Origin: Octopus sinensis
Taxonomy: Eukaryota
DNA length: 64,000 nucleotides
Reading direction: 5' to 3'
Assembly (NCBI RefSeq): GCF_006345805.1
Contig: NC_042998.1
Coordinates: forward strand, 185,318,001 to 185,382,000
Made by a program: the position numbers and the translations under genes
Notes under the pieces: generated by a model
Database searches by the model: none
Told to the model about the DNA's origin: nothing
The model's input: the letters and a program-made list of their open reading frames with translations, nothing else
In this document: piece by piece, positions 1-64,000 of the stretch
Layout: every line of letters begins with the position of its first letter
Position numbering within the stretch: the first letter of the stretch is position 1

Positions 1-129
1 ACACACACACACACATGCAGAGCAGTCAATTAGACCTACCAAATCAATACATTACTCACATCAGATGCACACAAAGGTGCAGTCACACTGCTAATCTAAC
101 ACACAGGTGTAACAACATTCTCTCTCTCT

Positions 130-400
130 ATCCGCTCAGTTGAAGTCGACTCTCGGTCACTCATTGGATCAGTGTCCTCCAGTCAGTTCTATCCTGGGCC
201 GCTTCTTTCAGATTGGCTATGTCCATTCCGGTATCACTCCTGATGGTTTCAAGCCAGCGGGTTCTTGGTCGGCCTCTTCCTCTCTTGCCACTGATCATTG
301 TGAGCATGATGTCCTTCTCCAGGGATTTTCTCCACATAATATGACCGAAATATGCCAATCTACGCTTGGTGATCCCAGCTTAATATTTTCCAAATAATGA
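130..400 (-). mobile_element. RTE-clade LINE 3' fragment
   Basis: ORF 161..358, YFGHIM...GKRGRGRPRTRWL...AAQDRTDWR, is a typical RTE reverse-transcriptase C-terminus. Confidence 0.85.
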
Positions 401-469
401 TGATTCGAGGAATGAAAGTAAATATCTCCAAATATATCAAAAATAAAAACTAACAAAAAAATTACTTAC

Positions 470-580
470 TTCCATATAAGCAGTATGAAGCAGAAAGCGA
501 GAAGGTGCAAGATAATATTTCATATCCTGCATGAAGCATCGAAATGCTGGACAGTTTTCTATTTTCAAGGCCGCTGATGC
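470..580 (-). CDS. DUF885 exon [37 protein letters not shown]
   Basis: Acceptor TTTCCCTTCAG, donor GTAAG, 111 nt, phase 0-0. Confidence 0.92.
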
Positions 581-3500
581 CTGAAGGGAAAAAAATAAAA
601 TTGGAGAAAATCAGAATAGCATTAATAAAACGCATGTTACAAATAAGAGATCCGTGCAGTTGCTAGAAATTAATAGCCAAGTCTCCTTCAATTTCAATAC
701 TGCCCTCTTAGAAATGGAAGGATATATTGTCTACTGTCATCCAGAGAATACCAAACCTGGAACAAAAGATAGAATGGTCTTGACCAGAATATCTTTGATT
801 ATATGGCTGTTTGATCAGAAGTGAGTTGAGGCTAAACAACAACTCTAGTTGTGGAAGCACTCCGTCGGTTACGACGATGAGAGTTCCGGTTGATCCAAAT
901 CAACGGAACAGCCTGTTCGTGAAATTAACGTGTAAGTGGCTGAGCACTCCACAGACACGTGCACCCTTAACGTAGTTCTCGGGGATATTCAGTGTGACAC
1001 AGAGAGTGACAAGGCCGGCCCCTTGAAATACAGGTACAACAGAAACAGGAAGTAAGAGTGAGAGAAAGTTGTGGTGAAAGAGTACAGCAGAGATCACCAC
1101 CATCCCCTGCCGGAGCCTCGTGGAACTTTTAGGTGTTTTCGCTCAATAAACACTCACAACGCCCGGTCTGGGAATCAAAACCGCGATCCTATGACCGCAA
1201 GTCCGCTGCCCTAACCACTGGGCCACAACTCTAGTTACCATGATGGGAACTTCAACACAGGTTATCCACTCTGAACAATATAGTAGCTAAATATGTTTTA
1301 ACAGCCTCGGAGGTAAGAAAGCTCACTTGCGAGATAGAAATGCAGATCTCCATATTACTGACCTTACAAAAATCATACCTAGGGTAATGAGAAGATACTC
1401 AATCAACATAGTAGTTATTTATATATTAATTGCACTTACAACATGCTTAGCATCACAGGAACCAGTAGGCTGGAAAACCATCAAGATGGCTGTGGAGGCA
1501 GCAGAGGTAACTGTGGATCAGGCGGTGCAAGCACTGGAAGGCGTAGTGTTACCAGAGATAGTGCTAATTGGACACAAGCTCTGAAGGCTTGATCAACCTC
1601 AGTCGGGTCACCCAGGAGAAGGCGTCTGATGTCAAATGATCCAAAACACATAATGACCCAAGAAAACATCACTGATGATGTGTCTAGGTGCATCACAAGA
1701 TGATGTATGGAAAAATTGAAATTTGAAATTGTCTCCCCTACTTTTTCTGACCACAATTAGTCATTCAGATAACGATAATTTTCAACACTAATTAAAATTT
1801 CTAATCCTAACCTTAACTGCATTAAGTCAGAAATGTTGCTCTTTAGTAGGCTGGGACACATCTTCAGAACATTCCTAACTTGTAAAAGCGAGGATCACAT
1901 TTTTACACTCACATCATAAATTTCTATGTATTCTATTACCTTCCAAGTTTCAGTTTGACCAGCTGACTCTTAGTTAAGAGGATCTCTATGAACTTTTCAG
2001 AATCTTCATATCTAAGATGACTCTGTATTTAACACTCTTGCACAAAAAGTCACCCATTTTCTCTCCAACTCTATACAAAAACTCTTCTCAAACTCTCCTT
2101 CCTGGCCTCATCTATTTTATCAACATGAGCACACATGTGCTCATCATCATCATCATAGTTTAACGTCCGTTTTCCATGCTAGCACAGGTTGGACGGTTCA
2201 ACCGGGGTCTGGGAAGCCTGGAGGCTGCACCAGGCTCCAGTCTGATCTGGCAGTGTTTCTACAGCTGGATGCCCTTCCTAATGCCAACCACTCCATGAGT
2301 GTATTGGGTGCTTTTTACATGCCACCAACACAGGTGCCAGGGGAGGCTGGCAGCGGCCACGATTGGTTGGTGCTTTTTACGTGCCACCAGCACTGAAGCC
2401 AGTCAAGGCGGTGCTAGCATCGGCCATGTTCGGATGGTGTTTTTTACATGCCACAGTGCACAACTGCTCCAATATATGAAAATATGTGACAGTGTATCTC
2501 AACTTGATAAAAAGAATCTATCTACAATTCATTGCCTTTAATTTCCAACATCTCAAAGGTGATGAAAAGTCATACACAACTATTGCCTTTATAATTTGAA
2601 TCTCTTTCCTTTCTTAATGCTCATCAGCATGGTTTCTACTGCAGACCTGCTTTCTCTATCTTACCTTTGAGGATTTGGGCACCACCAATGATGTTGTCCC
2701 TGACATCATCAAAGCTTTTGACTATATGTGACACATGAACACCCAACTTAAGTTGCCCACATATACACTCCATCAGTTCTTACCCCTTGGATTTATGTCC
2801 CATGTCTCCATCAACCAGGTGGAAAAACTAAAGTACTGAATTGCATTTAATCATTTAATTTGATATCTACACATCATATACCTGCTCAGTCAAGGTTAAC
2901 AGGAGCTGCACTACAAAGCCACCACCACCAACAATAACACAGTTAACTGAAGATACCCAACAATAATACCACCACCACATACATTAAGACCTTCACAACT
3001 AATTCTCATGGTTCTAGGATGAATATCAAGATTTAAGTTCAAAAAGTGTATGGTTATTACAGGAACTGGTATGATGCTTGTGCTGTGTAAATACCATTAC
3101 TGGGATCTGACTCAGTTATAATCTTTATATATAAAAGTAAGGTTGTGTGTCTGTCTCCTATGATTTAGATTCCTAACTACTCCCACATTTTGCGGTGCAG
3201 TTTAACCAAAACCGGGTATCTTATAGTTGTGATTCATATCGAGCCCTTCTGGGTATTAGCGCGCGTCTACGATGAGTCTACGATTTAAAAAAAAATTCAC
3301 CATCATTTTTTTCTATTTTAATGCATTTTTTTCGCTAAGGGAAGTAACTCTCTAAAAATGTCTACGATTAGTCAACGATTTTTTAAAAAATTTACCATCA
3401 TTTTTTTTCCATTTTTAATGCATTTTTTGCTATTTTTTTGCTATAACTCTCTAAAAATGCTTATATAGTTATTTCCCTTACAAACCTGAGCAACGCCGGG

Positions 3501-5471
3501 CGATACTGCTAGTTGCTTATAAAATTATTTTTCAAAAAATATCTAAGTTAATATTTAACTTTAAGATACTAATTCTCTCAAATTATCAAAGAATGTTGGA
3601 TTTACTAGAACTTCTCTCCAATCTGAAAATTTTAGATAAAACTAACCTGGGTATGATGACCAGGAATTCCTTCATGTAAACATAAGGCAGGTATTTCATA
3701 TTTAGGGCTACAAAGAAAAAAATTTGAAATATATTTAGAAGAAAATAATCAGACATTTTAAGAAGAATTACACTTTTCTTTTGTTTGACCAGGGAAATGG
3801 AAGTGAATATACAACAGAATAAAATTTTCGAATAGTTTATAGGCAAACATTCATCAATAGATTTAACCAATAAATATATCTTTCTTTTTAAAAAACAATC
3901 ATCCTTCTACAATCAATTAAAAAGTAATTGTTTATTCACCCAATGCATCATCATCACCATCATTTAACGTCTGCTTTCCATGCTAGCATGGGTTGGACGA
4001 TTTTGACTGAGGGCTGGCGAACCAGATGGCTGCACCAGGCTCCAATCTTGATTTGGCAGAGTTTCTACAGCTGGATGCCCTTCCTTATGCCAACCACTCC
4101 GTGAGTGTAGAGGGTGCTTTTTACGTGCCACTGGCATAGGGGCCAGTCAGGCGGTACTGGTAATGACCTCGCTCAAATCTTTTTACACATGCCACCGGCA
4201 CAGGTGCCAGTAAGGTGATGTTGGCAACGATCAAGCTTGAATGGTGCCCTTTTACGTGCCACCGGCACGGAAGCCAGTTGGCTGCTCTGGCAACGATCAC
4301 GCTCAAGTATGATATGATAAATTTATCATACTCAAGCATGAGTATGATAAATAGAGTCAGTTACTTGATCAGTTCTAAACTAGGTTATCTGTTAATTAGT
4401 GATTAGTCATACTGACTCCTGTGAATGATAATTCAGAGACTTACACTTTTCTCAAATTTTTTAGTGGAACAAGTGAAGTAGCAACAAACAAGGGTTAAAC
4501 ATGGCAACAGACTCAGATTTGCTGGTGCATGTCTCAGTGGTTAGAGCGTCAGGCTCCCAATCATGAGAGAGTGAATTTGATTCCTGGACCAGGCTGCGTG
4601 TTGTGTTCTTGAGCAAGACACTTTATTTCACATTGCTCCAGTTCATTCATCTGTAGAAATGAGTTGCGACGTCAATGGTGCCAAGCTGTATCGGCCTTTG
4701 TCTCTCCCTTGAATAACGTCAGTGGCATAGAGACGGGAGGCTGGTATGCATGGACGCCTACTGGTCTTCTATAAACAACATTACCCAGACTTGTGCCTCA
4801 GAGGGGAACTTTCTATGTGCTATCCCATGGTCATTCATGACCAAAACGGGGTTCTTTTACCACTTATACACTAGTGCTTGCTATACAGTAGTTACTCCAT
4901 ACTAATTTACTATTTCACATAATTTATTCTCAAAGATAATAGTAGTAGCAATAACACACTTATATTAGAAAAATATCCAGTAAACTTTCATATGTAACTT
5001 TAAAAATTGAGGAATAAATAGCTGGGTATCAAAAAGAAATTAAGAAACATAAATTCTTACCTGACATCAAATTTACTGGTGTTGATCATATAAGTGCCCA
5101 TTCGGGAGCCATCTGGTGTTCCAGCCAAGTAGAAAGCAGCTGGAGAACTATCCATACCTTCAGGAGTAGGCTTGATTCTTTCAAGGTGAAGAGAAGAATA
5201 GAGGACAAGAAAATAAATTTATATGTGTTGGGTTGCTGTTTTTTTTTTCTCATATTTTTATATGTGATTACTCTTTTACACATTTCAGTCATTTGATTGT
5301 GGCCATGCTGGAGCACCGCCTTTAGCAGAAGAAATCGACTCCAGGACTTATTCTTTGTAAACCTAGTACTTATTCTATCGGTATCTTTTGCCAAACCGTT
5401 AAGTTTTGAGGACATAAACATACCAGCATCGGTTCTTGAGCAATGGTGAGGGGACAAACATAGATACAAAG

Positions 5472-5517
<46 letters not shown>

Positions 5518-8500
5518 CAGCCTTCTTTCAGTTTTCATCTACCAAATCCACTCACAAGGCTTTGGTTGACCCAAGGCTTTAGTAGAAGACACTTGCCTAA
5601 GGTGCCATGCTGTGGGACTGAACCCAGGACCACGTGGTTGGGAAGCAAGCTTCTTACCACACAGCCACGCCTGCACCTATCTATATTGGAAAAGTAACAT
5701 GTTTCTAGTTTTACAAATATTGTTAAATGAGAATACTAATTAAGCAATGTTAATGATGGAGTAGATCTTTATTGAACTCAAAAGCTTATGACTCAGAGGA
5801 GAGAAAATCATCATCATCATCATTATCATTTAATGTCCGCTTTCCATGCTAGCATGGGTTGGACGATTTTGACTGAGGGCTGGCAAACCAGATGGCTGCA
5901 CCTGGCTTCAATTTTGATCTGGTAGAGTTTCAACACCTGAATGCCCTTCCTAACGCCAACCACTCCGAGAGTGTAGTGGGTGTTTTTACGTGCCACCTGC
6001 ACGGGAGCCAGTCAGGCGGTACTGGCAATAACCTTGCTCAAATCTTTTTAGACATGCTACCGGCAGTAAGGCAATGTTGGTAACGATCACGCTCGAATGG
6101 TGCCTTTTATGTGCCACCAGCACAGAAGCCTGTTAGCTGCTCTGGCACCGGATCTTTAATGAACATGCTTTTTTTTTTTCAATGATATCAATGGCATAAG
6201 TGAGAGTTGCTCATATGTCATAGAATTTTAATTGTCATGCCTAGTACCTTGCAAAGTAAATAATATATGCTGACTGAACACTTTGTAGGGACAGTAAAAA
6301 GCTATCAACAATCAAAAGTTACCAAATTTCAAAAATATGTAAGATACACCATTACCAAGAAATTTCAAAATATTTATCCATTTCTTTAAATTTAAGAAGT
6401 AAGCTATGTTTACAAAACTTTGTTGTCCAACCCATCCCAGCGTGAAAAACAGATATGAATGGACAGTATTGACAACGACGGCTCAAAGAAACCTTTGAGT
6501 CTAACCATAATATAATACTGTAAATCCTCGAGTATAATCTGCCCTTGAGTATAATACGCAGGGTATTTTTAGAGGGGTGTACCTCTGAAAAATCTAAACA
6601 TTGTGTATAACACGCACCCCTTCTCTAACTTGAGTCGTGTGTAATTAAGCCAGCAGCACCTAGTCGAACAAACACTTCCACGCATGCGTAATACAATAAT
6701 GGTGATGTTCTTAACTGTTATATGGGAATGTAAATGTTTGCAAATTGTGTTTGTTACATGATATTCTGTGTTCTGAATACTTTTATTTTAATAAATGTTG
6801 CTTACTGCAAGTTATGGATGATCCCTTTATGACTTCATTGCTTTTAGGCTTAGCTTAAGGGATTTTTGCGCCCTACATCACAAAATGCATTTGAATAAAC
6901 ATTGCCAGACAGCAAATAGAGACTCGGACATTGCCTAGAAAATAATTTTCATTTTTAACCTCATATATAGTACGCACTAGGGATTTTGACCTTTAAATTT
7001 TGGGGAAAAAAATGTGGATTATACTCGAGGATTTATGGTATATATTTTTCAGAATTATAGTTTTCTGCTCTATAAATCTGGTAGATAATCTACACCTCAT
7101 CCATTTGATACAACTAGATTACACTTGGTATATTTCCTATGTTTTCTATTACAATTAAACAGAAATGTTTCTTTCTGGCATATTGAAAAATAACCTTTAT
7201 AATATTTTGGCTCATAGCCACAAACAGAATTTGATATTCAAATTTCAAATGACATTCTTTTAAAATGGAAAATAGTGGATGCATATACTAGCTAGTGTTG
7301 AAAATAGCAATCACAATTGCTCACTGACTGACTTATTTCCCATCCTCTCTCTTTCCCTAGCACAACATGCATCCACCCTTCATTTGTTCTATACTCCCTC
7401 TGCCACAAAACTTCATCACTGCTTCCTTGTTGTATCCATACTTTCACTTATTTTCTCAAGAGCTCACGTGACCATGAGCAAATACAATCACCCAGCAACT
7501 TGCTCACCCTTGACCCAGTTTAATATCTTGGATATGACAGCTAAGGAGAGAAAGTGTTGCACCAGTACTAGACTGGTACTCCTTTTTTTAACTCAGTGGG
7601 CTGGAGCAACATAAAACAAAATGCCTTGCTCAAAGATGCAATGCCTGCTTTTATATATAGAACACTCTTTTTTTTTTTAAGAAGTTTAAATAATCTTTAA
7701 AAAATTGGAAAGCAGGAATAATTAAAAGACAAAATTTAGTTCTACTTACATCATTTCTATGTCTGGAAGATCTTTAAAATACTTTGGAATTAGGGGCATG
7801 ATTTCATCCTCACAAATTTTCTTGACATATTCTAATAATTCTTCCTGAAATGAGAAAGAGCCTAGCCTTAGCATCAGAGCTAACACATCAAAGAACAAAT
7901 GTTAAATCACTTATCAAATACTAATGATGATGATGATGATGATAACACTGAAAATGATAATAGAATAACAAGGAGAAGAAAGATGGTGGATATCACATCC
8001 TAACCAACTGCATATCTATAGGTGATATGAGTACCATCAGATAACATACAAATACAACCTAACACAGCGTGCTTCCTCACAAACTTCACTTACCAATAAG
8101 CCTGACTGCTATTACTATATTAGGAACAAAAGCAGCTGAGAAGAGCCCTGGGCTGGCTATATACATACATGTTACATTAAAAATATAAATATTAACAGGT
8201 AACAAAAACATCAATTATAATGAAGTTGATGTTGCTACTCCTTAGTCCAAAGTCAGTCCTGATAGAGTAGCCCAAATTCAATGGTATGACCATCCTGACA
8301 TTTCTCAAGAATAGTAGCCTGGACAATAATATCTACTATATCTATTAGTTTTTTTGTTTTTGTTTTTTTTGTAGGACGGTATGGATCATTTAAAGGAAAT
8401 CTGGCTGCTGTTTTTAGCAAGGTGAAGGACTAGTTAAAGGCTCCATCAGCTCATCAATGAGTAGCATGAGTAGCAATGAGATTATACAATGAGGGTTAGC

Positions 8501-11252
8501 TGAAAAGTTCATAGGCTGACCAAATGAGGTTTATTTTTCAACATAGCTCCATTTGCAGTCCACACACTTCTTCCATTGCCATTGCATTGTTGTAATCCCA
8601 TTAGTGAAGAAGCTTTCATCCTGTTGGTCAAAAAAGGTAACAACAGCAGATATGACATCCTCACTATTGTAATATGCATTCACAGCCAAAAGTTTTCTCA
8701 TGTTGGGGAACGGATGATAATCAGATGGGGCCAAATCAGGATAGTGGGGGAAGTGGTCAACCCATTCAAAGCCAAGTCATGCACAGCAACCAATGTTGCA
8801 GCACACAGCTTGTGTACTGCAGCATTATCTTGATGAAGAAGACACTTTTCATTAGATTTCCTGGGTGTTTGGTCTTAACAGTTTTTCATAAATGTCTCAG
8901 TGAGTTGGCTTTAATACTCTCCATTGAGGGTGTGGCCTTTTGAAGATAGTCAATAAACACAATGTCTTTTGCATCCCCAAAAAACTGACCTCATCAACAT
9001 TGCCATCAACCAGTTGTCATAGATTATTTAAAAAGAGAAAGAACCATAATTTTCAGCCACCATAATTTGCTGAATTTAAAAAAAAAAAATATCTACGGGA
9101 AGTAACTGAAATGGGCCACTGGTTTGAATTTAGATGATTAAATTGTAACAGGTTTCTTCTCAAATTTGATCTTGCAACATTTCTATCTGAATTATTACCA
9201 TGTTTGGTAATTTTTATCACAAATTACAATAAAACACTCATGCAATCATCCAGCATACCAGCTGATATACATTACAGCCAATCACATTTGGCAGCAGACA
9301 ACAAGAAAACCATTTGACTCCTGTGCTTGAGGAGACCTATTGAGTCAAGTACATCAACATCAAAAATCAATGGAAATTGTAGTTGTGATCCCTGTGCCAG
9401 TGGCACGTAAAAAGCACCATCCGAACGTGGCTGATGCCAGTGCCACCTTGACTGACTTTCGTGCCGGTGGCACGTAAAAAGCACCAATCCAATCGTGGCT
9501 GTTGCCAGCCTCGCCTGGCACCTGTGCCGGTGGCACGTAAAAAGCACCCACTACACTCATGGAGTGGTTGGTGTTAGGAAGGGCATCCAGCTGTAGAAAC
9601 ACTGCCAGATTAGATTGGAGCCTGGTGCAGCCTCCTGGCTTCTCAGCCCCCGGTCGGACTGTCCAACCCATGCTAGCATGGAAAATGGATGTTAAACGAT
9701 GATGATGATGATGCATAAATACAAAAGAACATTTTAAAAGTTTATTGTGAGATTGTATTAAACCATGATTTTAGCTCTCACCAGAGATCACTTTAGTCAC
9801 AGTTGGAGGTCAGGTTCACTCATTTGCTAACCAGTGTGTACTGGGTGCACTAGTACCAACACTGGAGGGATTGTCTCATTCATCAATCACTCTAGATGAT
9901 GTTTGTGGGAATGGTGGCTTTCTGCCATGGCCCCAACATATGAAGAGGATATGAAAGGGGTTACTATGTATTTATATGTAATCAACAACAATGCCATGCC
10001 TACCTTTGTTTGACAAAAGAATTCTTTCCTTGTCTTAAGTATTTGACTACATTCTTTCATGTCCAATGGAAGATTCTCAGCCTTGTAGATTTTCATAATT
10101 TCGGATTTGATACGTTCAACTTCCGACAGCCCAAGCTTGTGGATCTCTTCAGGACTCAGGTTGGATGATGTATGGAAACGGACACAAGCATCATAAAACT
10201 CCTTCCCGTTTGGCAAATAACAGGCACCGGGTTCTTGGCGGGAATGTTTCAGGTATACCTTGAGTAAAACATAAACCAACAATTAAGAACCATCACAATT
10301 TTTTTTTTTAATTACAAAATGAAATGGAAATACACTTGCAATACAACCACACTTACATAGACATGCAATAAAATTTTTATATATTTCACATTTATTACCC
10401 AACATAAACTCTCTCTATCTCTCTCTCTCTTTCTCTCTCCGTGAGAGAGAGAGAGCAAGGTAGGCAGGCAATAAAACTGTAGCAGGAAGGTATAGGGTTA
10501 TAAGGCCCAGCTATAATACCTAAATTATAAGAAGTTGGAGAAGAGGACAACAATTGAATGTTTGTGAGAGCTAACCAATGAGAACCACAAACCAGCTTTG
10601 TAGATGGAAAATGCACTGGAACTAAAGAAATAGTAAGTGATACACTACAATGGTGAAATGTACAATAGAGCCATAAAATCTAGGTTTGTCAAGAGCAGGG
10701 TGGAGAGTGAAGAGAGTAAGGAACAGTAGCAGATAGCTAGAAGGAAAGCTATGTGTCAAATAACTTGAGCTTAAGAAGTTTTCCATTCTACTCTCTGTGA
10801 GGACCAGGAGTACAACTGAGGTTTTCTAGACTACAAAGCAATCCATCAGAGTAAGTTAGGGTGTCATTGGCAAAAGTATATGTAGAATAATTGTGGAACA
10901 CATGTCCAGATCAACATTGACAAGAAGCAGAGAAGCAATATTACAAGCAATTTTACAAGCACCTGTTCTTACAAGAAGCAGAGCTATTTATTGTGTAACA
11001 TAAATATGACAGTACCATTTCATTCAAATTATGTTATTGTTGTATACTGAAACTGTACACCCCTCCCAAAAAAGTGGTAGTAGCCAGCCATTATAAATAG
11101 ACTAGTAGCTGGTTGACAAAAAGGTCAGGTCAAAAGCACCTGTATACAACAATATACAACAATAACATAATTTGAATGAAATGGTGCTGTCATGTTTATG
11201 CTACACAATAAATAGCTCTGCTTCTTATAAGAACAGGTGGAATAAAAATCCC

Positions 11253-11283
<31 letters not shown>

Positions 11284-14200
11284 AACACATGCACACAACT
11301 GAAATGTTAAAGTTGTTCAGTTTTGATATTTTTTGCTTAAAAAAAAATGTGAAAATTTAATAACCCAAACATGTTTTTTTTTCTCTTGATGATGATTATC
11401 ACTTATAATAGCATGACTCTCATTCAACACTAGACACAGACTGTAACGGAGTATCCGGAAACTGAAAATATAAGCAATCCTACAGCATCAGGTGGCAACT
11501 ATCATGACCAGAAGGGACTCCTTGTAGCCAAGCTACATCAACATACTCAACAATGGAAATATTTTAAATCTTTCATTTACAGTTTTTACGCAAGCATTTA
11601 CAGCTGGTCAGACTAATTTTGTAACAACTACCACCCACTCTCATTATCATCTACTCAGTGCTTTCCACAGATAACACACTCTCTCCAAATAATCTACTTA
11701 GAACCAACTTGAAGATGGCTATGCTTCCAGCAAATATAAGTAGAAACAAAATGCTTGTGGATAGAAATGTCACCCGCCCACTTCTTGGTACTCTTAAAGC
11801 AACCTTATTTCAATTAAATAAAAACAGTTTTAAGGAGTGTTAGATTTTCAATTTAAAAAGGAGGAATGAAAAAATTAGCTATGCATCAAACATATCCTTT
11901 TACGAAGTGCCAGGTTTCTAAAGCTGATATTCATATCCTGATTACTAAACAGAATAGAAGCAAAGTTACTTGTTTCAGTCATTTGATTGGGGCCATGTTG
12001 GAGCACTGCCTTTTAGTCAAAGAAATTGACCCCTGGACTTATTCTTTGTAAGCCTGGTATTTATTCTATTGGTCTTTTCAGCCGAACTGCTAAGTTACGG
12101 GGGGACATAAACACACCAATATTGGTTGTCAAGTGATGCTGAGGGGGGGGGACAAACACATAAATATATACACACAAATACACACACAAACACACATATA
12201 TATAATTATAATAATAATAATAACAATAATAATAATAATAATAATAATAATAAGGAGTATAACTCCAAACTTACAGGGAAAAATTCAATTTTTTATTAAA
12301 TCAAATTTCACAATATAAATATATAATATATCTAAATTAGAGAAAAACCACTATTATATAGGCGCAGGAGTGGCTGTGTGGTAAGTAGCTTGCTAACCAA
12401 CCACATGGTTCCAGGTTCAGTCCCACTGCGTGGCATCTTGGGCAAGTGTCTTCTGCTATAGCCCCGGGCCGACCAAAGCCTTGTGAGTGGATTTGGTAGA
12501 CGGAAACTGAAAGAAGCCCGTCGTATATATGTATATATATGTGTGTATATGTTTGTGTGTCTGTGTTTGTCCCCCTAGCATTGCTTGACAACCGATGCTG
12601 GTGTGTTTACGTCCCCGTCACTTAGCGGTTCGGCAAAAGAGACCGATAGAATAAGTACTGGGCTTACAAAAGAATAAGTCCCGGGGTTGAGTTGCTCGAT
12701 TAAAGGCGGTGCTCCAGCATGGCCACAGTCAAATGACTGAAACAAGTAAAAAAAAAAAAAAAAAATATATAATTCAAACAATGATAGACATAAACCAAAT
12801 CATAAAGAAAAAATAAAATATATTATAAAACATTTAACTAGATCACAAAAAGTACTTGTTATATATTATATATTGTTTATTCATTTTTTTTGTACTTTTT
12901 GTGATCTAGTTATATGTTTTTTAATATATTTTATTTTTTTCTTTATGATTTGGTTTATGTCTATCATTGTTTGAATTACATAATAGTGATTTTTCGCTAA
13001 TATAAATATATATATATGACAGGCTTCTTTCAGTTTCTGTCTACCAAATCCACTCACAAGGTTTTGGTTAGCCCGAGGCTATAGTAGACAACATTTGCCC
13101 AAGGTGCCATGCAGTGGGACTGAACCCAGAACCATGTGGTTGGGAAGCATGCTTCGTACCACAAAGCCATAAATCTATTACAAGTAACTAAGAAATTTAC
13201 TTAACAGAAGTCTGCTACATATTTCCAAAGCTAGTAAACCATTGTAATGTAAAAATGGTAGAATGTGAACATGTACAAGGGGGTGCTGAAAAATTTCTGG
13301 TTTTAGGTAAAATAAAACAGTAATTATGATTTTATTCAACATATTATCGTTGCCAGAGCGGCTATCTGGCCTCCGTGCCGGTGGCACATAAAAGACACCA
13401 TTCGAGCGTGATCGTTACCAGCATCACCTTACTGGCACCTGTGCCGGTGGCATGTGTAAAAGATTCGAGCGAGGTTGTTGCCAGTACCGCCTGACTAGCC
13501 CCATGCCGGTGGCACGTAAAAGCACTAACTACACTCTCGGAGTGGTTGGCATTAGGAAGGGCATCCAACTGTAGAAACTCTGCCTGATCAAGATTGAAGC
13601 CTGGTGCAGCCATCTGGTTCGCAAGCCCTCAGTCAAAATCGTCCAACCCATGCTAGCATGGAAAGCGGACGTTAAACGATGATGATGATGATGATGATTT
13701 CCCTCTCAGATTCACACTTACTGCAATGGTTCTTCAATTTTTCTTAGCCCTGTCAAAGGACTCAGAAGGTTGGGTACCCAACCAGGTCTTTTGCAATATT
13801 CTTAAAGGCAGGAACTTTACACCATCCCCTCTTATGTTGATAGATTTTGATACATATCTACTTGACTCTTTTATAGATACTCTGGTTATGTAATGGCTTT
13901 TAGCATTTTGTCCAATATATTAGCATATTAGTGAGATCATTGCCAAAGCAACAAGCTGGCCTTCGTGTCGATGGCACATTAAAAACACCATTCGAGCGTG
14001 ATCGTTACCAGCGTCGCCTTACTAGCTCTTGTGCATATGAAAAAAACATTCGAGCAAGGTCGTTGCCAGTGCCGCTGGACTGGCTCCTGTGCAGGTGGCA
14101 CATAAAAAGCACCATTTGAGCATGGTCATTGCCAGTACTGCCTGACTGGCCCTCATGCCAGTGGAACGTAAAAGCACTCCCTACACTCTTGGAGTGGTTG

Positions 14201-16504
14201 GCATTAGGAAGGGCATCCAGCTGTAGAAACTCTGCCAGATCAGACTGGAGCCTGGTGCAGCCATCTGGTTCGCCAGACCTCAGTCAAATTGTCCAACCCA
14301 TGCTAGCATGGAAAGCGGACGTTAAACGATGATGATGATGATTAGCATCTACTATTTTGACTACCATAAAATAAAAATTTAAACTGTGTGATGAATATTC
14401 AAATCCATTCTCACATGCATGTGTACACATACACACACATGTATATATGTGCATACACAATATACTCATGCATCTATACGCACACATGCATATACAACAA
14501 ATTTCAAAGTTTATCATAATAAAAATAATATTCACATTTCCATATAACAAAACTATCACAAGAAAAATATAATTTTTAAATGATTCACATTTTCAAGAAA
14601 TTCTTTTAACTTTTGCAACGCAGGCTTCAATTGATTCTGGAGAATGTCAGATAGCTCTGTTTTGGTTTCTTCCACCCTAGAAAGTAAAATAGAGTAACAC
14701 AAAGTATACATATGCACACATATATATCATTGGTTTCAAGTTTTGGCACAAGGCCAGAAATTTCAGGGGAGGGAGTAAACTGATTATATTCACCCCAGTG
14801 CTTGACAGGTACTTATTTTATGATGAAAGGCAAAGCTGACCTCGGCAGAATTTGAACACAGAACATAAAGACAAATGAAATGCCACCAAGCATTTTACCT
14901 GGTTTGCTAACAATTCTGCCAGCTTGCCTTACACTCTGACTTTTAATCAGAAAATGTGCACTGGCTGATAGGAGTAAGAATAAGTGACAGAATTTCCTTC
15001 ATTCCTTCAGGGTCAATAAATAAAGTGCCAATTAGGTACTAGAGTTGACCCACCATATCTCTCTTTCTCTCTCTCTCTCCCTCTCTTTTTTTTTCTTTAT
15101 TGCCCACAAGGAGCTAAACATAGAGGGGACAAACAAGGACAGACAAACAGATTAAGTCAATTACATTGATCCCAGTGCATAACTGGTACTTAATTTATCG
15201 ACCCCGAAAGGATGAAAGGCAAAGTCGACCTCGGCAGAATTTGAACTCAGAACGTAACGGCAGACGAAATACCGCTAAGCATTTTGCCCGGCATGCTAAC
15301 GTTTCTGCCAGCTCTCCCTCTCTTTCTGAAAGAAATCACCTGTAGTCAGATCTAAAGAGGGATGAACTCTGCCACATTTAAATTGCCCAAATGTCTGAAA
15401 TACTGTATGTTACAACACATCCTTACAACTCCACTAGGAGGTGAGAGTCCAAGACAAGGCAAATAGCCATAGTCAAATGAAATTGTTTTTCCATGCAAGG
15501 ATTTTAAACACTAAATAACAAAACAATTATTCAGTTAATAGAGCAGCAGCTATTAAAAATCCTCACACATTACAGCAACTCAAACAGCTAAGTTTGCAGA
15601 AAAAGTCAACTCATGCAAGTAGGGAAAGAAATATGGACACAAAATATTAAAATCAGTAATAAGCTTTTAAGCATTTCAACTATACTAAGTACATCACAAA
15701 GTTACAACTGGCCAAGACAATAGGATACTCAGCTGAAGCATCAGTAGTTGGTGTCCCATCACTGTTCTGTATCAACAAACAGTCAATTTATCTGTAAACA
15801 ACTGCTATGGTAGGTAAGAATAGGTAACTTTTTGCTGTTATACTCTGAAGGAACATTGTTTAGATGATGCTTCATGAGTTTATAGTGTTAGGTTCAAGTG
15901 TATAAGTCAACTGAAGTGAGCTGATCTGTTCAAACTGACTTGCCTAAGATACACTTTGAAGATGAAGTGAGGAAGCAGTCTTCATTTGTATTCCAATAAC
16001 TGAATACACTGTGGAACACACTGCCAATTAAAAAATCATGCTATGAGAATCATAGAACTGCTGTAAGTTCTTGGTAAAATAGTTTGTCATCTAGCTGGAA
16101 CAGTTTTATTTCCCTTTTAGCATAAATACTTTTGCAAACAACATTCAGAATGACACAGAATGAAAGAAGGCTGGATCTTTGAAATAGAGGTACTCCTCAT
16201 TTTTGCCAGGTGAGCGGACTGGAGCAACATGAAATAAAATGTCTCACTCAAGGACACAACACACAGTTGGGAATTGAACTTACAACTAAGCTACATGCTT
16301 TCACAATCATCATCATCATCATTTAACGTCTATTTTCCATGCTAGTATGGGTTGGACAGTTCAACTGGGGTCTGGGAAGCCAGTAGGCTGTGCCAGGCCC
16401 AGTCTGATCTGGCAGTGTTTCTACAGCTGGATGCCCTTCCTAACACCAACCACTCCGTGAGTGTAGTGGGTGCTTTTTACGTGCCACCTGCACAGTAAAA
16501 ATAA

Positions 16505-16552
<48 letters not shown>

Positions 16553-19500
16553 CCGTTGCCAGCCTCGCCTGGCACGTAAAAAGCACCCACTACACTCACG
16601 GAGTGGTTGGCATTAGGAAGGGCATCAAGCTGTAGAAACACTGTCAGATCAGACTGGAGCCTGGACATTAAACGATGATGATGATGATGAACATAAATTC
16701 AAAAACATCTATGTGGTTAAGAAGCTTGCTTGGCAATCATGTGGTTTCAGATTCAGCCCCACCACACAGCACCTTGAGCTTCTTCTACTATGGCCTTAAG
16801 CCAGTCAATGCCTTCAAAGTGACTTTGGTAGATGGAAACTGTGTGGAAGCAGATGTGCGTGGGTTTTTGCATTTGTCAGCCGCCACCACTTGGCAACTGG
16901 TGTTGGTTTATTTACATTCTCATATCTCGCCAGTTTGACAAAAGAGACCATTAGAATAAGTAATCAGACTTAAAATATAAGCACTTGTTCAATTAAGTCT
17001 TTTGAGGTGGTACCCCAGCATGGCCACAGTTCAATGACTGAATCAAGTAAAAGATAAAAGATATATATCAAACTATGGATAATTCTCATATCATGGTGAA
17101 GTGCCTAGAAACTAGTAGAGTATCTGACTATGAACAAATACTCAGTTGCAAAATATATATATCCACTAACAATTCATGAAGTAGTATCCAGCTGCAAAAG
17201 CACACTCTAATTGTCCACAGATATAACAAACATATAAAATAAACACCATAGCAAAAACAAAGAGGAGAATTATAAACTCCAGGATAATACTTACATTCCT
17301 AACAGTTTCTCATTAGTTGGTGTCTTTTTAAATGGGTTTAAAAACACTGAAGTTCCACTGTCTATTTTCTTTATTAAGTCTTCTAGTTGTTGAGGAACTT
17401 CTTTCTAGAAAATAAGTAAATTATAAATATAAAGAAAGGAAAACAAATAAAAAAAATTTTTAATACTAATATTTGTTGCCAGTGCTGCTGGACTGACTCC
17501 TGTGCATTGGCACATAAAAACACCATTCATGGTCGTTGCCAGTTCCGCCAGATTGGCCCTCGTGCCGGTGGCATGTAAAAGCACCCACTACACTCTCGGA
17601 GCGGTTGGCATTAGGAAGGGCATCCAGCTGTAGAAACTCTGCCAGATCAGATTAGAGCCTGGCGCAGCCATCTGGTTCGCCAGTCCTCAGTCAAATCGTC
17701 CAACCCATGCTAGTATGGAAAGCGGACGTTAAACGATGATGATGATGATGATCTGGTTCCACATGAAATCTTGAATGGTCAGAGTTTTTGATAATGTTGG
17801 TAATATTCTAGTGAATTATGATTGAGTTGTTTTTTTGCATCAGATATAGTGGTCTGGGTTTGATTGCTAAATATTCCTGCTACAACCCTGAGTAAACATT
17901 GCCTTGAGTACACAGACATGCTATTCTGAAGTGAGGATTCTTTAGTTTTCACAAGATGGAAGATAGCCTCACTAACGCTGATGCCATGATAAAATGCACC
18001 CAGTACACTCTGTAATGAAGTTAGTAAATGAGTGCAGACAAAGTAGAGTGGTGAGGACTTTTTAGTGTTACTGAGAACATGACAACCTCTCTAGTGCTGA
18101 TGCCACAATAAATGGTTGGTATTACGAAGGGAAACCAGCCATAGAAACTGAACTAAAAACGACATGTATGTAAGTGATAACTGCGAATAACTTGGAATGT
18201 GATGACATATCTAACTCATAATGTTTCTTTCTGCACAGAAAGCAGGCAGAAAATAATGATGACACTGATGATGTAATAAATGAAAATAGATTAGATGTAA
18301 CATACCACTGACTCAATAGGACAAATCATCTTCTTCTCAATTCCCTCCAGCAAAATGGCTTCTATATCACCCAACTGAAACAAAATTATTATAGAATTTA
18401 ATATAGAAGCAACTAGATGCAATCAGCTTTAGAACTTTTCCCAGATATTCAGCTTCAAATCTTTAAAATCTTTTAAAAACATTATTGTATTATTTAGCAT
18501 CTAATTACTGGTTTCAAGTAATAAGCATTAGACAACATACTTTAAACAATCTAAATTTGGAATTCAAATCTTGCTCAAGTAAAGTTTACACTTGACCCTA
18601 TGGAGGTTATAAAATAAATAGTAATTCTACTGAAAGAAAAGTTTACAATAGAAGTGGTACGAAACTCTAACATTAGGTAAAAATGAAAGAAATGTGTAAC
18701 ATTATGTGTCAGCCATTTTTACAAAATTTCAACAAATTGGCAATAAAAAGCCATTCTAATTTTACCTGTCAAACAACTTTTTTTTTATTCCAAGGATTTA
18801 GATCTGCATTTCATCCACTGGGTTAATTAAAACAAGAAGAATATGCCCATCTAACTCTTTAATAGACACTGCTGTTCAAAATAAGATCAGCAATTTCTAC
18901 AGAAAATGCTACCATAGATGTGTAGAAATGGATATTTACATAAATCAATGCAGTGTTCTCAGTTTGAATCAGCCATAAAGCTAAACTGGTAAAGACAAGG
19001 AAATAAAGTCAGCTGTAACAGAGTATGCTAAGGCATTCCATCCATGACCAACTTGTCCTTCATTCAGACAATATCATCCAACATGCCCCTACTTTATAAG
19101 GCAGTAGGCTGTAATTTGAAGGAGATTAGCTGTTATTTCTAACAGGTCAAGGGACCACATAGAAGGTGCTTCACTGGCTTTAGGGATTAACATATATTGC
19201 ACAGAGTAATTTTAATATCCCTAATGAGCTTTGATTTTAATAAATTCAGTACATTGAACAAAAGACCTGAACCTAATCATTCAACTTGCTAAAATCAGCA
19301 ACTGTATATCTCCCTCATATCTATTTCTTTATTACCCACAAGGGGCTAAACACAGAGAGGACAAACAGGGACAGACATAGGTATTAAGTCGATTACATCG
19401 ACCCCAGTGCGTAACTGGTACTTAATTTATCGACCCCGAAAGGAGGAAAGGCAAAGTCGACCTCGGCGGAATTTGAACTCACAACGTAACGACAGACGAA

Positions 19501-22500
19501 ATACAGCTACGCATTTCGCCCGGCGTGCTAACGTTTCTGCCAGCTCGCCGCCTTATCTCCCTTATATCATACCCTACCACCCTAGAAAAGGGAGATACTT
19601 TGGAAATATGATCCTAGATACATTACACATGAGGAAAACAAACAAGACAGTCATGTTTGGACTGTTACAGATCACTACTGTTTGATCAGAGCTGACTTGG
19701 AGCCAATAAGAATAGCAACAAATCCAGCAAAACCCTACACCATTACAAATCTACTACTGAAACTGCACAAAAGACTGTAACTTATCTGAACAGCAGATAT
19801 GAAATTCAAAATGAAAATTATGTTAATAAACGCACAAAAGTTACTAACTCTACTGTTTATATAGAGCAGATTCTTTCAGTTTTCACAGAAAGCCAGATAT
19901 TAAGCACAACACAACAGAATGTTAACACCAATTTTATAAAATATTTTGGAAACTGGTTACTTAATGGAAAGTTATTAATATTATTGGGGGACTGGTTTTA
20001 GTGTTCTGTCAAAATTATTTTGACCCTTTCTTTGTATAAGTGCTCAATCTGTTGGGCATTAGCATTCAATCTTGCTAATAAAGTAGATCTCTGATAACTT
20101 GCCAGTGGTACGTAAGAGAACCATCCGAACATGGCCATTGCCAGCGCCACCCCGACTGGCCTTGTGCTGGTGGCACGTAAAAAGCACCATCCGATCGTGG
20201 CTGTTGCCAGCCTCGTCTGGCACGTAAAAAGCACCCACTACACTCTCAGAGTGGTTGGCGTTAGGAAAGGCATCTAGCTGTAGAAACATTTCCAGATTAG
20301 ACTAGGCCTGGTGCAGCCTTCTGGCTTCCCAGACCCCAGTTGAACCGTCCAACCCATGCCAGCATGGAAAGCGGATGCTAAACGATGATGATGATGATGA
20401 TGAACTTGCCATATGGTAACACAGCTATGATTAGTTCTATACATGGACTTGTTATTGAATGTTTGCTTTGATATTTCTCCCTTTATTCACAAGTCATTGA
20501 ATCCATGCTCAAGATGTGCTTATGTCATCATTATCAGCATTTCTTTATCAATAAAAAAAATAGATAACAAACTTAAAATTTACAGTAGTTTACTTATTGC
20601 TAGATATATTCCAGATTTGCTTTTGTTTTTTTTTTGTTTTTTTACTTCTATTATATATCGGCCAAATCAGCAGAACAGCTATTCATCCAATTCTATCTTT
20701 TATCATCAAATATACACTTTTCAATTTTCTGTTATCTATTGTATATTACATTCCAATCTCTCTAGGCCTACTGTTATCTAGATTAAGAAACCAAGATAAT
20801 TATTGCAAGCCATGAATGAACTTGCAATAATTGCTCATACACACTGCATTCATCTCCTATGAGGTTAGTTTAACTTACCTGCTTTACAAAACTCTTCATA
20901 CAGGCAACATATTTCTTGTAGTCAGCTTCTTCCTTAAACTGCATCCAATCAATACGGAACATAAAATTTATGTGTGGATTTTCTAGGAAACTGATAGGAA
21001 AGTAGTAGCTAGAAGATAAGGAAAAATAGTAATTAACAAACAAGTTGCAATACTAAAGGATTGTAAGCCCAAGTTTCAAATTTGGTGTACTGAGAAATTA
21101 TTCATCATTAGAGAAGGAACTGGAAAAATGATTTCCAAAGTTTATCACTCATGAATTGAAACTCAACCATTGTCAAAGGAATTAACCATTTTTTGTTGAT
21201 CAAATGGCTATCACAGCAGTAGTTGAGTTAAAGTTGCTGAAATTAATTCACTGTGAGACAGAGAAGAGAGATATGTACATCAGGTGATTCAGAGTAACAG
21301 TGTTTATCAGAGAGAGAAGGATAGACAGACAGAGATTGAAAAGCTAATAAAGAAATAAAGAGTAACTTACCCCATGAAGTCTAAACCTTTAAGAGTGCTC
21401 TCAAGATCTTCTTTCAGCAAACGAAGATTTATTTTGGAGTCATGATCAAGATCTGACATGTCTATAGCAGAAGCTTCTTTCAAAAATCCTTCTATGATTG
21501 GCTGTAACCATATTAAAAAGGAAAAGAAACAAAAGAACAGTAACAATTTATAAAGGTTTAAAGAAGAAAGTTTAGAATCAATATGATATTATTTACAGTA
21601 AAATTCAAACCAGAACATCAATCTCTAAGCTAAGTGCTGTTAGCAAAGAATTTTGCAACACTAGAAGTTTTTCAACAAAGAATTTTCTATGCTAGATTAT
21701 CTTCCTTGTTTTGTTATTTGAAGTAAAAACACTCAATCATAATATTTTTGTTTTCATCATCATTATCGTCATCATTTAACATCCTCCTTCCATGCTGGCA
21801 GGGGTTTTACAGGAACTGACATGTCAGAAGACTGTGCCAAGCTCTAAATCCTTTCAGACTTGTGGGCAAATTGATGCTTAATTTGAACTTCTGTAGGTTG
21901 ACATTTGAAGAAAACTGGACACTAAACTCTGTTTGTGAAGACCTGTTGAGGCAAGTGAAATTGAAATCAAATTCGATGACTGGCATCCATGCTAGTGGAG
22001 CACTACGAGTACCATATGAGTGAGATTGCTGCCAGAGCAACAAGCTGACCTCAGTGCCGATGCATGCAAAAAGCACCATTTGAGTGTGATCGTTACCTGC
22101 GTTGCCTTGCTGGCACTTGTGCTGGTGGCACATGAAAAAACATTCGAGCGAGGTCATTGCCAGTGCCACTGGACTGGCTCCTGTGCAGGTGGCACATAAA
22201 AAGCACCATTTGAGCGTGGCCGTTGCCAGTACTGCCTGACTGGCCCTTGTGCCGGTGGCACGTAAAAACACCCACTACACTCTTGGAGTGGTTGGCATCC
22301 AGCTGTAGAAACTCTGCCAGATCGGATTAGAGTCTGGTGCAGCCATCTGGTTCGCCAGCCCTCAGTCAAATCATCCAACCCATGCTAGCATGGAAAACAG
22401 ACGTTAAACGATGATGATAATGATGATGATGATAGAAGGGCATTCCAGAGGGCAGCAGCTTTAATTGAGAATTGATTGACAAAGGAATTATAACAGGATC

Positions 22501-25398
22501 TAGGGTAAGATGCAGAAGCTACAATGTGAGGAGAAGCAAGTAAGACAGATGAGTCTGGATGGAAGTGTATGCAACTTGCTGGTTCAGAATAGTGAAAACA
22601 GTTGTTGTAGCAGAGAGAAGAAACTTTTTTTTTTTTTTTGTAAGTACTACTGCTTGTTTTATTTTATCAGTTTGATCTGCAAGAAGAGGTTACACCCATA
22701 GTCTGCACAAGCTCTCCAAGATTGGTGAAATTTATATGGTTACTGTTCCTATTTAAAAAGTTAATAGCTGCCAGATAACATATTCAGAGAAGAATTTTTC
22801 AACAGACTAAGGCTCTGGGGAGAAAGGACTGAGAATAGTGATTAATCTGTGACCTTGAGATATGGAACACAATACAAGCCTCAAGAACAAATCCCACGGG
22901 TGAGTAATATGAACGAATAGGTCTCTAGTAGATCTGGCTTTACCACAACTGATTCTCAAAACAACACTCCAGTTGTATCTCCATGTAAGACTATATTATG
23001 TTGCTGTACACATTTAACCTGCTTGATGGTGGGATATTAATCCAACTTCATTGGTTATAGAAGCAGCATGCTTCTGTAAGTGGAAAGTTGAAGTATAAAG
23101 TAGAAAGTTTGAATACTTGGGTTCAGTGAGTTGGTTATAATGAAAAGTCAAGTGCAGGAGTCGCTGTGTGTTAAGTAGCTTGTTTACCAACCACATGGTT
23201 CCAGGTTCAGTCCCACTGCATGGCACCTTGGGCAAGTGTCTTCTACTATAGCCTCGGGCCGACCAAAGCCTTGTGAGTGGATTTGGTAGACGGAAACTGA
23301 AAGAAGCCCGTCGTATATATGTATATATATATATATATATGCGTGCGTGTGTTTGTGTGTCTGTGTTTTTCCCCCTAGCATTGCTTGACAACCGATGCTG
23401 GTGTGTTTATGTCCCCATTACTTAGCGGTTCGGCAAAAGAGACCGATAGAATAAGTACTGGGCTTACAAAAGAATAAGTCCTGGGGTCGATTTACTCGAT
23501 TAAAAGGCGGTGCTCCAGCATGTCCGCAGTCAAATGACTGAAACAAGTAAAAGAGTAAAAGAGTAAAGAGTATGAGAGACAGAGAAATAGATGAAAACAG
23601 AGGGTTTGGGTCAAGGCAGTGTGCAGCCAACACAGTCTAACAGAGTGGTGTTAGAAGAGACACAATGTAAACATGGTACAAAGTTAGGCTTAAGAACACC
23701 AGTAATCAGATAGTCACAACCCTATATTTGAGACCTGAATATATAATAATAATAATAATAATTGTGTACAGTGCTCAGGTGCACTACAACTCATCTAAAG
23801 TGTATATATAATCAGGTGTAGTTTCGACGGATTTCGGGAAGCATGAGGGCCTTAAAGGATGCAGTGTCATGGCAGTCAGCAACTGACGCAGGCAGTTTAT
23901 TCCACGCTTCAGCAACCCTGAGCGTGAAAAAATGTTTCCGAAAGTCATGGGAGCTGTGCTGTTTTCTGACTTTGTAGGCATGTCCACGTGTGTTAGACAC
24001 ATGGAGATCAAAAAGGTGTTCAGTGTTGTTGTTGGTGAGGTGGTTGATAACCTTGTGGGTGTTTACCAAGTCCGTCGCTAGACGCCGGAGCTTCAGTGAA
24101 TCCATGCCCAGGGAAACAAGGCGCTCAGAATATGGTAGGTGTCTGATGGAGGGTATGTGTTTGGTTGCACGTCTCTGGACAGATTCCAGGAGGTCAATGT
24201 TCTGAGCAAGATAGGGATTCCAAACTGATGATGCGAATTCCAAGTGTGGTCGTACCATAGCTGTATACAGTTTTAAATAGATGGCTGGAGAGCGGCTAAC
24301 AAAAGTCTTGCTGAGTGATGCCAAGACACCCTCGGCCTTCTTGACAATTTTAGAGATATGCTTTGTCCAACGCAAATGTTGAATATCTGCTAGATATGTT
24401 GAATATCTGCTAGATACAATTACTTAGTAGCTTAAACTGTTATTTGCTGTAAAGGTAAAACTAAAATTGAATATAGTTTTCACAATGTTGGAGATATAAA
24501 ACTGTCAAAGGCAATAAATCTTTGCACAGATAAAAATGATGATAAATGTTCATGAAAATTAAGAGTATAACGTGATATTTTTCTTTAAAATCAATAATAT
24601 TTTGTTTTGGAAAAGCTTTTTAAACATTACCAAGGTGTAACAGCCTAATTTGAATAAAATTTTATCCTTAATCCTTTCATTACAGAATTCCTGCTAAAAT
24701 ATACTGCCTTTGTTTTAAATAATTTTGGTAATAATGAAGAATTTAGTAAAATAACTTTATCAGAATTAAACTGGAGTTTAGTACATAAATTAACATGAAA
24801 TTTTTACAGAAGGTTTTAATTTAGTTCATTTTAAAATAGGAAGTTTTCATCATAGATCCATGGGCAGTTTGGTATCAAAAGGGTTAATGATGGAAAAACC
24901 AGTACCTTTTGCTTCTTGTAAGCGTCAACACTTAAGTCATCTACTCTATCATTATACTCCATTTTCCCACAAAAAGCAGCAAAATCAGGGCTGTCATCAA
25001 GACGCCACTGCCAAAACCTTTCATATAAGTCTTCAAGTTTTTCACATTTACCCCTGAAAAATATAAAGTGATTATTGATAACAGGCAAAATGTCGACATA
25101 GTGCTCTTAATAATATGCACAATAATTACAAAACAGCAACAACAATAATAATCCTTTCTACTATATGCACAAGGCCTGAAATTTTTTGGGGAGGGTGGGG
25201 GGGGGGTAATTGATTACATCGACCCCAGTGTTATACTGGTACTTAATTTATTGACCCCACAAAAGGATGAAAGGTAAAGTCAACCTCAGCAGAAACTGAA
25301 CTCGGAACGTAAAGACAGAAAAATGCTAAGCATTTTGCCAGGTATACTAACAATTCTGCCAGCTTGCTGCCTTTGCTGCTGCGGCGGCGACGACAACA

Positions 25399-25429
<31 letters not shown>

Positions 25430-28400
25430 CTTCAAATTTTGGTAAAAAGCAAGCAATTTTAGGGGCGGGAGTAAGTTGATTACAGCATAAGGAGTTTATA
25501 CCTACACCTTTGCCCATCATGCGGGTCACTTCCCTGAAGATACCAAGGTCCTGTTTTCTTTCCTATTCACAGAAACTTTCATCATTGCTTACTTTAGGAT
25601 CTCTCAATTCTATGTTTAGCTTCCAAACTTAGAATTTTCAATGTAATTCCACTATAGAGTCAACATATAAGAGTTCCTCTGTGATGGTCCATGGGACTAT
25701 AATGAATAGAAGACTGAGGATTGAGATATGGTGGACTTTTACCTTCATGATAATTCCTCACTGAAATTATTATTGATTGTTACTTTACTTACTGCATCTT
25801 TGTACATAACTTGTACAATCCTCACAAGCCATTTGTCTACATCTAGTTTCCTCAGTGACCATCAAATTACAGAACATGGTACCCTGACAAATGTATTCCC
25901 CAATCAATGGTGCAGCCATCTGGCAAACCAGATGGCTGCACCAGACTCCACTCTGCCAGATCAGATTGGAGTCTGGTGCAGCCATCTGGTTCGCCAGACC
26001 TCTGTCAAATCATCTAACCCATGCTAGCATGGAAGGCAAACGTTAAACGATGATGATGATGATGAATAGAAACCAGGAATAGTACTTCAATACTGAACCA
26101 ATAGAGGACCCACACACACACAGGTTTGTGCATACACACACAAATAGTGTGTGTATAGTGCCTTTGTCAGTCAATATTTACAATGTACATGCAGGTCTGG
26201 ACAAGATTTTGTAAGAAGACACACACACAGAAATAAATAAATATTAATAATAACAAAGAGTATGGAGACTAGTACATCCACGAAATTTATTTTATAATTA
26301 TATACAGCATATTACAATGACCTAGATGTGTTTCTGCTGCAGTAACTAATCACTGTTGCAAATGTTACCTTGCAATATCGTTGGTGCAGCTTCATCAGAG
26401 CCTTTCCATTTGGTCATCCTCAAAGTGAACTGACTGAAGTAAATTCATGTCAGTTAGTGTTCTGTGGGAGTGGAAGTGTTGTAATTTATAAGTATATGCT
26501 GTTGACCTCAACTTCACTCCAATCCAAAGTTAGGGCTTGGTCTTAAAATAGGTTAAAGTCAAAACTATTGTTTTTGTAAGGTTCTTTGTTCATTTTAATG
26601 GTTGTGCATGTTATTTTTCCATCTCTTTTTGGACAGATGTGCATTGCTTAGAGAGCCTGGAGACAACCTTTGACTATTCTAACAGCCTTGATCCCATCCT
26701 TTTTCTTCAGGATGATGCAGATTATTGATGCTTCGGCCGTATTGAGTGCACTGTCCACTACACACTCCCTTCTCATGTTTATCAATGATTTCCTTCTTCA
26801 ATTCTATCGCAATCAGCTTTGTCTTCTTGGTACTGTCCTTTGCATTAACCTTCTTAGGACTCATGACTTCTTCGTTTAGCGTCCGTTTTCCATGCTAGCA
26901 TGGGTTGGATGGTTCAACTGGGGTCTGGGAAGCCAGAAGGCTGCACCAGGCCCAGTCTGATCTGGCAATGTTTCTACAGTTGGATGTCCTTCCTAACGCC
27001 AACCACTCCGCGAGTGTAGTGGGTGCTTTGTACGTGCCACCGGCACAGGTGCCAAATGAGGCTGGCAAACGGCCACGATCGGATGGTGCTTTTTACGTGC
27101 CACTGGCATGGGAGCCAGGGAGGCTGGCAATGGCCCGAGGCTAATAGTAAAAGTGCACAAAACCAAAAAAAAAAAAAACACTGCAAGAAACACAATAGGG
27201 ATGCTGTCACAATGAGATAAACACATGAACTGAGCGAACAGAGGCTGCTCTTGTTGGGAGAGCATGTGCAAGCTCAGTGCCAATGAGCAGTCGCTTGTAT
27301 GAAACTCGCTTGTAATGTGAATTTCCGCTCATACTTCAAGACAAAAATTCGCTTGAGCCTCGGCTCATACAGCAAATTGCTCATACTGCAAGGTTCTACA
27401 GTATTTCCTTCTCAGTTGAAATTGAAGTTTCAGGTTTAAGAATTCAACCACTAAGCAATGGAAAATAGACTTAGAGAGAGAGGCTGTTTTAATTATAAAC
27501 ATATACAGCTTTAAATATTTAAGTAGAGGTTATCCTTTATTTTATCTGTCTCTAGCTTGTATCAAGTGCTTGCAGCTGACTAAAAAGAAGAGGAAACATG
27601 AAACAAAATTTTTATCAAATTTCATAAAAAATACAACAGATTTTTTCTAACCAAATATATTAAATATATGTTTTGATAAGTGTGCCTACGTATGTTAATT
27701 TGTTGCTCTTGAGAACACTTATGTAAATGTTGCAAACACCCATTATGTGTAATTCCAAGGCTAACAATACTATTATCAAAATACATAATTAAGATATGAA
27801 ATAATGTAATAAAATACAGGTTTGATATGTGTGTGGGTGTATGAAAGAGAGAGAGAAATTGGGAGATAATGTCTTCATACTGAGATAATTACAAAAAGTT
27901 GCTAGCCAAGTGTAAGCCTCTCTACCCAGCATTTGTTGATTTCGAGGAGTGTTACAATCTATTGTCTGATAGTTACTAAGGAAACCATGAGTTGAATGGT
28001 CGGGGGGAAAGCAGCACAATCTATGTAAAGAGATCAACTAAATTTAGGTAACCATGCAGCTCTACTACAAGAACCTGCACTTCCCCCAACTTTTCTGTCA
28101 AACTGTATCCTCTCAATCTCTAAAATAAAGCTGACAACCCATTTCTTCGAAGTATACACTCTTGGAAGCTGCATGGCAACCTCAGTAGTACTGGTGCCAT
28201 GAAAAAATATACCCAGTACACTCTGTAATTGGTTGGCATTAGGATGAGCCTAGGATGAGCATGACCCTAACTATGCCAAAGCAGACAGTGGAGCATGATG
28301 CAGTCCTTGGCCTCATTGAATCCTGTCAACCCATCCAACCTATGCCAGTATAGAACACAGATGCTAAATTATCATCATCATCTTCATCATCGTTTAACGT

Positions 28401-31400
28401 CCGCTTTCCATGCTAGCATGGGTTGGACAAATGACTGAGGACTGGCGAACCAGATGGCTGTACCAGGCACCAATCTTGATCTGGCAGAGTTTCTACAGCT
28501 GGGTGCCCTTCCTAACGCCAACCACTCCGAGAGTGTAGTGGTTGGCGTTAATGGATGTTAAATGATGTTGATAGTAATACTGATGATGCAACCAGCAAAG
28601 TAAAATTTGGCAATAAATTCAGTGAGGAATTTAGAGTGCAAGTAGGTGGGTGTCCATCAGGGCTTGCTTCTCGGAGCCCTCCTAACCATAACAATGGGGT
28701 TGAAGAATGGTTGCACATGGGAACTCCCATATACTGATTCTAAATTCTTACAGCAGAGACTGTGGAAGATTGAGAGAAAAGTTCGAGGCATGGAATCAAA
28801 ACCTAGTAAAACCTAATGTAAACTTAGCAACCACTAAAGAAGACATTTGGACATTTGTACCCTGCTGTGAGAAGAATAATTTCCAATCCATTGTGACTAA
28901 TACCTTAGAGGTGTGTGTGTTCAATACATTGTGAAAAAATAAAAAGAAAGGTGAATATTACATTTCACAGTTATGGTGTAGCTGTAAGGTGTTATACATT
29001 AGAAAGAAGTGCTTCATTTTATGTTGTGTCTGAAGTTAGAGGCTCAGTAAGTACCTTTGGACTAATCTTGTAGGTGTCAGGATTTTAACAAAATCTGTGG
29101 AAATGGTGGCATGCTGTACATAAATTATATATATGGTATGTTTTCACGTGTTTTTCTTTTCGAGCGAGGTTGTTGCCAGTGCTGCTGGACTGGCTCCTGT
29201 GCAAGTGGCACGTAAAAAACATCATTTGAGCGTGGCCGTTGCCAGTACCACCTGACTGGCCCTCGTGCTGGCGACACGTAAAAGCACCCACTACACTCTT
29301 GGAATGGTTGAAGTTAGGAAGGACATCCAGCAGTAGAAACTCTGCCAGATCAAGATTGGAACCTGGTGCAGCCATCTGGTTCGCCAGCCCTCAGTCATAC
29401 ATCAAACCCATGCTAGCATGGAAAGCGGATGTTAAACGATGATGATGATGATGGTATGTATATGGTGTTTAAGGCGGTGAGCCGGCAGAAACGTTAGCAC
29501 GCTGGCCGGAATGCTTAGCAATTTTTAGGCTGCTGTTACGTTCTGAGTTTAAATTCCACTGAGATCAACTTTGCCTTTCATCCTTTCGGAGTCAATAAAT
29601 TAAGTACCAGTTACGCACTGGGTCGATGTAATTGACTTAATCCGTTTGTCTATCCTTGTTTGTCCCCTCTGTGTTTAGCCCATTGTGGGTAGTAAAGAAA
29701 TAGGTATGTATATGATGTTAGGGTTGTTTTAAGAACAGAACTAGCCTGAATGAGAAGCAGTTTAGCTTGGCCCCAGGAAAAGGTACTGATGCCATATTCT
29801 TTGTGAGATAATTGTATGTGCATGGCTGGGAGTAAGCCCCTATACCCAGCAATTTGAAAAAAGCCTTTGACAGAGGCCCTCACATTGTAATTGGGTAGGT
29901 GTTAAGGAAACTAGGAATAGATGAATGACTTGTACAAGCTATTTACAAGAGAGCAATCAACAAGGTGATAATCAGCAATAAGTTCAGCAGAGAATTTAGC
30001 ATGCATGTAAAGATATATCAGGTCTCAGTTCTCAGACCTTTCCTCTTTATTACGGTATTTATATTAAATTTCATTAAAAGATATCCATTTTCCTCAAAGT
30101 TACGGGGGAAAAAACCGACCTTGCAAATTTTTCGAAAGTTCTCTCTTCACCCCCTTGGAAAAGCCCAAATAATGTTGTTTGAAGGTCTTGGTTTAAAAAT
30201 AAAAAGACAAAATGATCATGTTTTGAATGCAGGATGGTTACAGTTAAAACGCTTTTCAAGAATAGGATGGTCACAGCTGAAATGCCTTTAAAAGACAGGT
30301 GTTTCATAGAATATCTTTAAAGAAAGACAAATGTTTTCAATCTGCGCAAATTAATTGGACACGTTATTTTCCACTGCAAAAAATTTTCATTTTAGACTAT
30401 GGGAGACTCAAAACAAGCATTTGTAATACATTTATAAATGCTTTGTCAAAAAAAATATATATTACCAAAGGACATTTTTTTTTCTTTGCATTTGGGGCAT
30501 GGAAGAGTGTCCAAAGGGCTTTCATTCAAGGGCATTTTTGTCCAGGCTCCATGGCTTTTACAGTAGATTAAGTTTTTTATGAGTGGAATTCTAGATTAAG
30601 CACCCTATATAACCACTCATAACTTTATTTTTTTGAATTTTCAGAAAATTTTTGCCAATTTATCGAAATTCCTAATTCAAAATTTACTTTTATAATTTTT
30701 TACCCTGCCCCGCCCAATCCTAAAAGTTTTGCTCTTTTTTTAATTTGTTTTTAAAATCTGAATTTTTCGTTTAAATTCCAGCAAAGAACACATCATCATT
30801 CTTTTAAATGTGTTTATGGAGAGAAAAATATTGAAGAACATCAATACATGCCAGAATGCCAAAGAAACGAGGAAAGTATCAGGTGGTTGTGAAATGTGCT
30901 AAAAACAACAGCTAAATCGCCCTTAAAACACACACAAAAAAACTTGTATTTATATTTTATTTTACATGATCATATGAATTCCCATGTGTAGAACACAAAT
31001 TTGCAAAAGTTTTCTGAAAATTCTAAAAAGCCAAGAAATAGCTATGGAGTACTTATACCAAAATTCCGCCCATAAATGTTTAGGATTGAAGGGGAGGGGG
31101 GGTAAAAATATTTAAGAATTTGAATTTTGAACTCCCGTGTGTAGAAAACAAATTCATAAACATTTTCTAGTGTCGAAAAATTATTACAGCTGCAGTTCTG
31201 TTCAGGACGAAAACATGAATGATCACATTTAACATGACCCAAATTCTGCATTACTTGGTGCAAACATTTGAGGTACTGCAACATTTTTCTCCAGCTATTG
31301 TGCTAATATAATTGAAAAGACCTGACATATCACATTTTCTTCTTTTAGGTTAAAGAAATCTGACTCTGTGTGTGCAGTTAAAGAACACAACTGGGTTAAT

Positions 31401-33286
31401 GTTTACTCTATTACGCAATCACAAAAACAAAATAAAAACTAGTGCAACTGGTGTAAAAAAAATGTGTATGAAACGAATATGAAAACAAAAAGGTGCACAA
31501 ACCAACAGGAGGTGAGGAGAGGACTTTTGTAAAATTCACAAGATCTGAGTTTTTCCTTCATAGCTTTTATGAATTTTTTTTTTTTAGTAAAATCTTTATA
31601 TAGGTGCAGGAGTGGCTGTGTGGTAAGTAGCTTGTTTACCAACCGCATGGTTCCGGGTTCAGTCCCACTGCGTGGCATCTTGGGCAAGTGTCTTCTGCTA
31701 TAGCCCCGGCCGACCAATGCCTTGTGAGTGGATTTGGTAGACGGAAACTGAAAGAAGCCTGTCGTATATATGTGTATATATATATATATATATGTATGTG
31801 TGTCTGTGTTTGTTCCCCTAGCATTGCTTGACAACCGATGCTGGTGTGTTTACGTCCCCGTCACTTAGCGGTTCAGCAAAAAGAGACCGATAGAATAAGT
31901 ACTGGGCTTACAAAAAGAATAAGTCCTGGGGTCGAGTTGCTCGACTAAAGGCGGTGCTCCAGCATGGCCGCAGTCAAATGACTGAAACAAGTAAAAGAGT
32001 AAAAGAGTATATAAAAGTGAAGTTGTGTGTCTGTCTCCTACGATTTAGATTCCTAACTACTCCCACATTTTGCGGTGCAGTGTAACCAAAAGCGGGTATT
32101 TTATAGTCGTGATTCATATCGAGCCCTTCTGGGTATTAGTGTGCGTCTACGATGAGTCTACGATTTAAAAAAAAATTCACCATCATTTTCCCCATTTTTA
32201 ATGCAGTTTTTTGCTATTGTATAAGGGAAGTAACTCTCTAAAAGTGTGTTATTAAATCTCAGAACGTAAAAAGCTACAGTAACACCTCCCTTTGTGGTTA
32301 GCCATATTGAGATGGCTATTATACTTTACATCTCTAAAAATGCTTATATAGTTATTTCCCTTACAAACCCGAGCAACGCCGGGCAATACTGCTAGTTTCA
32401 TATAAATAGCTTTCAAATGGCATACATTACGATTATAAAGAAATTTGTACGGAAATTTTTTTCCAAGGGGGTGAAGAGAGAACTTTCGAAAAATTCACAA
32501 GGTCGGATTTTTTCCCCCGTAACTTTGAAGGAAATGGATATCGTTTAATGAAATTTAATATAAATACCTTTCAAACAGCATACATTATGATTAAAAAGAA
32601 ATTTATGGGAAAAATCTTTTCCGAATGGGTGGGGAGAGGACTTTCGGAAAATTCACAAGATCCAATTTTTTCCTTGGTAACTTTGAGAAAAATGGATATC
32701 TTTTAATGAAATCTATATATATAAAGATGAGAATGTGTGCCTGTCTCTCTGTGTGAATCCCTAAAACTTGAGAACTACACAACCAATTTCATTCAAATTT
32801 TCCACATGCCTTACTTAGGACCCATGTAGTGTCATAGGCCAAAAAAATTTTTAACTTCTTGCCAAGTGCAAGCCCAGAGCAATATCATACCTTCTCCACT
32901 ATTTCAGTATTACGTATCAAAAGTGAAACAATAACATCTCTCTATTGTAATATCAGATACTTCCACTTTAATAGTTTCAGTTTAATACTATCTCACATAT
33001 ATACAGGCATACATACATACATATATGTATGTTTTTATATATATATATATATACCGGAGTAAACACATAAATGTGAAACAAGGTGGAAAAAAGAGTACTC
33101 AAATACCAGTGGTAGAGTACTATGCTTTATTTAAAGCAGAAGAAAATTCAACAAAATTTTTGTTGAATTTTCTGCTGCTTTAAATAAAGTATATATATAT
33201 ATATATATATATATATCTGCACAAATGTATATATATATGTATAAGTATACATCAACACAAATGTATATATATATAGATGTATATAT

Positions 33287-33334
<48 letters not shown>

Positions 33335-35768
33335 ACATGTATATATATACATATATGTATACATGTATATATATATACATGTATATATATACATGTATAT
33401 ATATATATATTTGTTGTGCAAATGGCTAAACTCGCAATATGACCATTCCGAAATATAACTATATATAATACATATATATAGATGTATATATATAGATGTA
33501 TATATATAGATGTATATGTATACATGTATATGTATAGATGTATTTATATACATGTAGATATATATGTATACATGTATATGTGTAGATGTATATATATATA
33601 TAGGCACAAGAGTGGCTGTGTGGTAAGTAGCTTCCTTACCAACCACATGGTTCCGAGTTCATTCCCACTGCGTGGCACCTTGGGCAAGTGTCTTCTACTA
33701 TAGCCTTGGTCCAACCAAAGCCTTGTGAGTGGATTTGGTAGAGAGAAACTGAAAGAAGCCCATCGTATATATGTATATATATACATCAGTATAGTGGTCA
33801 TTTGCAAACTCCAGAGGTGACACTTTCATTTCTCCTTAGCCCTCGCATCACACAGTTGTTAATGTTTATTTGAGTTGGGTCACGCCCTTCCAATTGCTGT
33901 ACCTGTCACCTGTATGGTGAGGAATCGTACATTGGAAGTGATAACAACTAGGGTAAGGTAACTGACTGCTTATTGTAATCATTCGTCTTCTGGTTTCCTG
34001 TAGTTTTGCTCTCCTTTACAAACCCAGTGAACATACATATATTTCCTATTTCAAAGAAATTCAAACAATAGATATAAGACCCAAGTTAAAAAGATTCTCA
34101 ACAATTCAACTTCTCTGGTTGACATTAAGACACTCACCCCCAATAGGGGCCTTAACTCCCACATTTTAGAGCTCCATAACCTCCATTTTTCAGGAGCAAA
34201 ATCCTTTTAACAGGTTCTATAAGACTGGAATTTTGGAATCTGTGCATAAAAATCAGTAGTATGGGATACATGTGTCATGATTACAATTTTTTTAGGGTGT
34301 GTAAAGAGGGAAAGAACCCTCATCTGCAATTTTGAGGAAATTCAAATCATAGGTATTCCAGTTCATTACAGAAAAGTCTAATTCTTGAACTGCATGTAAC
34401 ACGGACAACGCCGGGTATCCCTGCTAGTTTTATATAAACACCTTTCAAACGGCATGCCTTTCTATTCACACTCAAAATATTGATTATTCATGGGGAAGCC
34501 TTGAAAATACATTGTTCGACCAGGAATGAGTGCGGTACTATTTAAGAAGAGTGGTCCCGGTGCGCGCATTCGCGCACCCGCGCAAGCTAGTCGTGACTAG
34601 TTCGATCCTTACTTTGTATTTTTCTGTTTTACTTTGTTTAAAAAAATTATTTACTTCGTGTTTTTGTGTCATATTTACTTTGTTTAAAAATTTTTTTTAC
34701 TTTGTGTAAACAAATTATTTATTTTGTGTTTTATTTACTTTGTTTTAATTTTTTTTTTTTTTTGTGTTTTATTTACTGTGTTAGGTGGTCGTTGTAGGAT
34801 CGACTAGTCACGACTAGCTAGCGCGGATGCGCGAGTGCGCGCACCGGGACCACTCTTCTTAGATAGTACCATGAGTGCGACCTAACTACTTGAAACAATG
34901 TCGTTCGGTTAGTTTTCATACAAGCCATCTCACCGGCAACCTAGCGACTTCATAAGTTTCTTTTGGAGACTGCAAGACTATACCCATGTCCCTGATGACA
35001 CAGAAGACTGTATACCGGTTCTTGATGTCGTTCACCGGTAACTCTCGTTGGTGTATTTTTTATACTGCAAAACATTCGATGGGGGGGAAAAAATCCAACC
35101 TTCTGAATTTTCTGAAAGACCGGGTAATAAAGTAAACAATAACCAAACAACTGCGTTAAACGAATAAGAATCTAGTCAGAGGTAACCAAACATTCAGTTT
35201 TCAGTTTACTTGCGTCAGGTTTTGCTTTCATTAATTAATTATATAGTGGGGCCTTTCTAAACAATTCCTGATAATGTGGAAATTTTCGGGAATAAATTAT
35301 CACGAAGACGACTTATTGCTTCGTCCTGGGGTCGATTTCTATTTATATTCCTAAAAACATGTATGCACCGTAGTTTCCTGCAAGCGTATTTGCTATGTTG
35401 CCTTCAATACTGATATCGTGTTAAAAAGAAAAAGTATTCTATACACATTCAGTCATCCATGCAAATATAATTACTTTATAACATCTGTTTTGATTTATTT
35501 TTAAACAGCTAATTGTGGATCCATTTAAAAAAACTGAGAACACTGTCGGTCGAAATTCCATTTATACTTATGGGAAACATCACTCGAAGAAAATAATAAA
35601 CACGATGTAAATGAAAAACGAAAGTTAATTGAATGTATAATGAAAGTACAAATCTTTAAATTAAAACAATCGGTTTGATATTTCATTTGGCTAAGGCAAA
35701 TAATTAAAATGAAAATATATAATTAGAATTTAAAAAAATAAATGAAATACTACTCACATCTTGGACAT
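470..35768 (-). CDS. DUF885-family protein (putative zincin-like metalloprotein), spliced gene, 3'-partial; 12 coding exons, 442 codons in window
   Basis: Exons 35758-35768 (candidate), 24906-25053, 21371-21501, 20879-21008, 18306-18374, 17295-17404, 14589-14676, 10004-10258, 7750-7844, 5061-5177, 3647-3707 and 470-580 join in frame with GT-AG ends. Recognisable family motifs: [86 protein letters not shown](GW). Family call is from motif recall. Confidence 0.9.
856..1226 (-). mobile_element. tRNA-derived SINE
   Basis: Minus-strand head TGGCCCAGTGGTTAGGGCAGC...GGTTTTGATTCCC has A-box/B-box-like motifs and is followed by a non-tRNA body. Confidence 0.7.
2141..2455 (-). mobile_element. SINE family 1 ((GAT)n tail, internal GTGCC..GGCAC modules)
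   Basis: Shared body GGTTGGCGTTAGGAAGGGCATCCAGCTGTAGAAAC...CATGCTAGCATGGAAA and (GAT)n tail; more than 20 copies in the window. Confidence 0.9.
3122..3512 (+). mobile_element. Non-autonomous Helitron, family A
   Basis: 5' TC, 3' CTAG preceded by a GAGCAACGCCGGG hairpin, inserted between A and T without TSD; further copies at 31593 and 57260. Confidence 0.85.
3647..3707 (-). CDS. DUF885 exon (S)[20 protein letters not shown]
   Basis: Acceptor TTTCTTTGTAG, donor GTTAG, 61 nt; contains HExxPGHH. Confidence 0.93.
3946..4305 (-). mobile_element. SINE family 1
   Basis: Same body and tail, with 3-4 internal modules. Confidence 0.9.
4525..4860 (+). mobile_element. tRNA-derived SINE with V/CORE-like central domain
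   Basis: CTCAGTGGTTAGAGCG head followed by GTGTTCTTGAGCAAGACACTT; related copy at 63250-63650. Confidence 0.65.
5061..5177 (-). CDS. DUF885 exon [38 protein letters not shown]
   Basis: Acceptor after a long pyrimidine tract ending AAG, donor GTAAG, 117 nt, phase 2-2. Confidence 0.92.
5270..5679 (-). mobile_element. SINE family 2 (tRNA head, TTGGGCAAGTGTCTT core, internal TA/TG microsatellite, (GTAAAAGA)n tail)
   Basis: Full-length match to copies at 12359, 23152, 31603 and 45484. Confidence 0.9.
5808..6150 (-). mobile_element. SINE family 1
   Basis: Shared body and tail. Confidence 0.9.
6518..7038. mobile_element. Tc2/pogo-like non-autonomous DNA transposon (MITE)
   Basis: TIRs C(T/C)(G/A)TAAATCCTCGAGTATAA with TA on both flanks; opposite-orientation copy at 42119-42630. 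Confidence 0.85.
7750..7844 (-). CDS. DUF885 exon [31 protein letters not shown]
   Basis: Acceptor CTCATTTCAG, donor GTAAG, 95 nt. Confidence 0.9.
8490..9005 (-). pseudogene. Mariner transposase remnant with right TIR
   Basis: [13 protein letters not shown]...FFTNGI...WKKCVD..SYVEK and upstream [14 protein letters not shown]-like segments with frameshifts; TIR-like GAGGGTTAGCTGAAAAGTTC. Confidence 0.85.
9290..9713 (+). mobile_element. SINE family 1, subfamily B, long copy
   Basis: Shared body, 3 modules, (GAT)n tail. Confidence 0.9.
10004..10258 (-). CDS. DUF885 exon [21 protein letters not shown]...EFFCQTK
   Basis: 255 nt inside ORF 9887..10282; acceptor TTTTACTCAAG, donor GTAGGC. Confidence 0.92.
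11960..12190 (-). mobile_element. SINE family 2, 3' half
   Basis: Matches the 3' half of 12359-12765 in reverse orientation. Confidence 0.85.
12337..13000. repeat. Long inverted repeat interrupted by a SINE
   Basis: 12770-12855 is the reverse complement of 12892-12978 (2 mismatches, 1 indel); the arm continues at 12337-12360 versus 12977-13000. Confidence 0.9.
12359..12765 (+). mobile_element. SINE family 2, full length
   Basis: Head GGCGCAGGAGTGGCTGTGTGGTAAG through an A-rich tail. Confidence 0.92.
13012..13165 (-). mobile_element. SINE family 2, 5' half
   Basis: Reverse match to 12359-12535. Confidence 0.85.
13350..13698 (+). mobile_element. SINE family 1
   Basis: 3 modules, body and tail. 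Confidence 0.9.
13940..14342 (+). mobile_element. SINE family 1
   Basis: 3-4 modules, body and tail. Confidence 0.9.
14589..14676 (-). CDS. DUF885 exon [29 protein letters not shown]
   Basis: Acceptor TTTACTTTCTAG, donor GTGAAT, 88 nt. Confidence 0.88.
15090..15312 (-). mobile_element. SINE family 3 (tRNA head, Meta-domain-like GCCTTTCATCCTTTCGGGGTCGATAAAT core)
   Basis: Near full length, flanked by a CTCTCCCTCTCTTT duplication; an older copy lies at 14745-14935. Confidence 0.88.
16307..16690. mobile_element. Two inverted family-1 SINEs around a TA/TG microsatellite
   Basis: 16307-16490 on minus, 16551-16690 on plus. Confidence 0.9.
17295..17404 (-). CDS. DUF885 exon [36 protein letters not shown]
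   Basis: Acceptor TTTTCTAG, donor GTAAG, 110 nt. Confidence 0.88.
17477..17751 (+). mobile_element. SINE family 1
   Basis: Body and tail. Confidence 0.9.
18306..18374 (-). CDS. DUF885 exon [23 protein letters not shown]
   Basis: Acceptor TTTTGTTTCAG, donor GTATG, 69 nt, phase 0-0. Confidence 0.87.
19321..19554 (-). mobile_element. SINE family 3, full length
   Basis: Flanked by a TATCTCCCT(C/T)ATAT duplication. Confidence 0.92.
20098..20402 (+). mobile_element. SINE family 1, subfamily B
   Basis: Body and tail. Confidence 0.9.
20879..21008 (-). CDS. DUF885 exon [43 protein letters not shown]
   Basis: Acceptor TCTTCTAG, donor GTAAG, 130 nt. Confidence 0.9.
21371..21501 (-). CDS. DUF885 exon [43 protein letters not shown]
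   Basis: Acceptor TTACAG, donor GTAAG, 131 nt. Confidence 0.88.
21930..22433 (+). mobile_element. SINE family 1, long copy with 4 modules and 5' extension
   Basis: Shares its 5' extension with 50785-51340. Confidence 0.9.
23152..23570 (+). mobile_element. SINE family 2, full length
   Basis: Head, core and tail. Confidence 0.92.
23742..24375 (-). mobile_element. CR1/L2-group LINE, 5'-truncated copy
   Basis: 187-aa ORF nearly identical to the C-terminus of 36618..38768; same 3' UTR and (ATT)n tail. Confidence 0.95.
24906..25053 (-). CDS. DUF885 exon [49 protein letters not shown]
   Basis: Inside ORF 24831..25088; acceptor TTTTTCAG, donor GTACT, 148 nt, starts in phase 2. Confidence 0.92.
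25913..26064 (+). mobile_element. SINE family 1, truncated, with inverted 5' junction
   Basis: Body and tail; foldback at the 5' end. Confidence 0.85.
26866..27140 (-). mobile_element. SINE family 1, subfamily B
   Basis: Body and tail remnant. Confidence 0.88.
28370..28550 (-). mobile_element. SINE family 1
   Basis: Body and tail. Confidence 0.88.
29160..29452 (+). mobile_element. SINE family 1
   Basis: Body and tail. Confidence 0.88.
29470..29705 (+). mobile_element. SINE family 3
   Basis: AAGGCGGTGAGCCGGCAGAAAC head through AAAGAAATAG tail. Confidence 0.9.
31593..32395 (+). mobile_element. Helitron family A containing a nested family-2 SINE (31603-32007)
   Basis: TC start at 31593; the SINE splits the TCTTTATATATAAAAG terminus; CTAG end at 32395. 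Confidence 0.82.
32712..34427 (+). mobile_element. Helitron family B with nested hairpin, microsatellite and SINE
   Basis: TCTATATATATAAAG start, CAACGCCGGG...CTAG end; removing it restores the host repeat unit. Confidence 0.78.
33190..33600. repeat. About 410-bp (TA)/(TACA)/(TATG) compound microsatellite
   Basis: Read directly from the sequence. Confidence 0.95.
34534..34870. mobile_element. MITE with ~75-bp GC-rich TIRs and 8-bp TSD ATGAGTGC (Merlin-like)
   Basis: GGTACTATTTAAGAAGAGTGGTCCCGG... at the left and ...CCGGGACCACTCTTCTTAGATAGTACC at the right; ATGAGTGC at 34526-34533 and 34871-34878. Confidence 0.9.
34934..34953 (-). CDS. Candidate alternative first coding exon of the DUF885 gene (MKSLGC+CG)
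   Basis: ATG AAG TCG CTA GGT TGC CG followed by GTGAGA donor; phase 2 matches the 25053 acceptor. Confidence 0.45.
35758..35768 (-). CDS. Candidate first coding exon of the DUF885 gene (MSK+AT)
   Basis: ATG TCC AAG AT followed by GTGAGT donor; phase 2 matches the 25053 acceptor; lies in non-repetitive sequence. Confidence 0.55.
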
Positions 35769-36060
35769 AGAAGTTAAGTAAGTTGCAATTAAGAGTAAAA
35801 GCCTTCTCTGCAGCCTGGTAAGCAACTACGTGGCTCGAACTTTGTCACAAACTTAAGTTGTGTCCCTTGATCATGAGTCACTTTGGAAAATGATATCCGC
35901 TTAATGATACTTGGGCGAGAGAGAAAGCACAGAAAACGGATAACTTTCCTCTTCGGTCAAGCCTCATCGACTTTTTAAAATTCCATTGGGAAAAAAAAAA
36001 GATGAGGGTTGAGAGGAAAGATGCTGCACCCCACTCCAAGTAAATTTTTTGAAAGATGAG
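35769..36060 (-). promoter_or_regulatory. Probable 5' UTR / promoter region of the DUF885 gene
   Basis: Unique sequence with several CpGs immediately upstream of the candidate first exon; positional inference only. Confidence 0.3.
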
Positions 36061-36067
36061 TGAATAT

Positions 36068-36198
36068 ATTTATATTTCTTTACTGCCCACAAGGGGCTAA
36101 ACACAGAGGGGACAAACAAGGACAGACAAAGGGATTAAGTCGATTACATCGACCCCAGTGCGAAACTGGTACTTTATTTATCGACCCCGAAAGGATGA
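36068..36198 (-). mobile_element. SINE family 3, 3' part
   Basis: Matches 19321-19445. Confidence 0.85.
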
Positions 36199-36361
36199 GT
36201 GAATAAGGTAAGGATGGCCTGAGGGAGTGGTCCTAGTTTAAGCTGGCACGTGTAGGGTATGGAGTATCACCAGGAGTATCACTTATCATGATACTCCTGG
36301 TGAGTAGGGTGGCTCAGGATCTGTGGAACTCCTCGATTGCCCTTAGGTGACGTTTTTACCC

Positions 36362-38990
36362 CTTACTCTTTCACTTGTTTCACTCATTTGACTGCGGCCA
36401 TGCTGGAGCACTGCCTTTAGTCGAGCGAATCGACCCCAGGACTTATTCTTTGTAAGCCTAGTACTTATTCTATCGGTCAATTTTTGCCGAACCCCTTAGT
36501 TACGGGGACGTAAACACACCACCATCGGTTGTCAAGTGATGTTGGGGGGGGGGGACACAGACACACAAACATATCAATTGCACTACGGAGGAACCTCTAG
36601 GTGACTCTGATCATGCTATGATCATCGCCAATCTGGCTCTTGCAGGCAACAAAAACCTGAACCATCTCCAATCTGCTTCCTTCGATTGGAAGAGAGCAGA
36701 TTGGAACCTGTACCACACTGAACTACAGCACCCAAACTGGCGTGAATTCTACAACTCTGGAGATGTGAATACTATACTCCAGAGTATCCTGGACTCAATA
36801 TGGGCAGCATGTGCAGCATCAGTGCCACGTAAACAAAAAAAGAAGAACCGCCCCAAAAGGGCAATTTGGGAAACTTCAGCGGTCCGACTTGCCAGGAGGA
36901 AACGTCGGACTGCTGAACAGGAATACAGGTTGCATAAATCAGACACCAACAGGAAGAAGCGGAATAAATCCTCCAACCATCTCAAGCAAGTAACAAAAAA
37001 AGCAGTGCTTGAATTTGAACAGTGCATAGCAGCCAATCCTGACAGTAAGGTTTTCTGGAAATATGTGCACTCAAAGCAGAGACCTCACTCTCCAGTGGGC
37101 CCTCTTCGCAACCCTCACACAAACCAGATCACTGACGACCCCAAGGAATGCGCAGAACTCATTGCCGAGTGCTATGCAAACATATTCACTGTTGAAAGTC
37201 AAGATGTACCATCTTCACCATCACTAACAGCAAACTCCATAACAACTATGGAATTTACACCTGCAATGCTGCGACGTCACCTTCAAAATAAGCGCAACTA
37301 TGCCTCCCCTGGTCTCGATGGAGTTACATACCTGCTTCTCAAACGTGGCAGGCACTTCCTTTTACACCAGCTTTCTATTTTCTTCCAGTACTGTCTCAAC
37401 AATGGTGCTACTCCGGAGCAGTGGAAAACTGCCAGTGTCATTCCTCTGTTCAAAAAGGGCGACCGCACATCACCTGTCAACTATCGCCCAGTCAGTCTCA
37501 CTAGCTGTATTGCAAAACTGATGGAATCGTGTGTCAGAGAAACACTCTGGAACTTCTGGAGCTCTCACAGTCTCATCCAACCCTCACAATATGGATTTGT
37601 CCCTAACTCCAGCTGCAGTGACCAGCTTGTCGAGTTCCTTGAGGACATTACTCAGATTACTGACAGTGGCTCATGGGTGGATGTTGTCTACCTTGACTTT
37701 GCTAAGGCTTTCAACTCTGTGCCACACAAAAGGCTTATGGTGAAACTCTCTGCAATGGGTGTGGGGGATGACCTTTTTAACTGGTTGAAATCCTTCATCC
37801 TCAGCCGAAAGGAGGTTGTCACAGTTCTAGGACAGCACTCTACACCATATGAGATGTCATCGGGTGTACCACAGGGATCTGTCCTTGGTCCCCTCTTGTT
37901 TGTGGCATACATTAACGACATAGATGCCAATTTAAAGAATGCCACAGTATTGAAATATGCAGACGACATCAAGCTGTACCTTGAAATCAAGAGGACAGAT
38001 CCTGATGTCTACAACTCTTTCCTGCAATCAGACCTAGACACAATGCAGCAATGGATCACAGACTGGCAACTGAAACTGGCTGTGGACAAGTGTACCACCA
38101 TGCATTTTGGGAGAAAAAACCCTGCGTTCACATACTCCCTCCACAACACTGATATCAAGAAATCCTCTTGCAAGCGTGACCTAGGCATCACTGTCAGCAG
38201 TGATTTGCGTTGGACAAAGCATATCTCTAAGATTGTCAGGAAGGCCGAGGGTGTCTTGGCATCACTCAGCAGGTCTTTTGTTAGCCGCTCTCCAGCCATC
38301 TACTTAAAACTGTATACAGCTATGGTACGACCACACTTGGAATTTGCATCATCAGTTTGGAACCCCTATCTTGCACAGAACATTGACCTCCTGGAATCTG
38401 TCCAGAGACGTGCAACCAAACGCATACCCTCCATCAGACACCTACCATATTCTGAGCGCCTTGTTTCCCTGGGCATGGATTCACTGAAGCTCCGGCGTCT
38501 GGCGACAGACTTGGTAAACACCCACAAAGTTATCAACCACCTCACCAACAACAACACTGAACACCTTTTTGATCTCCATGTGTCTAACACACGTGGACAT
38601 GCCTACAAAGTCAGAAAACAATACAGCTCTCATGACTTTCGGAAACATTTTTTCACGCTCAGAGTTGCTGAAGCATGGAATAAACTGCCTGCGTCAGTTG
38701 TTGACTGCCATGACACTGCATCTTTTAAGGCCCTCATGCTTTCCGAAATCCGCCGAAACTACACCTGATTATATATACACTTTAGATGAGTTGTAGTGCA
38801 CCTGAGCACTATACACAATTATTATTATTATTATTATTATTATATACACACACATACATATATACGACGGGCTTCTTTCAGTTTCCGTCTACCAAACCCA
38901 CTCACAAGGCTTTGGTCGGCCCGAGGCTATAGTAGAAGACATTTGCCCAAGGTGTCACGCAGTAGGAATGAACCCGGAACCGTGTGGTTA
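36362..38990 (-). mobile_element. SINE family 2 split by the LINE insertion (36362-36572 plus 38840-38990)
   Basis: The 3' half ends at the internal microsatellite before the LINE and the 5' half resumes after the LINE tail. Confidence 0.85.
36574..38842 (+). mobile_element. CR1/L2-group LINE, 5'-truncated in the endonuclease; ORF2 open for 716 codons (36618-38768)
   Basis: End of APE domain (EPLGDSDH), RT motifs NYRPVSLTS, QYGF, YLDFAKAF, GVPQGSVLGPLLF, YADD, short 3' UTR and (ATT)n tail. Confidence 0.97.
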
Positions 38991-39179
38991 AATAAGTACC
39001 AGTTACGCACCAGGGTCGATATAATCGACTTAATCCCTTTGTCTGTCTTTCTTTGTCCTCTCTGTGTTTAGCCCCTTGTGGGTAGTAAAGAAATAGGTAT
39101 TTCGTCTGCCTTTACGTTGAGTTCAAATTTGCTTTTCATCCTTTCGGGGTCAATAAATTAAGTACCAGATGAAGGCAAG

Positions 39180-39700
39180 ACTTCCACCCGTCCCCCCAAA
39201 ATCCACCCTATAAAACAATTTTTTCGACATTTTCGGCTACGGGGAATACGAATCTGCAAAAAAACTGGCAAAAATCAACATTTCTAAATTACCCCCCACC
39301 TCATTTTCTTCATTTTTAACTTTTTTCGCAATATTTTTTTCAAAATATGCGAAAAAATATGGAGATTATGATTCTGAAAAAAATTTCCAAAAATCTTTGT
39401 GAAATTTTTTTTTTTTTTCTGAATTTGTGAAAAAATACAGACATCATGATTCGGACAAAAATTCCAAACATTTCTGTACTTACAGTTACGGTTTTAGGAG
39501 TGGGTTAGGGTTAGGGCTTTAGGGTTAATGTTGGGGGAAATTCTAAATTGAAGAAGTTGGGGAGGAAAGGGGGGAAAAAATTTCACAATGCCGATTTTTG
39601 GCAATTTTCAGGAATCTCCGTATCTGAAAACGGGGATTTTTGGCAAAAAAAATTACAAAAATAAACAAATTTGTGAGAAAATGAGAGTGGGGGACGAGCG
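39180..39700. mobile_element. Unclassified repeat containing a short degenerate TTAGGG run (39503-39526)
   Basis: Low-complexity A/T tracts with GGGTTAGGGTTAGGGCTTTAGGGTT; no ORF; ends not defined. Confidence 0.35.
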
Positions 39701-39919
39701 GAAGTCCTTCCCAGTTGAACACTGGGGTGGATGTAATCGACTTATCTCCTCCCCGAACTTGTTAGTCTTGTGCCAAAATTTGAAAACATTATAGTTGTTG
39801 TTGTTGTTATTCGTTAGCATGCTGGGCAAAATGCTCCCCTTACAGCTTCTAGGTAGATACAGACAGTCAACATCTGCCTTAGGATGGTGCATATTAGATG
39901 TCAATAATTTCCTAAAAGG

Positions 39920-40325
39920 TGGCAAGCTGGCAGAATCGCTAGCATACCAGTAAAATGCTTAGCTGCATTTCATCTGTTCTGAGTTCAAATTCTGCCAAAG
40001 TCAACTTTACCTTCCGTTTTTTTGGGGTTTTTTTCAGGGTCGATAAAACAAGTATCACTTGAGCACTGGGGTCAATGTAATCGACTTAACTCCTTTTCCG
40101 AAATTGCTGGCCATATACCAAAACTTGAAACCATTATTATTATCTATATTATTGGCTCATAAAAAGCACCCACTACACTCTGGGTTAGGAAGGGCATCCA
40201 GCTGTAGAAACACTGCCAGATTAGACTGGAGTCTGCTGCAGCCTCCTGGCTTCCCTGACCCCAGTCGAACCGTCCAACCCATGCTAGTATGGAAAACGAA
40301 CGTTAAACGATGATGATGATGATGA
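39920..40325 (+). mobile_element. Old family-3 SINE followed by a family-1 SINE
   Basis: Meta-like core at about 40000-40060; family-1 body at 40160-40325. Confidence 0.8.
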
Positions 40326-41089
40326 TGTTACTTTGTTTTATTCAAACTGTGCCAAGTTTCATCACCCTGAGACCTCAAGTAACAGTAAGCTGGGTGTTTT
40401 ACTGTGGTCTGTGTTACTTATGATTAGTAATGAGATAGTATATGTGAAGAAAGGCCAGATTCTGGTTGAGCATAGTAGACTAGCTCCCTCCCCAAAATTT
40501 CAGTTCTTGTGTCTATAGCAGAAAGGATTATTATTATTAAAGCAACAAGCTATCAGAATCATTAGTGCATCATACAAAATGCTTAGCAACATTTCTTCCA
40601 ACTCTTTACATTCTGAGTTCAAATCCTGCCAAGGTCAGCTTTGCCTTTCGTCCTTTCAGGGGCAATAAAATTACATACCAGTCAAATACTGGAGTCAATG
40701 GTATGATCTAAACTCTTCTTGCTAAAGTTGCTGGCCTTGTACCAAATTTCGGAACATTTATTATTATTATTACAAATGTCATTTCATAGAAAGCACAAGA
40801 TTAATTTTTGCAGATGATATTTGATTGAATTTATCCCAGTAGTTTTGTTATTAGTTCCAAGTCAGCCTTGACTGAGTAGATGTCTGATTGAAGAATTCCA
40901 ATCAAAACCCATTCTGTTTCCTCTAAAAACAAAGCATATAGGACTACATAAACTTTTTTTTTTTTTTGGAACTGTAGGTTTTGGTTGAGAGGCGATTTAA
41001 CTTCTGTTTCCAGCAGGTTGGGCAATGAAGTAGAGGCTTTCTTTGTTAGCTGCAGACTACTCCATTTCTTGGTATTAACATCAGTTCTA

Positions 41090-41640
41090 CTTACTTGTAC
41101 TTGTGCCGACATTTACCCTGGGTGAGTTGAGTCGGCTTCTACCTCCCTCGAGGCATCTCGAACCATGGATGCCAATGCACAACGGTCCTGCACTAGTTCA
41201 CTGGAGATAGTGAGCCAGCCACGGTTCCATCGGTGCAGGCCAACAACCTGCAGACCCGTAAGCACAGAGAGGTCCTCCTTGATTGTCGTAGCCCAGGTCT
41301 TCAGCTGCCCGCCCGCGTGTTTCCGCCAGTTACGAAGTGGCGTTGGGAGAAGGACATCACGGCTCAGTTCACCCACCCGACACTACATGCACCTCAAGCA
41401 CTGTTGCAGAAGGACAGATAGAAGTGGCCGCAGAAACAGGCGAAGTTGGAGATTGGTGGTGGGAACTCGATCCCCCCGACGGCACCGAAGAATGCACCGG
41501 AGGCAGTCATTGTCGAAGACTTCCAGCCCTTGTTGATCGACCACCCACATAGGCCACATTTCACAGCCATAGAGAAGTACTGTATGAACGACGGCCTGAT
41601 ATATTCGCCCTTTGGTCACCAATCATCAGTTCAGAACTAA
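41090..41640 (-). mobile_element. RTE-clade LINE 3' fragment with (CAAGTA)n tail
   Basis: TKGRIYQAVV..VLLYGCE.W....LEVFDNDCLRCIL; related to 52124-52487. Confidence 0.88.
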
Positions 41641-42118
41641 CTGGACAGTTGTATGATCAAAGGTATTGCAAATGGGACCACTCTGGATTTTTGTGTCACT
41701 AGGATAACATTTGCTAATATATCTTTCTTTCTTCAAGACAAGTCGTTTTAGGGAGATTTGACTGCTATTTGAGCTGATCGAGTAACCATGTACAGACTCC
41801 TTCATTCCAGTTATATATTAATGGTAATAAAATCCTTGAGTTTATTGGTTGCTGTGTGAAATGAAAAACATTTTTTTTTAGGGCTTAAAGGGTTTGTGCC
41901 CAAAACATCAAATTCTTCTACTCCTCACTGCAACCAAACATACTGACAACATCTATATTCTTTGAATTTTATCACCAAATTTTATTTTTATATCACTGGG
42001 TGTTACTTTACCTACATCTTCATATACTGAAATATCAAGTTCTAGGGCCTACATTCAGGATAACACGTACTAGATTAAACCAGAAAGAGAGAGAGAGACA
42101 AGTGAAATGGCATAAATA

Positions 42119-42630
42119 CCATAAATCCTCGAGTATAATCTGCATTTTTTTCCCAAAATTTAAAGGTCAAATTCCCTAGAGCATATTATATACGAGGTTA
42201 AAAATGAAAACTATTTTCTAAGCAGTGTCTAAGTCTCTATATGCTGTCTGGCTATGTTTATTCAGACGCATTTTGTGATGTAGGGTGCGAAAATACCTTA
42301 AGCTAAGCCTGAAAGCAATGAAGCCATAAAAGAATCGTCCATAACTTGCAGTAAACAACATTTATTAAACGTTATTACTGTTATTTCTTTATTTTCTGCA
42401 AACAAAATGCACAAAAAAGCTACACATTTGCATTATGTTATATATGCAATAATAATAAAGGACGTTACCGTATACATTTTTACAAACCAAGGACGTTATA
42501 TAGACCTCCTTGACTCAAGTTAGAGAAGGGGTGCGTATTATACACAAGGTTTAGGTTTTTCAGAGGTACAGCCCCCTAAAAATCCCCTGCGTATTATACT
42601 TAAGGGCGGACTATACTCGAAGATTAACAG
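42119..42630. mobile_element. Tc2/pogo-like MITE (second copy, inverted relative to 6518-7038)
   Basis: Same TIRs, TA flanks, interior reverse-complementary to the first copy. Confidence 0.85.
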
Positions 42631-43275
42631 TATTACAAAAATATTGCTAGTAACCATGCAGGTGATGGTTTAAGTGAACAATTTTACTATTGTATTACTT
42701 TTCTTTGCTTTTAACATGATCACCTTCCAAAAGCTGTATGGCTTGGGCTAGGGTGCTGGCCTCACTATCCTAAGGTTGTGGTCTCAACTGTTTGTCCAAT
42801 GCCACACTGTATCCTTCTGCAAGGCACTTTATTTCAGGTTACCCTAGTTTACTCAACTGAAACTGAGTATCAGCTGAATACTGGTGCAAGCCTCCTCTAT
42901 CTCTCAGGCTGTCACATCTTCAATGTTTCACTGGATCAAAAGTGGATACATCAAAAGTCTCCATGTTTGCTAGCAACTACACTGTCATAGGCAGTGCACA
43001 ATGCTTTTGCGCCCTTCAGAATTAATAAAATGGCCCGTCTGAGACAAGGTGACCAAAATTATACACCTAGATAAGACCTTCCACAAAACCCCAAACCAGT
43101 TCACTTAAAAGAACATTTTCTATGGTTACTATCTCCAAAATTGTAGTTGAGCCTTTTGATCCCTAATAATAATAATGAGCTACAAAATTCCTCCCAAATT
43201 CTCATTCCTGAAGTCTTCAATAAACCCAAACTCACAGGGCAACCAGCCCTAAGTGTCTCTTACCGTCAGACTGTA

Positions 43276-43482
43276 CAAGGGGGTGCTGGAAAGTTCCTGG
43301 CTTTAAGGGTATCACAGAAGGCCTGGTTGGAGGCCCAACCTTCTGAGTTCTTTCACAGAGCTTATTAAAACTGAAGGACCGCTGCAATAAGTGTGAATCT
43401 TAGGTTAGGATTGAATAAAATCATAACTGATCTTCCTGTATTTTCTTTTACCCAAAGCCAAGAATTTTTCAGCACCCCCTTG
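43276..43482. mobile_element. Mariner-type MITE
   Basis: TIRs CAAGGGGGTGCTG(G/A)AAA with TA flanks; a single end recurs at about 13275. Confidence 0.85.
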
Positions 43483-44046
43483 TACATCCCAAAGGTCTCT
43501 GTATCTAATTTGCAAAATCATTTCAGTCCATCCTTTAAGACAAGTAATATCTGTGACCTTACTATCCTCCTATCAATATCACTATCCCAAAAGCGATGAT
43601 TGTAAGTAACCATCTTCACTTTGAGTTTCCTTATTCTCAGTGACTATCAGTATAATTTCCATAAAGTCAGATATAGAGATTAGACATCTAGTCAGTCCAC
43701 TGAGTCTCTTACTATCATCCCTAGTAATCCCACTGGCTCCAGAATTGAGAGGGCATTAACTCTGGCTAGGACTCATTTAATTAGATTTATCTCAGTCACC
43801 AAAGAGATTTGCATTTAGTCATGACAATTCATGAAGAATTCTGAAATTGAGAGACTTATCGAATCAAAATTTCAGTCTCCTGCATACATCCAACTCTAAT
43901 AATTTTTAGATGAGTCAGTTATGTTCCTGGCAGAGCTTCCACATGTAAAACTAGTTTAGATTTAAAACAAAAATAAACTTTATATTTTTATACCTATATC
44001 AGAATTAAAAGATAAAATATACTTAGAAATAAGTATCTACACTAAG

Positions 44047-44408
44047 TGCCGGTGGCACGTAAAAAGCACCAACCAATCGTGGCCATTGCCAGCCTACCCT
44101 GGCACCTGTGCCAGAGGCACATAAAAAGCACCACCTTGACTGGCTTCCATGTTGGTGGCACATAAAAACCACCAACCGATCGTGGCCATTGCCAGCCTCC
44201 CCTGGCACCTGTGCTGGTGGCACATAAAAAGCACTCACTACACTCACAGAGTGGTTGGCGTTAGGAAGGGCATCCAGCTGAAGAAACACTGTCAGATCAG
44301 ACTGGAGCCTGCTGCAGCCTCCTGGCTTCCCAGACCCCGGTCGAACCATCCAACCCATGCTAGCATGGAAAACGGACATTAAACGATGGTGATGATGATG
44401 GTGATAAT
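44047..44408 (+). mobile_element. SINE family 1, subfamily B
   Basis: 4 modules, body and tail. Confidence 0.9.
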
Positions 44409-45483
44409 GACTAAGAGATTCAAATGACTTGGTAGCAAGAGAGGTCATTCATCCTAAGAAAACCAGACAGAAAGCTAGATTTAGCAGTTTCTTAGCACAC
44501 AATTGTTTATCCCAACATCAGCTTGGTCGAGTATATCTAGGGTTGAAGCCATTCCTAACATGATCAGCCATCGTTCTGGACTACATTATCCAACATCTAC
44601 TACCTTTAAAACAATAAAATGTAGTGTAAAGAAAATTTGATGGCTATTTTTAGCAGATTGAGTAACTATGAAATGACTCCCTCCATGACATAAGACCTAA
44701 CTGCAATTAGTAAGTTCGCTGAGCACATATGAATTAGAACTGTCGACTACATATCAAACAAATTCATTTCCGAAGTGATATTGAAATACTGTGCTCAGTT
44801 ACTAATTAGCACTTTGGTCTTTGGACTCCAGAATACCCTTCTGGATTTGGAAATATTTCCACACATCCTCAATAGACATACAAGGAAAAATTAATATCGT
44901 AAGTGGATTCATCATGTAATGTTCATTTTTCTATGTTTGCAGGTGTCAGAATTTTTTTAAGTAGATTTTCTATGGTCAAATATCCTGCCACACACACGCA
45001 CACAATAGGTTTTTTTTCAGTGTCTATGTACCAAATCCACACACAACAAGGCTTTGGTTAGCCTGGGTCTCTAGAAGACACTTATCCAAGGTATCATGCT
45101 GTGGAACTAAACCTGAAAACACCTGGTTGGGAAGCAAGCTTCTTAACCATGGAGCCATGCTTAGAGGAATGTAGTCAGTGCCTATCAGCCTGGGGTTGGA
45201 GGGGCTCCCATTCGTTGAGATGAATTTTGTAGACGTTCAGCTTGAAATTCAGGCAAATTTAATAAGTGAAGGAAAAAAATATAGGAGGGAGGGAAGAATT
45301 TCAGATGACTGCAGATCCAGGGAAGAATGAATGGGTGAATTGTTCAGCATGAAGTGAAAGATAATAGGGATGACAAATGGAGGAATAGCCGGTGCATTAC
45401 ATAAGCAAAGGTAGAAGTAATGTGCAGCTGGATAGTTCAAAAACAATAGAAGAAACAGAAGCAGGAAGATATGCAGAAGTGTA

Positions 45484-45893
45484 CAGGCGCAGGAGTGGCT
45501 GTGTGGTAAGTAGCTTGCTAACCAACCACATGGTTTCGGGTTCAGTCCCACTGCGTGGCATCTTGGGCAAGTGTCTTCTGCTATAGCCTCGGACCAACCA
45601 AAGCCTTGTGAGTGGATTTGGTAGACGGAAACTGAAAGAAGCCTGTCGTATATATGTATATATATATGTATGTGTGTGTATATGTTTGTGTGCCTGTGTT
45701 TGTCCCCCACAACATCGCTCGACAACCAATGCTGGTGTGTTTACGTCCCCGTCACTTAGCGGTTCGGCAAAAGAGACCGATAGAATAAGTACTGGGCTTA
45801 CAAAGAATAAGTCCCGGGGTCGATTTGCTCGACCAAAGGCGGTGCTCCAGCATGGCTGCAGTCAAATGACTGAAACAAGTAAAAGAGTAAACA
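45484..45893 (+). mobile_element. SINE family 2, full length
   Basis: Head, core and tail. Confidence 0.92.
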
Positions 45894-46661
45894 AGTATGT
45901 GGGCAGCAAGTAGTTATAATGGGAAAGTAAGCATGTCTGACAATCAACCAGATGTTTTAGTTGGATTTTGTAAAAGTCAGAACAGACACAAGCTATCTTG
46001 CCCAGTACTAACAGTTCTGCCAATCCACTGCCCTGGATTGGTATTTTTGTCAACACAGAAAGAATGAAAGGCAAAGTTTACCTTAGTAGTTAAACTTCTT
46101 GAAGCACTGGCAATTACCTAATGCCTTATCTTTACTAACTTGTCATTTTATTATCCAGTAATGTTCATCATCATTCAGCATCTGCTTTCCATACTTGCAT
46201 GAGTTAGATGGTTTGACTGAAATTGGTAAGCTGCACAGGTTCCAGTCTGATTTGCCATAGTTTCTATGGCTAGATGCCCTTCCTAGTGCCAACCACTCCA
46301 AGTGTGTAATGGGTGCTTTTTATGTGCCTCTGGTTCAAGGTGCCAGTTACATGGCACTGGTATCAACCACAACTATGATTTCACTTGGCTTGACGAGTCT
46401 TCTCAAGCAGAGCATATCACCAAAGGTCTCAATCACTTATTCACCTGGGTCTATAGAAGGCACTTATCCAAGGTGTCATGCTGTGGAACTAAACCTGAAA
46501 TCACTTGGTTGGGAAGCAAGGTTCTTAACCATGGAGCCATGCTTAGAGGAGTGTAGTCAGTGCCTATCATTATATATATTATACTGCAATGAAGTCCAAC
46601 ATTATATATATTATACTGCAATGAGTTGGTGAGAGACTGCAAAGTTAAAAACAGGTAGTAA

Positions 46662-46895
46662 GGTAGCGAGCTGGCAGAAACGTTAGCACGTCGGGCGAGA
46701 TGCTTAGCGGTATTTCGTCTGCCATTACGTTGTGAGTTCAAATTCCGCCGAGGTCAACTTTGCCTTTCATCCTTTCGGGGTCGATAAATTAAGTACCAGT
46801 TAGGCACTGGGGTTGATGTAATCTACTTAATACCTTTGTCTGTCCTTGTTTGTCCCCTCTATGTTTAGCCCCTTGTGGGTAATAAAGAAATAGGT
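46662..46895 (+). mobile_element. SINE family 3, full length
   Basis: Head to tail. Confidence 0.92.
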
Positions 46896-46949
46896 AGTAA
46901 GTTTGAATGCCTTCGCTGTGTGCTTTTCATGCAAAAGAAGGAAGTAGTG

Positions 46950-48194
46950 CAAGATTGTTTTTGTGATATGAGAAGTGATTCATGTCTTGATCTGGTTGAA
47001 GCAACAACAATGATGGCAGCAGCAGCAGAAATCAAATCAAAGGTAAAAGAGGAAAAGAAAGGGAAATATTGAAGCAGGATTTTCAATAGTGATTTTATTA
47101 GCTTTAAGTGAAGTTAACAGAGTATTACAGAAATTATGTACAGAAGTTCCAAAGAAGATTGAATTGTTTTTGGTCTGTTGATTATAAAATGATTCTTGAA
47201 TGCTTGTTCTGAAGAAACCTACAAGCTGTTTGTCCTCTAATTACCCATTTTACCTTTAAACAAAGGTAAACAGTGCATGCACCTAATATTTCAGCAAAAT
47301 TTGGTCAAATAAATTTGGGACAAAAATATAAAAAAAAGAAAATAATAGTAAAATAAAAAATATACACATTTAAAGTAAAATGTTCCAGTTGTGTGTTTAA
47401 ATAAGCATTAAAAAAATATTCCATGAGAAATCATAGGAAGGCAAAACAGTCAGAAAGCCAACACAACTCTGTTTAAAAATGAATGAAACAACACAAGCAT
47501 ATGAAAAATTAACAATTAAATATTAATAAAACTGTAATATATTTTTTAAATCAGTATTTCATAATGGACTCATCATCATCATTATTATCATTAATATTAT
47601 TTATCATCATTTTAGACTTTCTCTGTTTACTGGTAAATGGATCATTTGTTTTATTGGAGTATGGAGAACAGCTTTGTTTCCCGTTTCAAGACTTGAAAAT
47701 CTATAAATAATAGCCTAAAAAAAATATCTTGTGTCTTTTAATTTGTTAATCTTTCAAACACTGAAACTAGAAAACTAAAAGCTACACTGCTGCCGTGAAA
47801 TGATCTGGGAAAGGCTTCGTAGCTTCGACATACAAAGGAATGCTTATTACAATCCTTCCCTAATGATTGCTGTATTGAATGCATTGGTGTAACTGTTAGT
47901 GTTGTCTTGGGCTTTTTTTCATGTTTTACAAACTTCGTCGATGAAATAGATTCATGAGATTTAAAGAAATTCATCACATATGATGCATAAAGTATCACAT
48001 ATAAAAAAAGCATTGCTTTTTCTAAGAATTATCTCAGTAATATTCTTGGAAATATACTGGGGCACAACAGTGATGAGACGAACAGCTGAGATGTTAACAA
48101 AAGGAGTTGAAAAAAAAAAAAAAACACAAACCCCAAAAGCCTGTAGTTATTGGGTTTATAAAACTGACATCAACACTTGTACATCAAAATATAT
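46950..48194 (-). other. SEC63: Probable SEC63 3' UTR
   Basis: Repeat-free AT-rich stretch after the stop; AATAAA on the minus strand at about 47649-47654 and 47094-47099. Confidence 0.5.
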
Positions 48195-48332
48195 TTATTC
48201 AGAATCAGATTCTTCATTGTCTGTAGAATAGTCAGAATCTCCACTAGCCTCCTCTTCCTTCTTATCATCGTCATCATCAGAAATTTCCCATTGTGGGTGG
48301 TCCTCAATTATCTTTGCTTGTTTTACGTCAAG
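48195..48332 (-). CDS. SEC63: SEC63 last coding exon LDVKQAKIIEDHPQWEIS...SDSE*
   Basis: Acceptor TATTCAG, TAA at 48195-48197. Confidence 0.93.
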   Translation of the reverse strand, partial: LDVKQAKIIEDHPQWEISDDDDDKKEEEASGDSDYSTDNEESDSE

Positions 48333-51300
48333 CTGAATATACGAAGATAAAACAAATCAAAATATAAGAATGGAGAAATGCTTTTTGTTTTCACATTACT
48401 GGACAAATTAATAATGTCAAATCATAAAACGTGGACCCAAAACATAGAATTAAACAAATGGTAAAATCAGTAAATAGAGAGAAATCAGAAAACAAGACTG
48501 TAAAAGAAAAAAAAAATTCTTATTTCAGCATCTTAATGATAGCATACACAACAGTTATGCACTACTATTGATAAACAAGCTGAAATTCTATCCACAGTAG
48601 CAATCCTCAGTCATGTGGACTGCACCATTAAAGGTTACAGGCTTTAGTCACTGATGGTTAAATATAAAATGTTCTGATTTTAATGTGTAGAAAGATAGGC
48701 AAATATCTAAACTGGATTGGCTGTTCATCATCAGCATTGTCATTTAACGTCCGCTTTCCATGCTGGTATGGGTTGGATGGTTTGATTGAGGGCTGACAAG
48801 CCAGAAGGCTGCACCAGGCTCCGATCTGATCTGGCAGTTTCTACAACTGGATGCCCTTCCTAACGCCAACCACTCCAAGAATGTAGTGGGTGCTTTTTAT
48901 ATGCCACTGGCACAAGGGCCAGTCAGGCAGTACTGGCATCAACCATGACTGAATGGTGCTTTTTACGTTCCACTGGCACAGGAGCCAGTCAGTGGCACAG
49001 GCAACGACCACGCTCAAATGGGAGCTTCATTCCTTGCAAGCTTACGCATGTCCTCAGCAGTCACAGCCCATATTTCACTGCCATGTAGCATGGCTGTTCG
49101 CACACATGCATCATACTCTACCTTTTACTCCGAGCAAGAGGCCCTTTGTTACCAACAGAGGTAGGAGCTCTTTGAACTTTGCCCAGGCTATTCTTATTCT
49201 AGCAGCTACACTCTCAGAGCAACCGCCCCCCCCCCCCCCGCTACTGACTTGGACACCTAGGTAATGGAAGCTATCAACTACTTGGGAGTTTTTTTCCCTG
49301 GAATGTGACGGAAGCTGTTTTCTGCACATTCTCAGTATTTATTGCCCCTAAGCCACACAAAAACTATCTTCCTAGTTAGCCTTCCTTTGATATTGCTGCA
49401 CCTCTTATTTGTCCATAGCTTACACCAGGTACATCTTATGGAGTTTTTACCTACGCCTTTTCTACAGATCAAGCAGGGCCATGTACCTGAAGGGATTTGT
49501 GGTTTGTCTGTTATTAAGCTTTCCTTTTCTAAAAATGTGAAACTCATTCACATTCAGCATTTTTCATGTATATATTTTATAGATTAAATACTTTTTTTTT
49601 TTATTGTCATCTACTGCCAGTAATTAGCTTCAAACAATGTTGAATGAATAATTTTGTTTCTATTGAAACAAAGTATAGAGAAAGACTCCTTCACAAGTAA
49701 AATGAAAAGTCAAATTGTTTTGCTTCAGGATGTTGTCTAAAAAATTTGCAGTAAATCAAAAACTGATCAAAATATGAAAACTTATTAATCTTTCAGTTAT
49801 GTATTATTTTCTATTGGTTTCATCTTAACAAGGGAATCAGTCTATATAAAAGAAAAGAAATTTAGGAAAAATAATCACTAAATAAAACAGCTTGACTGTG
49901 CTGTTTTATTTTAAAATTACCTATTTTGGATCTTTTCAGTTTGAACGGCAGTTTTTAACATAATTTCTAGGTAACTAAAAAATTTTAAACTTTGTATACT
50001 GGTAGAATGTGTTTATAAAACATCTTTTTCTCTTGGCTTTATTGAGAAAATTCTATAGTTTGTAAGATATTTGTTGTTTTTTTCTTCAATTTCAACTAAT
50101 CATTGACGTCCATTGAGGTAAACAACATTCTGTGCCGTATGAATATGTCCCTCGTTTAAGAAACAGATTGGGTTTATTTACATTTGTGAAGAAAAAAAAG
50201 ATACCCTTCCCCCATCCCAACCCTAAAATAGATTGAAATGCAATAGATCGATACTAGGGTCATAATTATGGGTGACAATTTCATATGACACCGCTAGAAA
50301 AGACAGCTGTTCAAACTGAAAAGATATCTTATTTTTAGCCTGAAAACAGTAGGAAGATATACATATGTGTGTATACAATGATTCAGATATGTCAGATGCA
50401 TATGATAAGAAGCAAATAAATGTGTGTGTGTATGTGAGTGTATTTTTAAATGAAAAGATGAGAAAAAGAGATGTGAAAAAAGGAAAGAGCATAGAAAAGT
50501 AGAAAGCAAGTAGGTGGGAATGACAGAAATAAACATAAGCAATGCAAAAAATCACTTACCCTTAAACCATGCACTTGGTCCGAATCTAAATAGGAATCAG
50601 ATCTCAAATAGACTGAATAATGGTAAATGCCAGGTTTTCTTGGTGCAGAAAATTTTACTTCAATCTACAGGAAAAAATATATAAATAACATTGTCTTAGA
50701 TACTAGCATCAAAAGGGTTAATATTGGTAGGATATGTTTCATGAGAAAGGAATAAGAACTGAAGCACATTGCAGATTAGGCTATCGTCATCATTGTCGTT
50801 TAATGTCCGCTTTCCATGCTAGCATGGGTTGGACGATTTGACAGAGGACTGGCGAACCAGATGGCTGCGCCAGGTTCCAATCTGATCTGGCAGAGTTTCT
50901 ACAGCTGGATGCCCTTCCTAACGCCAACCACTCTGAGAGTGTAGTAGGTGCTTTTACGTGTCACCGGCACGAGGGCCAGTCTAGCGATACTGGCAACGGC
51001 CACACTCAAAATGGTGTTTGATACGTGCCATCTGCACAGGAGTCAGTCCAGCGGCACTGGCAACGACCTCTCCCAAATGCTTTGTTCATGTGCCAGTAAG
51101 GCGACACTGGTAATGATCACGCTCAAATGGTACTTTCTACGTGCCCACCGACATGGAAGCCAGACAGCTGCTCTGGTAGTGATCCTGCTCAGATGGAGCT
51201 GTTAGCGCTCCACTGGCATGGGTGCCAGTCATCGAATTTGGTTCCATTTCGATTTCACTTGCCCCAACTGGTTTTCGCGAGCAGAGTTTAGTGCCTAATG

Positions 51301-53946
51301 AAGGGAGGTTGGCATGGGTGCCAGTCGTCAAATTTGGTTTAGAAATTTAATGCAATGTCTAAATTAAGATTTACCTTTTCTTCATACTTTAAGCTCGAAA
51401 TAAACACAGGTGCAGATATAAGCATTTTCTGTTTCCGGTCGGCAATGTACAGCCACCAACACTCCTGTTTTTCCTACAATTCAACAGAAACATAAAAGAT
51501 GTCATCAAATAATAATTGAACTCAATTAACAAACACAAATCAATCCTAAACCACTCCTCTTTCCTTCCCAAAAGAATAGCCCCCTGGAATTCCCACCCTG
51601 CTCATATCTTAACCACATGTGTTGACTTAACAGAGGCTCAAGTGGCACATTAACTCTTTAGCATTTAAACTGGCCATATCCGGCCAAAAGTATTCTGCCT
51701 GTGTTATGTTCAAAATGGCCAGATCTGGTCTCTCACACCAACCCTACAATATCATTTTAAAAATTAACAGCTACCTCATCAAAATCTCAAAGCTACAAGA
51801 TAATGCATGATTAGTTCAAGGCAATGTGGATGAAAAAGCATTAATTTTGGTAGAATAATGCAAACACTAAAGGGTTAAAGTAACAATTTGACTGGTCCAA
51901 GAGGACCTACAAATGCCATGGACACTGCCTCTTCCTCCAGAACCAACAAGTCAAGAAAACTTTGTATTTTGCATATGCTATGGAGTTATCTATAAATGTC
52001 CACACACATATATATATAGACATTCCCAGTTAACATTACCATATTCGAAATAGGTTGATGTTGCCCTAGGTATAATGTATTCAACAAATATATAAAATTG
52101 AATATAGAAAGTGTTAATGAACATATGGAAGAAGTCTGTCCTCCTGCAACGGCGCTTGCGGTGGTTTGGCCATGCATGTAGGCGTCCGGTGGGTGAACTG
52201 AGCTGTGATGTCCTTCTCCCAACTCCACTTCCCAACTGGTGGAAACACGCAGGTGGGCAGCTGAATACCTGGGTTACAACGATCGAGGAGGACCTCTCTG
52301 TGCTCACGGGACCGCAGGTGGTTGGCCTGCACCGATGGAACCGTGACTGGCTTGCTATCTCCAGTGAACTAGCGTAGGACTGTCGTGCATGGGCGTGCAT
52401 GGGCTGCCATGGTTTGAGATGCCTCGAGGGTGGTACAAGAAGCCGACTCAACCTGCCCAGGGTGAATGTCGCCACAAGTACAAGTAATGAACATATAAAG
52501 ATTAAATTTTAGATTAGTTGAATTTTTGGTCACATCTTTGGTCATAAACAGAATGGGTGCTTTTAGAGGACGTATATTTTCCTGTTAGTGAGTTGATGAA
52601 TAAATGAGATGTATAACTAGTGTTTAATCATATGCCTATTTAAAATATTAATCCTTGTTCATGTTTACAATGTAAACTATTGCAACAAATATGCCAAAAG
52701 TCAATCTAATCTTTCTTAACATCAGTAAAAGTTTTGCATTCTTTATATTAATGAAGCAACTTCCCATGATAAATTCCAGCAATCTTTAAAAATTTCTGTT
52801 CGGCATTGAAATAATTATTCAGTAGATGCACCTTGTACAACAGTAAACTATTTTATCACATAACACAACAGCCATGTGGTCTGGACCCAAACAAATGAGA
52901 ACAAAAAGAAAAAATTTTTTTCACGCTGAGAGTTGCTGAAGCATGGAAAGAACTGCCGGCATCAGTTGTTAGTTGTCGGAGCACTGCATCCTTCAAAACT
53001 TCCATGCTTTCTGAGATTCGCCAACACACCACACCTGATTTTCTCCCCTCCATACACACACAAGCATGTATCTGACTCATGCATTGTTCGCTTTCCAGAC
53101 ATTTTTACATTACTGCATGTACTTTATATGCATTTTCTGACAAGTTGTGGTGCACCTGAGCACTGTATACAATAATTTCATTATATTATATTATAAACTA
53201 TCATTAAATTAATCACCATCTTCCAAAAAAACTTAGAGAATATCTCCAAAAAGAAATAATTGTACTCACAATAGGGAAATATGGACAATGAACAGGATGA
53301 CTTTCTTTAGATTTTGTTTCTAAAATGGTTTCCTTCTTTATATCAGCCTGATACTTAGACCAGTCTTCATCATCATCTTTTCCATTAGGATTATCTTTCC
53401 AGTTGCCGTCTTTTAAATCCTCATCAGAGTTTTCACTTCCTTCGTGATCAGACCCATTTTCACTCTCTCCTTTACCATTCTCAACCTCTGCTGTCTGAAT
53501 TAAATGCAATATATATTTTTCAATATACAATACACATACAAATCTAAGAAATCATTCTGCAAACAGAAACATATAATCAAGTTTAAAGATCCCTGCACTC
53601 AATTCTACTAGTTTTCACCATCCCTCTGGTTCGTGAAATAGAATTTGACAATATTTGTTCTCTACAATAACACTTTTGCTACACCAAGTCTAAGAAATTC
53701 AGTATGCAGATGATTTGCATATATATATATATATAAAAATTAGAAAAAAAACACCTTTTATCAATTCAAAATGAAAAATTTAATTACACTATCTAGAAAA
53801 TTACATATAATAGAAATATTAAATATAAGATAAGAAATAATATACCAATGATTAAGTAATGTGCAAAATAATAAATAAAACGGATATATTTGGTATATAT
53901 TTCTAAATTAAATTTTTCCCTGTAAGTTTGAAATAATATTCCCTCA

Positions 53947-54016
<70 letters not shown>

Positions 54017-57000
54017 GTACACTCATGCACATCTGCACAATGTACATACCCATACAAATAAATCATGATCAACATTTAACATCCTTGTTCCAGGTCAGCA
54101 TGTGGTAGACAGTTTGACAAGATTTGATGGGTTTAATGACTCCAATATTTGCTTTGGCAAGGTTTCTCTGGGTGGTTTCCCATCTTAATGCCAATTATTT
54201 TACAGAGTATACTGGGTGCTTTGTTATTCTAGCAAGAGTTCAACAATTGGTTGTTTTGACTATCGTTTACAACTTAAACAATAGGTAAGGGACTTGTTTT
54301 CAGCTAAAATTAGCAGAAGCAAGCAAAATGTTATTTTGCCCTTAATTTTACACATGCTTTTATAACAGATTTGATATATACTTATCATGATATTGTAGAT
54401 AATAGTCACAGCAGCACCTATACAATTTATTATAGAATTTATTAATTATATGACTTATCAAATTACTTTTCTCAAAGCAACAATCATAATTATACAATCA
54501 AGTTTAAACAGAAAATATTCAATTACTTCACTGTAATATCTGAAAAATATAAAATACCTCGGAACTAGCAGGATAAATAGTAGCAACAGTTCCTTTCTTA
54601 TCCTCCTTGGTCTCTGCTACTGCTGCTGTTGCTGCTGCTGCCTGTGCTGAAGATGCATTAGATCGGGGTGGTGGACCTTTAACTTTCTTATTAGATTTCT
54701 TGCCAGATTTCTTGTTATTTTTCTTCTTTTTCTTTTCCCAGGGTCTAAGAGGTCTCCTCTGTGGAGATTCAGTGACCTATAGCAAAACAAGATTCAATTG
54801 TTTTGACATCAATGTTTCCAAACTTGAATAAATGGAATGGTTTATTAGCTGAAGTAATTCTTTCTACAACTAGATGCGCTTCCTATTACAAGGAAAAGGA
54901 GTCAATTCTAACAAAACACAGCCTGATTTGAGATATTTGTGCTAACAGAATAGTTAAACTATTAAAAAGTAAAACATTGAATTCATTTTACTAAGCAAGC
55001 TAGTTTTGCACATTTTAGCATTTGCAAGAAATAACCTCAACTTCTATATATTGTTGATGCATTTCAATCTGTATATTCTCTAATCATCTTTAGATGATAT
55101 CCTGAGCTAGGCCAAAGTTTGAACCAGGAACCTTTCATCATCATTCAACATTTAAGATCCACTGTTCATGCTGGCATGGGTTGGCCGGTTTGACCAAACT
55201 TGGCAAGCTGGAGTGCTGCACCAGACTCCAGTCTGATTTAGTATGGTTTCTATGGCTGGATGCACTTACTAATGCCAACCACTTCACAGAGTGTGCTAGG
55301 CACTTTTATGTGGTGTCACACAGGCACTTTTACATGGTGCCACATGGTACTACATGAACATTTTTATGTGGCACCACACAGGCATTTTTATGTGGTGCTG
55401 CACGGGGACTTTTATATGACACTGCTGAGAATGCCAACTGAAACATTGTAGAGAGGTAGAAGTTTGACAAACAGACATCACTATATATTCATCTTGAAAA
55501 AAATATGGACCATCATCATCATTTTACCATCCACTTTTCCATGCTTGAATTGTTCAGACGGAATGTGTTGAGGCAGATTTTCTATGGCTGGGTGCCCTTC
55601 CAGTAACCGCCCCTCACATATTTCCAAGCAATGTAATATTTCCTTATGGTCAGACATCTTTCTGGCAGAATAATGGAAATGAATGCCACTGCATGTAGGA
55701 CAGTGACATTTATTCACAACTCTGATGCAATGTCAAGACAAAGACACAAACATACACAATCACACACATACACTCACAGACTTCTTTCAGTTTATGATTA
55801 CCCCATTCACTCGCATGGCTTTGATCAGCCCAGGCTCAGAAATCACTTGCCAAAGGTGCCACACAGTGTGACTGAACCCGAAACCATGTGCATGGGAAGC
55901 AAACTTCTTAACTACAGCCACAACTGCAACTCAATAACAAAGTGATTGACAGTGTGAGGAGATGACAATGGGCCAGGAGTAATCATCATCATTTTACATA
56001 TTTTCCCTTGTGGCCATGGACTGGAAAGGATGTCACAGTTCAAACTGTTTCTTATTGGAGCTACTAGCACCTAGATGGGTTGGGGATCACTAATTGCTTT
56101 AGACACCACTTGTCTTTATTTTTTTATTTTTTTTTTTTCATGATAGCACAGATGGGATGCATCATAAAATCTCAAGTATTTGTAAATTCTTAAAGGAGAT
56201 GTTTACCATCACTGTGCAGTCTCTTCTTTCCCCACCCACAGATAGTTGATGAAATGAATTTCTTGACTAAGAAATACTTTGTAGCCAAACAGCCATATGT
56301 TCAACAGTCCATTAAATTTTAACTCCCTTGCTACTGTGCTTGAGAAATAGAATAAGATATAAATCACATGAGCCTGATAAGTAGTGATTCTCTCATAAAG
56401 TAAGCACTCTGTAACAAATACAGCAATTTATTTAATGTTTTCAAGATACTGACATATATTTGCATGGAAAACAAACATCTCTCTCTATCTCTTATTATAA
56501 AAGGCAGATTTTATCTGCCTCTCTTTGGGAGTTATACAAATCTACAATATAGGATTTCTTCAATTACAATTTACCTAGCATTTTTAAGAGTACAATGCAT
56601 CGCGTCATGCCAGGTCCAGTTTTTAAAATAAACTCAATTAAGCAAAATTTACAGAAAACTCACATTCTGGTGTGTGTGTCAAATGCTTTTCTTAGTCTGG
56701 TTTACACCACACGCAAACGCACACACACAGTGTGCAACGAATAAAGTGAAACTAGATGTAAATTTGTTTCTGTCTATCACGCTGATAGATACATGAGTAA
56801 AATGTATGGGAAGCTAACAGATTAGAGTGAGTGAAAATGTTCTGGAAGAGAGTAAATAGCAACAGAGTGATTTGAGGAAGACTAAACTGAAAGTATGAAA
56901 CAGTGTTTATGTATAAACAGACGACACTTATATAAACCCTTTCGTTACCAAACCGCCCGAATTTACCTATTCATATTTAAATGAGAATATCAGAGTAAAT

Positions 57001-60000
57001 CTCTTTAGTACATTCGTGAAAACACGTATTATACTTCGTAAACACTTCAAATACAGTTTTGTACAAAAATCGAAGTGTAATTTTAATTCCGTGAATTATG
57101 GGAGATTTTTTCCGAAATTGTTCCTGTTGTGTTTTCAAAATTTGTAATTCTGACAAAAAATGGATACGAATTCATTATATCAAGCAGCGAGTCAGAATTC
57201 GAAGGATTTTCTACTGAAGACCTTCATAAATCTAACTCTATGACTGAAAAAAAAAAGCATCTTTATATAAGAGTGAAGTTGTGTGTCTGTCCCCTTCGAT
57301 TTAGATTCGTAACTACTCCCACATTTTGCGGTGCAGTTTAACCAAAAGCGGGTAACTTATAGTCGTGATTCATATCGATCCCTTCTGGGTATTAGCGCGC
57401 GTCTACGATGAGTCTACGATTTTAAAAAAATTTACCATCATATTTTTCCATTTTAATGCATTTTTTCGCTTTTATATAAGGGAAGTAACTCTCTAAAAAT
57501 ATCTACGATGTTTCAACGATTTTTTAAAAAAAATTACCTTAATTTTTTTTCAATTTTTAATGCATTTTTTTGCTATTTTTTGGCTATAACTCTCTAAAAA
57601 TGCTTATATAGTTATTTCCCTTACAACCCGAGCAACGCCGGGCGATACTGCTAGTATATATATAAACGGCAAAATGTCTGTCTGTGTGTGTGTGTGTGCA
57701 TGTCCTTTATAAAAATCTACAATTTTTCAGTTAGAGGGCTCGCAATTTCTATGGTCATTCAAAACCGTCAAAGGGTGGTCGTGCACATCTTTACATTTCC
57801 CCAGTCACCCCGCAAAGCCATTAAAAAATCAATAGAAGTGACTTTTTTGTGAATTTTCTATCCAAAACCCAATCAAAATGCCCGAAACTTGATACACCAA
57901 TTGAATGCCAGCTAGCTGTATGTGATTGGTCGGAGATTTGGACAGTACTCATGTGTATGTGTGCATGCACGCAGCTGTATATGCATGCACTAGCACTATG
58001 ACCCGGGTCATAGTGCTAGTTTCAGATAAAATTGGGATGAATCAAATACAAACCCTGCTTTCAGCCTCTTCTTTTGCATAAAGATCCTCGGCTTCAATCA
58101 TTTCTTTCTTATCGTCCTTTTTACTTGGGGAATCGGTATTGTTTCTAAAATGATCACCCATGCTTTCCCGCTTGAGGTTTACAGTCACAGTCACAATAGA
58201 ACCAGCTGTGATGGTTGAATCATCATCATCAATGACTGAAAATTAAAGAAACAAAAACGTGTTACTAGCCATATCGAATAACTTTTTTTCATCTAACTAG
58301 TCGAAAGCAAAATTATGGAGACAACTCCTGCATTATCACTACAAGTCCTAGTTCTAGCATTATCAATACAAGCACTGTAACAACTACCACCATATACATC
58401 ATGATAATCAAATTCTTATTAAAAACAGAAACAAATGTTTTGATGAATACGTAAGTTTTAGCAACTTTCAAAACAAGATATCAACACACTGTGCAAAAAA
58501 ATAGGCCTTTGTCAAGAGATTATATCAGTAGCTGTTATTCCTGTTTCAAAGGAATTTAAGTCATAAAGTAAGATTTAGTTAAATCAAGTGACTAACATAA
58601 ATACATAGAGATGGTCCTCAATGGAACATAAGTAAGCATTTTTGAGCATGTATAATCTGATATCTTTACTAAGGTTAAGCAATGAGCTTTGGAAAGAGAT
58701 TAGGTTGTATTTATCCAGTGTGCCAGCCATGACAATCAAGTAATAAAATATGTCGTTCTTTATAAAAGAAAGAAATTGTAGTCTGAATTCTGGAGATATT
58801 TATTTATTATTATACATGGATGTATTCAAATTAATATCCGCATTCTGGTTGTTACAGCCACAAGTTCCAGACGTTGCACCCTCCAGCCTTCTTTAGGTAC
58901 CTATCACATTTGGTATCAAATATTAAAGTTGCAATTCACCTGACAGTAAATTCAATCTCCATCATGAAGTTAATGTATGCTATATGTACTCTGGTTTAAG
59001 TAGAATGAACAAATGACATAACATCATCATCATCTGACATCTGCTTTTCATGCTGGCATAGGCTGGATGGTTTGAGATGGATCCAACTGTCTGTTGTGGC
59101 AAGTGGCACCAGCAAGTTAAAGAATTAACCCTTTTTATACCAACCCACCTCAGATCACCCCCTGCTTCAATGATACATCATCATCATCATCATTTAACGT
59201 TTTCCATGCTAGCATGGGTTGGACGGTTCGACCAGGGTCTGGAAGTCATGGAGGCAGCACCAGGCCCTAGTCTGATTTGGCAGTGTTTCTACAGCTGGAT
59301 GCCCTTCCTAACGCCAACCACTCCGGGAGTGTAGCGGGTGTTTCTTATGTGCCACCGGCACAGGGGCCAGAGCAGGCTGGCAAACGGCCACAATCGGTTG
59401 GTGCTTTTACGTGTCACCGACACGGACGCCAGTCAGGCGGCGCTGGCATCTGCCACGTTCGGACAGTGCTTTTTACATGACACCGGCATGGGTGTCTTAA
59501 CTACAATTTCCATTTGAATTTTTATTTTGCTGTTGATGTACTTGACTCAATAGGTCTCCTCAAGAACAGTGGGTCACAAACTTCCTATTTTGAAATTATC
59601 AAAACAAGTCCAAATACATCAGAGAAATAATAAAAAAAAAAGAACAAATTCTACCTTAATGTATGCCAATCAAATTCAAAGTATTAAAGAAAGAAATACT
59701 TCCATAAAAACAAAGTTGTAACAGAAATCTCCATAACAGGTATTTCAAGAAAAAGGCGGCGAGCTGGCAGAAACGTTAGCACGCTGGGCGAAATACTTAG
59801 CAGTATTTCATCTGCCGCTACGTTCTGAGTTCAAATTCCGCCGAGGTCGTCTTCGCCTTTCATCCTTTCAGGGTCGATTAAATAAATACCAGTTACGCAC
59901 TGGGGTCGATATAATCGACTTAATCCGTTTGTCTGTCCTTGTTTGTCCTCTCTGTGTTTAGCCCTTTGCGGGTAGTAAAGAAATAGGTATTTCAAGAAAT

Positions 60001-62953
60001 ATCAAGTCAAGATGAGATGAAATAGTTACCTTCAGACTTTACTTCAAATGTTATATAAGGCATAGATGCAGCAACATCCAGTAAATTTTTATATTCTTCA
60101 TCACTCAAGTTACGAAGAATGAATCGACGGTCATCATCTTTCATGAGCAAAAAGTCTTTCACACTTCGAATATTTCTCTAAAAGATTACAAATGTATATT
60201 TTCTTACATATATATTTACATATATATACACACACACATAATTAAAAACATTAATATTTTTACATTTTAATATTTCTCATGAAAAAGTATTATTCATCAT
60301 TCATCATTGTTTAACATCCGCTTTCCATGCTGGCATGGGTTGGACGGTTTGACTGAGGACTGGTGAACCAGAGGCTGCACCAGGTTCTATTTATATTAGT
60401 TCCAATATAGCAGAAATTATTTTAGTTTTTGTATAAAGATTGTAATGATACAGCAGGCACAGTGCTAACTGTTAGAAAAGAAATAATAGTCGATTGAACT
60501 CTCCCCTGTATACTCTCTTTTACTCTTTTACTTGTTTCAGTCATTTGACTGCAGCCATGCTAGAGCACCGCCTTTAATGTATATTACTTTTAATTTTACC
60601 ATCCTGTGAGATTTGAAATAGAAATATAAAAGAGATTTAAATCTTGTAAAGTTTTTATCTGTATCATTCACATACTTCATAATCAATGAAAAAATACAAA
60701 GGTTAAAAGTTAATGTTTGTCTATAATACTGAATGACTAGATTATATACAAGAATCAATATCTTACTTTACGACAAACAAAGTATTTCAACATATCCTGT
60801 GTTATGCAAGGCAGCTGAAGAAGAGCAGGGGACTTCTCCTGAAGAGCTTGGGTTAGCAGCTGAGATAATTTCATTATATTTTCAAGAGTATCCAAAGTGG
60901 GCATAGAAAAACCTACAAGAAATGAAAGTATGCACAATTGTTTTTATATCATTAGAACAATTATCATCATTTTTAATGCTCACATGGGTCCGAAAGAAAT
61001 TGTGGAGGTGAATATTTTACAGCTAGATGTTCTTCCTATTGCCAACACTTGCCCATTTCCAAGTAGGGTCACATTCCCCCATGACCAGACATGTTTTCAT
61101 GGATTGAAAATGAAGGACACTGCTTGTATGACATTGACACTCATTTACAGCTTTCATGCGATGTCAAAGCTAAGAGACACTAACACACACAAATATATAC
61201 AAATATGATGAACTTCCATAGTTTCCATCAACCAAGTCTACTCACAAGGTTTTGGTTGGCCCTTGGTTATAGAAGACACCTGCCCAAAGTGCCATGCAGT
61301 GGGACTGAACCCAAAACCATGTGATTACGAAGCAAGCTTCTTACCACACAACCACACCTGTGCCTATATATATATATGCACTAAAACTTAATAATTAGCA
61401 ACAAAATTCAATAATATTCTTTGCTAATTATTATCAACATTACCCTTATATCAATATCAATTTTTCCCACATTTGTATTAATTGATCATACCAGCAGAAT
61501 ACAATACCTCCATTTGTCGTGATTCTGCAGATCTGAGAATATCACATGCCAACCAAACAATATTCTCATACCTAACCCTATAATTTTTTACCATAGTTTT
61601 CTTGACCTATTATTATATGTACTCTGCATTGTCAGCTCTTAGCACTTTTTCCCCAACTAATCATTCGTTCTTAATACACACCAAATTCTATACAACCATC
61701 TCTTTTGCACATATTAACCAGGGCTTTTCTCAACTCAGTTTAAATCAGCCTTTCTCATAGATTAACAGCTCATCAGGCAGATATGATGGTCACTTCTCTT
61801 CAACTGCAGTAGATTTCCTCTGCATACAGCCCATATTTCACAATATACAGTATCACACATCTAATAGTCTGGCCTTTGAATGTAGAAAAAAGCTAAAATG
61901 GATTATGTGAATAAAAAATAAAAGAAATAGTAATTTCTAATGTTAACTGCCAGAAGTGATCAAATAAGATAAAAATGTTTACTGGCCTTTATTGAATAGT
62001 AAATATATTTTTTAAACTCTTAAGAATATAAAAAAAAATTAATAAATCACAAACCACCAGCAGAAGACAATGCATTGAATCAATCAAGCAATAGAACATA
62101 ATATAACATATATGTGTTTGATAAGTGTCATACATGAAACTATTAGCCTTCAAGTCACTTTGTAACTTAATGCCAATTATCCTCATCATTTAACCTCCAT
62201 GTCCCAGGCTGGCATGGAAAATCTTGCCCAGGATATTAATCTCCTGGAAGCCGTTCAGCGACGTGCAACCAAGAGAATACCCTCCATCAGACATTTGCCA
62301 TATTCTGAACGCCTTACTTCCCTGGGCATGGACACATTGAAACTTCGACGTCTGGCAGCTGACTTGGCAGACACCCATAAAATTATTAACCAGCTTACAA
62401 ACAATAACTCTGAGCACCTTTTCAAACTCCACCTGTCTAACACCCGTGGACATGTTTACAAAGTCAGAAAACAGCACAGCTCCCATGACTTTCGGAAACA
62501 TTTTTTCACGCTAAGAGTTGCTGAAGCATGGAACAAACTGCCGGCATCAGTTGTTAGTTATCGGAGCACTGCATCCTTCAAAACTTCCATGCTTCCTGAG
62601 ATTCGCCAACACTACACCTGATTTTCTCCCCTCCATACACACACAAGCATGTATCTGACTCATACACTGTTCACTTTCCAGACATTTGTACATTACTGCA
62701 TATGCTTTATACGCACTTTTGACAAGTTGTGGTGCACCTGAGCACTGTATACAATAATTTCATTATTATTATAGGGAGATACAGATAGATAAGAATGAGG
62801 TAGTGATATGCAGAAAGAGACAGAAAAAGATGGATATAATGACGATTGGTTTTCACTTACATTTGCCATGAACTGCTCCACCAACTAACTGAGGAACAAC
62901 ATTCACCATTTCATTGATCAAGCTGGGACATTTCTTTAATATATATTGTTTAT
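48195..62953 (-). CDS. SEC63: Translocation protein SEC63 homolog, nine 3' exons (5'-partial)
   Basis: Exons 62861-62953, 60767-60912, 60030-60177, 58054-58235, 54558-54776, 53270-53494, 51375-51473, 50560-50664 and 48195-48332 join in frame. Motifs KKCPSLINEMVNV, TLDTLENIMKLSQ, LLQLP, ETKSKESHPVHCPYFP, EKQECWWLYIADRK, KFSAPRKPG, LRSDSY, HPQWE and an acidic tail match the animal SEC63 C-terminus. Confidence 0.95.
48725..49020 (-). mobile_element. SINE family 1
   Basis: Body and tail. Confidence 0.88.
49030..49480 (-). pseudogene. Degenerate RTE-type LINE fragment including a Cys/His-rich segment
   Basis: WPCLICRKGVGKNSIRCTWCKLWTNKRCSNI, VVDSFHYLG, SESVAARIRIAWAKFKELLPLL, YDACVRTAMLHGSEIWA. 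Confidence 0.85.
50560..50664 (-). CDS. SEC63: SEC63 exon IEVKFSAPRKPGIYHYSVYLRSDSYLDSDQVHGLR
   Basis: AG/GTAAG ends, 105 nt. Confidence 0.95.
50785..51340 (-). mobile_element. SINE family 1, longest copy
   Basis: 4 modules plus 5' extension. Confidence 0.9.
51375..51473 (-). CDS. SEC63: SEC63 exon EKQECWWLYIADRKQKMLISAPVFISSLKYEEK
   Basis: AG/GTAAAT ends, 99 nt. Confidence 0.95.
51654..51874. mobile_element. piggyBac-like MITE
   Basis: TTAA flanks (51650-51653, 51875-51878); ends CTCTTTAG...CTAAAGGG. Confidence 0.7.
52124..52487 (+). mobile_element. RTE-clade LINE 3' fragment
   Basis: LLQRRLRWFGHACRRPVGELS; CAAGTACAAGTA tail. Confidence 0.88.
52912..53195 (+). mobile_element. CR1/L2-group LINE 3' end (second subfamily)
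   Basis: [10 protein letters not shown] end plus a 3' UTR shared with 62192-62772. Confidence 0.88.
53270..53494 (-). CDS. SEC63: SEC63 acidic exon TAEVENGK...HPVHCPYFPI
   Basis: Inside ORF 53213..53530; CAG/GTGAG ends, 225 nt. Confidence 0.93.
54558..54776 (-). CDS. SEC63: SEC63 Lys/Ala-rich exon VTESPQRRPLRPWEKKKKK...PASSE
   Basis: TAG/GTATT ends, 219 nt, phase 0-0, open frame. Confidence 0.85.
56488..56935 (+). mobile_element. Probable Helitron 5' portion
   Basis: A^TCTCTTATTATAAAAGGCAG terminus like the other Helitrons here; 3' end not found. Confidence 0.5.
56936..57259 (+). mobile_element. Probable piggyBac-like left end
   Basis: CCCTTTCGTTAC start and a SSSESEFEGFSTED-type acidic remnant. 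Confidence 0.45.
57260..57654 (+). mobile_element. Helitron family A
   Basis: TC...CTAG; matches 3122-3512. Confidence 0.87.
57655..58019 (+). mobile_element. Helitron (third family) ending in a perfect 32-bp palindrome
   Basis: TATATATATAAACGGC start; ACTAGCACTATGACCCGGGTCATAGTGCTAGT end. Confidence 0.72.
58054..58235 (-). CDS. SEC63: SEC63 exon (V)IDDDDSTITAGSIVTVTVNLKRESM...EAESR
   Basis: CAG acceptor; donor GTTTGT is weaker, so the 3' end is less certain. Confidence 0.88.
59175..59575 (-). mobile_element. SINE family 1, subfamily B, long copy
   Basis: 5' extension shared with 9290-9400. Confidence 0.9.
59753..59990 (+). mobile_element. SINE family 3, full length
   Basis: Flanked by an AGGTATTTCAAGAAA duplication. 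Confidence 0.92.
60030..60177 (-). CDS. SEC63: SEC63 exon RNIRSVKDFLLMKDDDRR...MPYITFEVKSE
   Basis: TAG/GTAAC ends, 148 nt. Confidence 0.93.
60767..60912 (-). CDS. SEC63: SEC63 exon FSMPTLDTLENIMKLSQ...KYFVCRK
   Basis: Inside ORF 60755..60937; TAG/GTAAG ends. Confidence 0.93.
62192..62772 (+). mobile_element. CR1/L2-group LINE 3' fragment
   Basis: 140-aa ORF 62199..62621 similar to the C-terminus of the 716-aa ORF. Confidence 0.92.
62861..62953 (-). CDS. SEC63: SEC63 exon KQYILKKCPSLINEMVNVVPQLVGGAVHGK
   Basis: CAG/GTAAG ends, 93 nt. Confidence 0.9.
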
Positions 62954-63249
62954 CTGAAATAAAAGAAATATTTGTAATTTAATACAAACAGATTTTTTCA
63001 AAATAACTGGAAACAGTTTTGCTTTAATTTAAACTGCCTTTGGTTTCATTATCAAGCAATAATCTAAAGATTGAAATAATATATTTTTTAAAGTAATAAT
63101 CTAAAGCTCAAAATGATATTTAGGTTATTGCAGCCTTCCATGCTGACATAGGTTGTACAGTCTGGCAGAACCCAACAAATCTGAGGGTCACATTGTGCTT
63201 CAATGTCTGCTTTGGCATAACCTCAATGGTTGAATGCTCTTACTAATGC

Positions 63250-63650
63250 CAACTACATGACCAGAAGCAGTGAATTATAGTACCTATCTACACCCTGTAG
63301 ACGGGACCATTTTTGAATTCTTTTCCCAACAGACTGGCACGAAGTTACACACTCCAACCTCTGACAGACCAACATATTATTTCCTCCCTCTGCCAATTCT
63401 ACTTTTTCTACCAAAGCCTAGCCAGGCTCATGGGCCCGGTTTCTCGGTTTCAATAGCATATGTGTTCCCCAGCTGGACGGGACGCCAATCCATCGCAGCA
63501 TTACTCATTTTTGCAAGCTGAGTGAACTGGACCAATGTGAAATGAAGTGTTTTGCTCAAGAACACAATGTGTCGCCCGGTCAAGGAATCGAAACCACAAT
63601 CTCACGATCATGATGCTGACACCCTAACCACTAAGCCACACGCCTCCACT
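63250..63650 (-). mobile_element. tRNA-derived SINE with V-like domain
   Basis: Minus head GGCTTAGTGGTTAGGGTG...GGTTTCGATTCC, GTGTTCTTGAGCAAAACAC core, GATGGATTGGCGTCCCGTCCAG. Confidence 0.72.
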
Positions 63651-64000
63651 CTGCCATTTCTACTGTTACACTCCCAGCTCATTTATTTCTCCTTATCCCA
63701 CCACTCATAATTATGCCCAAACCTGTAAGACCCACACCTGCCATTTATATCCAGTGCCCCCACACACCTACCCTAACACCAGCTCTCTAGAGTTCCCTCC
63801 TAGCAGCCAACTTTGAATTGATTAAGAATGACATTCACTGTGACAATTTCACCAGTCTTGGAAGGCCTGCAAAGACAACAGGTGCAGCCCCACTTCAAAC
63901 CAATACAGTGAATAACAAAAGCTGAAAATTATGAACATTAAGCTTTTAAGGATAGGACAAAATACATGCAAAAGCAATTTTGAACATATAACATATGGTT

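Follow-up and report, generated by a model that had tools for sequence, protein, structure and literature searches.

The stretch of Octopus sinensis DNA analysed here, referred to below as the window, is 64,000 nucleotides long (contig NC_042998.1, positions 185,318,001 to 185,382,000), and the parts of it that we sampled are an exact match to chromosome CM016860.1 of assembly GCA_006345805.1. Stop-free segments resembling DUF885 proteins are dispersed over its minus strand, from about 25 kb to 0.5 kb. When a crude join of these exons was used to search for homologues, the best match was LOC115232424 (P0001), an Octopus sinensis protein of 581 residues that RefSeq lists as an "uncharacterized protein", and the window encodes its residues 1-442 with 100% identity. 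Exact spliced mapping of this protein gave 12 minus-strand coding exons running from position 35768 down to 470. Joined, they make 1326 nt, or 442 codons without a stop, and every intron of the gene in the window has GT...AG borders. The junctions themselves are supported by their exact correspondence to the RefSeq model and by conservation among orthologues.

The first-pass annotation had described an intron-rich animal DUF885 gene of 12 exons spread over about 35 kb, with 442 open codons. The gene is genuine, as the spliced mapping and a Pfam match of the full protein attest, and the coordinates and counts are exact. That only two of the exons are visible to an open reading frame track is also correct: at the default 60-aa threshold, a scan detects exon 8 (ORF 9887-10282) and exon 2 (ORF 24831-25088) and no others. 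The gene is already annotated in RefSeq, and the family to which it belongs is already known. The exons are as follows.

Coding exon 1, 35758..35768, minus strand: ATG TCC AAG AT/gt, residues 1-3 and 2 nt of codon 4
Intron 1, between exons 1 and 2, inside codon 4, minus strand: 10,704 nt
Coding exon 2, 24906..25053, minus strand: 148 nt, residues 4-53, with the conserved W-x-W-R ... SPxFA block
Coding exon 3, 21371..21501, minus strand: 131 nt, residues 54-96, equal in length in Elysia, Branchiostoma and Limulus
Coding exon 4, 20879..21008, minus strand: 130 nt, residues 97-140
Coding exon 5, 18306..18374, minus strand: 69 nt, residues 141-163
Coding exon 6, 17295..17404, minus strand: 110 nt, residues 164-199
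Coding exon 7, 14589..14676, minus strand: 88 nt, residues 200-229
Coding exon 8, 10004..10258, minus strand: 255 nt, residues 230-314, matched in amphioxus and Limulus by a pair of exons (168+87 nt)
Coding exon 9, 7750..7844, minus strand: 95 nt, residues 315-345
Coding exon 10, 5061..5177, minus strand: 117 nt, residues 346-384, with a predicted beta-sheet just ahead of the putative metal-site helices
Coding exon 11, 3647..3707, minus strand: 61 nt, residues 385-405, with the invariant H396-E397-G-I-P400-G401-H402-H403 at 3676-3653
Coding exon 12, 470..580, minus strand: 111 nt, residues 406-442, with the nearly invariant E442 (472-470), then the splice donor

In total the gene has 17 coding exons, and the window holds the first 12, the 5' three-quarters. 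Exon 12 closes on a splice donor, GGAA/gtaagt, with no stop codon; exons 13-17 (residues 443-581, 139 aa) lie outside the window, starting 1.7 kb beyond its position 1. The motif HEGIPGHH (3676-3653) and residue E442 fall within the window, and the blocks GWGLYxE, RLVVDTGIH and RYITWPGQAxxYKxG, about a third of the family's conserved motifs and invariant residues, fall in the missing exons. The first-pass statement that all family motifs are present is therefore wrong for the window. In Argonauta hians the orthologue likewise has 17 exons, with a structure that is the same as in Octopus, and SEC63 is again its neighbour.

The window has a GC content of 35-43%, is dense in interspersed repeats and contains the reverse transcriptase ORF of a LINE-type element, and from these features it can be recognized as animal genomic DNA. 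Upstream of the DUF885 gene, the same strand carries the 3' exons of a SEC63 homologue. The order and orientation of the two genes match those in Argonauta hians, in which the SEC63 homologue has DnaJ and Sec63 domains, so local synteny is conserved across octopods. Between the DUF885 start codon and an intact LINE-type ORF upstream of it there are about 850 bp. A short interspersed repeat, with internal tandem units of ~58-67 bp, is found in both orientations in most introns; its recurrent translation ('...[18 protein letters not shown]...') is the source of many spurious ORFs. A second interspersed family has (TA/TATG)n-like microsatellite flanks and the translation '...[36 protein letters not shown]...', and one of its copies adjoins a 400-bp (TA)n tract.

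SEC63 homologue, 3' exons, 48198-60210, minus strand
SEC63 exon-like matches, minus strand, at about 60210-60013, 58239-58050, 54776-54650, 53512-53290, 51473-51372, 50664-50550 and 48350-48198
LINE-type retrotransposon ORF, 36618-38768, plus strand: intact, 716 aa, Pfam RVT_1 with E=1.5e-37
LINE fragment, 23815-24423, minus strand, in intron 2: 5'-truncated copy of the 3' end
LINE fragment, 62199-62621, plus strand: 5'-truncated copy of the 3' end
Short interspersed repeat, examples at 2200-2400, 3960-4140, 5830-6120, 9275-9770, 13365-13700, 13980-14330, 16345-16700, 17470-17800, 20060-20480, 21810-22520, 26900-27330, 28390-28560, 29090-29440 and 44023-44448
Second repeat family, examples at 5086-5700, 12340-12780, 23017-23640, 31440-31990, 33547-33830, 38796-39071 and 45249-45900
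(TA)n tract, 33190-33602: 400 bp

Family membership and predicted fold

A comparison of the reconstructed protein with Pfam had been proposed in the first-pass annotation, and the DUF885 profile (PF05960) was matched: the full 581-aa protein scored 473.7 bits against a cut-off of 32.4 and spanned profile positions 1-532 of 532, and the crude join of the part encoded in the window covered positions 1-376 with E=1.6e-63. The four family motifs, HExxPGHH, EGWxxYxE, RxxRLVVDTGxH and ExxRYxxxPGQAxxYKxG, are all found in the 581-aa octopus protein. Eighteen of its residues are invariant in an alignment of 86 animal and bacterial sequences, namely H396, E397, P400, G401, H402, H403, Q405, G443, W444, Y447, E449, R474, R477, D481, E512, R515, Y526 and K527. 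The dN/dS ratio between Octopus and Argonauta hians is 0.13, with dS (~1.07) near saturation, and judged by this comparison of coding sequences the protein is under purifying selection.

An AlphaFold model built with the 86-sequence alignment has a mean pLDDT of 95.2 and is mostly helical; residues 345-377 form a three-stranded sheet. The sheet is followed by a helix (387-397) that ends in H396-E397, a break at Pro-Gly, a helix that starts from H402-H403, and a further helix that carries E442 and E449. The model superimposes on the crystal structure of a Colwellia DUF885 protein (PDB 3o0y) with a TM-score of 0.90 and an rmsd of 2.6-3.0 Å, and on 3iuk with a TM-score of 0.77. With the structures known for PF05960/IPR010281, which are 3o0y, 3iuk (Arthrobacter) and 3u24 (Shewanella), the octopus protein has in common the fold and all of the invariant residues. 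Most bacterial members are secreted or are lipoproteins and have a leader at the N-terminus; the octopus protein differs from them in being leaderless and in belonging to a separate clade made up wholly of eukaryotes.

Distribution and descent of the gene

To collect homologues, we searched 1.84 billion representatives exhaustively with HMMER and added name look-ups and two profile searches. The HMMER search returned 13,219 representative matches, and named homologues with 38-45% identity come from ichthyosporeans and chytrids as well as from many animal phyla. The molluscs, with three classes represented, include Haliotis, Bradybaena, Physella, Nucella, Batillaria, Aplysia, Patella, Ruditapes, Ylistrum, Solemya and Potamilus, and the other lophotrochozoans are the annelid Capitella and the nemerteans Lineus and Tubulanus. 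The ecdysozoans include Priapulus, the crustacean Trinorchestia, Limulus, Tachypleus, spiders and ticks; the deuterostomes, two species of Branchiostoma; and the cnidarians, Acropora, Nematostella, Dendronephthya and Actinostola. Outside the animals there are chytrid fungi (as tandem proteins of 2-3 domains), diatoms, and EukProt entries with the prefixes Nk52 and Sdes, which we take to be the ichthyosporeans Chromosphaera perkinsii and Sphaerothecum destruens, respectively. A basal relative, P0140, lies on a contig that also carries UTP25, Sec1, proteasome and exportin genes, from which we concluded that it is eukaryotic. A much narrower distribution was suggested by a word-indexed search with the crude 394-aa exon join, in which cephalopods and Elysia alone stood above bacteria of ~32% identity; this was set aside as an artefact of limited sensitivity, since the HMMER and profile searches gave many phyla. 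No vertebrate, insect or nematode appears among the named matches of the homologue searches, and this absence suggests that the gene was lost in those three groups. Such a loss would explain why the family went unstudied.

Several homologues have two or three complete DUF885 domains fused in one protein: those of the chytrids (P0122, P0124, P0125, P0131, P0134 and P0136), those of the bivalves Solemya and Potamilus (P0414 and P0416), and, among bacteria, those of Amycolatopsis and a Steroidobacteraceae genome (P0121 and P0130). In the tree, the two Amycolatopsis domains that were included pair together. Four chytrids entered with two domains each, and in three of them the domains likewise pair; the tandem domains of Boothiomyces and of the Steroidobacteraceae genome do not. 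From this pairing within proteins, most of the domain duplications look independent. One further sequence, P0132, comes from a metagenome contig in ENA (L008, gene 10001-11752) and has its place in the tree close to the sequences of cnidarians and bilaterians. One uninterrupted ORF, beside a reverse-transcriptase gene on a gene-poor contig, encodes it, and it could be a retrocopy or derive from an intron-poor eukaryote.

Trees were calculated with FastTree from 252 sequences and twice with IQ-TREE (LG+C20 PMSF); all are unrooted, and they agree. The IQ-TREE analysis has one clade of 67 sequences (SH-aLRT 100) that takes in all 31 named animal sequences together with chytrids, ichthyosporeans, diatoms and 19 sequences without a name, and every named member is a eukaryote. 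None of the 19 named bacterial sequences belongs to it, nor does a Heimdallarchaeon. The base of the clade is a polytomy, and the branching inside it tracks the species tree, with support values of 94 for Bilateria, 99 for a mollusc "A" clade (scallop, cephalopods and gastropods), 99 each for cephalopods and for gastropods, and 98 for ecdysozoans. Neither in the FastTree nor in the IQ-TREE trees are animal sequences nested among bacteria.

Exact gene structures were compared among Octopus, Argonauta, Elysia, Branchiostoma, Limulus, Dendronephthya and Actinostola; Capitella, with 23 kb of Ns at the locus, and the chytrid Globomyces, with an intron-poor model, were set apart from this comparison. 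A series of exon lengths (131, 130, 69, ~110, ~88, 95, 117, 61, 111, 65, 72, 103 and 67) recurs in Elysia and Branchiostoma and, minus the last (67), in Limulus. For twelve introns, the alignment column and the phase are identical throughout the seven species, the two cnidarians included, and three more either agree to within 1-2 columns beside gaps or are present in six of the seven. The octopus gene thus has 15 of its 16 introns in common with the sea slug Elysia, with amphioxus and with the two cnidarians, and 14 with the horseshoe crab Limulus. Only intron 1 is specific to cephalopods. An old intron at octopus residue 286, found in the cnidarians, amphioxus and Limulus, is gone in molluscs, and its loss accounts for the 255-nt exon 8, which is 168+87 nt. 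As read from these gene structures, the shared positions mean that 15 of the 16 octopus introns are older than the split between cnidarians and bilaterians.

Intron conservation is the most decisive evidence on the origin of the gene. Taken with the trees, the comparison of structures identifies octopus DUF885 as an old eukaryotic and metazoan gene with vertical descent and not as a bacterial import. The first-pass annotation had left two scenarios standing, an ancient horizontal acquisition and an ancestral gene lost in model animals, and had named a phylogeny and intron positions as the checks. Distribution, tree and introns all favour the second, in which the part about loss is based on the named matches only. 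The main value of the present analysis is this correction: the suspected import from bacteria into cephalopods has turned out to be an ordinary metazoan gene with vertical inheritance. The near-complete conservation of introns between cnidarians and octopus also makes the Pfam label "bacterial protein" a poor guide to origin.

Among other origins, the one that survives best places a single, very ancient bacterial transfer in a stem or early eukaryote, with vertical descent from then on, as opposed to descent from the first eukaryotic common ancestor. With an arbitrary root at Dyella, the eukaryote clade lies inside bacterial diversity; the sole Asgard sequence (Heimdallarchaeota LC_2) groups with Planctomycetota, away from the eukaryotes; the distribution of DUF885 among eukaryotes looks patchy; and a Dictyostelium DUF885 gene has been named as a transfer candidate (PMC3188802). 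However, with an unrooted tree and a basal polytomy, the monophyly of the eukaryotes (SH-aLRT 100) fits both scenarios equally, and we consider such an early transfer unlikely, though it keeps appreciable weight.

The idea that cephalopods or molluscs acquired the gene from bacteria long ago and then added introns and domesticated it is very improbable, and our comparisons refute it under the condition that the first-pass annotation had itself set. It would be in keeping with the "bacterial" name of the family in Pfam, with the 13,219 representative matches, most of which are probably prokaryotic, and with the result of the word-indexed search. It is contradicted by the named homologues in many animal phyla, ichthyosporeans and chytrids, by a species-like tree in which animals never fall inside bacterial branches, and by the 15 of 16 introns held in common, by codon and phase, with amphioxus and cnidarians. 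Bacterial contamination of the assembly and a decaying pseudogene, for which nothing speaks except the family name, were rejected and merit practically no credence, given eleven spliceosomal introns in the window that are rich in octopus repeats and LINE fragments, SEC63 exons upstream on the same strand, an intact open frame, a dN/dS of 0.13 and the retention of all conserved residues. The reading that we carry forward is the vertically inherited metazoan gene.

The leaderless N-terminus

The octopus protein begins with 17 residues ahead of the conserved W-x-W-R block ([21 protein letters not shown]...), and the maximum Kyte-Doolittle mean over 9 residues in this N-terminus is 0.64, compared to 2.2-3.4 in leader-bearing homologues. 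There is an in-frame stop 20 codons 5' of the ATG, with no Met intervening. The absence of a hydrophobic leader noted in the first-pass annotation is thus borne out. By the same hydropathy heuristic, we infer that the protein is cytosolic, and the earlier description of it as a "cytosolic version" is reasonable to that extent; as a novelty of cephalopods it does not stand, since a leaderless start is shared by many lineages. It is also seen in other cephalopods, gastropods, a scallop, amphioxus, cnidarians and ichthyosporeans, and sequence comparisons suggest that it is probably the ancestral eukaryotic state.

Ecdysozoan and nemertean copies do have hydrophobic leaders, and so does "B", a second paralogue of lophotrochozoans that is ~630 aa long and was seen in Ruditapes, Patella and Haliotis rubra. 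The octopus gene, in contrast to this leader-bearing paralogue, belongs to the leaderless "A" lineage with gastropods, scallop, amphioxus and cnidarians. DUF885 proteins have been reported from spider venom (PMC7682650) and from a snail venom gland (PMC11359391). Both the spider protein (Physocyclus, 599 aa) and the snail transcript (Raphitoma, 606 aa) have the same domain and lie in the same eukaryote clade as the octopus protein, but unlike it they have a leader. The leader-bearing animal proteins (~600-640 aa) are presumably secreted, which fits these reports of DUF885 proteins in venom.

A candidate metal site and its chemistry

The fold and the conserved residues point to a working model in which the octopus protein would be a cytosolic hydrolase dependent on a metal, probably zinc; a peptidase or an amidase is the likeliest kind. 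The putative metal or catalytic site would be formed by H396 and E397 at the end of one helix and by H402 and H403 at the start of the next, and would be completed by E442 and E449 on the helix that follows. Such an arrangement, HE-x4-HH, would be non-canonical relative to HExxH. Three published observations bear on it: Pfam places DUF885 in its Peptidase_MA clan (PMC12572635), zinc sites are reported in crystal structures of IPR010281 (PMC4539273), and folds resembling M32 carboxypeptidases were obtained with FFAS for the spider venom protein (PMC7682650).

The layout resembles that of the gluzincins, metallopeptidases of clan MA(E) that include M32 carboxypeptidase Taq and M3 oligopeptidase A. 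These are mostly helical, as is the octopus model, and in both a small three-stranded sheet appears to be followed by a His-Glu helix and then by more conserved Glu on a later helix. The octopus HE-x4-HH differs from the gluzincin HExxH in being split over two predicted helices by Pro-Gly. The continuous-helix HExxH zinc motif is not found in the octopus protein, whose model breaks the helix after HE. Similarity to the gluzincins was undetectable here by Foldseek, HMM or hhalign. Foldseek searches of the PDB with the whole model returned only the uncharacterised DUF885 structures 3o0y, 3iuk and 3u24, and a separately predicted C-terminal half (residues 336-581) again returned only these three. 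The DUF885 profile HMM gave only chance matches beyond DUF885 among PDB sequences at E<=10; hhalign gave a probability of 0.5% for the DUF885 profile against Escherichia coli oligopeptidase A (family M3); and neither Pfam at E<=10 nor NCBIfam gave any further domain relation. A search of the accessible literature on the family found no functional characterisation. Some bacterial homologues carry the label "prolyl oligopeptidase" in IMG, which we set aside as automatic and unsupported.

The lack of detectable similarity to any characterised hydrolase, and of a published activity for the family, would be expected if the protein were not an enzyme at all but a helical binding or scaffold protein with a merely structural metal site. 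We regard this as distinctly unlikely, since it leaves aside a set of His, Glu, Arg, Asp, Tyr and Lys residues that is invariant from bacteria to animals, as is typical of a catalytic site, the gluzincin-like placement of H-E and then more His and Glu on neighbouring helices, and the assignment to the Peptidase_MA clan. On balance, a leaderless, probably cytosolic, metal-dependent hydrolase, acting most likely on peptides or amides, is the reading of the octopus protein that we put slightly ahead of even, with its chemistry presumed. That the locus as a whole is best explained by an intact, constrained, leaderless, single-domain DUF885 gene, inherited vertically and coding for what we infer to be a cytosolic metal hydrolase, is held with considerable confidence.

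The first-pass annotation suggested that the gene may represent an undescribed metalloenzyme activity in cephalopods; with homologues in many phyla the gene is pan-metazoan, and cephalopods are too narrow a frame for it. A wider proposal, tentative and somewhat short of even in our estimation, is that the eukaryotic DUF885 clade may be an ancient family of metal-dependent hydrolases with an unusual HE-x4-HH/Glu site, a leaderless and probably cytosolic ancestor, and secreted derivatives in the venom glands of spiders and snails. DUF885 is widespread and strongly conserved, and its structures have been solved without a function having been assigned; across animal phyla it occurs in leaderless and in presumably secreted, venom-associated forms. 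Work toward de-orphaning enzyme families now has gene models, a paralogue structure and invariant residues to mutate. If the proposal is true, the search for the substrate could conveniently take the octopus gene as its representative from animals.
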